A stretch of DNA of 64,000 bases from Muribaculaceae bacterium (GTDB taxonomy: Bacteria; Bacteroidota; Bacteroidia; Bacteroidales; Muribaculaceae), in NCBI GenBank assembly GCA_017405965.1, contig JAFQZK010000025.1, positions 61,170 to 125,169 of the forward strand. The letters are read 5' to 3'. The translations under genes were made by a program, and so were the position numbers. Positions 1 to 64,000 of the stretch are shown here, piece after piece. The notes beneath the pieces are model-generated. The model was not told where the DNA came from, did not search any database, and worked only from the letters and a program-made list of their open reading frames with translations. How positions within the stretch are numbered: position 1 is the stretch's first letter; each line of letters begins with the position of its first letter.

Positions 1-1
1 T

Positions 2-448
2 GTCAAGACGGGCCTTGACGGGGCCGACTTCGACTACGAGGGCTGGAGCGGCCAGCACCTGATCTGGGCCATCGAGGAGTGTGACAAGATCTTCGGACCC
101 ACCGGTCAATATCCCGAGAAACTGGTCATCGTCGATTATTTCTCGGCTTCACCCCCTACGGCATGTGACCCCTGGGTGGACTATTATGTCAAGCAGGCCT
201 ACAGCCAGCAAGGTGCCGGCGTGGGAGCCATGGGACATCCCGACGAGAAGACGGTCTACTGCGAGTCCTTTGGCCAGAAACCCACGGGCGGCGAAATCTT
301 CAACTATGCCGCTTGGGAGCCCGCCACAGGCCACAAGGGCGGCTGCGGTGCCTACTATGTGGAGCGCAACTACTACAACACGAGTGACGGCGTGCCCTAC
401 GGCGCCATTCGCCGCGCCATCCAAATCATGAACCCCGCAGGGAGATAA
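2..448 (+). CDS. Glycoside hydrolase family 18 (endo-beta-N-acetylglucosaminidase/chitinase-like), C-terminal part; 5' end lies outside the window
   Basis: Frame 2 is open from base 2. The translation begins VKTGLDGADFDYEGWSGQ, which is the GH18 DxxDxDxE catalytic signature (LDGADFDYE). Stop at 446-448. It is followed by a DUF1735/LamG lipoprotein, as in Bacteroidota N-glycan PULs. Confidence 0.7.
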   Translation, partial: VKTGLDGADFDYEGWSGQHLIWAIEECDKIFGPTGQYPEKLVIVDYFSASPPTACDPWVDYYVKQAYSQQGAGVGAMGHPDEKTVYCESFGQKPTGGEIFNYAAWEPATGHKGGCGAYYVERNYYNTSDGVPYGAIRRAIQIMNPAGR

Positions 449-517
449 TAGTTAATAGTCAAGAGATGCTTCCTTAAGGTCTTTAAAGTCCTTAAGGTCC
501 CTAATAATAGAACAACA

Positions 518-1738
518 ATGAAAAAATCGATTCTGAATATCATCTTGCTGCTGGCTGTCGGTTGCCTATTGGCTGCCTGTGACAGCGAGGGCGACAAGTT
601 TGACTACCAAAAGGTGGGACTGCTCATCTCGGGTACCGAACAAGTGCCGGTGCAGCGGTTCACCGTCGATGAACTGCCGGCGGCCTATGCCGTCACCGTC
701 AAGGCCACGCGTCGCTGCCCCAAGGACGTCACGGTGCATCTGGCCATCGACACGTCACTGGTGAGGAGTTACAACGCCACCCATGGCACAGCCTATTATG
801 CTGTATCGCCTTCCAGCGTGGCAATCGAGGAGAGCAAGGTCACCCTGCGCCAGGGAGAGGCGCTGTCAACGGCCGCCCAGGTCAAGGTGCTCAACACCGA
901 CGACTTCATCGAGGGTGCCACCTATGTCATCCCTGTGACCATACGTCAAGTCGAGGGTGATGGCGGCGAAGTGATTGAGAGCAGCCGCACGATTTTCCTG
1001 CAGATTTCCCGCATTATCTCGTTCTACTCGCTCGAGAACAACCAGAACGCCTCGTCGAACTACATCTTCCCCGATGACAAGATGGTGAACCTCACCAACT
1101 ACACCATCGAGTTCAAGGTCTATTCCTACAACTTCGGTAACGTGGGCAACATCAAGCGCGTGCTCGCCATCGAGGGCAAGAACGAGGAAGAAGCCAACAT
1201 GTTCCGCTTCGGCGAGAACGGTTCGGCAGGCGGCGACATCCTGCAATGGGTGCTGCCTGGCGGCAGATGCTTCTCCTCAACCCACTTCAAGACCAATCGC
1301 TGGTATCTGGTGTCTTGCACCTACGACGGCTCGACGTTCAAGATGTATGTCGACGGCGTGGAGGATGCCCAGACCAGCGGTAGCGGCAAGGCTACGCCCT
1401 TCCAGCGCTTCGAGTTGGGAATGTCGTGGGGCAACTACCGCACGAGTCAGTTCTTCCAAGGCCGCCTGTGCGAGGTGCGCGTGTGGAACCGTGCCCTCAC
1501 GGCGAGCGAGATCGCCATGGGTTTTGCCGGCGTGAACGCCCAAAGCGAGGGCCTGGTCGCCTACTGGAAGATGAACGAGGGAGAAGGCCACATTTTCCAC
1601 GATGCTACAGGCCATGGTTATGACATGGACTGGACCGACACCTGGCGCGACGACCGCGAGAACGGTGTGCTCGTTGCACACGACTACAGCCAGTACATAC
1701 GCTGGATCAAGGACGACAACAACAAGGTAGCCCAATAA
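518..1738 (+). CDS. Surface lipoprotein, DUF1735-like N-terminal domain plus LamG/concanavalin-A-like C-terminal domain
   Basis: ATG at 518. Lipoprotein signal MKKSILNIILLLAVGCLLAAC. C-terminal region YLVSCTYDGSTFKMYVDGV...GRLCEVRVWNRALTASEI is typical of Laminin_G_3. It sits downstream of the GH18 gene. Confidence 0.7.
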   Translation: MKKSILNIILLLAVGCLLAACDSEGDKFDYQKVGLLISGTEQVPVQRFTVDELPAAYAVTVKATRRCPKDVTVHLAIDTSLVRSYNATHGTAYYAVSPSSVAIEESKVTLRQGEALSTAAQVKVLNTDDFIEGATYVIPVTIRQVEGDGGEVIESSRTIFLQISRIISFYSLENNQNASSNYIFPDDKMVNLTNYTIEFKVYSYNFGNVGNIKRVLAIEGKNEEEANMFRFGENGSAGGDILQWVLPGGRCFSSTHFKTNRWYLVSCTYDGSTFKMYVDGVEDAQTSGSGKATPFQRFELGMSWGNYRTSQFFQGRLCEVRVWNRALTASEIAMGFAGVNAQSEGLVAYWKMNEGEGHIFHDATGHGYDMDWTDTWRDDRENGVLVAHDYSQYIRWIKDDNNKVAQ

Positions 1739-1829
1739 CGCCCTCATCCAGGAAAAAAGAACCGTGCCGGCGCAGGGAAAATGATTCTCCTTGCGCCGGC
1801 ACGATTATCATATCGAACTGCGAAATGCG

Positions 1830-2924
1830 TCAGTCTTCCTGCTCCAGTTTGAAGAGCTCATCGACTGCAGCCTTGAGGTTGGGTGCCAGCGGCGGGATAT
1901 GGTAATTCTGTTCCAGACGCCGCAGCTCGTTGATGTCCATCTCTACCTTGTTGTCCTTGCGCGTCTGCTTGAACTCTTTCTTGTCGATGTAGTCGCGCTC
2001 GATGGTGAAGGTCTCGAACAAGATGATGTAATCCTGGTCAATACGGTCAAAGTGTCCCGATATCAGTGCCTGTTTCATCACCAGGTCATCGATACGGGAT
2101 TGCCCATTCTCGTTGATGTTATAGACCTCATAATAGCCGTGATTGGACTTGTGTTCCTTCTTTTTCACTTTTTGTTTTTTGCCTGTCTTGGCTTCCTTGG
2201 CGGCCGCCTCGGTCGCTTTGATGTGGTCCCTGTAAGTCCATCGGTCGAAGTTGGTCGTGCGCTTGCCTTCCTGGAAATCGTCCTCGATGTAGCCTATCGC
2301 CGAAATCGTGTCGCTCACTATCCGTCGGCCCGAGGGGTCCTCGGTAATAAACACTTTGCCTTGATCGGCATATTTCAAGATTTTCTTGTAATCGGGCAAC
2401 GTGTCGATTTGAGCCCACTCATCGATGTAACGGCCCACAAGTGTACTGAGCACGAAACGATAAAAACCATTGAGCCCCCTGGACACGCTGCGGGTCTTGG
2501 AAGAGACTTTCTGTTTGGCGAACTCGTAGGTATTGTCCACAGTGCCAGCACGGAAATAGATAGGGCCATCGTCACAGACGTACACGCATCGGAAATAGGT
2601 CTGCACATAGAGCATGTCCTTGGGCCTGACTTCCAGTTCACTGAGTTGGAAATTGGCATCCTGCATCACCACCGTCAAGCTCGGAATCGTGTCGATATTC
2701 ACGTCCATGGCCTTGAAAGCCACATGAGAGAAGTAGAGGTGCTTCACACCCTTGGCGTCGTTCAGCCAGCCATCGTTATCGGTAGTTCCCACCAAGGCAC
2801 CCTTCTCGTTGGTCACACACACGGCAGCGATGGGCAGACCATCGATATCAACGACTTGAAGCCTTTGGGCATAGGTTGCAGCGGCCATGACCACAAACAA
2901 CATCAGAACATAAATCTTTCTCAT
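1830..2924 (-). CDS. Secreted hypothetical protein with carboxypeptidase-regulatory-like N-terminal domain and a Lys-rich segment
   Basis: The track start at 2954 is a TTG. The ATG at 2924 gives MRKIYVLMLFVVMAAATYAQ (signal peptide). A TACCTTTG -7 box on the minus strand at 2952-2959 lies 28 bp upstream of that ATG. RLQVVDIDGLPIAAVCVTNEKGALVGTTDNDGW resembles CarboxypepD_reg. Confidence 0.55.
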   Translation of the reverse strand: MRKIYVLMLFVVMAAATYAQRLQVVDIDGLPIAAVCVTNEKGALVGTTDNDGWLNDAKGVKHLYFSHVAFKAMDVNIDTIPSLTVVMQDANFQLSELEVRPKDMLYVQTYFRCVYVCDDGPIYFRAGTVDNTYEFAKQKVSSKTRSVSRGLNGFYRFVLSTLVGRYIDEWAQIDTLPDYKKILKYADQGKVFITEDPSGRRIVSDTISAIGYIEDDFQEGKRTTNFDRWTYRDHIKATEAAAKEAKTGKKQKVKKKEHKSNHGYYEVYNINENGQSRIDDLVMKQALISGHFDRIDQDYIILFETFTIERDYIDKKEFKQTRKDNKVEMDINELRRLEQNYHIPPLAPNLKAAVDELFKLEQED

Positions 2925-2951
2925 ATCACTGAATTGATAAAAAACTGTTTG

Positions 2952-2959
2952 CAAAGGTA
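2952..2959 (-). promoter_or_regulatory. Bacteroidota -7 promoter box (TACCTTTG)
   Basis: Exact TAnnTTTG match on the minus strand, 28 bp upstream of ATG 2924. Confidence 0.45.
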
Positions 2960-3023
2960 ATGCAAGTCGAATGGAGCGCCAAACAAAAAACCATTTTTGT
3001 TTGTTTCTGTCCTCGGCTTGTAC

Positions 3024-3031
3024 TACCTTTG
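3024..3031 (+). promoter_or_regulatory. Bacteroidota -7 promoter box (TACCTTTG) for manA
   Basis: Exact TAnnTTTG match 21 bp upstream of ATG 3052. Confidence 0.45.
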
Positions 3032-3051
3032 TCGGTTGAAACTATCTCAAC

Positions 3052-4014
3052 ATGCAGATTTATAAGTTCAATCACGTACTCAAGACCGTCCTGTGGGGCG
3101 GTGACAAGTTGACGGAGTTCGAGCACCTCCCGTCAACCGATGAACCCATCGGCGAGAGCTGGGAACTGTCGGCAGTGCCCGGACTCGAGAGCGTTGTCAA
3201 GGGGGGAGAAGATGACGGCCTGACACTCACCGAGTTGCTGCAACGACACGGTGCAGCACTTGTGGGCGAGGAAGTCTATCAGCACTATGGTGACCATTTC
3301 CCGCTGCTCATCAAGTTCATCGATGCCAAGCGCGACCTGTCCATCCAGGTGCATCCTGACGATGCACTGGCGCAGAGACGTCATGGCAGTCTGGGCAAGA
3401 CTGAGATGTGGTATATCATTCAGGCTGACGAGGGTTCCAAGATCCTTACGGGCTTTAAGCGTCCGATGTCACCTGAGGAATATGAGCGCCGCATTGCCGA
3501 CGGCACCATTCTCGACGTCATCAATGTCACCGAGTCCAAACCCGGCGACGTGTTCTTCATCCCTGCTGGACAGGTTCATGCCATCGGTGCGGGCAACCTG
3601 CTGGCCGAAATCCAGCAGTCCAGTGATATCACCTATCGCGTCTATGACTACAACCGCCTGGATGCCAATGGCAAGCCACGCGAGTTGCACACCGAACAGG
3701 CCCGCGAGGCACTCAACTACAATGTCGTTAACAGCCGTGTGGACTATGAGCCCGCACCCATTCCCGGCATCACCTCGCTGGTGAGATGTCCCAAATTTGA
3801 AGTGCAGCGCATCGACTTCAACGACGGCTTCACGCTCTCGCTGCCCCAACCGCACTCGTTCGTGGCAATGATGTGCCTCGAGGGCGCCACGACTCTCCAT
3901 GTCGCTGATATGGAGCCCGTATCGTTGCGCCAGGGCGAGACAGTTCTCGTTCCTGCCGTGGTCAACAAGGTCGAGATGACAGGCTCGGCCCAACTGCTCA
4001 CTGCCACCATCTGA
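3052..4014 (+). CDS. manA: Mannose-6-phosphate isomerase, class I
   Basis: ESWELSAVPG, FPLLIKFIDAKRDLSIQVHPDD, GKTEMWYI and AGQVHAIGAGNLLAEIQQSSDITYRVYDYNR are the type I PMI cupin and metal-ligand motifs. Confidence 0.85.
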   Translation: MQIYKFNHVLKTVLWGGDKLTEFEHLPSTDEPIGESWELSAVPGLESVVKGGEDDGLTLTELLQRHGAALVGEEVYQHYGDHFPLLIKFIDAKRDLSIQVHPDDALAQRRHGSLGKTEMWYIIQADEGSKILTGFKRPMSPEEYERRIADGTILDVINVTESKPGDVFFIPAGQVHAIGAGNLLAEIQQSSDITYRVYDYNRLDANGKPRELHTEQAREALNYNVVNSRVDYEPAPIPGITSLVRCPKFEVQRIDFNDGFTLSLPQPHSFVAMMCLEGATTLHVADMEPVSLRQGETVLVPAVVNKVEMTGSAQLLTATI

Positions 4015-4044
4015 AGATCATAACTAAAGACTATAACCAACATC

Positions 4045-5055
4045 ATGACTAAAACTAAATGGATCATTGGCGGTATCGCCGCCCTGGTAATCATTCTTGC
4101 GGCATGTGCCGCACCTTATTTCTTCATCGGCGCCCCTGCCGAGGGCGTTGTCAAGGTGCGTAAAGGCAGCACCATCGACATGATCAGCGACAGCATCCAG
4201 GCTAACGTTGACGCCACCTTCGGCAAACGAGTGGCCACGATGATGAACCTGATGGGCGCCAAGGTCGAGAACCGTGAGGGTGCCTTCCGCATCAAGCCGG
4301 GCATGTCGCCTTTCACCGCCGCCCGCCGCATCAAGAACGGCGTGCAGGACGGCATCCGCTTCACTTTCAACAACGTGCGCACCCTCGACGAGTGGACACA
4401 GCGCTGGGGCGACACCTTCATGGAAGGCCCCGACAACATGCGCAAGGCATTGAAAGACAGCGCCACCTGCGCCAAATACGGCAAGACACCCGAGACCATC
4501 GCCTGCTTGCTGATGCCCGACACCTACGAGTTCTACTGGAACATCAGTCCCGAGAAAATGCTCGACCGCATGTTCGACTATTACAACGAGTTCTGGACCG
4601 CCGAGCGCAAGGCCAAGGCCGAGCGCTTGGGCCTCACACCCGACCAAGTGGCTACCGTCGCCTCGATTGTCGAGGAAGAGACTGTCAAGGCCGACGAACG
4701 CGGCAAGGTGGCTCGTCTGTACCTGAACCGTTACCAACAGGGCATGCGCCTCCAGGCCGACCCGACGGTGAAATTCGCCATCGGCGACTTCTCCATCAAG
4801 CGCATCACCGTGCCCATGACACAAATCAACTCGCCTTACAACACTTATCGTGTCGACGGCTTGCCTCCCGGTCCTATCCGTCTGCCCGAGAAATCGACCA
4901 TCGATGCCGTGCTCGATGCTCCGCAGCACGACTACCTGTACATGTGTGCAAGGCCCGATTTCAGCGGTTATCACGACTTCACGCGCGACTACAAGTCCCA
5001 CCTGGATAACGCCCACCGCTACCAGGACGCCCTCAACTCGCGTGGCATCAAGTAA
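4045..5055 (+). CDS. mltG: Endolytic peptidoglycan transglycosylase MltG (YceG family)
   Basis: N-terminal TM helix. ASIVEEET, LQADPTV and SPYNTYRVDGLPPGPI are YceG/MltG hallmarks. Confidence 0.9.
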   Translation: MTKTKWIIGGIAALVIILAACAAPYFFIGAPAEGVVKVRKGSTIDMISDSIQANVDATFGKRVATMMNLMGAKVENREGAFRIKPGMSPFTAARRIKNGVQDGIRFTFNNVRTLDEWTQRWGDTFMEGPDNMRKALKDSATCAKYGKTPETIACLLMPDTYEFYWNISPEKMLDRMFDYYNEFWTAERKAKAERLGLTPDQVATVASIVEEETVKADERGKVARLYLNRYQQGMRLQADPTVKFAIGDFSIKRITVPMTQINSPYNTYRVDGLPPGPIRLPEKSTIDAVLDAPQHDYLYMCARPDFSGYHDFTRDYKSHLDNAHRYQDALNSRGIK

Positions 5056-5113
5056 TTGTTAACTGACAATATCATGCTGTGATACTTTTCACGGCCTAAA
5101 ACAATACAACAAT

Positions 5114-5362
5114 ATGGAAAAAGAAGAAAAAATCGTCGTGCTGGAGAAATATGCCAGTGCCATCGACGCCAACATCGTCAAGGGAGCCCTCGAGGCCAGC
5201 GGCATCCCCGCAGGAGTGATCGTTGACAGTACCGCCAACGCCATCTGGATGGCTCCTGCCAGGGTCGTTGTCTTTGAGCGCGACCTGGAACTGGCAAAGC
5301 AGGTCATCAGCGAGAATGGCGAGGACAGCATCGACGCTATCGAGGACACAACCGACGAGTGA
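5114..5362 (+). CDS. DUF2007-like putative signal-transducing small protein
   Basis: 82 aa. The YASAIDANIVKGALEASGIPAGVIVD pattern is typical of DUF2007. Confidence 0.55.
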   Translation: MEKEEKIVVLEKYASAIDANIVKGALEASGIPAGVIVDSTANAIWMAPARVVVFERDLELAKQVISENGEDSIDAIEDTTDE

Positions 5363-5422
5363 ATATACTAAAAAGGGGATTTCTTCGTTATACTATTATC
5401 AGCAACATCTATAGATAACGAT

Positions 5423-6454
5423 ATGACAACCTATCTGCGTCACTTGATATTACTGGCTGTTTGGGCTGTGGCACTGTTTGCCGTGGCCGATAACGGCTCT
5501 GGCACCACGGCCTATAATTTCCTGAACGTCCCCTCGTCGAGCCACGTCTATGGTTTGGGCGGTCACAACCTCACCATCATCGACGACGACATCAACCTGG
5601 TTGAACAGAACCCGGCCCTGCTGGGTCCCGAGTATGACCACCAGGTGGGACTGAACTACATGCGCTACATCGGTGAGACCAACTTCGCCGGTCTGCGCTA
5701 CGGTCAGGGCGTCAGCGAGCATGGTGCAGTGGCCGTGGGCATCCAGTACTTCGGTTACGGGAATATTCAAGGCGCCGACATGGACGGCACCCTCACGGGC
5801 AAGTTCAGCGCCAGCGACATGGCGTTCAGCCTCACCTACAGCCACGACATCAGCGAGAAATTCCGCGGCGGTATCACCGTCAAGTACCTCTACTCCAAGT
5901 ATGAGGACTACTCCGCCGGTGCCGTAGCGGCCGACCTGGGTATCAACTTCTATGACCCCGACCATGAGTTTTCGGCCTCGCTGGTGGCCAAGAACCTGGG
6001 AGGTCAGGTGAAGAAGTTCAACGACTACAAGGACAACCTGCCATGGGACATCCAGGTAGGTTTCAGCAAGATGCTGGGCATGGCCCCCATCCGCCTGCAT
6101 GTCACGGCCTATGAACTGGCCCGTTGGAGTTCACCCTACTACAAGATCCAGGATGTCAACAACCCCAACAGCGACCTGATCAAGAAAGAATCGTTCGGCA
6201 GCAACCTGTTGCGCCACCTCGTGTTCGGTGTCGATATCCTGCCCAGCAACAACATTTATCTGGGCCTCGGTTACAACTACCGCACCCGTTCCGACATGGC
6301 CACCTACAAGCGCGACTTCATGTCGGGCCTCTCGGTGGCAGGCGGCCTGAAAGTGAAGGCATTCGGCATCGGGGCCGCTTATGCCCGCCCCCATACCGGC
6401 GCATCCACTTTCATGTTCAACCTCACCACCAGCATTGGCGAACTCGTGAAATAA
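5423..6454 (+). CDS. porQ: Type IX secretion system outer-membrane protein PorQ-like
   Basis: Signal peptide. N-terminal TAYNFLNVPSSSHVYGLGGHNLTIIDDDINLVEQNPALLG signature. 343-aa beta-barrel-like composition with alternating aromatic residues. Confidence 0.6.
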   Translation: MTTYLRHLILLAVWAVALFAVADNGSGTTAYNFLNVPSSSHVYGLGGHNLTIIDDDINLVEQNPALLGPEYDHQVGLNYMRYIGETNFAGLRYGQGVSEHGAVAVGIQYFGYGNIQGADMDGTLTGKFSASDMAFSLTYSHDISEKFRGGITVKYLYSKYEDYSAGAVAADLGINFYDPDHEFSASLVAKNLGGQVKKFNDYKDNLPWDIQVGFSKMLGMAPIRLHVTAYELARWSSPYYKIQDVNNPNSDLIKKESFGSNLLRHLVFGVDILPSNNIYLGLGYNYRTRSDMATYKRDFMSGLSVAGGLKVKAFGIGAAYARPHTGASTFMFNLTTSIGELVK

Positions 6455-6586
6455 CCCACGATTCAACCCATCGTTTACACGACACAACACAACCCCGCGC
6501 ATGTCCACTGCATGGCACGGGGTTGATTCATCTTGCCGTCAAACAAAAAAACGCATCCAATTAACGTATTGCAATGAAAAAAACAG

Positions 6587-6594
6587 TAACTTTG
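6587..6594 (+). promoter_or_regulatory. Bacteroidota -7 promoter box (TAACTTTG)
   Basis: Exact TAnnTTTG match 32 bp upstream of ATG 6626. Confidence 0.45.
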
Positions 6595-6625
6595 TAGTTT
6601 CAAACATGTTTTTCTCATTTAGACT

Positions 6626-7174
6626 ATGCACAACACCAGCAAACAATATGACGAGGTGATTGCCGTGTGCCGTGAGCTGTTCATCAACAAGATGAAGGAT
6701 TACGGTCCCTCGTGGCGCATCCTGCGGCCGCGTTCGGTTACCGACCAGATCTTCATCAAGGCCAAGCGCATCCGCACCCTGGAACTCAACGGCGAGACCA
6801 AGGTGGGTGAAGGCATCTGGCCCGAATTCATCGGGATCATCAACTACGGCATCATCGGGATGATTCAGCTGCAGTTGGGTTACACCGACACGGTGGACAT
6901 CACCCGCGAGGAAGCCCTGGAACTCTACGACAAACACATCAAGGCCACCAAGGACCTCATGATTGCCAAGAACACCGACTATGGTGAGGCATGGCGCGAC
7001 ATGCGCATCTCGAGTTATACCGACCTGATTCTGACCAAGATTCAGCGCACCAAGGAGATTGAGAATCACAACGGTGCCACTCTCGTGAGCGAGGGTATCG
7101 ACGCCAACTACCAGGACATGATCAACTACAGCGTGTTCGCTCTGATCAAGCACAACGAGGGAATCGGCGAATAA
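6626..7174 (+). CDS. DUF1599 domain protein
   Basis: KMKDYGPSWRILRPRSVTDQIFIKAKRIRTLE and a second half-repeat DYGEAWRDMRISSYTDLILTKIQRTKEIE form the duplicated DUF1599 pattern. Confidence 0.65.
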   Translation: MHNTSKQYDEVIAVCRELFINKMKDYGPSWRILRPRSVTDQIFIKAKRIRTLELNGETKVGEGIWPEFIGIINYGIIGMIQLQLGYTDTVDITREEALELYDKHIKATKDLMIAKNTDYGEAWRDMRISSYTDLILTKIQRTKEIENHNGATLVSEGIDANYQDMINYSVFALIKHNEGIGE

Positions 7175-7220
7175 CCGCCAATTTGCCGATGCCCACTAAA
7201 ACTAAGGATTAAAAACTGAA

Positions 7221-8552
7221 ATGACCATCAAGGCTATCATCAATGCCGTCAAGGGCGAGACGTGGTGTCGCCTGTTGACCACCCTCATGAGGCTCGTCGT
7301 GGGTGGCTTGTTTGTCTTCTCGGGATTCACCAAGGCGGTGGACCCCTGGGGCACCTGCTACAAAATCACCGACTACCTCAACGCCATGGGTATGGAGCAA
7401 TGGGGCGACACGGCCTTGTTCCTCGCTGTGGCTCTTGCGGCCCTCGAGTTCATGGTCGGCATGGCCATTGTGGTGGGCGCCTACAGGACGAGCTCGCTGA
7501 TTATCGCCTTACTGATGATGGCAGTGATGACACCGGTCACCCTGTGGCTTGCCATTACCGACGCCGTACCTGACTGCGGCTGCTTCGGCGATGCGCTGCA
7601 CCTGAGCAACTGGGCGACGTTCTTCAAGAACATTTTGCTCATCCTGGGTCTCATCTACCTGCTCATGTTCAACAAGAGCCTCAAGGGCGTCTATGGGCCG
7701 GCGGTGCACTGGATAGTGATGGCGGTATCATTTGCCATGGTGATGGCGGTAGCCTACTACGGCTACTTTGTCCAGCCCCTCATCGATTACAGGCCCTATC
7801 CCGTGGGCACCCGGCTGGCAGACATGAATGTTGCCGACACCGAGGACGAGAACGGCGAGGATGACTTCATCTTCATCTACAGCCGCGACGGTGTGGAGCA
7901 GGAGTTCACCATCGACAGTCTGCCCGACGAGGAAGACGGTTGGGAATACGTCACGCGCTATCACGCACGACGGCCGCACGGCAAAGTCATCATCCAGAAC
8001 GGTGCTTCGCCCAACAGCATCGCCATCCTGGACGAAGAGGGCAACGATGTCACCCTCGACGTGTTGACGCGTAACCGCCACATGGTGTTGCTGCTGTTCC
8101 CTGACCTGCCGGAAGTGGGCGCACTCCATTCATTCGCCCTCAATGAACTGAATGACGCCGCCCTGGTCGCCGATGCCGACGTAGTCGCCCTCACACCCGC
8201 GACGGCCCAGGAAATCGAGCAATGGAAGGATATCTCGATGGCCTCCTACCCGATCTACAACATGGATGACAGCGAACTCAAGATGATTGCCCGCGGCAAT
8301 CCCGCCGTGGTCTATCTCGAGGACGGCACCATCAAGTGGAAACGGACCCTCACCTCGCTCGAGGATGTCGAGCAGCCCGTGGAACTGAACCGGTTGAGCG
8401 ACGATTATGACGCCGACGGCATCATGACACGCCTGATGGCCGCTTTCCTGCTCGCCCTGTTGGCCATCCTGATTCTCAACCGCTCGCACCTGGTGCTGAG
8501 GCATCTTTTCACAAGAAAAAAACCAACGACTAAAGACCAAACTACGATATGA
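7221..8552 (+). CDS. DoxX/MauE-like membrane protein with thioredoxin-fold-like C-terminal domain (BT_3928-like family)
   Basis: Multiple N-terminal TM helices and a DCGCFG motif (MauE/DoxX type). A soluble region follows (HMVLLLFPDLPEVG...), then a terminal TM helix. The stop overlaps the next start (ATGA at 8549-8552). Confidence 0.6.
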   Translation: MTIKAIINAVKGETWCRLLTTLMRLVVGGLFVFSGFTKAVDPWGTCYKITDYLNAMGMEQWGDTALFLAVALAALEFMVGMAIVVGAYRTSSLIIALLMMAVMTPVTLWLAITDAVPDCGCFGDALHLSNWATFFKNILLILGLIYLLMFNKSLKGVYGPAVHWIVMAVSFAMVMAVAYYGYFVQPLIDYRPYPVGTRLADMNVADTEDENGEDDFIFIYSRDGVEQEFTIDSLPDEEDGWEYVTRYHARRPHGKVIIQNGASPNSIAILDEEGNDVTLDVLTRNRHMVLLLFPDLPEVGALHSFALNELNDAALVADADVVALTPATAQEIEQWKDISMASYPIYNMDDSELKMIARGNPAVVYLEDGTIKWKRTLTSLEDVEQPVELNRLSDDYDADGIMTRLMAAFLLALLAILILNRSHLVLRHLFTRKKPTTKDQTTI

Positions 8553-10396
8553 TACTCAAGCAAGGACAAATTATCGACAACAAGTGGAATGTGGTTTACC
8601 CGATCAAGGAAAACCCCTATGCCGAGAGTTACCGCGTCGAGGACGAGAGCGGCAACCCCTACTTCATGAAGATTTACCGCCTCAAGAACACCCCCGAGAA
8701 ACTGATCGAGCAAGGCGATGTCAAGGAAATCATCTGGTCGCTGGCCATCAAGCACAAGAACATCATCAGCCTGGTAGATAACGGCGGTTACAACAACGAG
8801 GAGGGTGAATGCCGCTATATGGTCGCCAACTACTTCAGCGGCGAGCTCCTGAGCGAGATGCTGCAGCGTGAAGGCAAAATCGACCCGAAAGCCGCTACCA
8901 AGATATTCATCGAGATGCTCGAGGGATTGCAGTACATGCACAACATGCCGGGTGGATGCCTGCACAACGACATCACCCCGACCAATGTCATGCTCAGCAG
9001 CAAGACCGGAGGCACGGCCGAACTCATCGACCTGGGACACGTCTCGCAGTGCTTCATGGGCACACCGCCGTTCGACACCGCCGACCTGGATCCGCGCTAT
9101 GCCAGCGGGCAGTCGTTCATCGGCAAATATGATGAGCGCAACGACATCTTCGCCGCTACCGGCGTGTTCTACACCATGCTCACGGGACGTGTGCCCTGGG
9201 ACGTGGAATTCACGCCCGAAATGACGCGTAAAGAGAAAATCAAAATCGTCCAAAAGGCCCGTAGCGAGAAGAGCGAAATCAATGTCGATGACATCGAGGA
9301 CGAGAAACTCAAGAACATCATCTTGAAGGGATTGTCCCTAGGGTACAACGACCGCTACAGCAGTGTCGAGAAACTGCTGAGCGACCTCATCGAGGGAGAC
9401 GAGAGCGACCTGGCGAATGAAATCCGCAGCAAGTTGAAGGCCATGCAGGACGAGGAAGACGATCCGTTCGGCGACAGTCCGTTCAACCTTCCCGACGACT
9501 CTGCACCCGGCAGTTTCCGTTCTCAGGCTGCCAGTGAGACCAGCGCCGATGTCGAGGTCAAGCGCGGCGGTGGTAACGGATTTGCCGACATTGCCGGCAT
9601 GGACGAGTTGAAGGACATGCTGCGCAAGCGTGTCATCCTCATCCTCCAGGACAAGGAACTGGCCGAGAAGTACAAACTCACGCCGCCCAACGGCATGCTG
9701 CTCTACGGCCCTCCCGGCTGCGGCAAGAGTTTCTTTGCCGAGAAGTTTGCCGAGGAAACGGGCTTCAACTTCATTCTTGTCAAGGCCAGCGACCTGGGCT
9801 CCATCTACATCCACGGCTCACAAGGCAAAATCGCCGACCTGTTCAAGAAAGCCGAGGAGAATGCACCGTCGGTACTGTGCTTCGACGAGTTCGACGCCTT
9901 CGTTCCCAGCCGTTCGGGCGACCTGGGCAGCAACCAGGCCGGTGAGGTCAACGAGTTCCTCACCCAACTCAACAACTGCTCCAAGCGAGGCATCTTTGTC
10001 ATCGCCACCAGCAACCGCCCCGACAAGGTGGATCCCGCAGTGCTGCGCACGGGCCGCATCGACAAGCAGGTGTATGTGCCCATGCCCGACGAGACCGCCC
10101 GCAAACTCATGTTCGAGCTCTACCTCAAGGACCGCCCCTGTGAGGAGATTGACAGCGAAGCGCTGGCCAAGAAGGCCGATGGCTACGTCGCCAGCGACAT
10201 TTCCTACGTCGTGAACGAGGCCGCCACCATCGCCGCCTTCAACCACGAGAACATCACCCAGGAGTTGCTGATCAAGACCATCGAGGGCATCAAGCCGTCG
10301 ATTAACAAGGAACTGCTCAAGGAATATGAGGAAATGCGCGACAAGATGGAAGGCATCAGCCGCAGCAACAGCCTCCCCCACATCGGGTACAGATGA
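8549..10396 (+). CDS. Fusion protein: Hanks-type Ser/Thr protein-kinase-like domain (aa ~1-280), acidic linker, then classical AAA+ ATPase (aa ~345-615)
   Basis: Kinase motifs: YFMKIY (VAIK-like Lys), catalytic loop LHNDITPTN (nt 8963-), DLG (nt 9029-), NDIFAATGVFYTMLTGRVPW (subdomain IX). AAA motifs: Walker A GPPGCGKS (nt 9707-9730), Walker B VLCFDEFDA, sensor-1 VIATSNRP, second region of homology PAVLRTGRIDK. Confidence 0.8.
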   Translation: MILKQGQIIDNKWNVVYPIKENPYAESYRVEDESGNPYFMKIYRLKNTPEKLIEQGDVKEIIWSLAIKHKNIISLVDNGGYNNEEGECRYMVANYFSGELLSEMLQREGKIDPKAATKIFIEMLEGLQYMHNMPGGCLHNDITPTNVMLSSKTGGTAELIDLGHVSQCFMGTPPFDTADLDPRYASGQSFIGKYDERNDIFAATGVFYTMLTGRVPWDVEFTPEMTRKEKIKIVQKARSEKSEINVDDIEDEKLKNIILKGLSLGYNDRYSSVEKLLSDLIEGDESDLANEIRSKLKAMQDEEDDPFGDSPFNLPDDSAPGSFRSQAASETSADVEVKRGGGNGFADIAGMDELKDMLRKRVILILQDKELAEKYKLTPPNGMLLYGPPGCGKSFFAEKFAEETGFNFILVKASDLGSIYIHGSQGKIADLFKKAEENAPSVLCFDEFDAFVPSRSGDLGSNQAGEVNEFLTQLNNCSKRGIFVIATSNRPDKVDPAVLRTGRIDKQVYVPMPDETARKLMFELYLKDRPCEEIDSEALAKKADGYVASDISYVVNEAATIAAFNHENITQELLIKTIEGIKPSINKELLKEYEEMRDKMEGISRSNSLPHIGYR

Positions 10397-10443
10397 GACT
10401 TTAGACATTAGACTTTAGATTAATCATTAAACTTCACATAGAT

Positions 10444-10860
10444 ATGGACTTAAACAAACTGATGATGGATTTTTTGGCCGAAGAAGGGTTCCGTCCCCAC
10501 GAGACCCCCTTTGGCATCGCGTTCAAGAACGAGGGTTTCAATTTCCTCTATTTCAAGGACGAAGACGACGAGCAGTACTTCAGGCTCATGATGCCTGCCA
10601 TCTTTGATGTCACCGAGGACAACGAGGACACCATCATGCGCGTGATGAACGAAGTGAACAGCACCATCAAGGTGGTGAAACTCTACACCATGGACATGGA
10701 AGACCCCGAAGGCAAGAAGGAGACTTCGGTGTGGGTGGCCTTTGAAATCCTGGCCGACACCACGCCCGAACTCAGCGACATCGTGCCCCGTGCCATCGCC
10801 CTGCTCATGGGTGGCCGTCATGCCTTCCTGACCAAGCTAGAGGAGATTGCCGACAATTGA
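10444..10860 (+). CDS. YbjN-like (type III secretion chaperone-like fold) small acidic protein
   Basis: 138 aa and acidic. The inferred alpha-beta3-alpha-beta2-alpha pattern (LMMDFLAEEGF / GIAFKNEGFNFLYF / YFRLMMPAIF / IMRVMNEVNSTIK / VWVAFEILAD / IVPRAIALLMGGRHAFLTKLEE) resembles the YbjN family. This is an assignment by pattern only. Confidence 0.4.
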   Translation: MDLNKLMMDFLAEEGFRPHETPFGIAFKNEGFNFLYFKDEDDEQYFRLMMPAIFDVTEDNEDTIMRVMNEVNSTIKVVKLYTMDMEDPEGKKETSVWVAFEILADTTPELSDIVPRAIALLMGGRHAFLTKLEEIADN

Positions 10861-10901
10861 TGACGCAGCCCCAGCGGCCGTAACATCACCCGCATCAAGA
10901 A

Positions 10902-10996
10902 CAGGCTGTGACATAATTCAGTGTCGCAGAAATAAACCGTGCTACGCACGGGAAATTATACAAATTTGCTTCCCGCCCGTCAGGGCGGTTTTTTTT
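10902..10996. repeat. Truncated copy of the nested-palindrome intergenic element seen at 61801-61946
   Basis: caggctgtgacataatt ... aaccgtgctacgcacgggaaatta ... cccgcccgtcagggcgg aligns block by block with the reverse complement of 61801-61946 (aaggctgtgccataatt ... aaccgtgctatcgcacgggaaatta ... cccgcccaacgggcgg). Confidence 0.55.
10973..10996 (+). terminator. Rho-independent terminator after the YbjN-like gene
   Basis: Hairpin ccgccc-gtca-gggcgg followed by T8. Confidence 0.65.
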
Positions 10997-11140
10997 CATG
11001 CAAAACTACGACACAGACACAGCAGACCTTCGGCCTGCATTCTCGGCATTTACCGGACGCTGATGATCAAAAATGATTTTCTTTGATTGCTTGCGAGCAA
11101 TCCTCCTGATACCATTGCGCCAACCGTCGATTCCCAAAAA

Positions 11141-11176
11141 GAATTTGCAGCAAAAGTCTTTTTTTGCTGCAAATTC
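11141..11176 (-). terminator. Terminator hairpin downstream of the C10-LRR-dockerin gene
   Basis: 15-bp stem gaatttgcagcaaaa / ttttgctgcaaattc. On the minus strand it is followed by TTTTT. Confidence 0.55.
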
Positions 11177-11295
11177 TTTAGATTCCGTAAAAAATAATTA
11201 GACACTCCTTACTCTCAGGTGGTCGCTATGGTTTCTTGTTTCCAGATGAACCAAATAATCTGGAGTTTCCAGACCGAACTTTTAATAACTAATAA

Positions 11296-13413
11296 TTAAG
11301 AACCAAGAATAATATCGACCACAGCATTCACATCGGCGATGTTCACCTCACCGTCACCGTTCACGTCAAATGATTCGTCACCTCCCATGCCGCTCAGGAT
11401 AATGTCGATCACTGCATTCACGTCGGCAATGTTCACCTCGCCGTCACCGTTCACGTCACCGTTCACGGCCACGTCATCCAAAATGATGATATTATCAAAC
11501 AGTGTCCATATATCGGCACAATAGTAATCGTCGAACGATATCTCGGGCACAATCAAAGTCGTTGATGAATAACAATTGCTGGGGAAGGTCTCCTCGCTGT
11601 CCACCACCGGGGGAAGTTCGGGATACATCTTCAAGCGGCTCAGCGACCGGCAACCGACAAAGGCATTCGGTCCTATCGAGTCCACACGCAGGCCCACCGT
11701 CACGTCTTGCAGTGATATGCAATTCGAGAACAATTCCCTGCCGATTACCCTCAGGTTGTTACCGATGACCACCTCACTCAACTTGCGGCAGTTGGCAAAT
11801 GCCCTGTCGGCTATCTCTTCCACACCGTTCCCGGTAGTCAATCGCGTCATAGCGCTGCAATTCATGAAGGCACCTTCATCGATACGCTTCATGCTCGACG
11901 GTAATGCCAGTTGACTCAACAGGCTGCAACCGTAGAAGGCATAGTAGCCGATTTTCTCCACGCGGCGTCCCATGGTCACCGTACTCATCAGTCTGCAATT
12001 CAAGAAGGCGAAGTCAGCAATCTCGGTCACCCCGTCAGGGATGTTGATAGCCCTCAGCGCGGTACAATCCTTGAAGGCGTATTTGCCGATGCGCTTGATT
12101 GTCGGCGGCAAGGTGACAGTCCTCAATGAGGTGCAGTTCTTGAAGGCTCCGTCGGCGATGGCAGTGACAGGATAGGTCACACCTTGGCTGGTCACCTCAC
12201 TGGGGATGACGAGATTGCCACTGTAGGAACCGTATCGCCTTTCACGCGTGGTAACCGTGGCTTCATGGCCATTCAACTTGTAGCACACGCCATCTACATC
12301 GATGTCCCAAAGGGGAACATCCTCGGCTGGGTACAGCCTGTACAGCATCGACTGACCATAGGAGAATGACATGCCGGCAACATCAAAGGCGTCCAGTAAA
12401 AAATAGTCATTATAGTTGCCTTCCCAGCCCCAATTGATATGGAAGAGCATGCCGATACAACCATCCACGACATAGGCATGACCGCCCCCTTCACCAGAAC
12501 CGCAATACAGGATGGGACGGCCCTGAGTCAAATCCTCGTGCATCATGGCCAACCATTCCAGGGTTTCATAGTCGTCGCGGTGAAGGAACCGCATCGCCTG
12601 GTTATAACCGAGCAGCATCATGGCCGAATACTGATTCCAAGTGCCGGATCCGCTGCCGTCGGTGCCATACTCCATCGAGGACGCCTGGCCGCAATAGCGC
12701 ATCAGCGTGGCGACCGCCATGCCCTGAGCAGGCGTGTAAGGCATGGTATAGCCGTCACACATCTCGGCCCAGTCGACGGGGGTTGCGGGCAAAGCAGGGA
12801 GAAAAATATGATAAAAACCGGTTGTATAGGCAGGAAGATCGGGCAACACATCAGGATAACGCCAGTAATACATCACCTGGGCCATCGCGGTAGCGACACA
12901 GCCCGTCACGCAACGCACGCCCTTGTCGAACGGGCACAGGTTATAGTAGGGTGCACTCTGTGACCAGGTACAGGTCAACAGCGGTGAAACGACAACGACC
13001 TCGTTAGCGTCACGAGGTTTCACGCGGGCATCAGGATGGGTTTGCAGCCACTCCATCTGCTCCTTGTAGTGGGACAGGAGGCCTCGCATATTGCAGGGTA
13101 CGGTCTCGGGATCAAACTGCCCGTCGCCAAAGCCCAAAACGCTTTCGGCACGGTCATCGCCTGCCAAAATCACATAACTGTCATCGGCATTAAAGATGTA
13201 GTATGCGGGCATGTCTTGAATTCCCTTTTCCACTTGGACCAACTGCAACACCGAGGCTGCCGGTGCTGCCTTGAGATGACCCTGTGCGACTTGACGGTTC
13301 AAGAACTGCGAGGCACACTGGGCTGCCGTGGCCTCATCAACAGGGGCTGCCCATGCCGACAACTGTGCCATGGCCACAACTATCATTATAAGAATGGGTA
13401 ATCGTTTCATCAT
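11296..13413 (-). CDS. C10 (streptopain/SpeB-like) cysteine peptidase, then BspA-type leucine-rich repeats, then a tandem dockerin-type-I-like repeat
   Basis: Signal peptide MMKRLPILIMIVVAMAQLSAWA. Catalytic Cys in CVTGCVATAMAQVMYYWRYP, His in GGGHAYVVDGC, then HINWGWEG. About 8 LRR_5-type repeats (FKNCTSLRTVTLP..IKRIGKYAFKDCTALRAINIP...). The C-terminus is GDVNGDGEVNIADVNAVIDIILSG...FDVNGDGEVNIADVNAVVDIILGS (nt 11296-11460). Confidence 0.85.
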   Translation of the reverse strand: MMKRLPILIMIVVAMAQLSAWAAPVDEATAAQCASQFLNRQVAQGHLKAAPAASVLQLVQVEKGIQDMPAYYIFNADDSYVILAGDDRAESVLGFGDGQFDPETVPCNMRGLLSHYKEQMEWLQTHPDARVKPRDANEVVVVSPLLTCTWSQSAPYYNLCPFDKGVRCVTGCVATAMAQVMYYWRYPDVLPDLPAYTTGFYHIFLPALPATPVDWAEMCDGYTMPYTPAQGMAVATLMRYCGQASSMEYGTDGSGSGTWNQYSAMMLLGYNQAMRFLHRDDYETLEWLAMMHEDLTQGRPILYCGSGEGGGHAYVVDGCIGMLFHINWGWEGNYNDYFLLDAFDVAGMSFSYGQSMLYRLYPAEDVPLWDIDVDGVCYKLNGHEATVTTRERRYGSYSGNLVIPSEVTSQGVTYPVTAIADGAFKNCTSLRTVTLPPTIKRIGKYAFKDCTALRAINIPDGVTEIADFAFLNCRLMSTVTMGRRVEKIGYYAFYGCSLLSQLALPSSMKRIDEGAFMNCSAMTRLTTGNGVEEIADRAFANCRKLSEVVIGNNLRVIGRELFSNCISLQDVTVGLRVDSIGPNAFVGCRSLSRLKMYPELPPVVDSEETFPSNCYSSTTLIVPEISFDDYYCADIWTLFDNIIILDDVAVNGDVNGDGEVNIADVNAVIDIILSGMGGDESFDVNGDGEVNIADVNAVVDIILGS

Positions 13414-13476
13414 ATCCTCACATTTTTAAGTGCTACAAAAATACAAAATAATCTTTTTAAAGTCAATAAATAATGA

Positions 13477-13887
13477 CTAAAAATCATAATACCTGATCTT
13501 GACATCCTTACGAATCACAGTTCCTGTCATACAGGCACGGTGCAACGTCGCGATACAGAAGAAATACTTGTAGGCCTCAGGGTGCTCATCGCGATAACGG
13601 TAATAAATCCTGTCACACACTTGCACCACCTCCTTGTCATTGCCGTCAAGGGTGCGCTTGGAATAAACCGCCTTGATCGAGTCCTTCATGATTCGGGTGA
13701 TGACGTATGCCATATCGTCCTTGGACACCGGATAATAATCGGGCGGCTTGCTGGCGATGGTGAAGTAATAATCGATCTTAGGGTCAGGAGTATCGTCCTC
13801 ACACGAGCCTAACAACGATGACAGGATAACGATCGCGACAGAGACCAACGCGAGCCTCAATAGCTTGAAATATGATTGCTTTTCCAT
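13477..13887 (-). CDS. Small lipoprotein of unknown function immediately upstream of the C10 peptidase
   Basis: ATG at 13887. Lipobox LLGSC. 136 aa with a mixed alpha/beta prediction. Same strand as the peptidase, 63 bp upstream of its start. Confidence 0.55.
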   Translation of the reverse strand: MEKQSYFKLLRLALVSVAIVILSSLLGSCEDDTPDPKIDYYFTIASKPPDYYPVSKDDMAYVITRIMKDSIKAVYSKRTLDGNDKEVVQVCDRIYYRYRDEHPEAYKYFFCIATLHRACMTGTVIRKDVKIRYYDF

Positions 13888-14009
13888 TTCGTTTGCAGGT
13901 TAGTTGTTAAACATTGCTTTAACACACATGAATGCTGGAAAGGAAAAGGGGACACATCCGGGCCGCTCGGCAGAGACGTGCCCCCAACCTAACCACAATT
14001 ATGAAAAAA

Positions 14010-14240
14010 TCATTTAGCACTCATATCAGGAAGGCAATCACCATTGCCGTGGGCCACATCGACAAGTGATGCCATGTGGCGCACCTGCAGGGGGCTCGCG
14101 GCCGTGCCACGAGCGACAACAGACGGCAGTGATTGCGGGAAACAAGACTCAGGCGGCGAAGCGCCAGACAAAACAACAACGGCTGCACCCGCAATAACGA
14201 GCACGACCGCCATAATCGGTTTTAATACAATGCGTCCCAT
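14010..14240 (-). CDS. Possible small (76 aa) membrane or secreted protein
   Basis: The internal ATG at 14240 gives MGRIVLKPIMAVVLVIAGAAVVVLSGASPPES (hydrophobic N-terminus). A TATATTTG -7 box lies 57 bp upstream at 14297-14304. The longer track ORF start at 14360 would lie inside the upstream terminator. Confidence 0.3.
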   Translation of the reverse strand: MGRIVLKPIMAVVLVIAGAAVVVLSGASPPESCFPQSLPSVVARGTAASPLQVRHMASLVDVAHGNGDCLPDMSAK

Positions 14241-14296
14241 TACAGTAGATTTTAAATAATTAGGTATATTTGTGTTCCCCATCCAAAGGAACGCCG

Positions 14297-14304
14297 CAAA
14301 TATA
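14297..14304 (-). promoter_or_regulatory. Bacteroidota -7 promoter box (TATATTTG) for the small-ORF, lipoprotein and C10 peptidase operon
   Basis: Exact TAnnTTTG match on the minus strand, between the M6 gene terminator and ATG 14240. Confidence 0.4.
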
Positions 14305-14327
14305 AACAATATTTCATACAAAAGCAA

Positions 14328-14363
14328 GAATTTGCAGCAAAAAGTGATTATTTGCTGCAAATC
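14328..14363 (-). terminator. Terminator hairpin downstream of the M6-like peptidase gene
   Basis: Stem atttgcagcaaa / tttgctgcaaat, nearly the same arm sequence as the hairpin at 11141-11176. A second hairpin attgtcta-aaaaa-tagacaat lies at 14372-14392. Confidence 0.5.
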
Positions 14364-14414
14364 CCCGTAAAATTGTCTAAAAAATAGACAATCTGCCTAT
14401 TTTTTGTTATTTCG

Positions 14415-16151
14415 TCATTTCCCTGACAAAATGATATTGATTAGGGCATTGACATCGCTGATGTTCACCTCGCCGTCGTCATCCACATCGAACACTTCGT
14501 CGCTCATGGCGCCCGATTTCAAGATGGCATCGATCAAGGCGTTCACGTCGCTGATGTTCACCTCGCCGTCACGGTTCACGTCACCCTTCTGATAGATGGG
14601 GGTTTGCGCTTTCATGAACCAGAAACCGGCCACCTGAGCCTGGGCGTCGACGGTCATCTCGGTTATGGGCTTGTTCATGTAGCCACCGGTATAGACCATG
14701 GCAGGGGGTGTCGAGTTGTTGGTGAGCGAGTCAAGACTGCCCTGGGGCCACAAGTCATACTTGTTTGAACCGTCCGACAACTGGTTGTCGGCAGGGATGA
14801 GCGTCATGCGCTGGTGGTTGCTGCTGTTGTTGGGGGTATTGTCATCCCAAGCCTTCTTGTCATAATCCACATGCAGGATCATGATGCCCTCGGCCGACAG
14901 GAATGCGTCCCATCCGGTCTTGACACGATATTCCAGCAGGTAGTACTCATCAGGGTTGGCATCGTTGGTCACCTTGACGGCGGTGCCGCCATCGGTGTTG
15001 AGCGGAGCCATGCTGTAATAGCTGTTCTCCTCGGCATCGATGAGGTCCATCCAACCCATGAAGTGACGCTCATAGGAAGTGTAGCCTGCCGGACGATGGC
15101 CGTTGTTCAGGTAACAGCCGTTGTCCATGATGTCCCAACTGCTCATGCCATAGGCGTAGCTGTTGTTGGTCGGATAGAAATCGGGCAGACCCAGACAATG
15201 ACCAAACTCGTGGCAGAAGGTACCCACACCGTCGATATTCGTGCTGGTGTTGTTGCTGCCTTCCAACTCGTTGAACACGGCAAACCGGTCGATGGTCACC
15301 CCGTTGAGTTGGAACGGTCCAATGGTGCTGCAACCCCAATCGTGGGCTTCTTTCATATCCCACTGGCAGGGCCACACGCTCTCGGGCACCGTGCGCCAAG
15401 CCTGAGATTCACCCACACCGGCATAGAGCACGACCACAACATCGACAAGGCCGTCGCCGTCGTTGTCATAGTTGGAGAAATCCACATTCCCTGAAATGCC
15501 CATGCAAGCGTCGTAAATCATGGTACCCAACTGGGTATCAAGTTCCTGACCGTAGCGATAGACGTTGGCACCATAGAAAGCGCGGGTCTGCGGCAACTGC
15601 ACCGGGCCCAGGATGTCGAAGCGCGGCGAGAATTTTCCGCGTGACTGCGACTCGAAGTAGTGCAGACAGCTGTACTCCTTCTCATTGAACTGGTTCTGGA
15701 AGGTTGACAGCGGGTTCTCGTCAATGAACTGGACATCGGTGTAATTCACAAGGATGATAGGGATGCGCGGGGAACCCAGTGTAGGCACCTGCGGCGAGTC
15801 GTTCTCGTCGGTGCGGCGCGGCATGCGGCTGGCGCCTGCGCCCAGCGTCATCTGTTGACGATAGGCTGTGACAAAGGCTTGCTCTTCAATGCCACGGTTA
15901 CCCTTGTCATGGGCACGCACATCGCTCAACGAGCCACCGACCGTGTAGCAGTAGTCACCGTTCAGGGCCCGGGCGACCGTCAGTCCGTCAAGCGTCATCA
16001 GCGAGTGGTTGAACTCCCCACCCCGCATCTCCAGCGTCACCGTCGTGCCGTCGCTCTGCACATGGGTAAAGGGAATAGATTTGGCGGGTACTGCCCAGGC
16101 CATGCTCGAGCATACCACAGCCGTCAGAAATATCAATAAGAATCTTTTCAT
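14415..16151 (-). CDS. M6-family-like (immune inhibitor A-like) zinc metallopeptidase with tandem dockerin-type-I-like repeat
   Basis: Signal peptide MKRFLLIFLTAVVCSSMAWA. Zincin motif HEFGHCLGLPDFY. The C-terminus is GDVNRDGEVNISDVNALIDAILKSG...FDVDDDGEVNISDVNALINIILSGK (nt 14415-14585). Confidence 0.8.
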   Translation of the reverse strand: MKRFLLIFLTAVVCSSMAWAVPAKSIPFTHVQSDGTTVTLEMRGGEFNHSLMTLDGLTVARALNGDYCYTVGGSLSDVRAHDKGNRGIEEQAFVTAYRQQMTLGAGASRMPRRTDENDSPQVPTLGSPRIPIILVNYTDVQFIDENPLSTFQNQFNEKEYSCLHYFESQSRGKFSPRFDILGPVQLPQTRAFYGANVYRYGQELDTQLGTMIYDACMGISGNVDFSNYDNDGDGLVDVVVVLYAGVGESQAWRTVPESVWPCQWDMKEAHDWGCSTIGPFQLNGVTIDRFAVFNELEGSNNTSTNIDGVGTFCHEFGHCLGLPDFYPTNNSYAYGMSSWDIMDNGCYLNNGHRPAGYTSYERHFMGWMDLIDAEENSYYSMAPLNTDGGTAVKVTNDANPDEYYLLEYRVKTGWDAFLSAEGIMILHVDYDKKAWDDNTPNNSSNHQRMTLIPADNQLSDGSNKYDLWPQGSLDSLTNNSTPPAMVYTGGYMNKPITEMTVDAQAQVAGFWFMKAQTPIYQKGDVNRDGEVNISDVNALIDAILKSGAMSDEVFDVDDDGEVNISDVNALINIILSGK

Positions 16152-16163
16152 CTCCAGTAATTA

Positions 16164-16697
16164 TTATTTTTCATTCATGTGCTCTTTCATGCCAGCCTTC
16201 CAGTCAAAGTCGTTGGTGACATCAATGAAGTTGTCAATATTCCAGGCTCCATTTTCGAGCAACATCTCCAGACGCACCGCTGTCGCATTGCCGCAGTTAT
16301 GGAGATTGAATTCAACCGTAGCGGTCGAGTCGGTCATGGCTGTGACACGGATATCGGTCGCCTTCAGGTCATTCCAATCCTGTCCCATGATCCAGTAATC
16401 GGCCTCAAAGAAGCCCATACCGGAATCCTCTTTCTTATCAAAGGCATTAACGCGCTTTACCCACGAGTTCCAGTCAGCGGTACAGAACATGCTGTCCAAA
16501 GAGTTCCCGATTTCGGCCGAACTGTGAGTTTCCATATCGTTATACTGCCCAAAGGCCACATCATAGATGTCGGTTACACGTTGAACCAGTGCGGCGGTGT
16601 CAAGGGTTGCCGACGCATCATTCTTCTCCACATTTGACTTGGACGAGCAAGCGCTCATCGCAACAATCACTAAGAACAATAACAGTAATTTCTTCAT
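16164..16697 (-). CDS. DUF3828-like small lipoprotein, co-oriented 12 bp upstream of the M6 peptidase
   Basis: Lipobox VAMSAC. FFEADYWIMGQDWNDLKATDIRV...ENGAWNIDNFID resembles the DUF3828/NTF2-like lipoprotein family. A -7 box lies 30 bp upstream. Confidence 0.55.
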   Translation of the reverse strand: MKKLLLLFLVIVAMSACSSKSNVEKNDASATLDTAALVQRVTDIYDVAFGQYNDMETHSSAEIGNSLDSMFCTADWNSWVKRVNAFDKKEDSGMGFFEADYWIMGQDWNDLKATDIRVTAMTDSTATVEFNLHNCGNATAVRLEMLLENGAWNIDNFIDVTNDFDWKAGMKEHMNEK

Positions 16698-16726
16698 AAC
16701 TATGCTTTTGTTTGTAAATGATGCGG

Positions 16727-16734
16727 CAAAGGTA
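16727..16734 (-). promoter_or_regulatory. Bacteroidota -7 promoter box (TACCTTTG) for the lipoprotein and M6 peptidase operon
   Basis: Exact TAnnTTTG match on the minus strand, 30 bp upstream of ATG 16697. Confidence 0.45.
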
Positions 16735-16762
16735 GTATTTTTTATTTAATTTTGCCTGCGAT

Positions 16763-17041
16763 ATGCTCAAGGTTGTGGCCATAATGCTCAGTGGAGTGGC
16801 CGTCGGGTTCCTGATGAGGAAACGGCGGCTGAGGGTAGTGCCACACGCGGTGACCGTGTTCATCTGGGCATTGCTGTTCCTGCTGGGCGTGGAGGTGGGC
16901 ACCAACCCACGAGTCATCGCGGGCATCACATCGCTGGGGCTCGAGGCGTTGTGGCTGTCACTGGCAGGACTGGCAGGAACTGTGCTGTTCTCATGGGGAC
17001 TCTGGCAATGGGTGTCGCGCAAGAAAGGAGGTGACCGATGA
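16763..17041 (+). CDS. LysO-family (DUF340) transporter, small subunit
   Basis: 92-aa polytopic protein. Its stop overlaps the next start (ATGA at 17038-17041). This is the typical split DUF340 arrangement. Confidence 0.65.
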   Translation: MLKVVAIMLSGVAVGFLMRKRRLRVVPHAVTVFIWALLFLLGVEVGTNPRVIAGITSLGLEALWLSLAGLAGTVLFSWGLWQWVSRKKGGDR

Positions 17042-17631
17042 AGGGGAGCCTGATCATCGTGGGATTCTTCATCTTGGGCATCGTGTGCGGCCTCTTGGGA
17101 TGGGTGCCGGCATTGGGCGAGAACGTGAGTTTCTTGACGTTGTGCGGTCTGCTCTTCTGCGTGGGCATCACTGTGGGCAACAACACCGAACTGTTGAAAA
17201 AATTTCGGCACTTGGACCCGCGACTGATGCTGTTGCCGCTGATGACCATTATCGGCACACTGACCGCCACCGCCATTGCAACAATCGGCTTGCCGCACCG
17301 CAGCCTCACCGACTGCCTGGCCGTGGGCTCGGGCTTCGGATACTACTCCTTGTCGAGTATTCTCATCACACAGTATCGCGGGCCCGAACTGGGCACGGTT
17401 GCCTTGCTAGCCAATATCATCCGCGAGGTCTTCACCTTGCTGGGCGCCCCGCTGCTCGTGCGTTTCTTCGGTCCCCTCTCCCCCATCTCTTGCGGCGGCG
17501 CCACCACCATGGACACCACACTGCCCATCATCACCCGCACCAGCGGTCAAGACTTTGTCTTGCTCTCGCTCTTCCACGGCTTCCTGGTGGATTTCTCGGT
17601 GCCGTTCCTCGTCACCTTCTTCTGCTCCTAG
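17038..17631 (+). CDS. LysO-family (DUF340) lysine exporter-like transporter, large subunit
   Basis: 197-aa polytopic protein. GSGFGYYSLSSILI and CGGATTMDTTLPII motifs are typical of DUF340/LysO. Confidence 0.7.
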   Translation: MKGSLIIVGFFILGIVCGLLGWVPALGENVSFLTLCGLLFCVGITVGNNTELLKKFRHLDPRLMLLPLMTIIGTLTATAIATIGLPHRSLTDCLAVGSGFGYYSLSSILITQYRGPELGTVALLANIIREVFTLLGAPLLVRFFGPLSPISCGGATTMDTTLPIITRTSGQDFVLLSLFHGFLVDFSVPFLVTFFCS

Positions 17632-17720
17632 TAACGGATACAACGGACAAGACGGACTTGCCAGCCAAAAACTAAAAATTTAGAACTAAGGACTAAAAAC
17701 TAAGGACTAAGGACTAAAAA

Positions 17721-18413
17721 CTATTTCGCACAGGCCTCTTTAGGGAACTGGTCGATTTGTTTCATGCGCTTGAGGACGGTGTTGTGCATTCTTCTCATTT
17801 TGGCGGTGGGATGGGCGCTGTCACGCTCCAGCGGGTTGGGCAGCGACACGGCGATATAGGCACATTGGTCCTTGGTCAAGCGGTCGGGCGTGGTGTTGAA
17901 GTTGTAATGGGCCACAGCATCAGCGCCATAGATACCCTTGCCCATCTCGATTGAATTGAGATAGACCTCCATGATGCGCTCCTTGCCCCAAATGGCCTCG
18001 ATCAGGAAAGTGAAATAGGCCTCTAGACCTTTGCGCAGCCACGAACGCTTCTGCCACAGGAACACGTTGCGGGCCGTCTGCTGGCTGATGGTGCTCGCAC
18101 CGCGTTGGCGCTTGCCCTCCTGGGCCTCGATCTGGGCCTTCTGAATCTGCTCCAGGTCAAATCCGCTGTGCTTCAAGAACAGGTTGTCCTCGCTCGCCAT
18201 CACGGCCTGCGGCAGATTATGGCTGATGTCCTCCAGCGGCACCCAGTGATGGCTGATTCGCGGCGATTTTCCGTCAATCATCTGCTCCACTGCACGGATG
18301 AGCATCAGCGGCGTGATATAAACCGGGATATACTTCAAAATCACCACCGACAATATCGTCGAGGTGAAAAAGAATATCAATATGTTGCGCAACCAGCGTG
18401 TAACCTTACTCAT
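17721..18413 (-). CDS. mtgA: Monofunctional biosynthetic peptidoglycan transglycosylase (GT51)
   Basis: N-terminal TM helix. ASEDNLFLKHSGFD, GASTISQQTARN and RKGLEAYFTFLIEAIWGKERIMEVYLN are GT51 motifs. Confidence 0.85.
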   Translation of the reverse strand: MSKVTRWLRNILIFFFTSTILSVVILKYIPVYITPLMLIRAVEQMIDGKSPRISHHWVPLEDISHNLPQAVMASEDNLFLKHSGFDLEQIQKAQIEAQEGKRQRGASTISQQTARNVFLWQKRSWLRKGLEAYFTFLIEAIWGKERIMEVYLNSIEMGKGIYGADAVAHYNFNTTPDRLTKDQCAYIAVSLPNPLERDSAHPTAKMRRMHNTVLKRMKQIDQFPKEACAK

Positions 18414-18861
18414 TTCTGACTCCTGAACTTAATACACAATCGGGGCACAGGCCCTTGAGAACGTAGTTGATACTGTGAACCTGAAAATTGCCGGGCAGCG
18501 AGACCAGCGGCACCTGGGTCGTCTGCAGGCAAAAGGTGCGACCACACTTCTCGCAGTTGAAATGGGCGTGCATGTGGTCGATGGTGCCGTCATCCTCACC
18601 GCAATGGCAGTCGGGGCTGCACACGGCATACTTGAACATGCCCGTGCCGTCGTCGATGGCATGGATGAGGTGATGCGTCAAGAACAGGGTGATGGTACGG
18701 TAGATGGTCGATTTGTCCACCGTGTCCAACTCATCCTCAAGGCTTTGCAGCGAGAAAGCGTCGTCGTGAGCCATCATCGTGCGCAACAGCAGCAGACGCA
18801 ATGCCGTGGGCTTGACATCGTGCTGCTCCAGGAGGTTGACATATTTACTCTCGTCTTTCAT
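18406..18861 (-). CDS. Fur-family metalloregulator (Fur/Zur/PerR type not resolved)
   Basis: The ATG at 18861 (MKDESKY) fits the 13-bp gap after the SusD stop. It has a winged-helix region and Cys/His clusters CSPDCHCG ... HFNCEKCG ... CPDC. It overlaps the mtgA start by 8 nt. Confidence 0.8.
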   Translation of the reverse strand: MKDESKYVNLLEQHDVKPTALRLLLLRTMMAHDDAFSLQSLEDELDTVDKSTIYRTITLFLTHHLIHAIDDGTGMFKYAVCSPDCHCGEDDGTIDHMHAHFNCEKCGRTFCLQTTQVPLVSLPGNFQVHSINYVLKGLCPDCVLSSGVRNE

Positions 18862-18874
18862 TCCTCTTTTCAGA

Positions 18875-20515
18875 TTAATAACCCGGGTTTTGTGAACTGC
18901 CACAAGCCGTCAATGTCTCGCCCGGAATGGGGAACACGAGCGTGTAGCCCATGCGGTCGCCATCGGTCTGGGGACGGTCGGTATAGGGTCGTGTAAACAA
19001 GCCGTAGCGGATGAGGTCGTTACGGCGCCAGCCCTCCCAGGCCAATTCCAGCATGCGTTCCTCGAGCACATTGTCGAGGGTCGCGGTGCGCTTTCCCATG
19101 TGGGAACGGGTACGCACCTGGTTGAGCAAGGCATCGGCTTCGGCCCCTGCCCTGCCGTCACGCAGCATCGCCTCACACCGCATCAACAGCACGTCGGCAT
19201 AACGGAACAGCACGATGTCGTTGCGACGCAACTGTCCGTCACTCATCGCCGCCAGGTCAATCTCATACTTGTACATCCTCGCGCCTGCCGTCTTCTCATA
19301 AGGGTCATTTGACAGGTCCAGTTTCACGGCCAGCGGGTAGTAAACCAGCGGCGAGCCGTCATCAAGCGTAATCACTTTGCCCGTCTTGTTGTGAAAGACA
19401 TTGTCATAGTAGTAAGTCCAAAACAGACGCGTGTCGGCATCCACACCCTTTTCATACCCGAAGGTCTTCATCGCCTCGATAGTGGCACAGGGGCCGTTCT
19501 CACCGTTCAGTCCCAATGCCGACGCATGGTTGTAATGCAGCGAGCGGAACTGCTGGGTGAAGCGGTTGGAGTAGTTGTAGATATCCATCGGGATGGTGAA
19601 AATCAACTCGGGCGACTCCTCGTTGCTGATGTCAAAATTATCCTTGAATGCATCAGCCAAGGTGTAACCGCTTGTCTCGATTATGCCGCAATAGTGCTCC
19701 ACGGCCTGCCAGGTGTTCAGCATCTCGCCATCGACAAGCCACATCATTACCGAGGCATCGGGGTGGCTGCTGTCAGTCCAGTCATCATCGGCATAGACCT
19801 CGGCATTCAACAGCACCTTAGCCAGCAAGAAGTCCACCACATCGCGGGTCATGCGGCCATAGTACTCGCCCAGTTGCGGGCTGCGTAAGACAGGTAGGTA
19901 ACCCTCAGCGGCCTGCAACTCATCAACGATGTGCCTGAATGCCACCGAGCGGTCCTGCAGTTTCATTTCCTGCACCGCGGGGCTTGAATTCATGAACAGG
20001 GGGACACGGCCATAGAGATCCATCGCATAGAACAGGAACATCGCACGCAAGGCACGCGCCTCGGCACGAATCTCGTCCACATCCTCGCTGGGATGAGACT
20101 TGGCAAACGCGTCGATGCGCTCCAGGGCGCGGTTACAGGCGAGCACTTCCTTGAACAGATAATTCCATGTGTCGCCCGTGAAATCGACATTGCCGAAGCG
20201 ATGCAGGAACAGGTTCTGCCAGATGCCTCCGTCATACCAGTCGGCACCCCTCGTGGGAATCATCGCCTCATCGGTCGAGAACGTGTTCAGGTCCCACACA
20301 CCGCGGGCAGTACCCTGCAGCCCCTGAGACGGCGCACTGCCGCCAATGTTGAGATAAATGCTTCCCAACGCATTATTCCACAGGTCTTTCACCGAATTAT
20401 AGGCCTCGTCTTCAGGCAGGCGGTCGGTAGGGTTATCTTCCAGGAACTTGTCGCAAGAGGTCATCGACAAGAGTGTGGCGACCATCAACAGGCTATAGAT
20501 GATATATCGTTTCAT
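18875..20515 (-). CDS. RagB/SusD-family nutrient-binding outer-membrane lipoprotein
   Basis: Lipobox LSMTSC. TPR-like SusD pattern and C-terminal motifs (RNDIVLFRYADVLLM, ERMLELAWEGWRRNDLIRYG). Confidence 0.85.
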   Translation of the reverse strand: MKRYIIYSLLMVATLLSMTSCDKFLEDNPTDRLPEDEAYNSVKDLWNNALGSIYLNIGGSAPSQGLQGTARGVWDLNTFSTDEAMIPTRGADWYDGGIWQNLFLHRFGNVDFTGDTWNYLFKEVLACNRALERIDAFAKSHPSEDVDEIRAEARALRAMFLFYAMDLYGRVPLFMNSSPAVQEMKLQDRSVAFRHIVDELQAAEGYLPVLRSPQLGEYYGRMTRDVVDFLLAKVLLNAEVYADDDWTDSSHPDASVMMWLVDGEMLNTWQAVEHYCGIIETSGYTLADAFKDNFDISNEESPELIFTIPMDIYNYSNRFTQQFRSLHYNHASALGLNGENGPCATIEAMKTFGYEKGVDADTRLFWTYYYDNVFHNKTGKVITLDDGSPLVYYPLAVKLDLSNDPYEKTAGARMYKYEIDLAAMSDGQLRRNDIVLFRYADVLLMRCEAMLRDGRAGAEADALLNQVRTRSHMGKRTATLDNVLEERMLELAWEGWRRNDLIRYGLFTRPYTDRPQTDGDRMGYTLVFPIPGETLTACGSSQNPGY

Positions 20516-20527
20516 GATTACTCGGAT

Positions 20528-23230
20528 TCAGAAGGTTACGGTAACGCCCAGATAATAGGAACGGGTGACTGGATAGATGTTCTTGTCGTCAACGCCCAGC
20601 GTGCCGTTGACCGAAGAACTGTTGATGATGGGCGTCAGGCCTGAATAGCCCGTGATCGTTCCCAATTCATCAATCGTGAGAGACAGGCGCAGGCGGCTGA
20701 TCGTGTGCATCACCTTCTCGCTCAAGGGCACGTTCCAACCCAGAGTGAGGTAGTCAAAGTCCAAATAGTCGCCGCGTTCCAACCAGTAGTCGGTCGCCGT
20801 TTGGTCATAAATCGCACGAGCCGGAGCGTCGGCCAAGACATTATAGCCTGGCAGACTGTTCATGTTCATATAAGTCAAAGCGGTTCCGTTGTAAATCTTG
20901 TGACCAAAAGCACCGTTGATCTGCAAGGTCACATCCCATTGCTTGAAACGGAAGTTGATGTTACTGCCCAGCAGCACCTTGGGCATCGCCTGTCCGCACA
21001 CGCGACGGTCTTTGCCGTTGGCAATGTCGACATCGCCCGAATTGTCGAGGTCGGCGATTTCATACACATAGCCTCCAGCCCCGTCACTCTTCAAACCAGT
21101 GCAGTGCGGCAGATAGAACACACCCAGCGGTTGTCCCACCATCTGATAGACGATGTGGTTGTTGCCGCCGTGGAAGCCCGCACCGTTCAAGTTCACCAAG
21201 TCCACCTCGCCAGGTGCCTCGAGCCAATAATCCTTATAATAACCGCTCAAAGAAAGCAGTTTGTTGTACTGATAGGCGACATTGGCATTGATATTCAATT
21301 CCATGTCGCGGGTAGTGAGCGGCGAGAGACCCAACGCCAGTTCCACACCACTGTTGCGCATCGAGCCCAGATTGTCGAGCAACTTGTTATAACTGAACGG
21401 CGGCACACCCACATTATACAGATAAAGCATGTCGGTCGTCTTGGAAGTATAGAAATCCAGCGAGGCGATGATGTGGTTGCCTAAGAAAGCGGCACTCAAG
21501 CCAGTGTTGAAACTGCGCTTCACCTCCCATTTGAGATCGGGATTGGCATTGCGCAACGCATCGAGCGTCACAGCCAGATTCTGTCCCACAGGGGGAATAC
21601 CCGCTGGGGTGAGCACGTTTTGGGCCATGTAACTGTCCACGGCACCCTGATTACCGGCAAGACCATAGCCCACGCTCCACTTCAGGTCATCGAGCCAAGT
21701 CACATCGTTCAGGAACGCCTCGTTGCCGATGTTCCATGATACCGAGAGCGAGGGGAAGAAACCCCATTTGTTGCCCGAAGAGAACTTCGACGAACCATCG
21801 GCACGGGCGGCAACAGTCAATGAGTAGCGGTTGTCGTAGTCATAGTTGACACGCGCCATGAAAGAAGCCAGCGACGGGGCGTTGCGATAACTGCCGGTAC
21901 CGTCCCACAGCGTCACGGCTCCCGCCTGGATGGCATCAATTCCGATAGCGTTGTTTGAAAAGCCTGTTGTAGTGGTATAAAATCCCGTGTGAATGTTGCG
22001 TTCAACCTCGGCAAGTCCCATCACATTGAAGTGGCTGAGGCCCAACGTCTTGTCCCAGGTCACGGTGGCATTGCCGAGCCATGAATCGGTCTTGGCGCTG
22101 CTGCGGTAACCCTTACCGCCGCTCCAGATGCTCGTCGGCAGGAACTGCGCCGTCTCCACCTCGTTGTGGCTATAGGCGCCGAAAACCGAGAGTTTCCAGT
22201 TGGGATTCAGGTTGAACGTGAGTTTGGCATGGGTACTCAGGTGGGTCGTCTTGTCTTGGGTGCGACTATCCATCAACGCCAGCGGATGGTTGATCTGGTT
22301 GGCATAGGTGAAACCGTCCCAACCGCCGTCGCTGTTGCGCTCGGTGCCGAAAGTGGGATTCCATGCCTGAGCCGAGTAGAAGGTCTTCTGCACGTCATAG
22401 ACAGCACTCAGGTCCTTTTGCACGTTGCCGAACATGCCCACCTCGATCATCAACAGGTCGTTGAACATGCGCTGATACATATTCATGTTACTCGTCAGGT
22501 TGTTAAGTTTGCCATGCAGGATGACTCCGTCATGGTCCATATATCCCAATGAGACGCGGTAGCCAGATCGCTCACCGCCACCCATAAAGGCGACATGATG
22601 GTCTTGAATGAAAGCGGTTTGCTGGATGGCTTTTTGCCAATCAGTGGTAAAGCCCTTGTCGATGAGCATCCCGCCCTGACTCCTCACCGCATCGCGGTAG
22701 GCCGCGGCATCGAGCATCTTGAGGTTTTTGCTCACATGAGTGATGCCCATACTCCCGTTATAGGTGACGGTGGCACGGTGAGCAGCGCCTTTCTTGGTCA
22801 CCACCTCGATGACACCCGATGCACCTCGCGAGCCGTATTGGGCGGTCTCGCTGGCATCCTTGAGCACCGTGAAACTCTCGATATCCGACGGATAAATCGA
22901 TGACAAGGTGCTCAGGTCGCCGAACACACCGTCAATGATAATCAACGGGTCGTTGCCACCCGTTACCGACGTGGTGCCACGCACGCGCACAGCGTTCATC
23001 GCCGCGGCGCCATTATTACTCTTCTGTATGGTCACACCAGCCACACGGCCGTTGATGGCCTCCAGGGGATTGGTCACCTGCTGCTGACTCATATCCTTGG
23101 CGGTGACTACTGTGGGCGACATCAAGCGGTCGATACTGTCGGCGGGAATCAGGTTTTGAGAGGCCATCGGCATCACGACAGCCATCATGCCTGCAACGGC
23201 GACCAACCTTAAGTATGGACTGATTTTCAT
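20528..23230 (-). CDS. SusC/RagA-family TonB-dependent outer-membrane transporter
   Basis: Plug region NPLEAINGRVAGVTIQ...VRVRGTTSVTGGNDPLIIIDGV, a long beta-barrel and a terminal ...YYLGVTVTF. There is no N-terminal STN or carboxypeptidase-regulatory extension. The start overlaps the rsmD stop. Confidence 0.9.
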   Translation of the reverse strand: MKISPYLRLVAVAGMMAVVMPMASQNLIPADSIDRLMSPTVVTAKDMSQQQVTNPLEAINGRVAGVTIQKSNNGAAAMNAVRVRGTTSVTGGNDPLIIIDGVFGDLSTLSSIYPSDIESFTVLKDASETAQYGSRGASGVIEVVTKKGAAHRATVTYNGSMGITHVSKNLKMLDAAAYRDAVRSQGGMLIDKGFTTDWQKAIQQTAFIQDHHVAFMGGGERSGYRVSLGYMDHDGVILHGKLNNLTSNMNMYQRMFNDLLMIEVGMFGNVQKDLSAVYDVQKTFYSAQAWNPTFGTERNSDGGWDGFTYANQINHPLALMDSRTQDKTTHLSTHAKLTFNLNPNWKLSVFGAYSHNEVETAQFLPTSIWSGGKGYRSSAKTDSWLGNATVTWDKTLGLSHFNVMGLAEVERNIHTGFYTTTTGFSNNAIGIDAIQAGAVTLWDGTGSYRNAPSLASFMARVNYDYDNRYSLTVAARADGSSKFSSGNKWGFFPSLSVSWNIGNEAFLNDVTWLDDLKWSVGYGLAGNQGAVDSYMAQNVLTPAGIPPVGQNLAVTLDALRNANPDLKWEVKRSFNTGLSAAFLGNHIIASLDFYTSKTTDMLYLYNVGVPPFSYNKLLDNLGSMRNSGVELALGLSPLTTRDMELNINANVAYQYNKLLSLSGYYKDYWLEAPGEVDLVNLNGAGFHGGNNHIVYQMVGQPLGVFYLPHCTGLKSDGAGGYVYEIADLDNSGDVDIANGKDRRVCGQAMPKVLLGSNINFRFKQWDVTLQINGAFGHKIYNGTALTYMNMNSLPGYNVLADAPARAIYDQTATDYWLERGDYLDFDYLTLGWNVPLSEKVMHTISRLRLSLTIDELGTITGYSGLTPIINSSSVNGTLGVDDKNIYPVTRSYYLGVTVTF

Positions 23231-23781
23231 TTTTCGGAATTGGTATTATTGATCTCAAACAGGGAGAAATTGACCTTGCCATAGACGCGCTGCTGCAAGA
23301 AATGAGGCAGTGCCGAGAAATCGTGCTCACTCGGGTGCTCCATAATGAACAGGGTTCCGTCATGCACCAGCGGCGACTCCAGCACCAGTTTGGGAATGTC
23401 GCCGAAACGCGGCAGGTCGTAAGGCGGATCGGCAAAGATGACGTCAAACGACTGGCGGCAGGTGGCCACAAACTTGAACACATCGCCGCGCACCAGCGTC
23501 AGGTTAGGATCACCAAGCTGCTGCTGCACCCGCTTGATGAAATCGGCCTGTACGCGTGCCTTCTCGACGGCGGTGACATGGGCACATCCGCGAGAGAGGA
23601 ACTCAAAACTCATCGCTCCCGTTCCGGCAAACAAGTCGAGCACCGTCACGCCATCCAGGTCAATAATGTTACCTAACACGTTGAACAGGTTCTCGCGTGC
23701 CATGTCGGTCGTGGGACGCGCGGTGATGTTTGTCGGCACGTCAAAGCGGCGACGGCCATATTTTCCGCTGATTATTCGCAT
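23227..23781 (-). CDS. rsmD: 16S rRNA (guanine966-N2)-methyltransferase
   Basis: RIISGKYGRRRF, ARPTTDMARENLFN, VLDLFAGTGA and ADPPYD motifs. Confidence 0.85.
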   Translation of the reverse strand: MRIISGKYGRRRFDVPTNITARPTTDMARENLFNVLGNIIDLDGVTVLDLFAGTGAMSFEFLSRGCAHVTAVEKARVQADFIKRVQQQLGDPNLTLVRGDVFKFVATCRQSFDVIFADPPYDLPRFGDIPKLVLESPLVHDGTLFIMEHPSEHDFSALPHFLQQRVYGKVNFSLFEINNTNSEK

Positions 23782-24581
23782 AGGGCAAGCAGTATCAGTT
23801 CAAGCGGTGCCTGCATCGCATTGCGTCCCAACTGCATCGCGGCAGTCGGATAGACAGCAGGCATCACATGTTTCACATATTCCCTCAACAAGGGGTTCAT
23901 CGCAGCACAGCGGTCACCGTCACCCATCATCAGCAACTCGTCGGTCAACTGATCCAGGTCGTGGGTGCGCCACGCGTTCAACACAAAATAGGCATCCGAC
24001 TGGTCGTCGGTGACAGGATAGGAGTTGGCGCATTGCAAGGCTCCGTCACGATAAATGGCCAAGTCCATGCGCTCATCCTCCAAATTGAGGAACAAGCGTG
24101 ACTTGTCGTCATCCCGGTTCTGCTCCACGAAATAGCCGCAAAGCGGAGCCAGATGATGCACGACCTGCGGGTAATTGAAGGTGCGGCCCAGGAAGGCCTG
24201 CATGCCACGCGGCATGAGCCACGCCATTTTCACGCCGTTTCCAGGCACGGGACACACGGCAGCATCACCGTCATCATCGGGGTAAGCGTGACGCACGAGT
24301 TCCTGACAGTCGGCATCAGACATTTCGTCGGGGAACAGCACAAAGTGGCTGGAATGAACCACCACCCGCACCCGCTTGTAATCGTTCAGCAGGTCAGGTG
24401 TCTCATACACGGCATCCTCAAGCCCCTGCAAGGACTCGTCGGCACGTTCCACCTGTCCGATGGCCAATGAGCCGGGCACCGAGGGCGAGAACAAGATATA
24501 GTCCACCCGCTTGTCCTCGATCGAGACGAGCAGTTCCCATGCTTCGGGGTGCTGTATGTCAAACCTCTCTTTTCCTTCCAT
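23772..24581 (-). CDS. DUF3822-family protein
   Basis: 269 aa. It overlaps the rsmD start by 10 nt. The DUF3822-rsmD pairing is typical of Bacteroidota. The call rests on pattern and context. Confidence 0.55.
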   Translation of the reverse strand: MEGKERFDIQHPEAWELLVSIEDKRVDYILFSPSVPGSLAIGQVERADESLQGLEDAVYETPDLLNDYKRVRVVVHSSHFVLFPDEMSDADCQELVRHAYPDDDGDAAVCPVPGNGVKMAWLMPRGMQAFLGRTFNYPQVVHHLAPLCGYFVEQNRDDDKSRLFLNLEDERMDLAIYRDGALQCANSYPVTDDQSDAYFVLNAWRTHDLDQLTDELLMMGDGDRCAAMNPLLREYVKHVMPAVYPTAAMQLGRNAMQAPLELILLALCE

Positions 24582-24728
24582 TATTCGGCAAAATTACTAA
24601 AAACTCACCAATCGCCCTACAATCCCCCTGTTTTTTCGTCTTATCGAGCCCTATACCGGGCAAAAACGGCCAGCACCATGTCTCGTTTGTCCAAAACACA
24701 GTGCTGGCCGTGAAGCCAGTCACGAGGA

Positions 24729-27404
24729 TTAATTACCCCAAGAACCGCTCATGACGTAGTTGATGAGCATGGTCACATCGGTGATGTTGATGCTCTTGCT
24801 GCTGTCACAGTCGGCATTGGCATAATTGATGGGCACATTACCGCTCAACATGAAGTTGATGAGTGTCGTGACATCGGTGACATTGACTACGCCGTTGTCA
24901 TCGACATCGCCACGCAACAGTCCGCCGCGCTTTGTCAGTTTCCACAGGGTGAGGTGTCCTCCGGGATAATACTGGTAAATCATCACATTGCGGGAGTCAA
25001 CGACCTCGGCATTGAGCCAGTCGGCCTGATAGGTATTCTGGTCGGTAGTGACCGTCTGCTCAACATAGGCCAGGGGCTCAGCGGCATTGATTTCGGCCAC
25101 GGCAAAGCCGTCGCGGTAGTTGCTCAGCGTGGGATAGACCATCAGTTCCTTGCCATCCCATACAAACGGGAAGGTGCCGTTGCAGTTGCCCTTGTTGGGC
25201 AACGAAATCTCGGTTGCCGTGAAGTCGTCTCCGGTGAAGGCCAGTTTCTTGAGCCCACTGGAACGGTTGACATACAGGAGGGCGTCATTTCCGCCCAGGT
25301 CGGTGTAGTAGTTGAGCACCGTGCCGCTGTTGGCGCCCACACCGTCGCAGTTGGCGAGATAGGAATCGTCGGTGTTGATTTCTCCGTCGGTAAACTTGAT
25401 GCGGCTGATGTTGGTGCCGCTGGCCGCGCCCACAAGATAGAGTTCGCCGTCGGCCATCAGATTGCCGCGGGCAAAGCCAAAATTGTCACAGCGGCCGAAG
25501 TCGGTAAGGTCCGACGGCAGGACATGGGTCACCACTTGACCCGTCGAGGGATTGATGACCTTGATTCGGGGACTGCTGTTGTTCCAGGGTTCGGGGAAGA
25601 GCGCGTCGCTGACTACCAGATTACCGGCCTCATCACGCGTCAAGCCCACATTGCAACCACCCTCATAGGTCTCCCCTGTCAAGCCGTTCTGGTCCACCAC
25701 GAGAATCGTGGCGGCAACCTTGTCGTTGATGTAGAACTTGCCGTCCATGCCGAAGCCTTGACGCGCATCGGAGGTAGTGAGGAAAACCAGACTGTTGATT
25801 TCCCACACTTTCTCAAGATTGTAGCTCAAGGGCGTGGGCTGGAACGGGTCGGGCTCGCTCAAGCCCAGGCAAGCAGGCTCACTCTCATTGCCGTAGCCGT
25901 CGATGACACACACGGCATACCAGTAGCCATTCTGGTAGGCGCCAGGCAGCGCGAAGGTCGCACTGTAGGTAACGCCCAGCAGGTAGTCACTCTTGATGCC
26001 GCCATAGACAGTGCTTGTCGCCTCATCAAGAGTCACTTCGGCTGGAACGGCATAGACCGAATACTTCACCAGCGTTCCCGATTGGGCATTCCAGGTCAAT
26101 GCAGCACCGCTCTGAGACAATCCTGACGGTGCATTGTAGCCGGGTGCATCCTTCCACGTCACAGCAGGTATCATGGCAGGGTGCTGGAAGGCATTGGCGA
26201 GCAGGTAGTTGCCCAAGCCGCTCACACCGCCGTTGCTGCCGTTGATGTTCTTGGCGCTGTAGAGCACAACTCCGGGTGCATTGTCCTCGGTGTACTGGCG
26301 GGAATAGTCGATCTGCTGGACAATCTCGGCCCAGTCGCTGGTAGTATTGCTTGACGAAGCCAGGAACGAGATACTGTGGCTCGCATAGTGGTGACGGCCG
26401 AAGTGCTTGGCAATATAGCTCCACCATTGGGTAATCGGACCAAAAGGATTGGTATTGTGGTTGGTCTTCCAGTAAACCTGCGGTGAGATATAGTCGATGG
26501 TGCCCTGCTCCAGCCATGCCAGCGGATCACTGAAGATACCGTTGTATTGCCAGTCACTGCCCTTGGGACAGGGGGTCACGCCATGCTGCGAAGCTGAGGT
26601 GCTGCGAGTACCGGCCACTCCGGCAGGACTGATGCCGAAGCGCACCTCGGGCTTGGTCTGCTGAATCATGTTATACACATCGGCCACCATCATGTTGACA
26701 TTGTTGCGGCGCCAGTCGGCAAAGGTCATATCCACGTTAGAATCGTTCCACAGGTTATAATCCTCAGCACTGCTGTTGGTGGGGATGCCATTGGGATAGA
26801 AATAATCGTCGAACACGATGCCGTCCACGTCGTAGTTGGTGATGATTTCGCGGATGACATTGACAATGCGCTCACGCGTGGCGGGCAGTCCAGGATTGAG
26901 AATGGTTGTCGTGCCGCTGCTGTTGGTGTAAGAGAGCAACATGCCAGAATTCTTCAATTGCTGGTCTTGAGCGGTATTCCAATTGGAGCCGGTGCTGAAA
27001 CGGTAGGGATTGACCCAAGCGTGGCACTGGATGCCACGGGCATGGCATTGCTCGACAACGTACTGCAAGGGGTCGTAGCCAGGGTTCCTGCCTCGCGTAC
27101 CCGTCAGGTAGCTCGACCAGGGCTCGTAACTGGACTGATACATCGCATCGCACATCGAGCGCACCTGGAAGAAGACTGCGTTGAAATTCTGAGTCTGGAG
27201 ATTGTCCAGATAATCGTTGATTTGGGCCTTTTGAGCCGAAGCACTGCTCGTTGATGACGGCCAGTCGATAGCCCAGACGGTGGCAATCCACGCGGCACGC
27301 ATCTCACGCTTCAGCGATTCAGCGGCCTGCGCAAAAGTGCCTGCTGTAACGGCAACAGCCAGGAACAGCATGATGACTCGTTTCGTTATTTTCATAGACT
27401 GCAT
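24729..27404 (-). CDS. GHL10 (glycosyl-hydrolase-like 10, YngK-type) domain protein with Ig/FN3-like and beta-propeller-like regions and a tandem dockerin-type-I-like repeat
   Basis: Signal peptide (ATG at 27404 or 27395: MKITKRVIMLFLAVAVTAGTFAQA). MRAAWIATVWAIDWPS...FNAVFFQVR...WVNPYRF is the GHL10 pattern. The C-terminus is GDVDDNGVVNVTDVTTLINFMLSG...DCDSSKSINITDVTMLINYVMSG (nt 24729-24911). Confidence 0.75.
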   Translation of the reverse strand: MQSMKITKRVIMLFLAVAVTAGTFAQAAESLKREMRAAWIATVWAIDWPSSTSSASAQKAQINDYLDNLQTQNFNAVFFQVRSMCDAMYQSSYEPWSSYLTGTRGRNPGYDPLQYVVEQCHARGIQCHAWVNPYRFSTGSNWNTAQDQQLKNSGMLLSYTNSSGTTTILNPGLPATRERIVNVIREIITNYDVDGIVFDDYFYPNGIPTNSSAEDYNLWNDSNVDMTFADWRRNNVNMMVADVYNMIQQTKPEVRFGISPAGVAGTRSTSASQHGVTPCPKGSDWQYNGIFSDPLAWLEQGTIDYISPQVYWKTNHNTNPFGPITQWWSYIAKHFGRHHYASHSISFLASSSNTTSDWAEIVQQIDYSRQYTEDNAPGVVLYSAKNINGSNGGVSGLGNYLLANAFQHPAMIPAVTWKDAPGYNAPSGLSQSGAALTWNAQSGTLVKYSVYAVPAEVTLDEATSTVYGGIKSDYLLGVTYSATFALPGAYQNGYWYAVCVIDGYGNESEPACLGLSEPDPFQPTPLSYNLEKVWEINSLVFLTTSDARQGFGMDGKFYINDKVAATILVVDQNGLTGETYEGGCNVGLTRDEAGNLVVSDALFPEPWNNSSPRIKVINPSTGQVVTHVLPSDLTDFGRCDNFGFARGNLMADGELYLVGAASGTNISRIKFTDGEINTDDSYLANCDGVGANSGTVLNYYTDLGGNDALLYVNRSSGLKKLAFTGDDFTATEISLPNKGNCNGTFPFVWDGKELMVYPTLSNYRDGFAVAEINAAEPLAYVEQTVTTDQNTYQADWLNAEVVDSRNVMIYQYYPGGHLTLWKLTKRGGLLRGDVDDNGVVNVTDVTTLINFMLSGNVPINYANADCDSSKSINITDVTMLINYVMSGSWGN

Positions 27405-27441
27405 TTTTTAGATATTGGTAATTTGTATCAGTTATTAGCCA

Positions 27442-27449
27442 CAAAGTTA
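27442..27449 (-). promoter_or_regulatory. Bacteroidota -7 promoter box (TAACTTTG) for the GHL10 gene
   Basis: Exact TAnnTTTG match on the minus strand, 38 bp upstream of ATG 27404. It abuts direct-repeat copy 1. Confidence 0.4.
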
Positions 27450-27499
27450 CGTGTTTTTCAAAAAAAATTTTCATCTTTGTGCAACTTTTTTGATGGCAT
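27450..27499 (+). repeat. 50-bp direct repeat, copy 1 (cgtgtttttcaaaaaaaattttcatctttgtgcaacttttttgatggcat)
   Basis: Identical to 28402-28451. The two copies bracket the RAYT cassette. Confidence 0.9.
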
Positions 27500-27698
27500 A
27501 TTATCAAAAATGGATATTGAAAATGCCTGGCGAGATTGCCTTGAAGAGGCAGACGGGTCGAAGACCCGGATTCAATGGGAAAACACCATGCAAGACCCTC
27601 GCAGAGGGTCGCCGCTTGGTGCCATGGCGACGCAAAGGAAAGTGCGTCGAAGACGAACTTCTTCACACTCCAGGATTGCTGCATCGAGAGTTTTGCGT

Positions 27699-27706
27699 TA
27701 CCTTTG
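27699..27706 (+). promoter_or_regulatory. Bacteroidota -7 promoter box (TACCTTTG) for the RAYT gene
   Basis: Exact TAnnTTTG match 29 bp upstream of ATG 27735, between the left arm and the gene. Confidence 0.45.
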
Positions 27707-27734
27707 CAATTCAAACCTAAAACTGTTTTAAGAT

Positions 27735-28178
27735 ATGAGTGCTGTCAGTGCTATGTATCATGTCGTCATCAATACTTATCGCCGTCAAATGACCATTCCC
27801 GATGAGACGAGCGAACATCTTTATCGTTACATCTGGTCAATTGTCAAGAGCCGTGGCTGCCGTCTGTATCGCATCAACGGTATCGGGAATCATATTCACA
27901 TGCTCATTGAACTGGCTCCAACCGTTGCGTTGAGCGACCTTGTGCGTGACATCAAACAAGGCAGCAGCAAATGGGCAAAGCAACAAGTCTATTTCCCGCA
28001 ATTCAGCGGTTGGGGAAAGGAGTATGGGGCTTTCTCTTGCAGCTGTCGTGATAAGGACAGGATTGTCAATTACATCATCAATCAACGAGAGCACCACAAG
28101 GTGAGTTCATTTGAGGAGGAGTTTAGACAAATGCTTGAGTTATCGGGAATCGAATGGAACGATAAGCGCCTGACATAA
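27735..28178 (+). CDS. IS200/IS605-family Y1 (HUH) transposase-like protein, RAYT type
   Basis: 147 aa. YHVVINTYRRQ, HUH motif GNHIHMLIE, and catalytic-Tyr region RIVNYIINQREHH. Confidence 0.8.
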   Translation: MSAVSAMYHVVINTYRRQMTIPDETSEHLYRYIWSIVKSRGCRLYRINGIGNHIHMLIELAPTVALSDLVRDIKQGSSKWAKQQVYFPQFSGWGKEYGAFSCSCRDKDRIVNYIINQREHHKVSSFEEEFRQMLELSGIEWNDKRLT

Positions 28179-28401
28179 TAAGAGTTAGCAGTTGAAGTTC
28201 CTCTTCGAGGCACTTGCTTGCCGACATGGCCGTCACCAAGCTGCGTGGGTCTTCGACCCACTTGCATGGTGTTTTCCAACAAAGTCGGGTCTACGACCCG
28301 CCAGGCCTCTTCAAGGCCAGCCATTCGTAATAAATACGTTGCTAACAACCACCTTAGTGATAAATTACTTCTGCAGATCAGGCTATTTCAAGTCATCGAG
28401 C

Positions 28402-28451
28402 CGTGTTTTTCAAAAAAAATTTTCATCTTTGTGCAACTTTTTTGATGGCAT
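28402..28451 (+). repeat. 50-bp direct repeat, copy 2
   Basis: Identical to 27450-27499. It lies 79 bp upstream of ATG 28530. Confidence 0.9.
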
Positions 28452-28529
28452 GGTGCATCTAATGCATGAAAACGCTTTTTAGCGATCAGCTTTTCAAGAA
28501 ACAATTACAAACGACTAAAGAATAAAACA

Positions 28530-29444
28530 ATGAGAAAGACGATTTTAACATTAGCAATGATGCTGATCATGGCATTCACCGCCACGGCAGCACCCACAAT
28601 TACGGCGACCCCTGCCAGCAAATCGGGCGTGGAAGTGAAGGGCGACTCGGTGACCGTGACAAACGGTGACAAGTCGATCACTATTCCGAGCGTGGACCTG
28701 CAAAAGGTGAATGAGAAAATCAACAAGGCCCTGGACGACACCCTCACTGCCAGCGGCACTACCGTGGAAATCGATGGCCACAAGGGCGAACTCACGTCCG
28801 ATGATATCAGGGTCATCAGCAGTCAGTGGGCTGTAACGGCCCAGGCTATTGCCATCGCCTCGATTTTGGGCTTGTTAGCCTTGGTTGCACTGGTGCTGCT
28901 CTTCCGTTTCATGAACCGTCGAAGCAAGTACCGCGTCATCGAGAAAGCCATCGAGAACAACTATCCGCTCGATGAGTTGTCACTCAACGACACCAAGCAC
29001 AGTGCCATCTATGTTCAGCAGCCGGTTGTGACCGCCGCTCCTCCCGCATTCAATAGCACTCCCGCCCAGCAGCCTGGCCAGGTACCGGTCGGCACACCCA
29101 TCAGTGTCCAAGCTCCCGACAAACCCGTTGTGATGACCAACATGGTCAACTGGCGCGCCCTGATGCCTGCTGTCAAGTGGATTGGCTGGGGAACGGTGTT
29201 GATACTCTTCAGCGTAGCGATAGGTGATGCAGAGAATCCGTTCTGGCCCATCGGTTTAGCCCTGATGGTAGTGGGAATATGCAAAGGCTTCATCCTCTAC
29301 AAGGAGCAACAGTCATTGCAGGAAGCCTGGCAACGCAGCCAGCAGATGCAGTCCCGTGAGCCGATGCGTGAGGGCATCCCTGTGCCGCCGCCCATAGACG
29401 AGGATTACAAGGAGGAAGATCAAACTCCCTACCAACCCTATTGA
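28530..29444 (+). CDS. Membrane protein of unknown function (signal peptide, small extracytoplasmic domain, TM segments, Pro/Gln-rich linker)
   Basis: MRKTILTLAMMLIMAFTATA signal. TM segment WAVTAQAIAIASILGLLALVALVLLF. KYRVIEKAIENNYPLDEL helix, then two more TM helices. It lies upstream of an ECF sigma gene. Confidence 0.5.
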   Translation: MRKTILTLAMMLIMAFTATAAPTITATPASKSGVEVKGDSVTVTNGDKSITIPSVDLQKVNEKINKALDDTLTASGTTVEIDGHKGELTSDDIRVISSQWAVTAQAIAIASILGLLALVALVLLFRFMNRRSKYRVIEKAIENNYPLDELSLNDTKHSAIYVQQPVVTAAPPAFNSTPAQQPGQVPVGTPISVQAPDKPVVMTNMVNWRALMPAVKWIGWGTVLILFSVAIGDAENPFWPIGLALMVVGICKGFILYKEQQSLQEAWQRSQQMQSREPMREGIPVPPPIDEDYKEEDQTPYQPY

Positions 29445-29509
29445 TCTTCTCCACCCATACACCCATACACTTATACACTTATACACAACGCTTCATGCGC
29501 TAAAAAAGA

Positions 29510-30040
29510 ATGCTTTCCAAGCTTGATGAAATAAGACTGCTGTCGCAATGCGCCCTGGCCGACAACCGGGACGCATTCGGCCAGCTTGTCGAAGCCTATC
29601 AGCCGCGCGTGCGACGGTTCTTGCTGAACCTGACCATGGGCGATGAGATGCTCACCGACGACCTGGCACAGGAGACCTTCATCAAGGCTTATGTGGGCAT
29701 ACGCAGTTTCAAGGGGCTTTCGTCTTTCGGCACCTGGCTGTACCGCATTGCCTACAACGAATTCTACAGTCACACCCGCCGTCACCACGAGGAGCATGTC
29801 GAGGACATCGGCCGTCTGGGCGAGGTCAGCACGGCCACGACCGACGCTATCGACGCCTCGATGACAGTGCAGGAGGCACTGACGCACCTGAATGACAACG
29901 AGCGTGTCGCCATTACCCTGTTCTATATCGAGGACCAACCCATCAAGCAGGTGGCCAAGATCATGCAGATACCCGAAGGCTCGGTAAAATCATTCATCCA
30001 CCGGGCAAAAGGCAAAATGAGACAATTTATCGACAATTAA
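29510..30040 (+). CDS. ECF-type RNA polymerase sigma-70 factor
   Basis: Region 2 DDLAQETFIKAY...GTWLYRIAYNEFY. Region 4 LNDNERVAITLFYIEDQPIKQVAKIMQIPEGSVKSFIHRAKGKM. Confidence 0.85.
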   Translation: MLSKLDEIRLLSQCALADNRDAFGQLVEAYQPRVRRFLLNLTMGDEMLTDDLAQETFIKAYVGIRSFKGLSSFGTWLYRIAYNEFYSHTRRHHEEHVEDIGRLGEVSTATTDAIDASMTVQEALTHLNDNERVAITLFYIEDQPIKQVAKIMQIPEGSVKSFIHRAKGKMRQFIDN

Positions 30041-30054
30041 AACGTTACTAAGAT

Positions 30055-30372
30055 ATGAATACCAACGAAGAAGACAAGAAACTGGCACAGATGCTCAAGC
30101 AGGGGGCACATGACCCAGGCGAGAATCCCTGGTTTACCCGACGTGTGCTCAACAAGCTGCCCGAGAAACAGCCTCGTGGCTCGTGGGCCACGACGGTGGT
30201 TTATGCCATCGCTCTGGCGGCATGCGTCATCTGCTGGCTGATGATGTGGCGCGGCCAGGAATGGGGCATTGTCACCGTGCGCGATATCCTCTACAACATA
30301 CTGATGGGCATCGTGACACTCATCGTCCTGTGGCAGACTATTACCTCGGCGCTTCATGCGGCCGACGTGTAA
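30055..30372 (+). CDS. Small membrane protein, possible anti-sigma partner
   Basis: 105 aa, 15 bp after the sigma gene. NPWFTRRVLNKLP is followed by two TM helices. Confidence 0.4.
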   Translation: MNTNEEDKKLAQMLKQGAHDPGENPWFTRRVLNKLPEKQPRGSWATTVVYAIALAACVICWLMMWRGQEWGIVTVRDILYNILMGIVTLIVLWQTITSALHAADV

Positions 30373-30405
30373 CCGACCATCGGAGATAACGGATAAAACG
30401 GAAAT

Positions 30406-30445
30406 AACGGAGATGACGGGCTGTTATGGACCCGTCATCTCCGTT
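30406..30445. terminator. Bidirectional terminator hairpin between convergent genes
   Basis: 15-bp perfect stem aacggagatgacggg / cccgtcatctccgtt with a 10-nt loop. Confidence 0.55.
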
Positions 30446-30477
30446 TTATCTGTTATTTCAGTTTTTTCAGTCGGGAA

Positions 30478-31491
30478 TTACACCCCCATCAGCTTCCTAC
30501 TGCGGGCGAAGAGCTCAGGATCCTTGATGTTCTTGAGTTCATCGAGGACCCACTCGGGGTTGATGTCCTTGAAGCTTCTCACCAAGCCACGGGTAAGTTG
30601 GCTGTCGGGATGGTCACAGCACCATTGCATCATGCGTTGGGTGTCGCAATAGAGGCGGTTACCCACCAGAACGCTGAAATCGCCCAGCAACTGTGCAGGC
30701 TCGGTGATATGGGCCTGGGCCTCGTTGAGGAAGGCCTCTACCCTATCGTAGAAGGTCGTGTCGCTCAGCGGAGTCCACGACAAGACTTCGAGCGCACGTT
30801 TATCGCGCCAATAGTTGGTCAGCAAGGTGGTGTCAGCACTGAATACGGTACCGATTTTTCCTACGGTGAATAGTCCGTCGTCACCAATGGTGACAGGCAA
30901 CTCGTTGTGGATGAACCACAAGGTGGAGTCTGTGTCCACGCCATCGCGCTGCTCGTTATAGGAAATCCAGCGGCTCACGTGGATGGGTTTGCCCCACTTG
31001 TCGGGCATGACCATGCGCATCGAGTCGATGCCCAAGTGACGGGTGTGCTCGTCAACGTCGTCCCAGTAGGATAGGTTCACGGCGCCGCCGCACTCGCCCA
31101 GGCGCATGAAGTCAATCATGCCGTCCTTGCCATAGGTTGCCAGCCAACCGGTGCGCATGTCGCTGTAGGACGTGTGTCCCAACAGCAGGGTGATACCCTT
31201 GTCGGGATAATCCTTGACACCCCACACACTTACAATTGTGTTCATGGTGTCCACATACATTACCTTGTCAAGGCCCAAAGCCTGGCAGTCGGCCAGGTCA
31301 AGGAACCGGTGGGGATATTTCTCGCCATCGTTATCGTAGCGGAGGTCGTTGCTGCTGAGGTTCAGCGAGTCGTCATAGACGCCCACGCTGCACAGGAAGT
31401 CGTGGCCGTTGTTGATGGTGTCACCATGTTGCCACTTGCTGGTACATGAAACAATGGCCAGCGTCAGGATGATTAAAACTAAATGCCTCAT
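30478..31491 (-). CDS. Lipoprotein of unknown function
   Basis: ATG at 31491. Lipobox LAIVSC. 337 aa with no motif I recognise. Confidence 0.5.
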   Translation of the reverse strand: MRHLVLIILTLAIVSCTSKWQHGDTINNGHDFLCSVGVYDDSLNLSSNDLRYDNDGEKYPHRFLDLADCQALGLDKVMYVDTMNTIVSVWGVKDYPDKGITLLLGHTSYSDMRTGWLATYGKDGMIDFMRLGECGGAVNLSYWDDVDEHTRHLGIDSMRMVMPDKWGKPIHVSRWISYNEQRDGVDTDSTLWFIHNELPVTIGDDGLFTVGKIGTVFSADTTLLTNYWRDKRALEVLSWTPLSDTTFYDRVEAFLNEAQAHITEPAQLLGDFSVLVGNRLYCDTQRMMQWCCDHPDSQLTRGLVRSFKDINPEWVLDELKNIKDPELFARSRKLMGV

Positions 31492-31515
31492 ATTCTTATT
31501 CTTTAGCTATTAATA

Positions 31516-33210
31516 TCACACTTCTAACTTGCGATAGCGCACGCGGGTGGGTTCTTCCTTGCCCAGGCGCTTCAATTTATTTTCCTCATACTCGCTGTAG
31601 CTGCCCTCGAAGAAGAACACGTTAGAGTTGCCCTCGAAGGCCAGGATGTGGGTGCAGATGCGGTCCAGGAACCAGCGGTCGTGGCTGATGACCACGGCAC
31701 AGCCGGCGAAGTCCTCAAGACCTTCCTCGAGGGCTCGCAGGGTGTTCACGTCGATATCGTTGGTGGGCTCATCGAGCAACAGGACGTTGCCTTCCTCCTT
31801 GAGCGCCAGCGCCAGTTGCAAGCGGTTGCGCTCACCGCCCGAGAGAACGCCGCACTTCTTCTGCTGGTCCACGCCGCTGAAGTTGAAGCGCGACAGGTAG
31901 GCACGGGCGTTGACGTCGCGTCCGCCCATACGCAGCAGCTCCACACCGCCAGAGATGACCTCATAGACGGTCTTATCGGGGTCGATGCTCGTGTGCTGCT
32001 GATCGACATAAACCGCCTTGACGGTCTCGCCGACCTCAAAGATACCGCCATCGGGCTTCTCGAGGCCCATAATCAGGCGGAACAGCGTCGTTTTGCCGGC
32101 ACCGTTGGGACCGATGACACCCACGATGCCGTTGGGGGGCAACATGAAATTGAGGTCATCGAACAGCAGCTTGTCGCCGAAAGCCTTGGCCACATGTTGT
32201 GCCTCAATGACCTTGTTGCCCAAGCGGGGACCGTTGGGAATGAAGATTTCAAGTTTCTCCTCTTTCTCCTTGACGGTCTCGTTCAGCAGTTTATCGTAGC
32301 TGTTAAGACGGGCCTTGCCCTTGGCTTGGCGGGCTTTAGGCGCCATGCGCACCCATTCCAACTCGCGTTGCAGGGTCTTCTGGCGCTTGCTCTCGGTTTT
32401 CTCTTCCTGGGCCAGACGCTGGGTCTTCTGCTCCAACCAGGAGCTGTAATTGCCCTTCCAGGGAATACCCTCGCCGCGATCCAGCTCCAGAATCCAGCCT
32501 GCCACATGGTCGAGGAAATAACGGTCGTGGGTCACGGCAATGACTGTGCCCTCGTATTGCTGCAGGTGCTGCTCCAGCCAATCGATGGACTCGGCATCGA
32601 GGTGGTTGGTGGGCTCATCGAGCAACAGGACGTCGGGTTTCTGCAACAGCAGGCGGCACAAGGCCACACGGCGACGTTCGCCACCACTCAGGTGCTCGGT
32701 CAGCTGGTCACCCTCGGGACAGCGCAGGGCGTCCATTGCTCGCTCCAGACGGCTGTCAAGATTCCATGCGTCGGTGGCATCGATGATGTCCTGCAACTCG
32801 GCTTGGCGGGCAAACAGTTTGTCCATCTTCTCGGGGTCCTCATAGTACTCGGGCATACCGAACTTGAGATTGATCTCCTCAAACTCCTTCAACGTGTCAA
32901 CCACATGCTGCACGCCCTCTTGCACTACCTCCTTGACCGTCTTGGTCGGGTCAAGCTGCGGGTCCTGGGGCAGATAACCCACCGAGTAACCCGGCGCGAA
33001 CACCACCTGTCCCTGGTACTGCGTCTCCAGACCGGCGATGATCTTCATCAGCGTCGATTTACCGGCACCGTTAAGACCGATGATGCCGATCTTGGCGCCA
33101 TAGTAGAACGAGAGGTAGATATTCTTGAGAATTTGTTTCTGATTCTGCTGGATGGTTTTGCTCACACCCACCATCGAGAAAATGATTTTCTTGTCGTCAA
33201 CTGTTGCCAT
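31516..33210 (-). CDS. ettA: Energy-dependent translational throttle protein EttA (ABC-F ATPase)
   Basis: Two ABC cassettes (GLNGAGKST / [12 protein letters not shown]; GPNGAGKTT / [12 protein letters not shown]). The N-terminus ([12 protein letters not shown]) and the 564-aa length are typical of EttA. Confidence 0.9.
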
Positions 33211-33288
33211 AAAAAATCGATAATTCTTTTCTTTTGAGTTGTATATTTTTCTATCGGAGTTCTCAGAGATCTCGGAGATCTCCGAGTT

Positions 33289-33843
33289 TTAAAAGTTGCG
33301 GTATTTTTTACGAGCATTGAACATCTGTTCCTTTATGCCACCGTTTTCTAGAAAACGTCGTTTGATGCTTTCGATGAGTCTCATCATCAGATAATCAAAC
33401 TGGTGGATCATTGTCAAAGCAATATTGGCGATGGTCTCGGGTGAACGTTCCTTCATCTTCTCTACAAAAACGATGGGATCGCAGTTGCTTCGACAGTAGT
33501 TTCTGGTAGCCAGAGTTCGAGGGTCATCGATGGACCATTGCTTTAAGCCATGGTGCAACAGGTAGTCCTCATAATCAGCTTTCAATTCATGCATGCTACC
33601 GCGAGCAACGTTCATGAGTTTGATTTCCATTTCGGTCGATGTATTGCCATCAACGCTACCCTCGGCGATGTTCTGTTTCCCGCTGCGGGCAGCCTGCACC
33701 ATTTGGTCAATGGTTCGGTCTCCCTTGGAAAAGAAGGTATTAGCGAAGTAATAGGTGACGGCATAGATGCATGTCGCCAACTTATAAACCGCCAAGTTCT
33801 CATAATTTCCACGCTGAGGCAGGAAATCCTTATTGTCGCCCAT
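33289..33843 (-). CDS. Four-helix-bundle protein (23S rRNA intervening-sequence protein family) with suffix domain
   Basis: ATG at 33843 (the track start at 33849 is a TTG). YKLATCIYAVTYYF...QMVQAARSGKQNIAEGS motif. Confidence 0.65.
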   Translation of the reverse strand: MGDNKDFLPQRGNYENLAVYKLATCIYAVTYYFANTFFSKGDRTIDQMVQAARSGKQNIAEGSVDGNTSTEMEIKLMNVARGSMHELKADYEDYLLHHGLKQWSIDDPRTLATRNYCRSNCDPIVFVEKMKERSPETIANIALTMIHQFDYLMMRLIESIKRRFLENGGIKEQMFNARKKYRNF

Positions 33844-33938
33844 AGTCAATCATTGATTGATTTATTTCTCGCAAATGTACATTAAAGCCCCAAAACCAGC
33901 AACATTTCCTATGATTTTTTTAGAAATTAGAGCCGCTT

Positions 33939-34003
33939 GGAGCACTCGGAGCTCTCGGAGCTCTCGGAGTTCTCGGAGCTCTCCGAGTGCTCTGAGAACT
34001 AAG
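33939..34003. repeat. 9-bp tandem repeat (ctcggagct-like, about 4-5 units) ending in an inverted unit
   Basis: gcactcggagctctcggagctctcggagttctcggagctctccgagtgctctgagaac. A related palindrome ctcggagatctccgag lies at 33271-33286 on the other side of the gene. Confidence 0.7.
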
Positions 34004-34017
34004 AATGGGGTTCCCGG

Positions 34018-35061
34018 CTACAGGTGCTTGGTCAGGGGCTTGTCGTCCCAGTTGTTGACGATGGCGGTGAGCCATTGGCGTGTGGCGGGGTCGTCGAGGC
34101 GGGCGATTTCCTTCAGCAGGGCGGGACGGTCATAGGGTGGCAGCTTGAACACCGGCAACAAGCGGTTGCCTTGATCACGGTGGGCACCCATCCATCGCAG
34201 GAAACGCTGCGGGTTCATCTTGTACAGTTGCGCCACATCCCACGGGAAGGGATTGTACTGGTAATCGGGGTCATAGGTGGAGTTGACCAGCTCGGTGTAG
34301 CCGTTCCAGGTGTCCATGATGCTGGGGTCGTGGAGTGAGCACACGAGCATGTCCCAGGACTTGAAGTCGAGCGCGGCATAGTAGTCGATGTCACCTTTTT
34401 CCTTGGTAATGCGTTGCCCTTGCATGACAAAGTGCCCCTTGGCATTGATGACATACTCCTGTTGCCACTCCTGCTGCCAAATCGGGGCGCCCTTGAGGTC
34501 GCCGTCAAAGTCCATCACACAGCGGCCCATCATGCGGTGCAGCGTCACACGGTCACCGTCGAAGGTGAAATGTCCGTCGAGGGTGAGTGCCGAGTCGTTG
34601 TCGGCATTCGAGAAGTCGATGCGCCACACCACGTGCTGCTCACGCCCGTTGAGGGCATCAAGCAAACGGCCCTGACGATCATAGGTCATCAAATCCACAC
34701 TATAGCCGGCACCGCTACCCGAGTAGATGGCGGCCAGGGTGATACCACTGCCCATGTCGCGCACGCCCAGGAGCAACCAGTTGCCCATATCGTCGACGAA
34801 GCCTTTGCCCGCCGGAACGACGAGCGCATCATACTGCTCACGATTGAGTTTCACGCCCTTGAGATCGTCAACCTTCTGGTTCGGATCGCCGCAATAGACG
34901 TCGGGCATAACGAGGCTGTCACCCAACAGCAATTTATCGGTGACCGTGATACCCAGTTTGTCAAGGAAAGTGAATTGTTCATCCTCGACCTTGTTCCCTC
35001 CCGAACAAGCCCATAACGCCATGGCCAGCACAGCAATCGCCCAAAAGTGTATTTTTTTCAT
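34018..35061 (-). CDS. Lipoprotein of unknown function
   Basis: The ATG at 35061 gives MKKIHFWAIAVLAMALWAC (lipobox). A -7 box lies 31 bp upstream. Confidence 0.5.
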   Translation of the reverse strand: MKKIHFWAIAVLAMALWACSGGNKVEDEQFTFLDKLGITVTDKLLLGDSLVMPDVYCGDPNQKVDDLKGVKLNREQYDALVVPAGKGFVDDMGNWLLLGVRDMGSGITLAAIYSGSGAGYSVDLMTYDRQGRLLDALNGREQHVVWRIDFSNADNDSALTLDGHFTFDGDRVTLHRMMGRCVMDFDGDLKGAPIWQQEWQQEYVINAKGHFVMQGQRITKEKGDIDYYAALDFKSWDMLVCSLHDPSIMDTWNGYTELVNSTYDPDYQYNPFPWDVAQLYKMNPQRFLRWMGAHRDQGNRLLPVFKLPPYDRPALLKEIARLDDPATRQWLTAIVNNWDDKPLTKHL

Positions 35062-35091
35062 AAAACCAGAAATGATTTGCTCTCTTTGCTG

Positions 35092-35099
35092 CAAATGTA
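35092..35099 (-). promoter_or_regulatory. Bacteroidota -7 promoter box (TACATTTG)
   Basis: Exact TAnnTTTG match on the minus strand, 31 bp upstream of ATG 35061. Confidence 0.45.
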
Positions 35100-35223
35100 A
35101 GGAAAAATCCCATAACCGATGCAACCCGCGGCATTTTTTACCTCAAAAAACACGCTGAAGGCGGATTTAGGCAAATAATTGGCACGCAATTTGCCTATGT
35201 GCGCTAAGAACACTAATTTTGCA

Positions 35224-35231
35224 GTTTGAAT
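35224..35231 (+). promoter_or_regulatory. Bacteroidota -7 promoter box (TAATTTTG) for panCD
   Basis: Exact TAnnTTTG match 24 bp upstream of ATG 35255. It supports the shorter panC start. Confidence 0.45.
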
Positions 35232-35254
35232 TCACATCTTATATATTGAAAAGA

Positions 35255-36100
35255 ATGAAAATTATCAGCAAGGTCAATGAGTTGCGCGAGGCCGTCGAGG
35301 CTTTTCGCCAGGCAGGTAAGTCGGTAGGTCTGGTGCCCACGATGGGTGCCTTGCACGAGGGTCACAAGTCGCTCGTTGAGCGTGCTCGACGCGAGAACGA
35401 CGCCGTTGTGGTGAGTTGCTTCCTCAATCCCACGCAGTTCAACAACAAGGAGGACTTGCGTACCTATCCCCGCACCGCCGAGCGCGATGCCGCGATGCTC
35501 GAGGCCTGTGGTGTGGATGTGGCTTTCATGCCCACTGTCGAGGAGATTTATCCCGAGCCCGACACCCGCGTGTTTGACCTCGGACCCGTCCAGCAGGTGA
35601 TGGAAGGCGCCATGCGCCCCGGCCACTTCAACGGCGTGTGCCAGATAGTGAGCAAGCTCTTCTCGTGGGTGATGCCCGACCGCGCTTACTTCGGCGAGAA
35701 GGACTTCCAGCAGATTGCCGTCATCCGCGCGATGATCAAGCAACTGGGATTCAATATTGATATCGTGCAATGCCCCTGCGTGCGCGAGGATGATGGCCTG
35801 GCAAAGAGCAGCCGCAACGTGCGCCTCACCCCTGAGGTTCGCAAGGTCGCTCCGCAAATCTATGCCACCCTCAAGCGCAGCCTGGAGTTCGCTAAGGACC
35901 ACACCGTGGAACAGACCCACGACTGGGTGGTAGCCACCATCGACGCTTGGCCTGAAATGGAGACCGAATATTTCTCGATCTGCGACGGCATCACACTCCA
36001 GCCTGTCACCAACTGGGACGACAGCGACTACATCGTGGGTTGCATCACCGTCTATTGCGGCGACGTGCGCGAGATCGACAACATCACTTACAAGAAGTGA
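35255..36100 (+). CDS. panC: Pantoate--beta-alanine ligase
   Basis: [17 protein letters not shown] (HIGH-like motif), RPGHFNGV and YFGEKDFQQ. Confidence 0.9.
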
Positions 36101-36164
36101 GTGCCTGCGGCGCTGATTAGTGATTAGAGATTAGAGAAACTGACAACTAAAAGCTGAAAGAGAT

Positions 36165-36527
36165 ATGTACATCCAGGTCATGAAATCCAAGATCCACCGT
36201 GTGACTGTCACCGATGCCAACCTCAACTACATCGGCAGCATCACCATTGACCAGGATCTGATGGACGCCGCCGGCATCATCGAGGGCGAGCGCGTGTATA
36301 TCGTTGACGTGAACAATGGTGAGCGACTGGACACCTACACCATCGCCGGTGAGCGCGGCAGCGGCACCATCTGCCTGAACGGCGCCGCAGCACGCAAGGT
36401 CGAGGTGGGCGATATCGTCATCATCATGGCGTATGCCATTGTCACCCCCGAGGAAGGCCGCGAGTTCAAGCCGCAGGTCGTCTTCCCCGACACGGCCACC
36501 AACCGCTTGATCAAGAAGAAGAAATAA
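36165..36527 (+). CDS. panD: Aspartate 1-decarboxylase
   Basis: [24 protein letters not shown] with the Gly-Ser self-cleavage site. 120 aa. Confidence 0.9.
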
Positions 36528-36637
36528 CAATAACCGTCCAATATCCACGCTAAGGCGCTAAGCTATTATAAACTTTGCGGCTTAGCGTGAGGTTTCCGGA
36601 CAAAACAAACTGAGAAATTCTAAAAACCACCAAAATA

Positions 36638-37987
36638 ATGTTTGAAAATTTATCAGAGAAACTCGAACGGTCATTCAAGGTCCTGAAAGGACAAGGCCGC
36701 ATCACCGAAATCAATGTAGCTGCTACCCTGAAGGAAGTGCGCCGAGCACTGGTTGACGCCGATGTCAGCTACCCCGTCGCCAAGAAGTTTGTCGATGACG
36801 TCAAGGCCAAAGCCATCGGCCAGAACGTAATCAACGCCGTGAACCCCAGCCAGTTGATGGTCAAAATCGTTCACGACGAACTGGCAACGCTCATGGGTGG
36901 CGAGGAAGCTACCTTCAGCATCGAAGGCAATCCTGCCGTCATCCTGATGTCGGGTCTGCAAGGTTCCGGTAAGACCACTTTCACCGGCAAGCTTGCCAAC
37001 CGCCTCAAGACCGGTAAGGAAAAACGCAAACCGCTGCTCGTGGCCTGTGACGTTTATCGCCCCGCCGCCATCGACCAGCTCAAGACCATTGCCGAGCAAA
37101 TCGAGGTGCCTGTCTATAGTGAGCCCGAGAGCAAGGATCCCGTCGCCATCGCCCAGCATGCCATCGAGCATGCCAAGAGCAACGGCTACGACCTGGTGAT
37201 TGTCGATACCGCCGGCCGCCTCGCTGTTGACGAGGCCATGATGGTCGAGATCAAGGCCATCAAGGATGCCATCCATCCCAACGAGACCCTGTTTGTCGTC
37301 GATTCGATGACCGGTCAGGATGCCGTCAACACCGCCAAGGCCTTCAACGAGCGCCTTGACTTTGACGGCGTTGTCCTCACCAAGCTCGACGGTGACACCC
37401 GTGGCGGTGCCGCACTGTCGATCCGTGCCGTCGTCGACAAGCCCATCAAGTTCGTGGGTATCGGCGAGAAGATGACCGACCTTGACCCCTTCCGTCCCGC
37501 CGGTATGGCCGACCGCATCCTGGGCATGGGCGACATCGTGTCGTTCGTGGACCGCATGCAGCAGCAATATGACGAGGAAGAGGCCGAAAAGCTGGAGAAG
37601 AAAATCAAGCAGAACAAGTTTGACTTCGATGACTTCATCAAGCAGATCAAGCAAATCAAGAAGATGGGTAACCTCAAGAGCCTGGCATCGATGATTCCTG
37701 GCGTGGGTAAGGCCATCAAGGACATTGATATCCCCGACGACGCCTTCAAGGGTGTGGAAGCCATCATCGGCTCGATGACACCCGAGGAGCGTTCCAATCC
37801 CGACATCATCGACGCCAGCCGTCGCAAGCGCATCGCAGCCGGTAGCGGCACCAGCGTCGAGGATGTGAACCGCCTGTTGAAGCAGTTCCTGTCGATGCGC
37901 AAGGTGATGCACCAGGTTTCGACCAATCCCATGCAGATGATGCGCAACGCCAAGGCTCAAGCCAAGGCCGCCAAGCGCGGACGCTAA
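36638..37987 (+). CDS. ffh: Signal recognition particle protein
   Basis: NG domain (GLQGSGKTT, DTAGR, TKLDGD) and a Met-rich M domain. Confidence 0.95.
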   Translation: MFENLSEKLERSFKVLKGQGRITEINVAATLKEVRRALVDADVSYPVAKKFVDDVKAKAIGQNVINAVNPSQLMVKIVHDELATLMGGEEATFSIEGNPAVILMSGLQGSGKTTFTGKLANRLKTGKEKRKPLLVACDVYRPAAIDQLKTIAEQIEVPVYSEPESKDPVAIAQHAIEHAKSNGYDLVIVDTAGRLAVDEAMMVEIKAIKDAIHPNETLFVVDSMTGQDAVNTAKAFNERLDFDGVVLTKLDGDTRGGAALSIRAVVDKPIKFVGIGEKMTDLDPFRPAGMADRILGMGDIVSFVDRMQQQYDEEEAEKLEKKIKQNKFDFDDFIKQIKQIKKMGNLKSLASMIPGVGKAIKDIDIPDDAFKGVEAIIGSMTPEERSNPDIIDASRRKRIAAGSGTSVEDVNRLLKQFLSMRKVMHQVSTNPMQMMRNAKAQAKAAKRGR

Positions 37988-38006
37988 ACCTCGTCACCCT
38001 CGCGAC

Positions 38007-38957
38007 ATGAAGGCCGAGAGAAACAGAACCCTGACGATAGCTGATGATGAGCGCATTGCCCTGAAACAGGACATCACGACGCTCGATCAGATATCGTCGG
38101 GGTTCTCCTTTGACAACACGACGATTCAGGCCGACCTGTTTGACGTCCTGCCTCTCATGCCCGATGCGTTTGCCGACTTGATCATCATCGACCCGCCCTA
38201 CAACCTGGCCAAGGACTTCAACGGCACCAAATTCAAATCCATGAGCAACGATGACTACGAGAATTACCTGCGCTCATGGTTCGGCAGAGTGTGCGACAAA
38301 CTGAAACCCGACGGTTCCTTGTACCTGTGCGGTGACTGGAAATCGACTGCCGCCATGCAACGTGTCATCGAAGAATCGGGACTCACCATCCTCAATCGCA
38401 TCACCTGGCAACGCGAGAAAGGACGCGGTGCCAAGACCAACTGGAAAAACGGCATGGAGGACATCTGGTTCGCGGTCAAGAATCCCAAGAACTATTACTT
38501 CAATGTCGAGGCCGTGATGATGAAGCGTAAAGTCATCGCACCCTATCGTGTGGACGGCGTGGCCAAGGACTGGATGGAGACCGAAGAAGGCAACTTCAGG
38601 ATCACCTACCCTTCTAACTTCTGGGACGACATCAGTATCCCCTTCTGGTCCATGCCCGAGAACACCGACCATCCCACGCAGAAGCCCGAAAAACTGATTG
38701 CCAAGCTCATCTTAGCCTCATCCGAACCGGGCGATCTGGTCTTCGACCCCTTCCTGGGCAGCGGCACCACCAGTGTCGTGGCCAAGAAGTTGGGACGCAT
38801 CTACTGCGGCGTGGAGCTCAACGAAGAGTACTGCCTGTTTGCAACCAAACGCCTGCAGACGGCCGATCACGATACGTCCATCCAAGGCTATAAAGACCAA
38901 GTCTTCTGGGAACGCAACACCCTCCAGGAACAATCTAAGAAAACAATACCTGCCTAG
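38007..38957 (+). CDS. Beta-class DNA methyltransferase (N6-adenine or N4-cytosine), apparently orphan
   Basis: Motif IV IIIDPPYNL precedes motif I FDPFLGSGTTSVVAKKLGRIYCGVELNEEY, which is the beta-class order. It starts 20 bp after the ffh stop. Confidence 0.8.
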   Translation: MKAERNRTLTIADDERIALKQDITTLDQISSGFSFDNTTIQADLFDVLPLMPDAFADLIIIDPPYNLAKDFNGTKFKSMSNDDYENYLRSWFGRVCDKLKPDGSLYLCGDWKSTAAMQRVIEESGLTILNRITWQREKGRGAKTNWKNGMEDIWFAVKNPKNYYFNVEAVMMKRKVIAPYRVDGVAKDWMETEEGNFRITYPSNFWDDISIPFWSMPENTDHPTQKPEKLIAKLILASSEPGDLVFDPFLGSGTTSVVAKKLGRIYCGVELNEEYCLFATKRLQTADHDTSIQGYKDQVFWERNTLQEQSKKTIPA

Positions 38958-38982
38958 TCAGGATATAATAGTAATTCAGCCT

Positions 38983-40041
38983 ATGAAACTGCTCTCCATA
39001 TTGATGCTGTCGGTCGTGTCGTTGCTGCAAAGCAACCACACGGTGAATTTGACTTTTGTGGGCGATGCGATGCAGCATGCGCCGCAAATCACGGCTGCCG
39101 AGCAACCTGACGGCACCTACGACTACAGCCCTTGTTTCCAAAATCTCATTGACGACATCGCGTGGGCCGACCTCGCCGTCGTCAACCTGGAATGCCCATT
39201 GGGCGGCAAGCCCTACACGGGCTATCCATGCTTCAGTGCTCCCGACAGCTACGCCAAGCAGCTGCGCGACGTGGGCTTTGACCTGTTCTTGACGGCCAAC
39301 AACCACTGTCTGGACCGCCGCGACAAGGGATTGGTGCGCACATGCCAGATGCTGGATTCCCTGGGTATCCCACACATCGGCACCTACCGCAATCAGCAAG
39401 AGCGCGACCAGCGCATTCCCTATATCGTGAACGTCAAGGGCATCAAAATCGCCTTTCTGGACTATACCTACGGCACCAACGGCATCCCCATTCAGGGTAA
39501 CGTCATTGTTGATTTCATCGATCAGCAACTCATCGAGAGCGACATCGCGCTGGCACGCGAACGCGGGGCGCACGCCATCTGCGTAAACCTGCATTGGGGC
39601 ATCGAGTATCAGCTCAAACCCGTCGCCTCGCAACGCACCCTCGCCGACTGGCTTGTCACCCAGGGTGTGGACCTCATCATCGGTGGCCACCCCCATGTGG
39701 TCGAGCCCATGGAGGTGCGTTACAGCAAGGAGCACGACAAGAACGTGCTGCTCGTCTATAGCATGGGCAACTTCATCAGCAACCAGAGCGACATCGACAC
39801 CCGTGGCGGCGCCATGGTCAAGGTATCACTGAGAATGGAAAACGGACGAGCCGTTGTCGTTGAGCCCCGTTATAAACTCTTTTTCGTCCAGAAGCCTGTT
39901 GCCCGCGGCGAGAACTATGTCCTCATCCCCGAAGCGCGGCCCGAACTCCTGCGCCCCGACAGCAAAACAGAGTTCACCCGCTTCATGACCCGCACCCACG
40001 ACCTCGTCACCTCACACAACATCGACGTTCCCCAAGAATAA
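38983..40041 (+). CDS. CapA-family (PGA_cap metallophosphatase-like) protein
   Basis: The ATG at 38983 gives MKLLSILMLSVVSLLQS (signal). LTFVGDAMQH, NLECPL, ANNHCLD and GGHPHV motifs. Confidence 0.75.
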   Translation: MKLLSILMLSVVSLLQSNHTVNLTFVGDAMQHAPQITAAEQPDGTYDYSPCFQNLIDDIAWADLAVVNLECPLGGKPYTGYPCFSAPDSYAKQLRDVGFDLFLTANNHCLDRRDKGLVRTCQMLDSLGIPHIGTYRNQQERDQRIPYIVNVKGIKIAFLDYTYGTNGIPIQGNVIVDFIDQQLIESDIALARERGAHAICVNLHWGIEYQLKPVASQRTLADWLVTQGVDLIIGGHPHVVEPMEVRYSKEHDKNVLLVYSMGNFISNQSDIDTRGGAMVKVSLRMENGRAVVVEPRYKLFFVQKPVARGENYVLIPEARPELLRPDSKTEFTRFMTRTHDLVTSHNIDVPQE

Positions 40042-40116
40042 GGGACACGAGGGCAGTTCTTCTGCCCCAGAACGAGAGTTTTTAGCGAGAATTATGGATG
40101 ATTAAGTGATTTTTTC

Positions 40117-40124
40117 TATCTTTG
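40117..40124 (+). promoter_or_regulatory. Bacteroidota -7 promoter box (TATCTTTG) for glnS
   Basis: Exact TAnnTTTG match 47 bp upstream of ATG 40171. Confidence 0.45.
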
Positions 40125-40170
40125 CAGGTTAATTAATGAGAAGAAACTAAAAAGAGATACATTTAATATT

Positions 40171-41892
40171 ATGGCGGAGAATATTGACAATATCAACGCA
40201 GCGGGCGAGGAGAAGAAGCCCTTGAATTTTGTACAGCAGATTGTCGCCGATGATTTGGCGGCTGGTAAGAACGGTGGACGCTTGAACACGCGTTTCCCGC
40301 CTGAACCCAACGGTTATCTGCACATCGGCCATGCCAAGGCCATCTGCATGGACTTCGGTGTAGCCGAGATGTTCGGTGGCACGTGCAACCTGCGCTTTGA
40401 CGACACCAACCCCCAGAAGGAGGACACCGAGTATGTCGAGGCCATCATGCGCGACATCCACTGGCTGGGTTACGACTGGGGCGACCGTCTGTACTATGCC
40501 AGCGACTACTTCCCCAAATTGTATGATTTCGCCATCCGCCTGATCAAGGAGGGTAAGGCCTATGTTGACGACCAGACCAGTGAGCAGATCGCCCAGCAGA
40601 AGGGCACGCCCACCACGCCCGGTACTAACAGCCCTTACCGCGACCGCACCGTCGAGGAGAACCTGGACCTGTTCCAGAGGATGAATGCGGGCGAGTTTGA
40701 GGAGGGCAGCCACGTGTTGCGCGCCAAGATTGACATGGCGTCGAGCAACATGCACTTCCGCGATCCGATCATCTACCGTATCATCAAGACGCCGCACTGG
40801 CGCACGGGCAACAAGTGGAACGTTTATCCGATGTATGACTTCGCCCACGGGCAGAGCGACTACTTCGAGGGTGTGACCCACTCGATCTGCACCCTGGAGT
40901 TTGTCCCCCACCGCGACCTGTACGACTACTTCGTGCACGAGTTGGCCGGCGAGAGCGCCAGCGAGTACTGCCCCCGCCAGATTGAGTTCAACCGCCTGAA
41001 CCTTACCTATACCGTGATGAGCAAGCGCAAGTTGCTGCAGCTCGTCAAGGAGGGCCTCGTGGCCGGTTGGGACGATCCCCGCATGCCGACCCTGTGTGGC
41101 TTGCGTCGCCGCGGCTACACGCCCCAAGCCATCAAGAACTTCATCGAGGACATCGGTTACACCAAATATGAAGCGCTGAACGACATCGGCCTGCTGGAGC
41201 ACAACATCCGCGAGGAACTCAACCACCACGCCAACCGCGTGAGCGCCGTGTTGAACCCCGTCAAGGTTGTCATCACCAACTACCCCGAGGACAAGGTGGA
41301 GATGATGGAGATGGACAACAATCCCGAGCAGGAGAATGCCGGCAAGCACCAGATGCCCTTCTCGCGCGAACTCTACATCGAGCGTGACGACTTCATGGAG
41401 GAGCCTCCCAAGAAGTTCTTCCGCCTCACGCCGGGCAAGGAAGTGCGCCTCAAGGGTGCCTACATCATCATGTGCACCGGCTGCACTAAGGATGCCGACG
41501 GCAACGTGACCGAGATCCAGTGCACCTATGACCCCGACACGCTGAGCGGCAGCGCCGGCAGTCAGCGCAAGGTCAAGGGCACACTGCACTGGGTGAGCGC
41601 GCGTCACTGCGTGGATGCCGAGGTAAGGCTGTATGACCGCCTGTTCGCCGTGGAGAATCCCAGCGCCGACACCGAGCACGACTTCCGCGAACTGCTGAAT
41701 CCCGACTCGCTGCGCGTGCTGCCCGATGCCAAGATCGAACCGTTCCTGGCCGAGACCGCCAAGGAGGGCGACACTTTCCAGTTCCAGCGCATCGGCTACT
41801 TTACCGTCGATCCCGACACCACCGAAGGTCACCTGGTCTTCAACCGCACCATCGGCCTGAAAGACAGCTGGGCCAAGCAACAGGGCAAGTAA
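40171..41892 (+). CDS. glnS: Glutamine--tRNA ligase
   Basis: [16 protein letters not shown] (HIGH) and VMSKRK (KMSKS). The length and C-terminal anticodon-binding domain are typical. Confidence 0.95.
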
Positions 41893-42092
41893 CTACTAAC
41901 GACAACACTTTCTTTTAAAAAGAAGACAATAAGTACAATAAATACAAAGGGCTTCTGCGCTTGTGTATTTAAAGACATCTTGGACAACTCAGAACAACTC
42001 TTTTAGGGTTGCAACTGGGTTGCCCAAGTTTTTTCGTGATTAATGTGTCTTTAATTGCTGGTTATATTCCAGTTAACTTGTTAGTCTTGGAC

Positions 42093-42111
42093 ACGCCCTT
42101 GGGGCGTTTTT
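42093..42111 (+). terminator. Rho-independent terminator-like hairpin about 200 nt downstream of glnS
   Basis: acgccc-ttg-gggcgt followed by TTTTT. Confidence 0.4.
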
Positions 42112-42244
42112 GCCATCAATTAGTCACCTCTACATTTTCACGCAGACTCTACTTGTTCATATAATTCCGCTAACTCACATCCAGATGTAGTCACGATTCG
42201 GCAAAAAGTCATGGTGCAGTGTTGCGGGTATTCTAACTTTGCAT

Positions 42245-42252
42245 TATCTTTG
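42245..42252 (+). promoter_or_regulatory. Bacteroidota -7 promoter box (TATCTTTG) for tsaC
   Basis: Exact TAnnTTTG match 21 bp upstream of ATG 42273. A second TAACTTTG lies just upstream. Confidence 0.45.
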
Positions 42253-42272
42253 CATATTGCAAAACAACAGAA

Positions 42273-42875
42273 ATGAGTTCAAAAAAGGAAGAAACACAGA
42301 AAAACAGGGCCCAACAAGAAGCCGATATCGTTCAGTGTCTCAAGGTGTTGAGTGCCGGAGGGTTGATTCTCTACCCTACCGACACGGTGTGGGGCATCGG
42401 TTGTGATGCGACCAATCCCGAAGCCGTCAACAGCGTTTATCAACTCAAGCAACGCGACGACAGCAAGGCGTTGCTCGTGCTCATCGATAGCGCCGAGCAT
42501 CTGGACCACTATGTGGTGGATGTGCCCATCATCGCCCGTGAACTCATCGACGTGGCCGTCAAGCCCCTGACCATCATTTTTGAAGGGGCCTACAACCTGG
42601 CATCCAACCTATTGGGTGACAAGGACAGCGTGGGCATACGCATTCCCAATGATGAATTCTGCCACCGCCTGTGCGAGCGCTACGGCAAACCCATCGTGTC
42701 CACCTCAGCCAACCTGAGCGGAGCGCCCACGGCCAAGACCTTTGCCGACATCGACCCCGCCATCGTGCAGGGTGTTGACTATGCTGTGCAATACCGCCGC
42801 AGTGACAGCACAGCCCACGAGCCGTCGAACATCATTCTGTTGAGCCGCGACAACACTTTTAAGATCATCCGCTAA
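42273..42875 (+). CDS. tsaC: L-threonylcarbamoyladenylate synthase (YrdC/TsaC family)
   Basis: GGLILYPTDTVWGIGCDATN and STSANLSG motifs. 200 aa. Confidence 0.8.
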   Translation: MSSKKEETQKNRAQQEADIVQCLKVLSAGGLILYPTDTVWGIGCDATNPEAVNSVYQLKQRDDSKALLVLIDSAEHLDHYVVDVPIIARELIDVAVKPLTIIFEGAYNLASNLLGDKDSVGIRIPNDEFCHRLCERYGKPIVSTSANLSGAPTAKTFADIDPAIVQGVDYAVQYRRSDSTAHEPSNIILLSRDNTFKIIR

Positions 42876-42889
42876 ACCTGCCATAACCT

Positions 42890-44326
42890 ATGAAAATCAA
42901 GCTAGACCTCAAAAACAAAGCCCATCGACAGCGCATCAAGTATGTGGTGAGCGACTTTGTGATGTCCAACCTGGCTTGGTTTGTCTACTATATCGTGCGC
43001 TACAAGATGGGCACCGTGGTGGGTTGGCCCTATCTTGTGAGTTACCTCAAGAGCGACATGGTGCTGCTCGGTCAGCTGTTGTTCCCGCTGATCATGATGG
43101 TTACCTACATCTTCAGCGGCTATTACAACAATGTTTGCCGCAAGTCACGGGTTCAGGAGTTGCTCACGACGGTGGCCAGTTCGGGCATCAATACACTGAT
43201 CATCTTCTTCATCGCCCTTATCAACGACGTTATCGGCGTCAGGGTCAACGACTACGAGATGATTTTCATCCTGTGGGGCCTGCTCTTCGGCTTCGTCTAT
43301 TTGGGGAGAGCCATTATCACCAATCGGGCCTCCAGCGCCATCAAGTCGCGGCGTTGGACCTTCCCCACGCTCATCATCGGCAGCGGGTCGGCAGCCGTGA
43401 ACTTCGCCAACAAGGAGAACAGTCGCCGCGAATCGGCAGGCTATGAATTCATGGGATTTGTCAACATCCCCGGCGAGAACCCCGTCAAGGGCAATCCTCT
43501 GCCCTGCTACGAACTCGACGAACTCAAGGAAGTGTGCGAGCGTGAAAACATCTGGGAACTCATCGTCATGCCCACTCGCGACGACACCCAGCAGACAATG
43601 AACGCCCTCAACAAACTCTTCAGCCTGGGCCTGCCCATCATGATTTCGCCCGAGTATTTCAACAAGATGCAGACTCCTGTCCTTATCTCGGACATCTACG
43701 GCGAGCCCCTGGTGAACATCTCGCGCAGCAGCATGAGCGACAGCGGCAAGAACCTCAAGCGAGCCATCGATATCATCGTCTCGCTGGCGGCGCTGATCGT
43801 GCTCACCCCGCTCTATGCCATCGTCTCGATTATCATCAAGAGCACCAGTCCCGGCCCCGTGCTGTACAAGCAGGAGCGCGTCGGACTCCACAACAAGCCC
43901 TTCAAAATCATCAAGTTCCGCTCGATGGTACAGGATGCCGAGAGAAACGGGCAACCGCAGTTGTCGTCGGACAACGACCCCCGCATCACACCTTTCGGCC
44001 GGTTCATGCGCAAATACCGCATCGATGAGCTGCCCCAGTTCTGGAACGTACTCAAGGGCGAGATGTCGATTGTGGGCCCCCGCCCCGAGCGCAAGTACTA
44101 TGTGGAGCAAATCCTGCAGCGTGTTCCCGCCTACGCATTGCTGCATCAAGTCAGACCCGGCATCACATCGATGGGCATGGTCAAGTTCGGATATGCCAAG
44201 AACGTCGATGAGATGGTGGAGCGTGTCAAGTATGACCTGATGTACCTGAAGAACATGTCGTTGCTCAACGACATTAAGATTCTTATCTATACAATCAAAA
44301 TCGTCTTCACCGGACGCGGAGTGTGA
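42890..44326 (+). CDS. Polyprenyl-phosphate hexose-1-phosphate transferase (bacterial sugar transferase, WbaP/WcaJ-like)
   Basis: N-terminal TM bundle. C-terminal PGPVLYKQERVGLHNKPFKIIKFRSM...DPRITPFGRFMRKYRIDELPQFWNVLKGEMSIVGPRP. Confidence 0.85.
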   Translation: MKIKLDLKNKAHRQRIKYVVSDFVMSNLAWFVYYIVRYKMGTVVGWPYLVSYLKSDMVLLGQLLFPLIMMVTYIFSGYYNNVCRKSRVQELLTTVASSGINTLIIFFIALINDVIGVRVNDYEMIFILWGLLFGFVYLGRAIITNRASSAIKSRRWTFPTLIIGSGSAAVNFANKENSRRESAGYEFMGFVNIPGENPVKGNPLPCYELDELKEVCERENIWELIVMPTRDDTQQTMNALNKLFSLGLPIMISPEYFNKMQTPVLISDIYGEPLVNISRSSMSDSGKNLKRAIDIIVSLAALIVLTPLYAIVSIIIKSTSPGPVLYKQERVGLHNKPFKIIKFRSMVQDAERNGQPQLSSDNDPRITPFGRFMRKYRIDELPQFWNVLKGEMSIVGPRPERKYYVEQILQRVPAYALLHQVRPGITSMGMVKFGYAKNVDEMVERVKYDLMYLKNMSLLNDIKILIYTIKIVFTGRGV

Positions 44327-46167
44327 TGGCACAGGGTACCACAGCAACAATCGACCACGACACCAGCGGCAAAATGAACAAGGTGGCCTCATGGTGGATG
44401 AGAATGCTCACCTGGCGGGAAAAACACATCCCCGAAAAGACTTTCGTCGCCATGCTGTCGCTCGTGGTGGGCATTGCCGCCGGACTTGCCGCCGTATTGC
44501 TCAAGACACTCATCGCCCTCATCGCTAATTTCCTTACCAGCCGTTTCATCACCGAGCAGGGCAACCTGTTGTACCTGGTATTCCCTGCCATCGGCATCCT
44601 GCTGGCAAGCTTATATGTCTATTACATCGCCCGAGAGCCCATCTCGCATGGTGTGACGCGTGTGCTGTACGCGTTGGCGCTGAAGAAAAGCCGCCTGAAG
44701 ATTCACAACATGTATTCGTCGCTCATTGCCTCGTCGGTGACCATCGGATTCGGTGGATCGGTCGGAGCCGAGGGTCCTATCGTGTTCACCGGTGCCGCCA
44801 TCGGCAGCAACCTGGGACAGGCTTTCAGGCTCACGCCGCAGACGATGGCCATGCTGGTGGCTTGTGGTGCCGCTGCCGGTATCGCAGGAATCTTCAAGGC
44901 CCCTATCGCAGGTCTGCTGTTCACCATCGAGGTGCTCATGCTCGACCTCACGGCCGGTGCTGTCGTTCCGCTGATCACAGCATCGGTTGCCGGTGCGACG
45001 GTGGCCTACGTCTTCACGGGCTACAACGTGGAGTTCTTCTTCTCGCAGAGCGAACCGTTCTACGCCTCACGCATACCCTTCGTGCTGCTGTTGGGCGTGT
45101 TCTGCGGCTTTGTCTCGCTCTATTTCATCACCTTCATCGACCGCATCGAGGCCCGCTTCAAGCGGCTGCGCAACCGTTGGATAAGATTCGCCGTGGGCGG
45201 GATCACCCTGAGCATCCTCATCTTCCTGATGCCTCCGCTCTACGGTGAAGGCTACGAGGGCATCACCCACCTCATCAACGGCGATGTGACCGGCATCTTC
45301 AACAACAGCCTCTTCTACGGCTACCGTGACAACACGGTGGCAGTGTTGCTGTTCCTGTTCGCCTTGGGTGCCTTCAAGGTGTTTGCCACGGCGGCGACCA
45401 ATGGTGGCGGCGGTGTGGGTGGAACCTTCGCCCCCTCGTTGTTTGTCGGCGTGATGGCAGGCGTGTTCTTCGCCTACCTGATCAACCATCTGGGCATCAT
45501 CGACCCCGACATGCCGCTGAGCATCAAGAATTTTGCCCTCATGGGCATGGCGGGCGTGATGGCGGGCGTGATGCATGCCCCCTTGATGGCCATCTTCCTC
45601 ACGGCCGAGATGACCGGCGGCTACGACCTGTTCCTGCCGTTGCTCATCGTGTCGGCCAGCAGCTACGGTATCAGCCGCATTTTCACGCCTTATGGCATCT
45701 ACTCACGACGCCTTGCCAAGCGCGGCGAGCTGCTCACTCACCAGAAGGACCGTTCAGTCCTCACCCTTCTCAAGATGGACAGTGTCATCGAGAAAGATTT
45801 CTCGGTTGTACACCCCGACATGAGCCTCAAAGACATGGTTGACGTCATCGCCAAGAGTCACCGCAACCTCTTCCCCGTCACCGACGACGACGGCAAACTG
45901 CTGGGCGTGGTGCAACTCGATGATATCCGCAACATCATGTTCAGGCCCGATTTGTACCGCCGCATGCAGGTTCACCGGTTCATGGCCATTCCACCGGCTA
46001 AGGTCGTCCTCGGCACTCCGATGGAGAAAGTCATGAAAACCTTCGACGACACTGGCGCATGGAACCTGCCTGTCATCGACGAGGAGAACAACTATGTGGG
46101 CTTTGTTTCCAAGAGCAAAATCTTCAACAGCTACCGTCAGGTGCTCAAACACTACACATACGATTAA
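44326..46167 (+). CDS. ClC-family chloride channel or H+/Cl- antiporter with C-terminal CBS pair
   Basis: ATG at 44326 (the track start at 44323 is a GTG). GSVGAEGP and GGTFAPSLFVG selectivity motifs. Two CBS modules at the C-terminus. Confidence 0.85.
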   Translation: MAQGTTATIDHDTSGKMNKVASWWMRMLTWREKHIPEKTFVAMLSLVVGIAAGLAAVLLKTLIALIANFLTSRFITEQGNLLYLVFPAIGILLASLYVYYIAREPISHGVTRVLYALALKKSRLKIHNMYSSLIASSVTIGFGGSVGAEGPIVFTGAAIGSNLGQAFRLTPQTMAMLVACGAAAGIAGIFKAPIAGLLFTIEVLMLDLTAGAVVPLITASVAGATVAYVFTGYNVEFFFSQSEPFYASRIPFVLLLGVFCGFVSLYFITFIDRIEARFKRLRNRWIRFAVGGITLSILIFLMPPLYGEGYEGITHLINGDVTGIFNNSLFYGYRDNTVAVLLFLFALGAFKVFATAATNGGGGVGGTFAPSLFVGVMAGVFFAYLINHLGIIDPDMPLSIKNFALMGMAGVMAGVMHAPLMAIFLTAEMTGGYDLFLPLLIVSASSYGISRIFTPYGIYSRRLAKRGELLTHQKDRSVLTLLKMDSVIEKDFSVVHPDMSLKDMVDVIAKSHRNLFPVTDDDGKLLGVVQLDDIRNIMFRPDLYRRMQVHRFMAIPPAKVVLGTPMEKVMKTFDDTGAWNLPVIDEENNYVGFVSKSKIFNSYRQVLKHYTYD

Positions 46168-46178
46168 AAACTACCATT

Positions 46179-47960
46179 ATGAAGAAAGTACATATCTTAA
46201 TCCTATTGGTAACTGCATTACTGCCATTCACCACCAGGGCCACTGAACAGACCGACCCCAGCGACCCGATTCCCGTTGACTCGCTCGCATCGATTGTCGA
46301 GGAAACAGACCAGCCCATCAACGATGCCGACACTGTACCCGTTATAGTTGTCGATAGTGTTTCGAGGGAAACCATTGAAAGCTCTGTTAAGGGTGGTGCG
46401 GGTGATTTCTACATGTTGAAGGAAATGAATAAGTTTCGGGAGTATCACGGCCCCGATTTCCATTTCCTGAAGAACACCACCAACCCTGCCGTCCAGCCCT
46501 ACACCTTCTTGCAGGACCAGACGTGGGTTGGCATCCCGGTGTTTGTAGCCGGTATGATAGCCAAGGGCGAGAAAGAGGCTTTCCGCCAAAACTACAACAA
46601 TACGAACACCAAAATCCGCCTCGTCAAATACAACTTCCATAGCGAAATCGACAATTACACCCAGTTCTCGGGCATTGCACTGACCGCAGGCCTGAAGATG
46701 GCGGGAGTTGAGGGCCGTTCATCGTGGCCACGACTGTTCGCCTCGTCACTCGCTTCCTACGGCGTGATGGCGGCCTTTGTCAACGGCATCAAATACACCG
46801 CCAGCGAGATGCGTCCCGATGGCTCGACCCGCAACTCGTGGCCCTCGGGGCACACGGCAACGGCCTTCGTCGGTGCGACCATCCTGCACAAGGAATACGG
46901 CCTGACACGCTCGCCGTGGTACTCCATCGGCGGCTACACGGTAGCTACCGCAACAGGTGTGATGCGCGTGCTGAACAACCGCCACTGGATCAGTGACGTA
47001 CTCTCGGGAGCCGGCATCGGTATTCTCTCGACCGAGTTGGCCTATGGCATCTGCGACCTGCTGTTCAAGGACAAAGGCTTGCTGATGAATGACCTGAGCG
47101 TCTATCCCGACCTGAGGAAGAATCCATCGTTTTTCTCCGTCTCGATGGGTATCGGACTGGGAAACAAGAACTTGACACTGCCCGCCTTCTACTACGGTCT
47201 CCAGATTCCCGGTTTCGAAATTGATTACGGTCCCGATACAGAACCGCTCGAGCTCCAATTCCGCTCTGCGACAGCTGTAGGCGTGGAGGGAGCCTATTTC
47301 TTCAACCCATACATCGGTATCGGCGGACGTCTTCGCGTCAAGAGCACGCCTATCAATGGCTGGTCACAATTTGCCAAGATCGAGAGAGAAAGTTTGCAAG
47401 AGATCTCAAATGATCCCTATTACTTGGGCTCCATCCAATATTTTGACCTCGAGATTGAAAGTGACCACATTACCGAATTCGCGGCCGATGCCGGCTTATA
47501 CTTCAGCCTGCCGCTATCCAGCCGTTTTGCCATCGGCTCCAAGTTACTCATTGGCCGCAGCATTATGGACGACATCGACGTGAATTCCAAATTCGTTGGA
47601 AAAGTGCTTCACTTTGATAGAGAAGGCCATTTCTCAGTAGACGAAGAATACATGGCCTACAGTGACTGGGACTACATTACTGTCGAGGCCACCAACTCGA
47701 TGAAATTCGGTACAGGCCTGTCTCTTACCTGGGCTTATAAGAACGCTTTCTCGTGGCGCGTATTCTGTGATTATGATTATTCCCACAAAACCTATACAGC
47801 CACCTACGCCCCGTTCATATACCTGGAAAACTATAGTCCAGATTTGCGTAATTTTTACATTACTGAATACCACTGGGACCCCGTGCAGTATTTCAAATCC
47901 AGCGCGAGCAAGCACCTGCACCAGTGGGTACTGGGCGGATCGCTGTGCGTCTCATTCTAA
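46179..47960 (+). CDS. PAP2-family phosphatase domain fused to a C-terminal outer-membrane beta-barrel-like domain
   Basis: The ATG at 46179 gives MKKVHILILLVTALLPFTTRA (signal). PAP2 motifs KYTASEMRPDG, SWPSGHTATAF, MRVLNNRHWISDV. The C-terminal ~260 aa have alternating aromatic strands and end ...GGSLCVSF (terminal Phe). Confidence 0.65.
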   Translation: MKKVHILILLVTALLPFTTRATEQTDPSDPIPVDSLASIVEETDQPINDADTVPVIVVDSVSRETIESSVKGGAGDFYMLKEMNKFREYHGPDFHFLKNTTNPAVQPYTFLQDQTWVGIPVFVAGMIAKGEKEAFRQNYNNTNTKIRLVKYNFHSEIDNYTQFSGIALTAGLKMAGVEGRSSWPRLFASSLASYGVMAAFVNGIKYTASEMRPDGSTRNSWPSGHTATAFVGATILHKEYGLTRSPWYSIGGYTVATATGVMRVLNNRHWISDVLSGAGIGILSTELAYGICDLLFKDKGLLMNDLSVYPDLRKNPSFFSVSMGIGLGNKNLTLPAFYYGLQIPGFEIDYGPDTEPLELQFRSATAVGVEGAYFFNPYIGIGGRLRVKSTPINGWSQFAKIERESLQEISNDPYYLGSIQYFDLEIESDHITEFAADAGLYFSLPLSSRFAIGSKLLIGRSIMDDIDVNSKFVGKVLHFDREGHFSVDEEYMAYSDWDYITVEATNSMKFGTGLSLTWAYKNAFSWRVFCDYDYSHKTYTATYAPFIYLENYSPDLRNFYITEYHWDPVQYFKSSASKHLHQWVLGGSLCVSF

Positions 47961-47961
47961 C

Positions 47962-48033
47962 CAATTGGACAAATTCGACTTATTTGACCAATTGGACTAA
48001 TTTGACTAATTTGACCAATTCAACCAACGACAA
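47962..48033. repeat. 9-bp periodic degenerate tandem repeat (about 8 units of nAATTnGAC) in the fmt leader
   Basis: caattggac aaattcgac ttatttgac caattggac taatttgac taatttgac caattcaac caacgac. Confidence 0.75.
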
Positions 48034-48034
48034 T

Positions 48035-49015
48035 ATGACTAAAGAGGAATTGAAGATCGTTTTTTTCGGGACCCCCGACTTTGCCGTCAAGAGCCTGAGC
48101 CGTCTCGTTGACGGCGGCTATAACGTCGCTGCTGTGGTCACCATGCCCGACAAGCCTGCCGGTCGCGGCCGCCAGCTGCAACAGAGCGACGTCAAGCGCT
48201 ATGCCGTGGAGCACGACCTGCCCGTGCTGCAGCCCGTAAGCCTCAAGGACGAGGCTTTTATTGAGGAACTGCGCGCGTTCAATGCCCAGCTGTTTATCGT
48301 CATCGCCTTCAGGATGCTGCCCGAGGCCGTGTGGCAGATGCCCCCGCTGGGCACCTTCAACCTGCACGCGTCGTTGCTGCCGCGTTACCGCGGCGCCGCC
48401 CCCATCAACTGGGCCGTGATGAATGGTGACACCGAGACGGGCGTGACCACCTTCTTCCTCAAGCATGAGATCGACACGGGCGACGTCATTCAGCAGCGGT
48501 CCTGCCCCATCGGCCGCCAGGAGAATGTGGAGGACATCCACGACCGCCTGATGGTCATGGGAGCCGACATGGTGCTCGAGACCGTTGACGCCATCATTGC
48601 CGGAACCGTCAAACCCATTCCGCAAGACCAGATGCTCACGGCAGGCCAGCAGGCCACCCCTGCACCCAAAATCTTCAAGGACACCTGCCGCATCGATTGG
48701 AGCCGTCCCGCCGAGGCCCTCTACAACCACATCCGCGGCCTGTCGCCCTACCCCGCTGCATGGACGACACTCGAGAACGAGGATGGCAAGGAGGCCGTTA
48801 CACTCAAGGTCTATGCCACCGGCGAACCCGAGCCGTTTACCGCCAGTGAAGCGCCTGCCCCCGGCACCATCAAGGCCGACCGCAAAACGATGCGCGTGGC
48901 CTGTGCCGACGGCTGGTTGCAATTACTGTCCCTGCAGCAGTCAGGCAAGAAACGGATGGAAACCGACGCATTCCTGCGCGGCTTCGTTCTCTCGTCCACC
49001 GCACATTGCCAGTAA
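48035..49015 (+). CDS. fmt: Methionyl-tRNA formyltransferase
   Basis: The ATG at 48035 gives MTKEELKIVFFGTPDFAV. HASLLPRYRGAAPINWAV motif. Confidence 0.9.
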   Translation: MTKEELKIVFFGTPDFAVKSLSRLVDGGYNVAAVVTMPDKPAGRGRQLQQSDVKRYAVEHDLPVLQPVSLKDEAFIEELRAFNAQLFIVIAFRMLPEAVWQMPPLGTFNLHASLLPRYRGAAPINWAVMNGDTETGVTTFFLKHEIDTGDVIQQRSCPIGRQENVEDIHDRLMVMGADMVLETVDAIIAGTVKPIPQDQMLTAGQQATPAPKIFKDTCRIDWSRPAEALYNHIRGLSPYPAAWTTLENEDGKEAVTLKVYATGEPEPFTASEAPAPGTIKADRKTMRVACADGWLQLLSLQQSGKKRMETDAFLRGFVLSSTAHCQ

Positions 49016-49149
49016 TCATCTTACCGCACCACTTAACCGGCGGCACAAACGCCAATGAGATACAAGAGAGGCGCCCCTGATCGGGACGCCTCTCTATTTT
49101 CGGTTTTCCTGCGGCAGACCGTAAAGACCGTCTGTCAGGAATGTTACTA

Positions 49150-52100
49150 TCAATCAAGCACCAGAAGTCGGTTGGTATTGACAGCATTAGGCTTGGGTGC
49201 ATTGATGCTGCTGGATACCAGGTTGATCATTGCGGTAATGTCCGAGATGTTGATTTCGCCATCACCATTAACGTCGCCACAGATCGGGCAAACCTCACCA
49301 TTGGAAACCACAGCATTGATAATGGCAGTCACATCCGAGATGTTGATGGCACCGTCGTGGTTCACGTCGCCACGCTCGTAGCCATGACCGTTCTCGAACA
49401 GAGTTACCTCCTCGACATTGCTCCAGTCGCTCTCGGTGCCATCCTGGTACAGAGCCTTAACCCTGTAGAGGAAGGTGCCCTCGGCCGTAAGGTCGTTCAC
49501 GATGTAGTTCTTGTTGGAGATACCCTCGATCAAGCGATAGTTGGCATCGCCGGTCTCGGTAGCGTTGAGCTTGGCAGTTGCAGTAATGTCACCGGGATAA
49601 ACCGTAATGCTCTCGATAGCGATGTAGTTGGCACGAGCTTGTACTCTTACCTGATCGCTGGACGAGCAGTTCAAGACGACAGTGATGGTCTGGAATTCAT
49701 CGTCATCGCTCGAACCGAGGGTGTAGTTCTGGTAAGCCGAATTGGTGGCAATGCGAACCTGGCCCACACCATAATTGGAAGGATAGTAAGACTTCACGTT
49801 AACCACTACAGTCACCTTGTCATAACCGGTAAGGTCAAGCGTCGGGCTTATAATAGAACCATAGGTCGTCTGTGACCACCAACCGGAGCCTGTCGTTGCG
49901 CCGGTGATAACAAAGCCGTCGTTGATGTAGAGATAGTTCTCGGCCGTCCAGCCCTCGGGCAGGTATTGCGAAGCCGTGCTGGCGCAGTTGGGCAACTGAT
50001 TATTATCGTTGGTTACAGCCTCGATTCCGGTGAGGTCGCAAACACTGACGGGATCAGGAGTCACGGGCTCGGCGGGCTTAGCCGATACCTCGAGGGTGTA
50101 GCTGGTCACGTTGTTGTCGGGTGTCTCGTCGGTCCATTCAGCACAGAATCTGGTCAAGTTGATGTAGCTCTCATTGGCGGGCAGCATCACGGGAGCATAC
50201 TTCACGAGGTCGGCCTGGCCGTTGAGTGTTACGGTAACGGGCTGAGCATTGGGGCTGGTGAGGGTCACAGTTCCCGTGTGGATGCCGAATGCCGTCGGCG
50301 TGTAGGTCACGTTGACAGTAGCATTTTCAGCCTCACCCGATACGATCTCGGTCTTGTCGATGGTGAAGCCCTCGCCCTCAACTGCCAACGACACGTTACC
50401 CTCGAGGAAGGCGCTGTTCACAACAAACGACTTGGTGACAGGTGTACCAACGGTGGTGACAAAGTCGAGAGTCGTGGGATTAGCGGTAATGGTGGGAGTC
50501 GTGGTTGCGATACCGCTGAGCGTAACAGTAACGGGCTGTGCACCATTGCTGGTCAGAGTGACAGTGCCCGTAGAAGAGCCGCCAGTGGTGGGACGATAAG
50601 TCACGGTAACCTCTGCACCTTCGGCAGCAGCGGCCCTGGTAATGTTAGTCTTGTTGATTGAGAAGCCATTGCCCGTAACGGCCAGCGAAACATTAGCGGT
50701 CAAGTCGGTTCCTGTCACGGTAAATGTCTTGGTCACCTCATCGCCGACATTAGCGTTGAACGACAGTGACCTGGGATTAGCAGCCAATGTGGGAACGCCA
50801 ACGGCTGTACCACTGAGTGCCACGGTAACATCTTGTGCACCGTTGCACTTCAGCACAACATTGCCGTTGTAGGTGCCACTGGCTGTGGGATTGAAAGTAA
50901 CGGTAACCGTTACAGTTTTACCATTGACAGCGTTTCGGGTGAGGTTGGTCTTGTCGATAGTGAAACCGTTGCCGTTGCACGACAGGTAAACCATGCTTCC
51001 TGAAGTCAGGTTGGAACCGGTCACGTCGAAGGTCTGGGTTACAGGAGTGCCAACAGTGGTTGAGAGATTCAACGACGTGGGATTAACCGTCAACTTGGGC
51101 ACCGTGGTGGAAGTACCTGTGAGGCTGACGGTCTTGCTCTCGGCATTACTGCTGCTCACGGTAATCGAACCGCTCTGAGTGCCGGCAGCCGTGGGAGCAT
51201 AGGTCACTGTGATCTGGGCACCAGCCTGAGCCTGGGCAGCCGTCAGAGTAGTGGGAGATACACTGTAAACCGCGCTGCCGCTCTTGGTAATGGTGACATT
51301 ACCCTGCAGATTGGAACCAGTTACAGTGAAGGTCTTGGTATAAGTCTCACCAGTGTTGCCGGTAAATGACAACGAGGTGGGAGATACACTCAATTCAGGA
51401 ACGGTAGGAGCACCACCGGGGGGCTGGATGCCCACGATAGCCTGCTGTTGAGAGCTGAAGGTGTAACCGCCGTAGGTGAATGAGTTCATCGCATACCAGC
51501 TGTTACCATCACCACTCCAACCGAAGTTCACGTGGTACTTGCCATCGCTGTCACGATAACCATCCACGTTGAAGGCGTGACCGCCACCCTGGGTGTCAAC
51601 ACCCAGATAAACAACGGGACGGCCTGCAGCCATCTCATTCTGAATCAAAGCGCCCCAGTTTGCCTCGCTATAAGACGACTTGTTGGCCAATCGGGTGTTG
51701 GAATCATAACCCAAAGTCTTGAACATGGTAGCAATGATCTGTGAGTTGGTGGTGTAGATACCACTGCCACCGGCAGCTTCTGTACCATACATCATTTTCT
51801 CGAGCTGACCCACATACCGCATCAGCGTGGCCACGGCATTGGACTGAGTTGAGTTGTAACTGGTGTAAGTATCCTTCATGTTTGCCCAGTCAAAGGTAGT
51901 GGCAGCCACCGAAGGATAAGTGAAGTTTACACTCTGATAATATGATAATTCAAGGGCAGCAGTGTAAGAGGCTACTGCAGGAACCTGAGTGGTCGGGTAC
52001 TTCCAGTAGTACAGCACCATCGATGCCGAAGTTGCAGGGCAACCAGTCAAGCACTGGTATGCCTTATTGTTATAGGTGAAAATGCACTGACTCCAGTACG

Positions 52101-52572
52101 GTGCTTCCTGGTCCCATTTCGCCGTGAGCAGCGGGCCATAGGTCACAGCACGCAACTTGGGGGTCAATGACTGTGAAGGTTTCTCGACCTGAATGTTGGG
52201 GTGATTATGAAGGTACTCGATTTCTCCCTTGTACTGGTCGAGCACGGCCTGCATCGACGGTGCCAGATGGTTGATGTCCTTCAACGGCTCATCACCAATC
52301 ATGAGGATTTCCTCGGCACGGTCGTCACCTGCCACAACCAGGAAGGTGGACGAGGTGTTGAAGATATAATACACAGGCTTATTCAGCTTGGTATCGCCGA
52401 TCTCGGTCTTAAGCAAGACGGGCTTTAAAGCTGAGGGAGCCATCATTTTACCTGCATACATTTGATTCAGGTAACTTTGAGCTGTTCGCTGGGCCGTTGC
52501 CATATCTACAGGTGCGGCCGACAGCGACAATGCCGCAAAAGCGACAGTCAACAATAGCAAAAATCTTTTCAT
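49150..52572 (-). CDS. C10 (streptopain-like) cysteine peptidase with ~4 tandem Ig-like (choice-of-anchor-D-like) repeats, FN3/jelly-roll-like modules and a tandem dockerin-type-I-like repeat
   Basis: ATG at 52572 (MKRFLLLLTVAFAALSLSA; the track start at 52578 is a TTG). Cys in CLTGCPATSASMVLYYWKYP, His in GGGHAFNVDGY, then HVNFGWSGDG. Repeats resemble PxLxVxPTSLxF...TFTVTGSNL...VTVTYxPTxxG. The C-terminus is GDVNHDGAINISDVTAIINAVVSNGEVCPICGDVNGDGEINISDITAMINLV (nt 49150-49371). Confidence 0.85.
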   Translation of the reverse strand: MKRFLLLLTVAFAALSLSAAPVDMATAQRTAQSYLNQMYAGKMMAPSALKPVLLKTEIGDTKLNKPVYYIFNTSSTFLVVAGDDRAEEILMIGDEPLKDINHLAPSMQAVLDQYKGEIEYLHNHPNIQVEKPSQSLTPKLRAVTYGPLLTAKWDQEAPYWSQCIFTYNNKAYQCLTGCPATSASMVLYYWKYPTTQVPAVASYTAALELSYYQSVNFTYPSVAATTFDWANMKDTYTSYNSTQSNAVATLMRYVGQLEKMMYGTEAAGGSGIYTTNSQIIATMFKTLGYDSNTRLANKSSYSEANWGALIQNEMAAGRPVVYLGVDTQGGGHAFNVDGYRDSDGKYHVNFGWSGDGNSWYAMNSFTYGGYTFSSQQQAIVGIQPPGGAPTVPELSVSPTSLSFTGNTGETYTKTFTVTGSNLQGNVTITKSGSAVYSVSPTTLTAAQAQAGAQITVTYAPTAAGTQSGSITVSSSNAESKTVSLTGTSTTVPKLTVNPTSLNLSTTVGTPVTQTFDVTGSNLTSGSMVYLSCNGNGFTIDKTNLTRNAVNGKTVTVTVTFNPTASGTYNGNVVLKCNGAQDVTVALSGTAVGVPTLAANPRSLSFNANVGDEVTKTFTVTGTDLTANVSLAVTGNGFSINKTNITRAAAAEGAEVTVTYRPTTGGSSTGTVTLTSNGAQPVTVTLSGIATTTPTITANPTTLDFVTTVGTPVTKSFVVNSAFLEGNVSLAVEGEGFTIDKTEIVSGEAENATVNVTYTPTAFGIHTGTVTLTSPNAQPVTVTLNGQADLVKYAPVMLPANESYINLTRFCAEWTDETPDNNVTSYTLEVSAKPAEPVTPDPVSVCDLTGIEAVTNDNNQLPNCASTASQYLPEGWTAENYLYINDGFVITGATTGSGWWSQTTYGSIISPTLDLTGYDKVTVVVNVKSYYPSNYGVGQVRIATNSAYQNYTLGSSDDDEFQTITVVLNCSSSDQVRVQARANYIAIESITVYPGDITATAKLNATETGDANYRLIEGISNKNYIVNDLTAEGTFLYRVKALYQDGTESDWSNVEEVTLFENGHGYERGDVNHDGAINISDVTAIINAVVSNGEVCPICGDVNGDGEINISDITAMINLVSSSINAPKPNAVNTNRLLVLD

Positions 52573-52960
52573 AATCAAATAATGGTAATTAATTACAGTA
52601 TAGAATCTGGTTTATGTTCCGACCGACAAAAATACAATACCCAATCGGAAATAACAAATTATTTCTTCTTATTTATCAATAATTTACAATAAAAGACGAC
52701 ATACCGTAACAAGCACCCCAAAAATCGGTAAGAGGGCGGCTTCATCGACTGATGCCGCCCAGGCAAACTCTTCTTCAACCGCACATGGCCAACAAACTCA
52801 GCCATTCCTGCAAAACGATAAAATAAGTCGCTTTTTTCAGCGACTTATTTTATTATTACATCACTTTGCGTGCTAATACCAATTATGGTGAGAATTAAGG
52901 CTGTTATCGCATCTTTTCAAGCCCTGACATCTCTATTCGGGCTCTCAGGAACAGCTGAGT

Positions 52961-54040
52961 TCAAAAGAATTGGACGCAGACGGGTTTGCTGAGCGGTATG
53001 TCCTGATGAGTGTCGGTGAGGAGTCCCGTATTATTGTCGCGCCGGAACACTTGGATCTTGTTGCTGTCGCGGCAGCAGCATAGCAGGAAACGGCCGTTGG
53101 GCGTGATGTTGAACTGGCGGGGATGGGCTGCTGTGGGTTGGTAGCCGATGCGCGTGAGCAGCCCTGTCTGGCTGTCGACGGCAAAGATGGCGATGCCCTC
53201 GGTTTTCAGCCGATTGCTGGAATAAAGGTATCGGCCGTCGGGGCTCAGGTGTATATCTGCACCGCCTCGAGCGCCCACGCTGTCCGAGACGATTTCCTGC
53301 AGCTTCTCTAACCTCCCCTCGTGATAGGCGAATACCGTCACCTGGCCCGATAGTTCGCTCATCAGATAGGCAAACCGGCCATCGGTGCTGAACGTCAGGT
53401 GACGTGGTCCGGAATCGGCGCTGACATGGGCGGCCACGCCGTTGGCTATCACATCTTGTCCCTCGATGCGGAACGACAGGATGCGGTCGGCACTGAAGTC
53501 CGTGGCCAGCACATATCTCCCGTCGGGCGTGAAACACGCGCAGTGAACGTGGGGACTTTGTTGCCGTGAAGGGTCGGGACCTCCCGTTGCTCCGAGGATT
53601 TTCGTGGCAAGTTCGGCAAGCGTTCCGCATTGTTTCAGCCGGAACACGCTCATCGAGCCCCCCGAGTAATTGGCGGTGAGGGCGAGATCGTCATTGACGG
53701 CCACGTAGCACGGGTCTTCGCCCTCGGTCGGTGCCGTATCAATAAGACGCATGCCACCGTTCTTTGTTATTCTGATGATGTTCAGCGAAGCCTGGTCGTC
53801 ATGCGTCTCACTGACTACATATATCAGCCGCTGGTCGCGAGATATGGTCAAATAGGACGGATTCCTCATTTCCAGAGAATCCAAAAGCTCGGCTTCACCG
53901 GTCTCCTGATCGAACCGATAGGAATAGACGCCCCTGCTGCCGCCGTCGGTGTAGGTCCCTACAAACATCATTTCCACCTCTTGAGCCTGCATCACACAGA
54001 TACTTGACAAAAGCATGATCAATACACTCTTCAGTTTCAT
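52961..54040 (-). CDS. Lactonase-family 7-bladed beta-propeller protein (6-phosphogluconolactonase-like)
   Basis: Signal peptide, then MFVGTYTDGGSRGVYSYRFDQETGE, NPSYLTIS, GEDPCYVAV and GPRHLTFS repeats typical of PF10282-type lactonases. Confidence 0.75.
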   Translation of the reverse strand: MKLKSVLIMLLSSICVMQAQEVEMMFVGTYTDGGSRGVYSYRFDQETGEAELLDSLEMRNPSYLTISRDQRLIYVVSETHDDQASLNIIRITKNGGMRLIDTAPTEGEDPCYVAVNDDLALTANYSGGSMSVFRLKQCGTLAELATKILGATGGPDPSRQQSPHVHCACFTPDGRYVLATDFSADRILSFRIEGQDVIANGVAAHVSADSGPRHLTFSTDGRFAYLMSELSGQVTVFAYHEGRLEKLQEIVSDSVGARGGADIHLSPDGRYLYSSNRLKTEGIAIFAVDSQTGLLTRIGYQPTAAHPRQFNITPNGRFLLCCCRDSNKIQVFRRDNNTGLLTDTHQDIPLSKPVCVQFF

Positions 54041-54056
54041 ATCGTTTTCTTTAATC

Positions 54057-54764
54057 TTATTGCTCTAACTTCCAACCATGATCGCCATGGTAAATCATCT
54101 GGCGCGTCATGCCGCCGTCGATGCAGATATTCTCACCCGTGATGAAGCCTGCTTTGTCGGAACACAGGTACAACACCATGTTGGCGATATCCATGGGATT
54201 TCCCACACGACCTGCTGGCTGCTGAATGGCATCGGGGCCCTCATAGACAGTATAGGCCGTGTCTATCCAGCCCGGGGAAATGCTGTTCACCCGTACCTTG
54301 CCGGCTAGGCTGACGGCCAGCGCATGGGTCAGTGCGGCAATACCGCCCTTGGCAGCAGCGTAGCTCTCGGTCTGAGGCTGACTCATGCGGTCACGCGAGG
54401 AGGAAATGTTCACGATGGCAGCCCCCTGGGCAAAAAAGGGAGTGAAGAGTTTGCACAGATAGAACGGGGCCGTAACGCCAACGCTCAACGCATACTGGAA
54501 CTCCTCGTAACTGCACTCGTCGATGCCTTTCATCAGTGGCAGGGCGTTATTGACAAGGTAGTCAACCCGGCCATACTCCTTGATGACCGTGTCGGCAAAT
54601 CGCTCCAAAACCTGCTTGTCGGCGATATCACCCACAAAGTGATTCCCCTGCTGCTTGTCAATCACGCAGACGTGTGCGCCAGCCTTCTGAAACTCATCGG
54701 CGATGCAACGCCCTATTCCCTGTGCCCCTCCTGTCACGACGACAACTTTATCCTTGAAATCCAT
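54057..54764 (-). CDS. SDR-family oxidoreductase
   Basis: VVVTGGAQGIG cofactor motif and catalytic YAAAKGG (YxxxK). 235 aa. Confidence 0.85.
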   Translation of the reverse strand: MDFKDKVVVVTGGAQGIGRCIADEFQKAGAHVCVIDKQQGNHFVGDIADKQVLERFADTVIKEYGRVDYLVNNALPLMKGIDECSYEEFQYALSVGVTAPFYLCKLFTPFFAQGAAIVNISSSRDRMSQPQTESYAAAKGGIAALTHALAVSLAGKVRVNSISPGWIDTAYTVYEGPDAIQQPAGRVGNPMDIANMVLYLCSDKAGFITGENICIDGGMTRQMIYHGDHGWKLEQ

Positions 54765-55057
54765 TTTTGAAATGATTTAAATCCTTTACTCTGTCTTTTC
54801 AACCAACATTGATGAAAAACCATCCTTATTGCAGGAACAAATATAGCAATAATTTGTAATCACACCTCGCAGATTCATGTTTTTCTGAATGTTGCCCAAC
54901 CATTATTATCCAAAAAGGTCATTGCGGGTGTGACACCCCAATTTACCGGCAACTGCAAAGGTCGGTAAAAACACAAGAGAGGCGCCCCAGACCGGGACGC
55001 CCCTCTATTTCAGTATTCATGCGGCAGACCGCCAAAACGATCTGTCAGGAACAGTCA

Positions 55058-58000
55058 TTAAAACGCCACGAGTCGGCTGAAGTTAACGGCTTTATTGGGC
55101 TTAGATGCATTAGTGCTGGTGGCCACCATGTTGATCATCGCGGTAACATCCGAGATGTTGACATTTCCATCGCCATTGATGTCGGCGCAGATCGGGCAAA
55201 CCTCACCATTGGAAACCACGGCATTGATCACGGCAGTCACATCAGAGATGTTGACAGCACCGTCGTGGTTAACGTCACCAAGCTGATAGCCATGGCCGTT
55301 ATCGAACAGGGTTACCTCCTCGACATTACTCCAGTCGCTCTCGGTGCCATCCTGGTACAGAGTCTTAACCCTGTAGAGGTAGGTACCCTCGGCAGTCAGA
55401 TTCTCAACGGTGTAGAACTTGTCGGTGATGCCAGTGATCAGACGGCTGTTCTCATCGCCGGTCTCCTGGGCAAGGAGCATGGAGTAGGTTGCATTGATGT
55501 CGCCAGCATAGATCTTGATGTCCTCGATGGCGAACAAGTTCTCAACACCCTCAAATACCACCTGATCGCTCTCGGCAACATCGAGCACCACGGTATAGGT
55601 GTTGAAGTCATCGGTAGCAAGAGCTACTTCCTGAGAGCCGGCACTGGTCTTCACGCGGATAGTTGCTGTGCCATAGTAGCTTGAATAGTAGGAATAAGCA
55701 CTCATCACAACGGTCACCTTGTCATAGCCGGTGAAGTCATAGGTCTTGGTGGTGATACCGCAGGCATTGTTGCTCAGGTAGCCCGAGATAATGAATCCGT
55801 CGTTCACCCAGAGACCGGTCTGTGCCGTCCAACCGGTGGGCAGATAGTTGCTGGCCGAGCTGGCAACATTGGTCAGCTGACCACTCGAGTTCTCGGCAGC
55901 AGCCAGGCTAGTGAAGTCGGCGTCCTCAAGCAGGACGGGATCGAGAATTACGGGAGTTTCGGGCTTGAGCGTCACCTCGAGGGTGTAGCTTTCCACGTTA
56001 GCCTCGGGGGTAGCATCGGTCCAGTCGGCACGGAACTTGGTCAGGTTGATGAACTGCTCGTTGGCAGGCAGCATCACGGGAGCAAACTTCAACAGATTAC
56101 CAGTACCGTTCAGGGCGACTGTCACATCCTCGGCACCAGCGCTGGTCAGCGTGATAGTGGCATTGTCAGTGCCAAGAGCCGTCGGGGTATAGGTAACAGT
56201 AACATCCACGCCGTTCATGGCTTCGGCGGCGGTGATGGTCGTCGGCTCGATGCTGTAAACGCCATTCTCGTCGTTCAATGCCAGATTCACATCGCCGGTA
56301 AGGTTGGAACCACTGACATTGAAGGTGGCAGTTACGCTCTCGCCCACTCCGGCAACCATATCCAAAGCTGACGGATTCACTACGATGGTGGGATCGCTGT
56401 TCTCCAGGAGGGTCACTTGCTTAACTTCGCTGTCAGCGACACCGCCATTGATATAGTTGGCGACAACATAGAAGTTGAACGTGCCGGCCTCGGTGAGACC
56501 AGTAACGGTGTAGCTCTTGCTGGTGATACCGGTAATCACACGATAAGTGGCGTCACCGGTTTCGCTGGCCTTGAGCTGATTTGTAGCGGTGGGATCACCG
56601 GCATAAATCTTCACATACCTCATGTCGGGCATACCCGAGGTGGTAATCTTTACACGGTCGCTGCTGTTGCAATTCAGAACGAAGGTGTACCAGCTGAACG
56701 AGTTACCAGACAGGTTAACGGTCTTGGTCTGGGCGTTGGTAGCCACAGTCATGGTGTTGTTGGACTGGTAGGGCTCAGAGTAAACCATCACGGTCACCTT
56801 GTCATAACCGGTGAGATCGTAGGTTGCAGTCTGCACATAGGACGAGCTGCTTGATGACAAGTAGGCGGCACTATTGGAGCTATAATAGGTCAGACCGTTC
56901 TGCGACCATCCGGAAGGAATAGCGGCCGAAGAAGTCCAGTCAACAGAGTCGATCAGCGCATAGGGGGGCAAGAACGGCTTGTCGCTCACATAGAGGGTGT
57001 AGCTCTCCACGTTTGCGGCAGGAGTCTCGTCGGTCCAGCTAGCGGTGAACGAGGTGGAGGTGATGTTGCTGGCGTCGAGCAATACGGGCTCGTAGGTCTC
57101 GAGGTCGGCGGTACCATTGATCTTGAGCGTCACGGTCTCGGCACCAGTGCTGGTCAAGGTGACAGTGGCCTCGTGGGAACCGAATGTTGCAGGATTATAG
57201 GTAACAGTTACAGTAGCTTGGTTCTCGGCCTGAGTTGCACTGACACTGGTGGTGCTCAGTGAGAAGGCATTGCTGCCGCTGAGGCTCAAGTTCACATTGT
57301 CGGTGAGGTTGGCACCCTTAACGGTGAAGGTTGCAGTGACAGCATTGCCCACAATGGTGTTCATCATGAGCGAGGTGGGGTTAACCGTGATCCTGGGATC
57401 GGTGAGAGCACCTGCGGGGGGCTCAATACCGATAATCATGGCCTCGCCATAGTTGAAGACATAAGAACCAGACTGGCCGGTTGCACCGGTAGCGGTGGTG
57501 AAGTTGTGCAGCGTGCAATAGCCGTTGCTGTCGCCGCTCCAGCCCCAGTTCACATAGTACTGACCGCTGGTGTTGCAGCCAAACACGTTGAAGGCGTGGC
57601 CCGAAACGCTATAGCCGCTGACGTCATAGGCCAGGTACTCGATGGGACGGCCGTTGTACAGCTCGTTCAACATATATTCGTTCCACTGGGCGTCGGTATA
57701 CTGCTGCGGGCCATTGGTGTAGGTCCAACCCGAAGACTGAAGCTCGGTGAGCAGGAGGTACTGGGCATCGGTGTAACCCATGTTGAGGCAGCCCTGGTAG
57801 ATCTCAGGGTCGTTGGCACCACTGGCACTGGTGCTGTACTGGTAATCGGGAATTGCCTGGCCGGCATAGCGCATCAGCCATGCCACAGCATCGGCCTGGG
57901 CCGATGTGTAGTTGTAATTGGTCGGTCCGGTATATTCGTCGATGATGTTATCCCAATCGGCTTGGCGCTCGGGCAGAGCAGCAGCACTGAGGCCGCCGGT

Positions 58001-58588
58001 ACCCGAAAGCGCTGCTACAGCGGGATAGGTCTCAGGCCATCTCCACTTGTAGTAGCACATGGACAGCGATGTGGCCGGGCAACCGGTAACAGCATGACTG
58101 CCGCCGCTGGACGGGCACTGGTTATTATAAGGAGCGCTCTGGTCCCAGTTGGCGTTTACCAGGGGAGGAACGGCCGTTGTCGCAAACTTGGGCAGCTTCA
58201 CAGGCACCATGGTTCCGGCCTTGAGACCGTCAATCTGATATTTGTACTTGTTGAGCAACCACTGCATGCCGGGAGGAACGTTGTTCATGTCGAGAGCACC
58301 TTCCTCACCGTACATCAGAACCTGGGGTGCCAGGTCATCACCGGCAATCACTACATAGGATTTCTCGGTGTTGAAGATGTAGTAGTCCACAGCACTGGGC
58401 CTGGCTACCGACTTTTCAGCCTTGACAAGCTGAAGGTTGGAAGCAGCGGAGGCTTTAAGACGACCTGAGGTCACTTGTTTCCTGAGAAACGCGTTGGCAG
58501 CGGCCTGAGCCTGTGACGTGGTCACATCGGCGGCCGACAGAGACAATGTCGCAAAAGCGACAGTCATCAAAAGCAAGAATTTTTTCAT
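55058..58588 (-). CDS. C10 (streptopain-like) cysteine peptidase paralog with two copies of an Ig-like/FN3/jelly-roll module set and a tandem dockerin-type-I-like repeat
   Basis: ATG at 58588 (MKKFLLLMTVAFATLSLSA; the track start at 58594 is a TTG). Cys in AVTGCPATSLSMCYYKWRWP, His in SGHAFNVFGC, then YVNWGWSGDS. The C-terminus is GDVNHDGAVNISDVTAVINAVVSNGEVCPICADINGDGNVNISDVTAMINMV (nt 55058-55279). Confidence 0.85.
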   Translation of the reverse strand: MKKFLLLMTVAFATLSLSAADVTTSQAQAAANAFLRKQVTSGRLKASAASNLQLVKAEKSVARPSAVDYYIFNTEKSYVVIAGDDLAPQVLMYGEEGALDMNNVPPGMQWLLNKYKYQIDGLKAGTMVPVKLPKFATTAVPPLVNANWDQSAPYNNQCPSSGGSHAVTGCPATSLSMCYYKWRWPETYPAVAALSGTGGLSAAALPERQADWDNIIDEYTGPTNYNYTSAQADAVAWLMRYAGQAIPDYQYSTSASGANDPEIYQGCLNMGYTDAQYLLLTELQSSGWTYTNGPQQYTDAQWNEYMLNELYNGRPIEYLAYDVSGYSVSGHAFNVFGCNTSGQYYVNWGWSGDSNGYCTLHNFTTATGATGQSGSYVFNYGEAMIIGIEPPAGALTDPRITVNPTSLMMNTIVGNAVTATFTVKGANLTDNVNLSLSGSNAFSLSTTSVSATQAENQATVTVTYNPATFGSHEATVTLTSTGAETVTLKINGTADLETYEPVLLDASNITSTSFTASWTDETPAANVESYTLYVSDKPFLPPYALIDSVDWTSSAAIPSGWSQNGLTYYSSNSAAYLSSSSSSYVQTATYDLTGYDKVTVMVYSEPYQSNNTMTVATNAQTKTVNLSGNSFSWYTFVLNCNSSDRVKITTSGMPDMRYVKIYAGDPTATNQLKASETGDATYRVITGITSKSYTVTGLTEAGTFNFYVVANYINGGVADSEVKQVTLLENSDPTIVVNPSALDMVAGVGESVTATFNVSGSNLTGDVNLALNDENGVYSIEPTTITAAEAMNGVDVTVTYTPTALGTDNATITLTSAGAEDVTVALNGTGNLLKFAPVMLPANEQFINLTKFRADWTDATPEANVESYTLEVTLKPETPVILDPVLLEDADFTSLAAAENSSGQLTNVASSASNYLPTGWTAQTGLWVNDGFIISGYLSNNACGITTKTYDFTGYDKVTVVMSAYSYYSSYYGTATIRVKTSAGSQEVALATDDFNTYTVVLDVAESDQVVFEGVENLFAIEDIKIYAGDINATYSMLLAQETGDENSRLITGITDKFYTVENLTAEGTYLYRVKTLYQDGTESDWSNVEEVTLFDNGHGYQLGDVNHDGAVNISDVTAVINAVVSNGEVCPICADINGDGNVNISDVTAMINMVATSTNASKPNKAVNFSRLVAF

Positions 58589-58890
58589 AAGCAAAAAATG
58601 GTAATTAATTACAATATAAAATAGTTGGTATTTTGGCCTATGTTTGGACTGGCAAATTTACAACACTTCACCGTAAATGGCAAATTATTTCTTTTTATTT
58701 ATCAATATTTTTCAACAAATGATGACAGGACAAAACACCCGGTAGACCCCATATTTAGAGAATAAATTAATGTAAACAATTACCTATCAGCTACTTCTAT
58801 CGCACAATTAACTACATGACCAAAATTTCACTTACAAATCGAAACTTAGAATTTATAAGCTAATTGGTGTGCGATATGGAAGGTTTTGAG

Positions 58891-58898
58891 TAATTTTG
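58891..58898 (+). promoter_or_regulatory. Bacteroidota -7 promoter box (TAATTTTG)
   Basis: Exact TAnnTTTG match only 11 bp upstream of ATG 58909. The true start may therefore be the ATG at 58933. Confidence 0.4.
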
Positions 58899-58908
58899 TG
58901 CCCTGACA

Positions 58909-59850
58909 ATGAATGACGACCGAAATATTAATATGCATACCACGAGGCAGAACCGCGAGGAGAAGCGTTGCACCCTCGTGGGCATGACTTGTGACATCGG
59001 CTTGTCGGCACTGAAAATCGCCTCAGGCATCCTGGGGCGTTCCAGCGCCATCCTGGCCGACGGCATCCATTCCATCAGCGACACGGTGACCGATGCCCTG
59101 GTCTATGCGATGGTAAGGCTGTCGGGCAAGGGGGTTGACGAGCGTTACCGCTACGGTCGCGGCAAGTACGAGACGCTGGCGGCTTTCCTGATCAGCATCA
59201 TCCTGGTGGTGGTCGCCATCGGGCTCATGAGCGACGGCTTGCAGGACGTGTGGACGGCACTCAACGGCAAGACCCTGGAGCGCCCCCGCAATATAGCCCT
59301 GGCGGTGGGCATCATCGCGGTCATCATCAAGGAAGGGCTGTACCGGTACACGCGCCACAAGGGCAACAAGACCGGCAGTTCGGCCCTCAAGGCCTACGCC
59401 TGGCATCACCGTGCCGACGCAATGTCAACGGCCGCGACACTGCTCGGCGTGGCAGGAGCGATGTTCCTGGGCGAGCGTTGGCGCGTGCTTGACCCGATTG
59501 CCGCCATCGCCGTGAGTGTGCTCATCCTCGTGCTGGCCTACCGCATGGGACGCCCCGCTGTCGAAGAATTGCTCGAGGTTTCCCTGCCTCCCGAGGAGCA
59601 GGACCGCATTGCCGCCGTGGTGACCGGCACTCCCGGGGTCAAGGCGTTTCACAACCTGCGCACCCGCCGCAACGGCAATCTGCGCGTGGTGGACATCCAT
59701 GTCAAGGTCGATGGTGAGATGAGCGTTGCCACGTCCCACGATATCACCCGCGAAATCGAGCAGCGGCTGAACGAGGAGCTGGGAGAGGTGATGACCAACA
59801 TCCACGTCGAGCCTTACCACGGCCACAACCAGTGCGAGAAAAACAATTGA
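58909..59850 (+). CDS. Cation diffusion facilitator (CDF) family metal efflux transporter
   Basis: SAILADGIHSISDTVTD and AWHHRADAMST metal-site motifs, 6 TM helices, and a C-terminal cytoplasmic domain (FHNLRTRRNGNLRVVDIHV). Confidence 0.8.
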   Translation: MNDDRNINMHTTRQNREEKRCTLVGMTCDIGLSALKIASGILGRSSAILADGIHSISDTVTDALVYAMVRLSGKGVDERYRYGRGKYETLAAFLISIILVVVAIGLMSDGLQDVWTALNGKTLERPRNIALAVGIIAVIIKEGLYRYTRHKGNKTGSSALKAYAWHHRADAMSTAATLLGVAGAMFLGERWRVLDPIAAIAVSVLILVLAYRMGRPAVEELLEVSLPPEEQDRIAAVVTGTPGVKAFHNLRTRRNGNLRVVDIHVKVDGEMSVATSHDITREIEQRLNEELGEVMTNIHVEPYHGHNQCEKNN

Positions 59851-60542
59851 ACAATTCCGGAATATCCATTATATCCCGATTCAAACAAAACCAAGATTTG
59901 AAACAGATCACTTTACAAAATACCCTGCCCCGCGTGTTTGCCTGCCATGACGGCATCCACAGCGAGATTTGGCAACAGGACGTCACGCTGGAGCGCGGCA
60001 AGCGTTACCTCATCAGCGCCGAGAGCGGCACGGGCAAATCGTCGATGTGCAGCTATATCTACGGCTACCGTCAAGACTATAGCGGTGTCATCGCCTTTGA
60101 CGGGCAGGACATCCGCTCGCTCACCGTTGCCCAGTGGTGTGAGATCAGGCAACGCCACATTGCCTATCTGCCCCAGGAAATGCGCCTGTTCGCCGAACTC
60201 ACCGCAATGGAGAATGTCGAGCTCAAGAACGACCTCACGGGGTTCAAGAGCCGCGACGAGATCGTCCGCCTGTTCCAGGCTCTGGGCATCGAGGACAAGC
60301 AGGACAGCCTGGTAGCAAAACTCTCGATCGGGCAGCAGCAGCGCGTTGCCATCATCCGCGCGTTGTGCCAGCCGTGTGATTTCATCATGCTTGACGAGCC
60401 CGTGAGCCACCTCGACGATGAGAACAACCGCATTGCCGCCGACCTGATTACCCAGGAGGCCACCCGTCAGGGTGCCGGGGTAATCGCTACCTCGGTGGGC
60501 AACCACCTCAAGATGCAAGTGGATTTCACATTTAATTTATAA
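59832..60542 (+). CDS. ABC transporter ATP-binding protein
   Basis: Walker A AESGTGKSS, signature LSIGQQQRVAIIRAL, Walker B FIMLDEP. The start is uncertain: the frame opens with GTG at 59832, and an in-frame TTG at 59898 (KQITLQN) is an alternative. Confidence 0.75.
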   Translation: MREKQLNNSGISIISRFKQNQDLKQITLQNTLPRVFACHDGIHSEIWQQDVTLERGKRYLISAESGTGKSSMCSYIYGYRQDYSGVIAFDGQDIRSLTVAQWCEIRQRHIAYLPQEMRLFAELTAMENVELKNDLTGFKSRDEIVRLFQALGIEDKQDSLVAKLSIGQQQRVAIIRALCQPCDFIMLDEPVSHLDDENNRIAADLITQEATRQGAGVIATSVGNHLKMQVDFTFNL

Positions 60543-60571
60543 AGACCTTAAGGCCCCTCATCATATAACTC

Positions 60572-61768
60572 ATGAACAATATCATCTGGAAGCTGCTGCG
60601 GCAGCACATCAGCAAGGGCCAGCTCATCGGCTTTGCCATCGCCAATCTCATCGGCCTGACCATCGTCTTGCTCGCGGTGCAGTTCTATCGCGACGTGAGG
60701 CCCGTTTTCAACGACGAGGAGAGCTTCATCAGCAAAGATTACCTGATCATCACCCGTGCCGTTACCGGTGCCGGTGCGATGATGGGCAGCAACGGCGAGT
60801 TCAGCGATGACGATATCAGCGACCTCGAGAGCCAGCCCTGGTGCCGGCAGGTGGGCCGTTTCCTGAACAGCGATTTTGCCATCGACGCACGGCTGGGCGT
60901 GGGCAGTGGACAGGCGATGCACACCCAGTTCTTCTTTGAGGCCATCCCCGACGAGTTCATCGACATCGACCCCAATGCCTGGGGCTTCAACCTCAATAAT
61001 CCCGTGGTGCCCGTGGTCATCTCGCGTGACTACCTGTCGCTGTACAACTTCGGTTTCGCCGCCACCAAGGGGATGCCCAAGATCAGTGAGGGGCAGGCCG
61101 AGATGCTGCCGCTGGAGTTCACCCTGAGCGGCAACGGCCAGCGCCTGGATTTGCCCGGTCGCATCGTGGGGTTCTCTAACCGTCTGAACACCGTGATCGT
61201 GCCGCAGGAATTCATGGAATGGGCCAACCAGCGCTTCGGCTCGGGCGATACCCAGCACCCGCAGCGGCTCATTGTCGAGGTGAGCAGCCCCGGTGATGTC
61301 AAAATCGAGAATTACATGGATGACCACCACTATGAGGTGGCAGGCGACAAGATGTCGTCGAGCAAGGCCAATTATTTCCTCACCGTCATCAGCAGCATCG
61401 TCATCGCCGTGGGCATCATCATCAGCCTGCTGGCCTTCTTTGTCCTGATGCTGAGCATCTACCTGCTGTTACAAAAGAACACCCGCAAGCTGCAAGACCT
61501 GCTGTTGCTCGGCTTCTCGCCCAACCAGGTCTCCAAGCCCTATATCCTGCTTGTGGTGGGACTTAACGCGATTGTCCTGGTGCTCGCCATCGTGCTTATG
61601 CTGCTTGGCCGTCTGGCCTATATGGACATGATTCACGCCTTCGGGGTCAGCGGCTCGTCGATATTCGTCGCGGTGCTTGTGGGCCTGCTTATCATGGGTG
61701 CCATCACGGCGGGCAACATCATCGCCATCCGCCGCAAGGTGGCCTCGCTGTGGCTCCACGAGAAATAA
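60572..61768 (+). CDS. ABC transporter permease, FtsX-like
   Basis: N-terminal TM helix, a large extracytoplasmic domain and three C-terminal TM helices. It follows the ATPase gene. Confidence 0.65.
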   Translation: MNNIIWKLLRQHISKGQLIGFAIANLIGLTIVLLAVQFYRDVRPVFNDEESFISKDYLIITRAVTGAGAMMGSNGEFSDDDISDLESQPWCRQVGRFLNSDFAIDARLGVGSGQAMHTQFFFEAIPDEFIDIDPNAWGFNLNNPVVPVVISRDYLSLYNFGFAATKGMPKISEGQAEMLPLEFTLSGNGQRLDLPGRIVGFSNRLNTVIVPQEFMEWANQRFGSGDTQHPQRLIVEVSSPGDVKIENYMDDHHYEVAGDKMSSSKANYFLTVISSIVIAVGIIISLLAFFVLMLSIYLLLQKNTRKLQDLLLLGFSPNQVSKPYILLVVGLNAIVLVLAIVLMLLGRLAYMDMIHAFGVSGSSIFVAVLVGLLIMGAITAGNIIAIRRKVASLWLHEK

Positions 61769-61800
61769 CCTCTCCATCCCCCACCCTGCTTAGACACAAA

Positions 61801-61946
61801 AAGGCTGTGCCATAATTCAACTACAAGCAATATAACCGCCCGTTGGGCGGGAAATTAATCAAATTTAATTTTAAAAAATTAAATTTGATTAATTTCCCGT
61901 GCGATAGCACGGTTATATTACCGAGTCATAATTATGGCACAGCCTT
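61801..61946. repeat. 146-bp nested-palindrome intergenic element (REP/MITE-like or complex bidirectional terminator)
   Basis: Outer 17-bp perfect inverted repeat aaggctgtgccataatt / aattatggcacagcctt (61801-61817 / 61930-61946). Inner 9-bp aatataacc / ggttatatt. Two local GC hairpins: ccgccc-gtt-gggcgg (61836-61850) and ccgtgc-gata-gcacgg (61897-61912). Central perfect 24-bp AT-rich inverted repeat with a 2-nt spacer (61849-61898). Confidence 0.8.
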
Positions 61947-61971
61947 GTCCGTTATGCCAGTGTGTGCAGGG

Positions 61972-62901
61972 CTACCGGTTGAGGTATTCCTTCACGTCGA
62001 TGGCGGCGCGGCAACCTCCAGCGGCAGCTACGATGGCCTGGCGGTAGTGCGGGTCGGCGACATCACCGGCGGCAAACACACCCTCAACATTGGTGGCCGT
62101 GTTGTGGCCTGTCAATTTGATATAGCCCTGCTCGTCAAGGTCAATCTGTCCACCCAGGAAGTCGGTGTTGGGACGGTGGCCGATGGCCAGGAAGAAGCCG
62201 TCGATGGCGATATCGAACAGTTCCTCCTTGTCGGTTCCCTTGAAGCGTACCAGGTGGGCACCTTCCACGCCGTTGTCACCGAACAGGCCTACGGTGTTGG
62301 TGTTGAACAGGATTTCGATTTTCTCGTTCTCCTTGACGCGCTGCTGCATGGCCTCGCTGGCACGCAGGTAGTCCTTGCGCACGATCAGATAGACCTTGCT
62401 GGCCAGGTGGCTCAGGTAATCGGCCTCCTCACAGGCGGTGTCACCACCACCCACCACGGCCACGACCTTCTTGCGGTAGAAGAAACCGTCGCAGGTCGCA
62501 CAGGCCGAAACGCCCTGGCCCGCATATTTCGTCTCGTCGGGCAAGCCCAGGTATTTGGCGGTGGCCCCGGTAGCCACGATCACGGTGTCGGCCGTCATCT
62601 GCTCGCCGCCGTCCAGGGTGACCAGGAACGGGCGCTGGCTCATGTCGATACCAGCCACGAGGCCCGATTTCATCTTGGCGCCCAGGTTCACGGCCTGCTG
62701 GCGCATGTTGTCCATCAGCTGGAAGCCGTCAACACCCTCGGGGAAGCCCGGGTAATTCTCGATAGTGGTCGTTTGGGTGAGCTGGCCGCCCACTTGCAGG
62801 CCCTCGATGAGCAGGCAGTCGATGGCTGAACGCACCAGGTAAATCGCAGCGGTGTAACCGGCAGGGCCGGAACCGATAATCAAACACTTTGTATGGTTCA
62901 T
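61972..62901 (-). CDS. trxB: Thioredoxin-disulfide reductase
   Basis: GSGPAGYTAAIY (FAD), redox-active CATCDGFFY, VVGGGDTACEEA (NADPH) and GVFAAGDV. Confidence 0.95.
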   Translation of the reverse strand: MNHTKCLIIGSGPAGYTAAIYLVRSAIDCLLIEGLQVGGQLTQTTTIENYPGFPEGVDGFQLMDNMRQQAVNLGAKMKSGLVAGIDMSQRPFLVTLDGGEQMTADTVIVATGATAKYLGLPDETKYAGQGVSACATCDGFFYRKKVVAVVGGGDTACEEADYLSHLASKVYLIVRKDYLRASEAMQQRVKENEKIEILFNTNTVGLFGDNGVEGAHLVRFKGTDKEELFDIAIDGFFLAIGHRPNTDFLGGQIDLDEQGYIKLTGHNTATNVEGVFAAGDVADPHYRQAIVAAAGGCRAAIDVKEYLNR

Positions 62902-62907
62902 ATTAAT

Positions 62908-62998
62908 TAGAAGTTAAGAGTCAGAAGTTAGGAGTTAGGAGTCAGAAGTCAGGATTTGTAACTGTTCTCTGTTAACTGTTAACTGTTCACTGTTAACT
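62908..62998. repeat. Two adjacent short-period degenerate tandem repeat blocks (about 8-bp agaagtta/ggagttag words, then 7-9-bp ctgttaa words)
   Basis: agaagttaagagtcagaagttaggagttaggagtcagaagtcagga, then taactgttctctgttaactgttaactgttcactgttaac. Confidence 0.7.
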
Positions 62999-64000
62999 AT
63001 TTCAACACCTCGTCGAGGTAATCGTAGAAGGCAGGATCCTCGCCCACGATGACCTTAGCCACCTTGCCCTCGGGGTCAATGACGACCTTAGTGGGAAATC
63101 CGCGAACAGCGTACATCTCCAAAGGATTGTCACCCTTTTCTTTGTCCCAATAGACATGCAGCCAGGGTATTTCATGCTTGGCAACAGCGGCTTTCCACTT
63201 CTCGACCGTGTCGTTGCAGTCCACACCGAGGATTTCCAGTTTGTCCTGATACTTGGCATAGTATTCCTTCATTCTAGGCATGCCCTTGATGCACCAGCTG
63301 CACCATGAGCCCCAGAAGTCGAGAATCACCCACTTGCCACGCAGCGAACTCAGTGCCAGCGGCTTGCCGTTGATGTCATTGAGCGTGAAGTCGGGGGCCA
63401 AATTACCCTCAAGTCCCTCTTGGAGTGCCTGATTGGCTTCTTCCTTCTCGATAGCGGCAAGAAGGCTCTTGTACATGTTGGCGGCAACGCTGTTACGGGC
63501 ACGCTCGGTCAGCAACGCTGCACCTTCCTTGATGTGCTCGGCGTCTTCGCCCAAGTCGGAGAGCAGCATCGCCGATGCATCAGCATCGGGATGAGCCTTG
63601 ACATAGCCCAGCACCGCATCGGCCAGAGCCTGTTCCAGAGCGGGATATTTCTCCTCAAATTCTTTGTTTATCTCCTCCTCGGGGACACCTGCCATGAACT
63701 TGTTCTGGCACTCCTTCATGAAGGCTCGAGCCGCTTCTTGAGGGGCCTTGATCAGATTGGAGGCCTCATCATAGTCGCGATAGAACTGTGAGCCGCCCAT
63801 GGTGTAATCTTCGCCTGCGCCATTGATGACCGCATGCTCACCAGGTAAAGCAGGAATGGCAAACCCATTCTCAGCACTCAATTGGCCATCTTTCAGGCCG
63901 AACACATAGAGCATCGCTACATCATTCAGGTCAAATGCCATGTCGATCTTGTCCCCATCGATGGCACGAGTCTCCTGAAGCAGCATTTCACCGCTGCCAG
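62997..64000 (-). CDS. TlpA/AhpC-family thioredoxin-fold disulfide oxidoreductase; N-terminus lies beyond the window end
   Basis: C-terminal thioredoxin fold WVILDFWGSWCSWCIKGMP (CxxC) ...GFPTKVVIDPEGKV. The frame stays open past the listed ATG to base 64000. Confidence 0.75.
   Translation of the reverse strand, partial: GSGEMLLQETRAIDGDKIDMAFDLNDVAMLYVFGLKDGQLSAENGFAIPALPGEHAVINGAGEDYTMGGSQFYRDYDEASNLIKAPQEAARAFMKECQNKFMAGVPEEEINKEFEEKYPALEQALADAVLGYVKAHPDADASAMLLSDLGEDAEHIKEGAALLTERARNSVAANMYKSLLAAIEKEEANQALQEGLEGNLAPDFTLNDINGKPLALSSLRGKWVILDFWGSWCSWCIKGMPRMKEYYAKYQDKLEILGVDCNDTVEKWKAAVAKHEIPWLHVYWDKEKGDNPLEMYAVRGFPTKVVIDPEGKVAKVIVGEDPAFYDYLDEVLK

Follow-up and report, generated by a model that had tools for sequence, protein, structure and literature searches.

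Which genes belong with a kinase-AAA+ fusion found in the genome of a rumen Bacteroidales, and what might such a protein do? The fusion gene lies in a 64-kb stretch of DNA, here called the window; the relevant features are collected in Table 1.

Table 1. Features around the fusion gene in the window.
Feature	Position	Strand	Basis or remark
Promoter motif TAACTTTG, Bacteroidota-type -7	6587-6594	+	Only one in the region (motif scan); just upstream of DUF1599
DUF1599 gene, true conserved partner of BT_3928	6626..7174	+	PF07659, 196 bits; paired at all distances
BT_3928-family DoxX/MauE membrane protein, 443 aa	7221..8552	+	NF045576; neighbour, outside the conserved module
ATGA overlap of BT_3928 stop and fusion start	8549-8552	+	Read in the sequence
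Kinase-AAA+ fusion gene, 615 aa, module core	8549..10396	+	ORF; Pkinase and AAA by Pfam; homologues
Hanks-type kinase domain, residues 1-282	8549..9394	+	AlphaFold model, motifs
Kinase K41	8669-8671	+	Motif reading
Kinase H139-N140-D141	8969-8971 (catalytic Asp)	+	Motif reading
Kinase N146 and D161-L-G	9029-9037 (D161-L-G)	+	Motif reading
Acidic linker, residues 283-345, poorly conserved	9395..9583	+	pI 4.05; column identity 0.43-0.51 (lowest)
Classical-clade AAA+ module and lid, residues 346-615	9584..10393	+	PF00004, motif conservation
Walker A GPPGCGKS	9707-9730	+	AAA+ module
Walker B DE	9884-9889	+	AAA+ module
Pore loop Y420-I-H-G, sensor-1 N489, Arg fingers R500/R503	In AAA+ module	+	Near-invariant, 105 sequences
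I-G-Y, residues 612-614, of tail ...LPHIGYR*; candidate peptidase-docking tripeptide	10382..10390	+	Family-wide [IV]-G-[FY]
YbjN/T3SS-chaperone-fold (TY-Chap1-like) partner, 138 aa, pI 4.31	10444..10860	+	Linkage, family-level Pfam, model
Intrinsic-terminator-like hairpin (6 GC pairs, 10973-10988) and T-run	10973..10996	+	Ends the transcription unit

A preliminary description had placed kinase and AAA+ domains on one polypeptide. Pfam matches to Pkinase (85.8 bits, residues 31-274) and AAA (PF00004, 118.9 bits, residues 383-511; AAA_lid_3 fell just short of its cut-off) confirm this, as do the motifs and the full-length homologues. A sequencing frameshift is ruled out because hundreds of such homologues exist. 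They were located in 80 genomic loci, and 93 of the 150 best representatives of 50%-identity clusters measured 540-690 aa, like the fusion. Whether the N-terminal half adopts a kinase fold had been put forward as a test; the AlphaFold model of residues 1-295 (pLDDT 94.6) had the kinase domain of M. tuberculosis PknB as its best PDB match (E 1e-17, TM 0.75/0.84). K41, the non-RD loop HNDITPTN, DLG and subdomain IX D199 were all seen, while a GxGxxG loop was found neither in this kinase half nor family-wide. Among solved structures the AAA half was nearest to the D2 ring of VAT/Cdc48/p97 (E ~1e-86), and against TIGR01243 the fusion scored 187 bits, with a cut-off of 803. The earlier readings of a degenerate Gly-rich loop, HND and DLG motifs, acidic linker, Walker motifs, sensor-1 and arginines are thereby borne out. 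Judged from its sequence, the fusion is apparently an intact Hanks-type kinase joined to a complete classical AAA+ unfoldase module. In line with the preliminary description, neither the literature nor the family databases yielded a characterised system with this architecture, nor a curated family or paper. Together with its YbjN-type chaperone the fusion represents an unstudied module of a large uncharacterised family.

The two halves are conserved to different degrees. Walker A and B, N489 and R500/R503 were kept in at least 103 of 105 relatives, and 100 of them had an aromatic residue (Y, F or W) at the pore-loop position. K41, D141, N146 and D161 were invariant in 79 Bacteroidales sequences, but only 34 of the 105 wider-family sequences retained all four. 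Because of this loss, and because the Gly-rich loop is missing throughout, phosphotransfer is not essential to the family, and the kinase domain may be mainly a binding module.

The small acidic protein that had been described downstream as YbjN/T3SS-chaperone-like is the fusion's near-constant companion. Its gene starts 47 nt past the fusion stop, and a YbjN-like gene adjoined the fusion in 79 of 80 loci (Muribaculaceae, Prevotella, Rikenellaceae, Alistipes), in otherwise varying surroundings. In four loci, L083 among them, the linkage held at 35-45% fusion identity, at times with two paralogues. The window copy itself gave no direct database match and stayed below Pfam thresholds; of 26 family members, 18 matched YbjN (PF10722) and 15 matched TY-Chap1 (PF22551). 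Its model (pLDDT 91.2) matched E. coli YbjN (6vu7), AmyR (5fr7) and the T3SS chaperone VecA (9uwz), which places it with small, acidic proteins of the alpha-beta-beta-beta-alpha-beta-beta-alpha fold, that is, YbjN, AmyR, class I T3SS chaperones and TY-Chap1. In a T3SS, the chaperones deliver effectors in a partly unfolded state to an ATPase; here a T3SS is lacking, and the partner is a kinase-AAA+ protein instead of a T3SS ATPase. Since the YbjN-like gene is so consistently conserved beside the fusion, an adaptor or substrate-holder role is reasonable. Across the family partners vary (YbjN-like, Hsp70 with TerB, JAB/E1/DnaJ, or a TIR neighbour), and the chaperone theme recurs in other branches in the Hsp70-TerB or DnaJ-containing sets.

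A possible destination for clients is suggested by the C-terminus. A tail of the form basic-[IV]-G-[FY] ended 86 of 105 diverse sequences and 74 of 79 from Bacteroidales (82-94%), with about 1% expected by chance; it occurred in all partner types and was absent from long multi-AAA Cdc48-like relatives. The IGF loops of ClpX and ClpA are ClpP-docking elements (PMC9035409), and there too the tripeptide follows basic residues and lies in a flexible part of a hexameric unfoldase, the hexamer being predicted in our case. Those known ClpP partners, however, are HCLR-clade ATPases with IGF in an internal loop, whereas here it forms the tail of a classical-clade protein and is a candidate docking element only. 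A ClpP gene lies immediately downstream of the fusion in two lineages. L076 (Rikenellaceae) and L078 (Alistipes) both have chaperone, fusion and ClpP genes in this order on the same strand, separated by 12 and 27 nt. Their two fusions share just 57% identity, and the adjacent ClpP retains its catalytic Ser, His and Asp motifs. This adjacency amounts to one evolutionary event. The two clues coincide in no single protein, because these two lineages are exactly those without the IGF tail; among the other IGF-less members sampled, none had its own peptidase. Alternatively, the tail could be a binding site for a chaperone or a neighbouring subunit. Four points go beyond the preliminary description: the C-terminal tail, the association with ClpP, the loss of kinase residues in other parts of the family, and the alternative partner sets.

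The reading we prefer, at about even chances, is an unfoldase that is helped by an adaptor, has a kinase as its N-domain and probably delivers to ClpP. The AAA+ half would assemble into one hexameric ring of the Cdc48-D2 type, unfolding clients by threading them through its conserved aromatic pore loops, with the Hanks-type kinase sitting where other classical AAA+ proteins have a substrate- or adaptor-binding N-domain. The chaperone-fold protein, probably a dimer, would be the adaptor gripping an extended client peptide, or else may itself be the regulated client. Since the kinase site is intact in this clade, phosphorylation probably serves to mark the client or its adaptor, or else to gate the motor. 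The tail would probably dock the ring on ClpP, giving a targeted degradation device. Taken part by part, an unfoldase with a peptide-binding adaptor acting on protein clients is somewhat favoured, as is, to a similar degree, a catalytically active kinase in this clade; coupling to ClpP comes a little short of an even chance.

Several known systems resemble parts of this scheme. Like the window protein, Cdc48/p97/VAT have a GPPGCGK Walker A and SRH arginines; they use the N-terminal region as an adaptor/substrate platform, a role predicted here for the kinase. Their tails are of the HbYX or PUB-binding kind, whereas that of the window protein is IGF-type; the window protein also has one ring and not two, and a kinase replaces the double-psi-barrel N-domain. 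McsB differs from Hanks kinases in having a phosphagen-kinase fold, and the HCLR-clade ATPase ClpC has two rings. In the account of bioRxiv 10.1101/2022.09.15.508104, McsB/ClpC sets a precedent for cooperation between a kinase and an AAA+ unfoldase: in the Gram-positive McsB-ClpC-ClpP system of phospho-arginine tagging and degradation, the kinase is also the adaptor that delivers clients to a ClpP-docking AAA+. This is the closest analogue of the possible mode of action, and the module would function much as McsB-ClpC-ClpP merged into one polypeptide plus adaptor. The differences are that McsB and ClpC are separate polypeptides, while the window protein joins a Hanks kinase to one classical-clade ring whose ClpP coupling is a prediction. 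The kinase domain of PrkA/YeaG is not of Hanks type, and its AAA+ belongs to a different lineage. PrkA/YeaG does carry an AAA+ and a kinase-type domain in one polypeptide, with a stress/proteolysis link as described in PMC13001217, but in reverse order, the AAA+ being N-terminal; the PrkA family was not among the fusion's Pfam or NCBIfam matches.

What such a device is for is a separate matter. The cassette may be an anti-phage or conflict system, in which the chaperone-fold protein or the kinase would sense a phage protein or a phage-induced modification (e.g. ADP-ribosylation) and the kinase-AAA+ protein would phosphorylate, unfold or destroy phage or host proteins, leading to aborted infection. 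As a proposal about biological role, this reading can stand alongside the unfoldase mechanism. Neighbourhoods elsewhere in the family point towards it: Hsp70-fusion-TerB sets lie beside BREX brxL/pglZ on Haliscomenobacter plasmid pHALHY02 and, at another locus, beside a type I HsdR; a TIR protein is convergent to one fusion; Prok-JAB, ThiF and DnaJ accompany another; and in L083 a pseudokinase member with its two chaperone paralogues is flanked by SIR2 and an R-P/PTP phosphatase. The Hsp70 type was found on three IMG/VR contigs, although phage genomes and IMG/VR hold no close relatives. Modular, displaced partner sets and decaying catalytic residues are both typical of conflict systems. Five related loci carry NUDIX-NrtR, a 358-aa protein and an ADP-ribosylglycohydrolase immediately after the cassette, and separately L078 has NrtR-Nudix and ADP-ribosylglycohydrolase genes beside it. 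The five fit the 'ARG-centric' systems that Iyer et al. 2022 (PMC9503650) predicted to act against ADP-ribosylation and among which TY-Chap1 was defined. However, PMC9503650 mentions no protein kinase or classical AAA+, the ARG module is missing at most fusion loci, and its genes have no PADLOC model save for a weak NUDIX match. No ARG, NrtR or ClpP homologue was found within the 64-kb window.

PADLOC gave domain-level matches to IetA for the AAA half (5.5e-31) and to PD-T4-6 for the kinase half (7e-28). These are generic to both domains, however, and no dedicated model spans the fusion; the IetS protease partner of IetAS is absent here, NCBIfam IteA reached 94 bits against a cut-off of 510, and PD-T4-6 is a stand-alone kinase. 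Throughout the window clade, in at least 43 species-level genomes and some 60 metagenome contigs, the pair is found at a single stable chromosomal site, with housekeeping-like divergence (fusion 71-97%, chaperone 79-96%, BT_3928 64-93%). Flanks of 29 distant YbjN-type loci were mostly ordinary genes (Na+/H+ exchanger, acyl-CoA dehydrogenase/ETF, glycosyltransferase), with no integrase, transposase or restriction family among their recurrent Pfam families. We consider the conflict system, as spelled out, unlikely; a defence role in general, set against regulatory or stress proteolysis, is tentatively the less probable of the two.

A quite improbable reading makes the fusion a signalling kinase or pseudokinase scaffold, with the AAA+ ring as a nucleotide-dependent oligomerisation or switch platform that neither threads nor feeds proteolysis. 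The YbjN-like protein would then be a regulator or phospho-substrate, since 'sensory transduction regulators' is the annotation given to YbjN proteins; its nearest structures, E. coli YbjN and Erwinia AmyR, are described as regulators in PMC3181261. The invariant, intact kinase site of this clade would fit, as would the lack of a protease in the 64-kb window. Against this, the pore-loop aromatic, ATP-hydrolysis and Arg-finger residues are more constrained than the kinase, and most of the wider family loses the kinase catalytic residues with the AAA+ intact, where a function centred on the kinase would predict the reverse; tail motif and ClpP adjacency point to a peptidase.

The upstream gene had been described as a DoxX/MauE-type gene with a CGCFG motif, and this assignment stands: it matched MauE (60 bits), DoxX (25.8 bits) and NCBIfam BT_3928_fam (NF045576, 359 bits, cut-off 250), and DCGCFGD is invariant. 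For its putative thioredoxin-fold-like domain the sole support was a sub-threshold AhpC-TSA match (E 0.13, 12.6 bits, cut-off 26), and the PDB gave no sequence match. The preliminary description had joined this gene to the other two in a membrane-linked sensing and remodelling module, with BT_3928 giving membrane or redox input, and the ATGA overlap is indeed present and the adjacency maintained across the window clade, in about 43 genomes and about 60 metagenome contigs; a two-way synteny test largely refutes the module, which we hold to be very improbable. BT_3928 adjoins the fusion only where the latter is at least 71% identical to the window copy, and was not within 6 kb in any of 37 loci with fusions at most 63% identical. 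Conversely, the DUF1599-BT_3928 pair persists down to 41% BT_3928 identity with no fusion downstream (five loci at 41-52%, a sixth at 61%). Only 5 of 42 loci show the overlap, the others having gaps of 2-112 nt, and the fusion has no transmembrane or membrane-targeting feature. The BT_3928-fusion adjacency is a lineage-specific juxtaposition, and the functional unit is a two-gene cassette of fusion and chaperone, not three genes. The strong terminator reported to close the unit is there, and the single promoter motif upstream of DUF1599 together with this single terminator after the 138-aa gene suggests one transcript, so that fusion and BT_3928 are probably co-transcribed in this strain.

Both halves of the 615-aa fusion match their Pfam families far above the cut-offs, confirming the proposal of the preliminary description that a complete classical AAA+ module shares one polypeptide with a kinase. 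The AAA match (PF00004) scored 118.9 bits (cut-off 21.2) and the Pkinase match 85.8 bits (cut-off 31.7); AAA_lid_3 fell just below its cut-off (26.1 vs 27.2 bits). The acidic linker described between the two domains is also present; no other part of the protein is less conserved. Creation of the fusion by a frameshift or assembly artefact, which had been named as a possible refutation, is ruled out by hundreds of full-length fusion homologues.

The N-terminal half was modelled by AlphaFold (residues 1–295, on a 41-sequence alignment) with pLDDT 94.6 and pTM 0.91, and the best PDB match of the model was the catalytic domain of M. tuberculosis PknB (E 1e-17, TM 0.75/0.84). The confident model and this best match settle whether this half models as a kinase fold, the refutation test that the preliminary description had set itself. 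The catalytic residues are K41, αC E60, H139-N-D141, N146 and D161-L-G, of the non-RD type. A GxGxxG Gly-rich loop was not found; the corresponding window segment is ENPYAESYRV, and there is no glycine consensus anywhere in the family. In the window's Bacteroidales clade (79 sequences), K41, D141, N146 and D161 are invariant, as are H139, N140, D199 and the αC Glu E60, and by these residues the kinase of this clade looks catalytically competent. Across 105 sequences of the wider family just 34 retain all of K41, D141, N146 and D161, and 12 more have Glu at position 141. In many other lineages the domain, whose fold is always kept, is thus predicted to be a pseudokinase.

The closest relatives of the AAA+ half are the VAT, Cdc48 and p97 D2 rings (E about 1e-86), and the classical-clade motif set (Walker A and B, sensor-1, SRH arginines and pore-loop aromatic) is conserved in 84–105 of 105 sequences. 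Near-invariant AAA+ motifs combined with frequent loss of kinase residues indicate that the motor is the indispensable part. A p97-D2-like Cys in Walker A (GPPGCGK) occurs in 101 of the 105. The stretch E-[FM]-L-x-[QR]-[LM]-[ND]-[NED]-C, with a nearly invariant C477, ranks among the two best-conserved peptide patterns in these proteins and lies between Walker B and sensor-1; the inter-subunit-signalling motif of classical AAA+ proteins sits in the same interval.

No curated NCBIfam model reached its cut-off with the fusion, which therefore belongs to no named family. The CDC48/p97 model (TIGR01243) gave 187 bits (cut-off 803), with only model positions 452–729 matching. Members of that family have tandem D1-D2 rings and a double-psi-barrel N-domain, whereas the fusion has a single AAA module and a kinase at its N-terminus; its AAA+ is Cdc48-D2-like, yet it lies outside the CDC48 family definition. 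FtsH (TIGR01241) gave 153 bits against 600, in the AAA region only, and the transmembrane anchor plus C-terminal M41 zinc peptidase of the FtsH family is not the architecture of the fusion.

An exhaustive search for relatives covered 1.84 billion 50%-identity cluster representatives, and the best 150 matches include 93 proteins of 540–690 aa that are 23–52% identical to the fusion. Sources call family members simply 'AAA family ATPase' or 'transitional endoplasmic reticulum ATPase'. Full-text literature searches returned no published account of a kinase–AAA+ fusion with YbjN, Hsp70 or TerB partners, in line with the earlier statement that no system of such architecture is characterised. Two adjacent genes on a Thermococcus peptonophilus plasmid (hit H17), annotated 'serine/threonine-protein kinase' and 'ATP-binding protein', match the fusion query and could represent the fusion in split form, carried by an archaeal plasmid.

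Coordinates of the features discussed, in the window unless a locus or accession is given, with conservation in the fusion family
Feature	Position	Fusion residues	Remark
DUF1599 gene	6626–7174		
BT_3928 gene	7221–8552		
DUF1599–BT_3928 pair	6626–8552		
Fusion gene	8549–10396		
Kinase domain (Pkinase)		31–274	
Acidic linker		283–345	pI 4.05
AAA domain (PF00004)		383–511	
Walker A			101–105 of 105 sequences
Pore-loop aromatic		Y420	Y, F or W in 100 of 105 sequences
Walker B		D446-E447	104 of 105 sequences
Conserved stretch ending in C477	9953–9982	469–478	
Sensor-1		N489	104 of 105 sequences
Arg fingers		R500 / R503	103 / 104 of 105 sequences
C-terminal IGY	10382–10390	612–614	
YbjN-like gene	10444–10860		138 aa
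Inverted repeat	11138–11179		convergent intergenic region
Dockerin peptidase	11296–13413 (−)		
Dockerin peptidase	14415–16151 (−)		
ClpP gene	L076:7761–8384		directly downstream of fusion
ClpP gene	L078:7797–8393		directly downstream of fusion
ADP-ribosylglycohydrolase gene	L078:9279–10124		
NrtR-Nudix, 358-aa protein, ADP-ribosylglycohydrolase	L067:9700–12594		directly after cassette
ClpX-like ATPase and 190-aa protein	L072:3802–5745		beside cassette
ClpX-like ATPase and 190-aa protein	L075:8878–10810		beside cassette
DnaJ/Prok-JAB/ThiF context	L173:1–6527		
Hsp70–fusion–TerB-like cassette	NC_015512:11174–16064 (L092)		plasmid pHALHY02
Thermococcus gene pair	NZ_CP014751:19420–21431		

The 138-aa protein encoded next to the fusion (pI 4.31) gave no direct match on its own, and no profile match even at E 10. 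Among 26 homologues from related loci, however, YbjN (PF10722) was matched by 18 (best 2.8e-6) and TY-Chap1 (PF22551), the 'T3SS/YbjN peptide-binding chaperone' family, by 15 (best 1.8e-7). The structure model (pLDDT 91.2) has the fold alpha-beta-beta-beta-alpha-beta-beta-alpha, which Foldseek matched with probability 1.00 and TM 0.54–0.66 to E. coli YbjN (6vu7), Erwinia AmyR (5fr7) and the Vibrio T3SS chaperone VecA (9uwz). Predicted fold and family-level Pfam matches agree with the YbjN-like nature first suggested for this third gene, and the protein is modelled as having a YbjN/TY-chaperone fold.

All three open reading frames were found where they had been placed; the fusion does overlap the gene before it at ATGA, and a terminator does follow the third gene. 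The upstream protein matches BT_3928 (NCBIfam NF045576) with 359.2 bits (cut-off 250) over positions 2–356 of 358, and also MauE and DoxX; its CGCFG motif, noted earlier, lies in the invariant sequence DCGCFGD. Its match to AhpC-TSA was below threshold (E 0.13), and no PDB sequence match was obtained for its proposed thioredoxin-like region.

Synteny was scanned with one genome per species, giving 80 fusion loci from rumen and gut Bacteroidales that span Muribaculaceae/Sodaliphilus, Prevotella, Rikenellaceae and Alistipes. The YbjN-like gene adjoins the fusion in 79 of the 80, downstream of it but upstream in Rikenellaceae/Alistipes. BT_3928 and DUF1599 adjoin only fusions at least 71% identical to that of the window (43 loci), and are absent from all loci whose fusion is at most 63% identical. 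When all neighbouring open reading frames were clustered, the fusion and its small neighbour were the sole genes that contexts had in common. The reverse test, a metagenome scan seeded with BT_3928, gave the complementary picture: the DUF1599–BT_3928 pair is tightly conserved throughout Bacteroidales, to BT_3928 identities as low as 41% (L178–L251), with the fusion downstream only at 61% BT_3928 identity or above, and the fusion was not found in six more distant DUF1599–BT_3928 loci with enough downstream sequence. The ATGA overlap is present in only 5 of the 42 loci where BT_3928 and the fusion are adjacent. This two-way synteny and the non-conserved overlap led to rejection of the three-gene unit of the preliminary description; of the neighbourhood conservation it had asked about, the part concerning the YbjN-like gene stands, and the part concerning BT_3928 is limited to one clade. 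The real unit is two genes, the fusion and the YbjN-like gene; the four-gene arrangement brings two independent pairs together in a lineage-specific way. In this strain DUF1599 ('nucleotide modification associated domain 1'), BT_3928, the fusion and the 138-aa gene are probably one transcript: the sole Bacteroidota-type −7 motif precedes DUF1599, and the 138-aa gene is followed by a single terminator. A link to the nearby T9SS gene porQ, YceG or DUF2007 was rejected: their proximity is shared only by the nearest relative (L001) and is therefore coincidental.

The fusion of the window ends in LPHIGYR, a feature that the preliminary description did not mention. Within the last 16 residues, the motif [IV]-G-[FY] occurs in 86 of 105 diverse members and in 74 of the 79 from Bacteroidales, and Pro and a basic residue usually stand before it; the chance expectation, from the motif frequency elsewhere in the same proteins, is about 1%. 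This tail is found with every partner type, and is absent from all long multi-AAA Cdc48-like proteins among the top matches. According to PMC9035409, the same tripeptide in the 'IGF loops' of ClpX and ClpA docks at the hydrophobic sites of ClpP. In the ClpP-partner unfoldases (ClpX/ClpA/ClpC), however, the docking tripeptide lies in an internal loop, whereas the putative one of the fusion is in a C-terminal tail; likewise their AAA+ belongs to the HCLR clade, whereas the best matches of the fusion are in the classical clade (Cdc48, PAN, FtsH). Proteasome docking of the HbYX type was rejected: 0–10 residues follow the motif, so that the aromatic is not at a fixed penultimate position and the tail is no strict HbYX.

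In one Rikenellaceae locus (L076) and one Alistipes locus (L078), the YbjN-like gene, the fusion and a ClpP gene follow one another in this order on the same strand; the gaps measure 12 and 27 nt. The ClpP match (PF00574, E 1.5e-53) has intact Ser, His and Asp motifs. The two fusions are 57% and the two ClpPs 71% identical, and the adjacency is one evolutionary event. Both fusions lack the tail motif, ending in VVEGL and VVSPL; the idea that members without it bring their own peptidase was not supported, as L252, L254 and L255 carry none. No ClpP homologue was found within the 64-kb window. Judged from sequence, the tail motif and the ClpP adjacency are two independent clues that point to a peptidase.

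In the sampled contexts of distant representatives, the partner sets of the fusion are modular and chaperone-themed. YbjN-type partners, as one or two paralogues, are present in L083, L084, L091 and L174 (E 1e-16 to 1e-45 against the family HMM). A cassette of Hsp70 (about 840 aa), fusion and TerB-like protein was found in L081, L085, L088 and L254, in three IMG/VR contigs (L093–L095), and abutting BREX on a Haliscomenobacter plasmid; literature searches gave no account of it. This cassette adjoins BREX or type I HsdR, and proteins of about 530 and 300 aa often precede it. A DnaJ/Prok-JAB/ThiF context is seen in L173, where the order is DnaJ, a 268-aa protein, Prok-JAB, ThiF (E1-like), an SH3_3 membrane protein and then a 50%-identical fusion, placing a ubiquitin-like conjugation set beside a Cdc48-like motor in a bacterium. 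A convergent TIR gene lies beside the fusion in L176, and in L083 an R-P/PTP phosphatase and SIR2 flank a pseudokinase member. Beside the cassette, in two arrangements, L072 and L075 carry a pair made up of a ClpX-like ATPase, divergent in sequence (443 aa, E 5e-34 to ClpX structures), and a 190-aa protein for which no relatives were detectable.

As to biological role, the window's clade looks housekeeping-like: the cassette occupies one stable chromosomal site, and the fusion and the chaperone diverge no faster than their neighbours. Distant YbjN-type loci are flanked mostly by ordinary genes. The wider family shows conflict-system company (the BREX, HsdR, TIR and SIR2 contexts), and in L064, L067, L068, L070 and L079 genes for NrtR-Nudix, a 358-aa protein without Pfam match and an ADP-ribosylglycohydrolase (ARG) directly follow the cassette. 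Beside the cassette this set occurs in those five loci alone, and L078 also has an ARG gene. The arrangement agrees with that of the 'ARG-centric' systems from which TY-Chap1 was first defined, where in the model outlined in PMC9503650 chaperones bind ADP-ribosylated proteins; a text look-up in that paper gave no mention of a kinase or AAA+. An ARG-centric NAD/ADPr conflict system would have an ARG and a Nudix/WYL regulator nearby, and was rejected for the window, no ARG or NrtR homologue being found within its 64 kb. PADLOC lent a defence context of the YbjN-type loci no support: beyond a weak NUDIX match it has no models for ClpP, for the ClpX-like neighbours or for the genes of the ARG module; 'PDC' matches were obtained among the flank genes of YbjN-type loci, not assigned to individual genes. 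A phage origin of the window's type was rejected, with no full-length match in 50,697 phage records and, in IMG/VR, no close relatives and only three distant Hsp70-type copies. The IetAS/IteA anti-phage system can be dismissed, as NF042959 scored 94 bits against a cut-off of 510, in PADLOC the fusion matches IetA and PD-T4-6 only at the level of domains, and its two neighbouring genes had no PADLOC match that could supply an IetS partner.

Taken on its sequence features, we rate the cassette as a candidate adaptor-assisted AAA+ unfoldase or protease with an unusual N-domain. Its closest working analogue would be McsB-ClpC-ClpP (kinase-adaptor, unfoldase and ClpP), together with the T3SS chaperone that passes its client to an ATPase; the cassette is a member of neither. 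A bolder reading, which we hold to be rather unlikely, is that kinase–AAA+ fusions are unrecognised, widespread ClpP-coupled degradation machines used in regulated proteolysis and immune islands. Such a machine would fuse a writer of phospho-marks, or in many lineages a pseudokinase reader, to a Cdc48-like unfoldase, and would be loaded by interchangeable chaperone adaptors (YbjN-type, Hsp70/TerB, DnaJ). Its C-terminal IGF tail would dock ClpP, giving a classical-clade AAA+ the docking solution of ClpX, and it might serve as the executioner or clean-up arm of immune islands associated with NAD/ADP-ribose, TIR, SIR2 and BREX.

A few AAA+ machines (ClpXP, ClpAP/CP, Lon, FtsH and HslUV) are generally credited with the regulated unfolding and degradation of proteins in bacteria, a short list that a large unannotated kinase–AAA+ family would extend. 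The family joins a eukaryote-like kinase, a Cdc48-like motor, a dedicated chaperone-fold partner and a putative docking tripeptide of ClpP type, and as such would tie proteolysis directly to Ser/Thr phosphorylation, outside the McsB system of Firmicutes. An intact motor with an often dead kinase offers a natural series for the use of pseudokinase N-domains in AAA+ machines, and because relatives lie in immune islands the family may show how protein unfolding serves anti-phage defence. Its members are plentiful in the Bacteroidales of rumen and gut, a group of ecological importance that is difficult to study.

Beyond the cassette, the window contains a perfect 18-nt inverted repeat (AAAGAATTTGCAGCAAAA, 6 nt, TTTTGCTGCAAATTCTTT), which may act as a terminator in both directions or as a binding site for a protein. 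It gave sub-threshold Rfam matches on both strands, and no known RNA element was above threshold in window 5000–11500. Two apparently secreted peptidases with a C-terminal type I dockerin follow, one combining Spi-inhibitor, Peptidase_C10, BspA-type LRR and dockerin, the other Peptidase_M6 and dockerin. In many related loci, relatives of these peptidases again lie downstream of the cassette.

Follow-up and report, generated by a model that had tools for sequence, protein, structure and literature searches.

The closest described counterparts of the modules analyzed here are the clostridial type I dockerins (CelS, 1DAQ/2MTE, and Xyn10B, 1OHZ/2CCL, of C. thermocellum; Cel5A, 2VN5, of C. cellulolyticum), which likewise consist of two 22-residue repeats, each a Ca loop plus helix (PF00404). 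Archaeal and bacterial non-cellulosomal cohesin-dockerin modules were reportedly surveyed by Peer et al. in 2009. In the rumen, a "Streptopain precursor/peptidase C10-DOC" was listed and assigned to Prevotella (Bensoussan et al. 2016, PMC6487960); dockerins of rumen Bacteroidetes, C10-DOC among them, have thus been on record since 2016 and are not a new phenomenon. Their function has been called undefined (Prevotella ERAC MAGs, PMC7480376). Ruminococcus albus and the R. bromii amylosome combine many dockerin enzymes with few or no recognizable cohesins (PMC6118326, PMC9763041).

Here we analyze 64,000 nucleotides of a Sodaliphilus-like rumen Muribaculaceae genome (contig JAFQZK010000025.1, positions 61,170 to 125,169; hereafter the window), together with 1.63 Mb of related MAG loci, which are the neighborhoods of one gene family. 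The C10 peptidases of the window have relatives of another kind: PrtT and interpain A, C10 peptidases of Porphyromonas and Prevotella, are T9SS cargo with a C-terminal domain (CTD). In interpain A, PrtT, and periodontain, this terminal beta-sandwich is cut off and an A-LPS anchor takes its place, and known T9SS signals are strictly C-terminal.

Results

What kinds of proteins carry the modules? Five ORFs with dockerin-type ends lie on the minus strand at the coordinates given in the preliminary description, and its catalytic assignments (C10, LRR, M6, GHL10) are upheld by Pfam and TIGR scores. The C10+LRR protein (11296..13413) is a secreted C10 cysteine peptidase with an I69 prodomain (61 bits), a C10 domain (186 bits), BspA-type LRR_5 repeats (164 bits), and a C-terminal dockerin. 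A secreted M6-family metallopeptidase with an HEFGH motif (14415..16151; TIGR03296 at 173.7 bits, cut-off 110.8; Peptidase_M6 at 48.5 bits) and a secreted glycosyl-hydrolase-like 10 protein (24729..27404; GHL10 domain, 205 bits) also end in dockerins, and the latter module is retained in GHL10 orthologs of rumen Muribaculaceae MAGs (71 to 87% identity). The large peptidase C10a (49150..52572; Peptidase_C10, 155 bits) comprises an I69 prodomain, a C10 domain, a middle region of four HYDIN/ASH-type Ig domains with FN3-like and beta-sandwich modules, a dockerin, and a 19-residue tail (AlphaFold model, mean pLDDT 81.4). This architecture is common to nearly all of the best 120 of its 2,560 homologs. 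Its paralog C10b (55058..58588; Peptidase_C10, 118.6 bits) likewise ends in a dockerin followed by 19 residues; a related species has four tandem C10-dockerin genes in the syntenic island. All three C10 peptidases have the Inhibitor_I69 prodomain (Pfam). Inspection by eye, together with a crude heuristic that flagged four proteins (C10+LRR was accepted by eye), indicates that all five have the SPI-type signal previously proposed, with K/R in the n-region, a hydrophobic core, and a site resembling AxA; none has a canonical lipobox.

The modules themselves occupy 11302..11457 (C10+LRR), 14424..14582 (M6), 24747..24908 (GHL10), 49210..49368 (C10a), and 55118..55276 (C10b), all on the minus strand. 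A six-frame scan of the window with the pattern Dx[ND]x[DN]..V...D gave exactly ten matches in real ORFs, two per protein and all within the stretches earlier marked as repeats: 11332-11367 and 11422-11457 in C10+LRR, 14454-14489 and 14547-14582 in M6, 24777-24812 and 24873-24908 in GHL10, 49240-49275 and 49333-49368 in C10a, and 55148-55183 and 55241-55276 in C10b. An eleventh match (43211-43246) is spurious, lying in an antisense ORF. The C10+LRR repeats read DVNGDGEVNIADVNAVIDIILS and DVNGDGEVNIADVNAVVDIILG; in the second GHL10 repeat (DCDSSKSINITD...), the Ca loop is partly degenerate, and a CPIC motif lies in the inter-repeat linker of both C10a and C10b. The Dockerin_1 comparison that the preliminary description had suggested places all five above the PF00404 gathering cut-off of 22.9 bits (C10+LRR, 31.1; M6, 32.9; GHL10, 39.5; C10a, 37.6; C10b, 39.8), with E-values of 3e-7 to 5e-10, far beyond chance, and the closest PDB sequence matches are the dockerins of CelS and Xyn10B from C. 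thermocellum (E = 5e-6). The M6 module was modeled with AlphaFold (pLDDT 83.6; helices 25-37 and 56-68), and the best 33 Foldseek matches of this model in the PDB are all dockerins, with target-normalized TM values that peak at 0.82 for 2VN5, the dual-binding dockerin of C. cellulolyticum; the C10a model places dockerin helices at residues 1078-1089, 1096-1099, and 1109-1123. The two Ca-loop/helix repeats are predicted to fold into one small helical domain whose two faces are nearly equivalent. By HMM score, sequence similarity to C. thermocellum type I dockerins of solved structure, and predicted fold, the modules are bona fide type-I-like dockerins.

Is there room for a T9SS CTD behind the repeats? 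Very little follows the second repeat, as had been noted: the stop comes 1, 2, and 5 residues past the 22-residue repeat in C10+LRR, M6, and GHL10, respectively, and the large C10 paralogs add their 19 residues. The C10a tail (49153..49209, minus strand; SINAPKPNAVNTNRLLVLD) is predicted to be disordered, with pLDDT below 50 at residues 1124-1140, and tails across 120 C10a homologs vary from 0 to 25 residues without conservation. Neither Por_Secre_tail nor TIGR04183 matched any of the five proteins at E <= 0.1-1, in line with the absence of a CTD inferred earlier. With no room and with disordered C10 tails, a T9SS-type CTD cannot follow the repeats. The organism does have a T9SS, as the ORF at 5423..6454 on the plus strand, previously called PorQ-like, encodes the outer-membrane component PorQ (NF033711, 362.9 bits; cut-off 220). 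LRR_5 bodies carry a dockerin in the window protein at 11296-13413 and in L045:6745-9411, and a homologous body at L025:18283-22032 has a different shared C-terminal element, in which Pfam, NCBIfam, and PDB profile searches detected no T9SS CTD; the dockerin therefore occupies the position that another terminal module has in relatives. Possessing an SPI signal and no recognized outer-membrane export signal, the tagged proteins might stay in the periplasm.

How general is the tag? The related loci contain 147 dockerin ORFs, 115 with the module at the C terminus and 32 with it at the N terminus, directly after the signal peptide, and N-terminal copies also exceed the Dockerin_1 gathering score. 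Described from the window as a C-terminal tag, the module is indeed terminal in all five proteins there; as a rule, this does not extend to the related loci, and dockerin placement is position independent. The cargo is broad: dockerin-bearing bodies in related genomes include FGE-sulfatase-like (17), GHL10 (12), Cthe_2159 (11), C10 (4), calycin-like (4), LRR_5 (3), CotH (3), GH13 amylase (2), S8 (2), NAGPA (2), and endonuclease I (1), as well as M6-type bodies. With the same tag on many non-peptidase families, the set is not the protease-centered one first envisaged; its families overlap those of Firmicutes non-CAZyme dockerin proteins (CotH, Cthe_2159, LRR, peptidases, GH13).

Do these loci also encode a cohesin? 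None had been recognized in the window, and Pfam likewise finds none in its 39 other ORFs. PF00963 has no match in the L026 dockerin gene cluster, in 77 dockerin-bearing neighbors (63 of which match Dockerin_1 at E <= 1e-5), or in the Pfam-annotated flanks of related loci, and a narrow HMM derived from three cohesins of C. thermocellum has none in the 1.63 Mb. A cellulosome-like assembly, which the preliminary description had proposed, needs a cohesin and is thus not supported, or unproven, by the loci searched.

The repeats nevertheless behave as the common tag that had been suggested, and as one under selection. Within a protein, the two repeats are strongly alike: at positions that we presume to be contacts by borrowing them from clostridial dockerins, and that may not be contacts in the Muribaculaceae modules, repeats 1 and 2 of 96 C10 homologs share 0.76 identity against 0.51 for repeats from different proteins, and 0 of 2,000 permutations attain the observed 0.76. 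Within a genome, the modules are coherent across families. Identity at variable positions is 0.578 for dockerins of the same locus and different families (n = 86), 0.406 for different loci and the same family, and 0.363 when both differ, although the compared loci, as neighborhoods of one gene family, are not independent, and modules shuffled locally could make the similarity within a locus too high. In L026/L020, VTAADVTALYDFLLN is common to five families, one copy being N-terminal. Amino acid identity persists despite many synonymous changes—20 of 22 residues with 7 synonymous codon differences between the C10+LRR repeats, 17 residues with 9 between C10+LRR repeat 1 and M6 repeat 2, and 16 residues with 10 between the C10a repeats—which points to purifying selection and not to recent gene conversion. 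Covarying repeats, locus coherence, and synonymous changes form the pattern expected from a shared, genome-specific binding partner. The dockerin looks like a docking label that is under selection and used throughout the genome.

Discussion

We favor, with moderate confidence, the view that in a Sodaliphilus-like lineage of rumen Muribaculaceae the dockerins are a general docking tag for one genome-encoded, species-specific receptor. The lineage carries dockerins on a broad mixture of proteins exported by Sec/SPI, comprising three classes of peptidase, glycosidases, a nuclease, CotH, and both FGE-sulfatase-like and LRR proteins, and the module's most likely function would be to bind, presumably with Ca, a cohesin or cohesin-like beta-sandwich. 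At the cell envelope, on the outer membrane surface or on vesicles, this putative receptor would collect the tagged proteins or hold them in place; they would presumably get there by some route across the outer membrane.

Could the dockerin instead be the export signal? It might replace the T9SS CTD by acting directly as, or recruiting, an outer-membrane sorting signal, or by binding a CTD-bearing carrier in the periplasm for folded cotranslocation, a form of hitch-hiking for which we know of no precedent. Consistent with this are the five SPI-type proteins lacking lipobox and CTD, the presence of PorQ, the T9SS-exported C10 relatives PrtT and interpain A together with the interpain A-like catalytic domain of C10a, and the LRR_5 relatives with another terminal module in the dockerin's place. 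That other element, however, has no recognizable CTD, the dockerin fold is helical and EF-hand-like with no beta-sandwich, and the 32 N-terminal dockerins argue against a CTD-like signal, known T9SS signals being strictly C-terminal. On balance we consider an export role improbable.

The dockerins may also be orphans, a situation suspected for many non-cellulosomal dockerins, serving as Ca-dependent stabilizing or solubility domains or binding a non-protein ligand such as LPS, capsule, or a plant or host glycan. The missing cohesin in the window, the dockerin neighbors, and the related loci would fit, as would the frequency of dockerin-only genomes in rumen MAG surveys (PMC9763041) and the undefined role of Bacteroidetes dockerins (PMC7480376). 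Yet a structural or Ca-buffering role predicts neither covariation of the repeats at helix surface positions nor genome-specific "dialects" shared by unrelated proteins under purifying selection, which makes orphan status unlikely. Docking across species, in which released Muribaculaceae enzymes bind scaffoldin cohesins of rumen Firmicutes such as Ruminococcus, draws on the common rumen habitat, on clostridial type I dockerins as nearest relatives, on a proposal that Bacteroidetes acquired dockerins laterally from Firmicutes (PMC6487960), and on the lack of a self-encoded cohesin in the searched loci; but it requires an unexplained release across the outer membrane, and dialects that differ among close Muribaculaceae genomes and are coherent within each are easier to reconcile with a coevolving partner encoded by the same genome than with a few foreign cohesins. 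We regard it as very unlikely.

How does a docking tag of this kind compare with known systems? Clostridial type I dockerins have the same predicted fold (TM 0.6-0.8) and a similar species-level coherence across many enzymes, and the clostridial dual-binding-mode dockerins are likewise strongly two-fold symmetric internally. The Muribaculaceae host, however, is a T9SS-bearing diderm of the Bacteroidota, with no cohesin or scaffoldin found in the searched loci; its cargo is mostly not plant-cell-wall CAZymes, 32 of 147 modules are N-terminal, and the presumed contact positions 10/11 and 17/18 carry I-S/A and I-D/N (hydrophobic or acidic) in place of the clostridial S-T and K-R. GH13 amylase-dockerin fusions recall the dockerin-rich, cohesin-poor Firmicutes, but R. 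albus and R. bromii are monoderms with an exposed cell wall, and R. bromii cohesins are known and their interactions demonstrated. In the C. perfringens NagH/NagJ toxin complex (2OZN, among the Foldseek matches of the M6 module), a dockerin also assembles hydrolases outside cellulose degradation, there with a known cohesin partner. With the T9SS-exported C10 peptidases (P. intermedia interpain A; P. gingivalis PrtT and periodontain), the C10 proteins of the window share an I69-type prodomain plus C10 domain, an SPI signal, and a T9SS genome, and the catalytic domain of C10a is similar to SpeB and to prointerpain A, with 28 to 31% identity and TM 0.69-0.79 to 3BB7/3BBA, whereas they end in a dockerin that leaves no room for a CTD. 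The Bacteroidetes dockerins from metagenomes (PMC6487960, PMC7480376) come from the same habitat and phylum, but those proteins were only listed and were assigned to Prevotella or Bacteroides, whereas the lineage here is Muribaculaceae; what the present analysis adds is the density of the tag, its N- and C-terminal placement, its repeat symmetry, its coherence within genomes, and its signature of selection.

Five Hydrolases Ending in Dockerin-Type Modules

What are the repeats shared by these secreted hydrolases, and which bodies carry them? The five minus-strand ORFs of the preliminary description are present as it described them, each ending in two repeat copies: a C10 peptidase with LRRs (11296-13413), an M6 peptidase (14415-16151), a GHL10 protein (24729-27404), and two large paralogous C10 peptidases, C10a (49150-52572) and C10b (55058-58588). 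A six-frame pattern scan of the window recovered ten repeats in genuine ORFs, a pair in each protein; an extra eleventh match, inside an antisense ORF, was discarded as spurious. The 22-residue unit has the form DVNGDGEVNI[AS]DV[NT]A[LVI]I[DN]xxL at all five C termini. Read directly, the ten repeats consist of a 12-residue Ca loop (D/N at positions 1, 3, and 5; D at 12) followed by a helix, the second GHL10 repeat being slightly degenerate (DCDSSKSINITD). Pfam Dockerin_1 (PF00404) scores 31.1-39.8 bits in all five proteins against a gathering score of 22.9. The bodies also carry the names first given to them, with family HMMs above their curated cut-offs: the three C10 peptidases have C10 domains of 118-186 bits and I69 prodomains, with BspA-type LRRs in one and HYDIN/ASH-type Ig arrays in the other two; the M6-family metallopeptidase matches TIGR03296 at 173.7 bits and has an HEFGH motif; and the GHL10 body scores 205 bits.

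Structural comparisons agree with this assignment. By sequence, the closest solved structures are the type I dockerins of Clostridium thermocellum CelS and Xyn10B (E = 5e-6). The M6 module, modeled with AlphaFold from a 35-sequence alignment, has two long helices (pLDDT 83.6), and its best 33 Foldseek matches in the PDB are all dockerins, with probability >0.9 for the first 30. The top matches reach a probability of 1.00 and a target-normalized TM score of up to 0.82, against the dual-binding dockerin of Clostridium cellulolyticum; the E-values are only 0.015-0.3 because the dockerin domain is small. In the full-length C10a model (pLDDT 81.4) the dockerin helices are likewise confident. A Foldseek search with full-length C10a was uninformative for the dockerin, the matches being mainly to Ig arrays and SpeB/interpain, and was replaced by a re-run with an isolated module. 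Score, repeat pattern, and predicted fold together indicate that the window modules belong to the Dockerin family PF00404 and are type I-like.

The large C10 family has one further feature, a conserved CxxC (CPIC, CEIC, CSIC, and so on) in the linker between the repeats (49276-49302 and 55184-55210, minus strand; homologs P0033-P0152). C1098 of this motif is nearly invariant among 81 sequences, and the motif is absent from the other window dockerins. It could form a disulfide or metal site that clamps both repeats.

Breadth of the Tag in Related Loci

How widely is the tag distributed among other proteins? Protein-database searches with the dockerin alone or with a dockerin profile gave nearly all short fragments; we therefore took the census on fetched loci, scanning six-frame ORFs from 80 related loci together with the window (1.63 Mb) with an HMM trained on the window's five modules. 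These sequences contained 147 dockerin ORFs, 115 with a C-terminal module (median 2 residues past it) and 32 with an N-terminal module directly after the signal peptide. The density besides GHL10-type genes was 4.9 dockerin ORFs per 100 kb, a value biased by the loci being dockerin neighborhoods fetched via the GHL10 family.

A motif filter left 77 dockerin ORFs as not GHL10-type, some of which still match GHL10 in Pfam. Their bodies were assigned to FGE-sulfatase-like (17 ORFs), GHL10 (12), Cthe_2159 (11), C10 and calycin-like (4 each), LRR_5 and CotH (3 each), alpha-amylase, subtilase S8, and NAGPA (2 each), and endonuclease I, DUF285, and Lcl_C proteins (1 each), and several more ORFs have a body with no Pfam match. 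Across the window and the related loci, the tag is found on at least 17 body families. The preliminary description had proposed a protease-centered assembly; that part of the proposal is not supported, as FGE-sulfatase-like, Cthe_2159, GHL10, CotH, amylase, nuclease, and other bodies carry the same tag. Among the peptidases, the C10+Ig+dockerin architecture has 2560 database relatives, the named ones being "C10 family peptidase [Muribaculaceae bacterium]".

Several arrangements recur in these loci. N-terminal dockerins sit on FGE-sulfatase-like, Cthe_2159, CotH, and Lcl_C proteins (e.g., L038:14408-16390, L041:16545-18512, L013:12766-14706, L020:5728-7281, L011:3814-5751, and L056:12668-14266, L numbers denoting fetched loci). 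An FGE-sulfatase-like gene is the conserved downstream neighbor of a GHL10-dockerin paralog in ~17 loci. Stand-alone proteins of 74-104 aa, composed of a signal peptide and a dockerin, occur on up to 10 contigs (L084:10001-10291, encoding P0258; also P0175 and P0019); downstream of the L084 gene lies a 362-aa ORF that has neither a Pfam match nor an obvious signal peptide.

Export and the T9SS

How might the tagged proteins leave the cell? The evidence for T9SS machinery in the window is the PorQ ORF at 5423-6454, which scores 362.9 bits against NF033711 (cut-off 220) and bears out its original annotation. The five proteins were also said to lack a T9SS C-terminal sorting domain (CTD), and in them a TIGR04183-, PF18962-, or TIGR04131-type domain (~70-100 residues) was indeed unmatched. 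Between repeat 2 and the stop codon there are 1 (C10+LRR), 2 (M6), or 5 (GHL10) residues, and a 19-residue tail in each large C10. With no more than 1-5 or 19 residues left beyond the dockerin, and with disorder predicted for the C10a tail (pLDDT <50 for its last 17 residues in the full-length AlphaFold model), there is no possibility of a folded C-terminal sorting domain. The argument rests on this lack of room, since the CTD-like tail of other proteins in the clade also escapes CTD HMMs; a CTD HMM that finds nothing in this clade carries little weight. We ruled out the 19-residue tail as a miniature sorting domain, as it is predicted to be disordered and is unconserved (0-25 residues past repeat 2 across 120 homologs), and we ruled out lipoprotein export of the five proteins, the canonical lipobox being absent. 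They appear to be signal-peptidase-I (SPI) substrates with neither a lipobox nor a CTD, in a T9SS organism. Some dockerins of different protein families are followed by a tail ending in [RYF]LL[VAT]x[DEKQ] (RLLVLD, RLLAD, RLLAK, RLLVVE, FLLTAD), as in C10a (...NRLLVLD, 49153-49170) and the dockerin-bearing proteins P0035, P0037, P0040, P0041, P0080, P0093, P0105, and P0258.

The CTD-like tail emerged from a de novo comparison of C termini in the related loci, as a shared element of ~45 residues (..V.Y[FY]N..G......G[VI]N[IV]VVT.Y.DG.....K..) on mostly unrelated bodies: Cleaved_Adhesin/DUF2436, LRR_5, DUF5074, and one 1414-aa protein with no Pfam match. It is carried by L025:18283-22032(+), L025:17007-18275(+), L030:331-3402(+), L038:17577-19571(-), L041:20684-22546(-), L057:17403-19271(-), L066:13711-17952(-), L021:2498-3973(+), L024:2-4957(+), and L027:1-3852(+), and was not recognized by Pfam, NCBIfam, or a PDB profile search. 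In sequence it resembles the last strands of a Porphyromonas gingivalis-type T9SS CTD; we do not call it a CTD.

Two routes across the outer membrane can be weighed against these observations. The dockerin might itself act as a C-terminal export signal; this is unlikely, given that 32 of the 147 modules are N-terminal and that the fold is helical. Tagged proteins might instead hitch-hike across the outer membrane, folded, on a CTD-bearing carrier. Homologous LRR_5 bodies end in either a dockerin or the shared C-terminal element.

Organism and Genomic Neighborhood

To which organism do these genes belong? GHL10 orthologs 71-87% identical occur in rumen metagenome-assembled genomes (MAGs) labeled Muribaculaceae, Sodaliphilus sp., or, in older records, "uncultured Prevotellaceae RUGxxx", and ENA metagenome contigs encode a protein identical to that of window ORF 518-1738, beside the same neighbors. 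The rumen orthologs and this shared gene order identify the window as a chromosomal stretch of a rumen Muribaculaceae. The exact GHL10 and window-edge thioredoxin-like proteins were found on no recorded contig.

The C10-dockerin genes form an island between fmt/PAP2/ClC and a CDF transporter (49150-58594; L088:7316-18636) that is syntenic and varies in copy number: the window has two copies with lactonase and SDR genes between them, and a related species has four tandem C10-dockerin genes in the same island. The GHL10 gene is separated from the one next to it by a 147-aa IS200/IS605-type Y1 (HUH) transposase-like ORF (27735-28178, plus strand; best PDB matches the transposases 2F4F and 2FYX, E = 6e-5), flanked by a perfect 50-nt direct repeat (27450-27499/28402-28451) and a 44-nt imperfect inverted repeat (27578-27621/28234-28277).

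The window begins inside an N-glycan-type PUL with SusC/SusD, a GH18 of the BT1044/EndoS type, and a BT_3987-like_N + Laminin_G_3 lipoprotein (518-1738, plus strand; upstream L081:4236-9931). A secreted protein of 364-374 aa with the signal peptide MRKIYVLMLFVVMAAATYAQ is encoded at 1830-2954 (minus strand), where related contigs have on record a 364-aa gene without a Pfam family; a scan of the plus-strand ORF that overlaps it, 1791-2960, gave no match in Pfam or NCBIfam. One 615-aa ORF (8549-10396, plus strand) joins a Ser/Thr protein kinase (Pkinase, 85.8 bits) to an AAA ATPase (118.9 bits), and two near-identical metagenome contigs of the locus have the same gene model. Two lipoproteins with no Pfam or NCBIfam match (30478-31491 and 34018-35124, both minus strand) have C termini (...RF[LM]RW...HPDSQLT... 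and ...RFLRWM.AHRD..N..L...) that resemble ORF ends in L013 and L007 and in L006, L012, and L014.

Signatures of a Shared Partner and the Search for a Cohesin

Do the dockerins carry the marks of a common binding partner? We compared repeats at positions 10, 11, 14, 17, 18, 21, and 22, contact positions borrowed from clostridial structures. In 96 C10 homologs, repeats 1 and 2 of one protein were 0.76 identical and repeats from different proteins 0.51 identical at these positions, and 0 of 2000 permutations reached the observed value. Dockerins of different families in the same locus had an identity of 0.578 at variable positions, compared with 0.406 for orthologous proteins and 0.363 for unrelated proteins in different loci, the loci not being independent samples. 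Many different enzymes of one organism thus carry dockerins of one shared type, and "dialects" such as VTAADVTALYDFLLN and VNISDVNALIDAIL are common to N- and C-terminal modules of unrelated proteins in one genome. Within the window, repeat pairs that match at 15-20 of 22 residues differ by 5-10 synonymous codons. These many synonymous differences point to purifying selection as what maintains repeat similarity and rule out recent gene conversion as the main cause of dockerin similarity. Symmetry, coherence, and selection are three independent signals that agree, and they give good, indirect support to the idea that these proteins share both a tag and a partner. The preliminary interpretation is borne out in part; its cellulosome-like assembly and its surface or OMV location are conjectural.

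A cohesin did not appear in the sequences searched. Pfam found neither cohesin (PF00963) nor Por_Secre_tail in the 39 other window ORFs, which comprise housekeeping genes, a SusC/SusD pair, and several lipoproteins of no known family, and no PF00963 in the six-gene dockerin cluster of locus L026 or in the 77 dockerin ORFs. The Pfam-annotated flanks of related loci contained no cohesin, and the extended left flank of the window contained neither dockerin nor cohesin. As for a possible cohesin-like domain within C10a, its model has only Ig/FN3-type domains and one low-confidence beta module. A narrow cohesin HMM, made from C. thermocellum sequences recovered via PDB alignments, returned nothing below E = 0.7 in six-frame ORFs of the 81 sequences (1.63 Mb), though so narrow a model is not decisive. 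Divergent cohesins are reported to escape sequence models (PMC13463774); given this and the empty searches, a receptor for the dockerins is something we infer.

Such a receptor would fit a cellulosome-like display of a broad secretome by a diderm T9SS Bacteroidota, in which species-specific dockerins bind a receptor that cohesin models miss, a scheme we regard as unlikely. Under it, dozens of proteins that are SPI-exported but themselves lack an export signal, among them proteases, amylases, a nuclease, and CotH, would dock onto that receptor, possibly a T9SS- or lipid-anchored carrier, and might cross the outer membrane with it in the folded state.

Orphan Dockerins outside Cellulosomes

How do these proteins relate to dockerins already on record? 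In rumen metagenomes, 8.8% of dockerins were assigned to Bacteroidetes, a modeled "Streptopain precursor/peptidase C10-DOC" was assigned to Prevotella, and contigs with both cohesin and dockerin were all from Firmicutes (Bensoussan et al. 2016, PMC6487960). Dockerin-only MAGs have been noted (PMC9763041), what dockerins do in Bacteroidetes "is not defined yet" (PMC7480376), and Bacteroidetes genomes are still said to lack cohesins and dockerins (PMC5831590). The window proteins are additions to a class that is already known but poorly understood, and the phenomenon itself is not new; added here are the Muribaculaceae lineage assignment, a picture of how broadly and densely the tag is used, its placement at the N or C terminus, and the signatures of selection.

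The role of orphan dockerins is an old question that goes back to their cataloguing in all three domains of life; Peer et al. are said to have catalogued dockerins outside cellulosomes in 2009. The tagged set of this lineage is unusually dense and varied and bears clear marks of selection for one partner, common to the set and specific to the genome, which makes the partner question directly testable in this lineage. A receptor, if there is one, would carry the cohesin-dockerin principle into a diderm envelope and into the breakdown of protein and starch by rumen bacteria, and it could show how CTD-less proteins leave a T9SS organism; if none exists, the result would caution against equating dockerin counts in MAG surveys with cellulosomes. 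Among species that build cellulosomes, C. thermocellum and C. cellulolyticum are established cases in which one and the same cohesin has to accept all the dockerins, whichever way round they bind, and the dockerins of cellulosomal species have the same pattern of symmetry, coherence, and selection as those of the Muribaculaceae.
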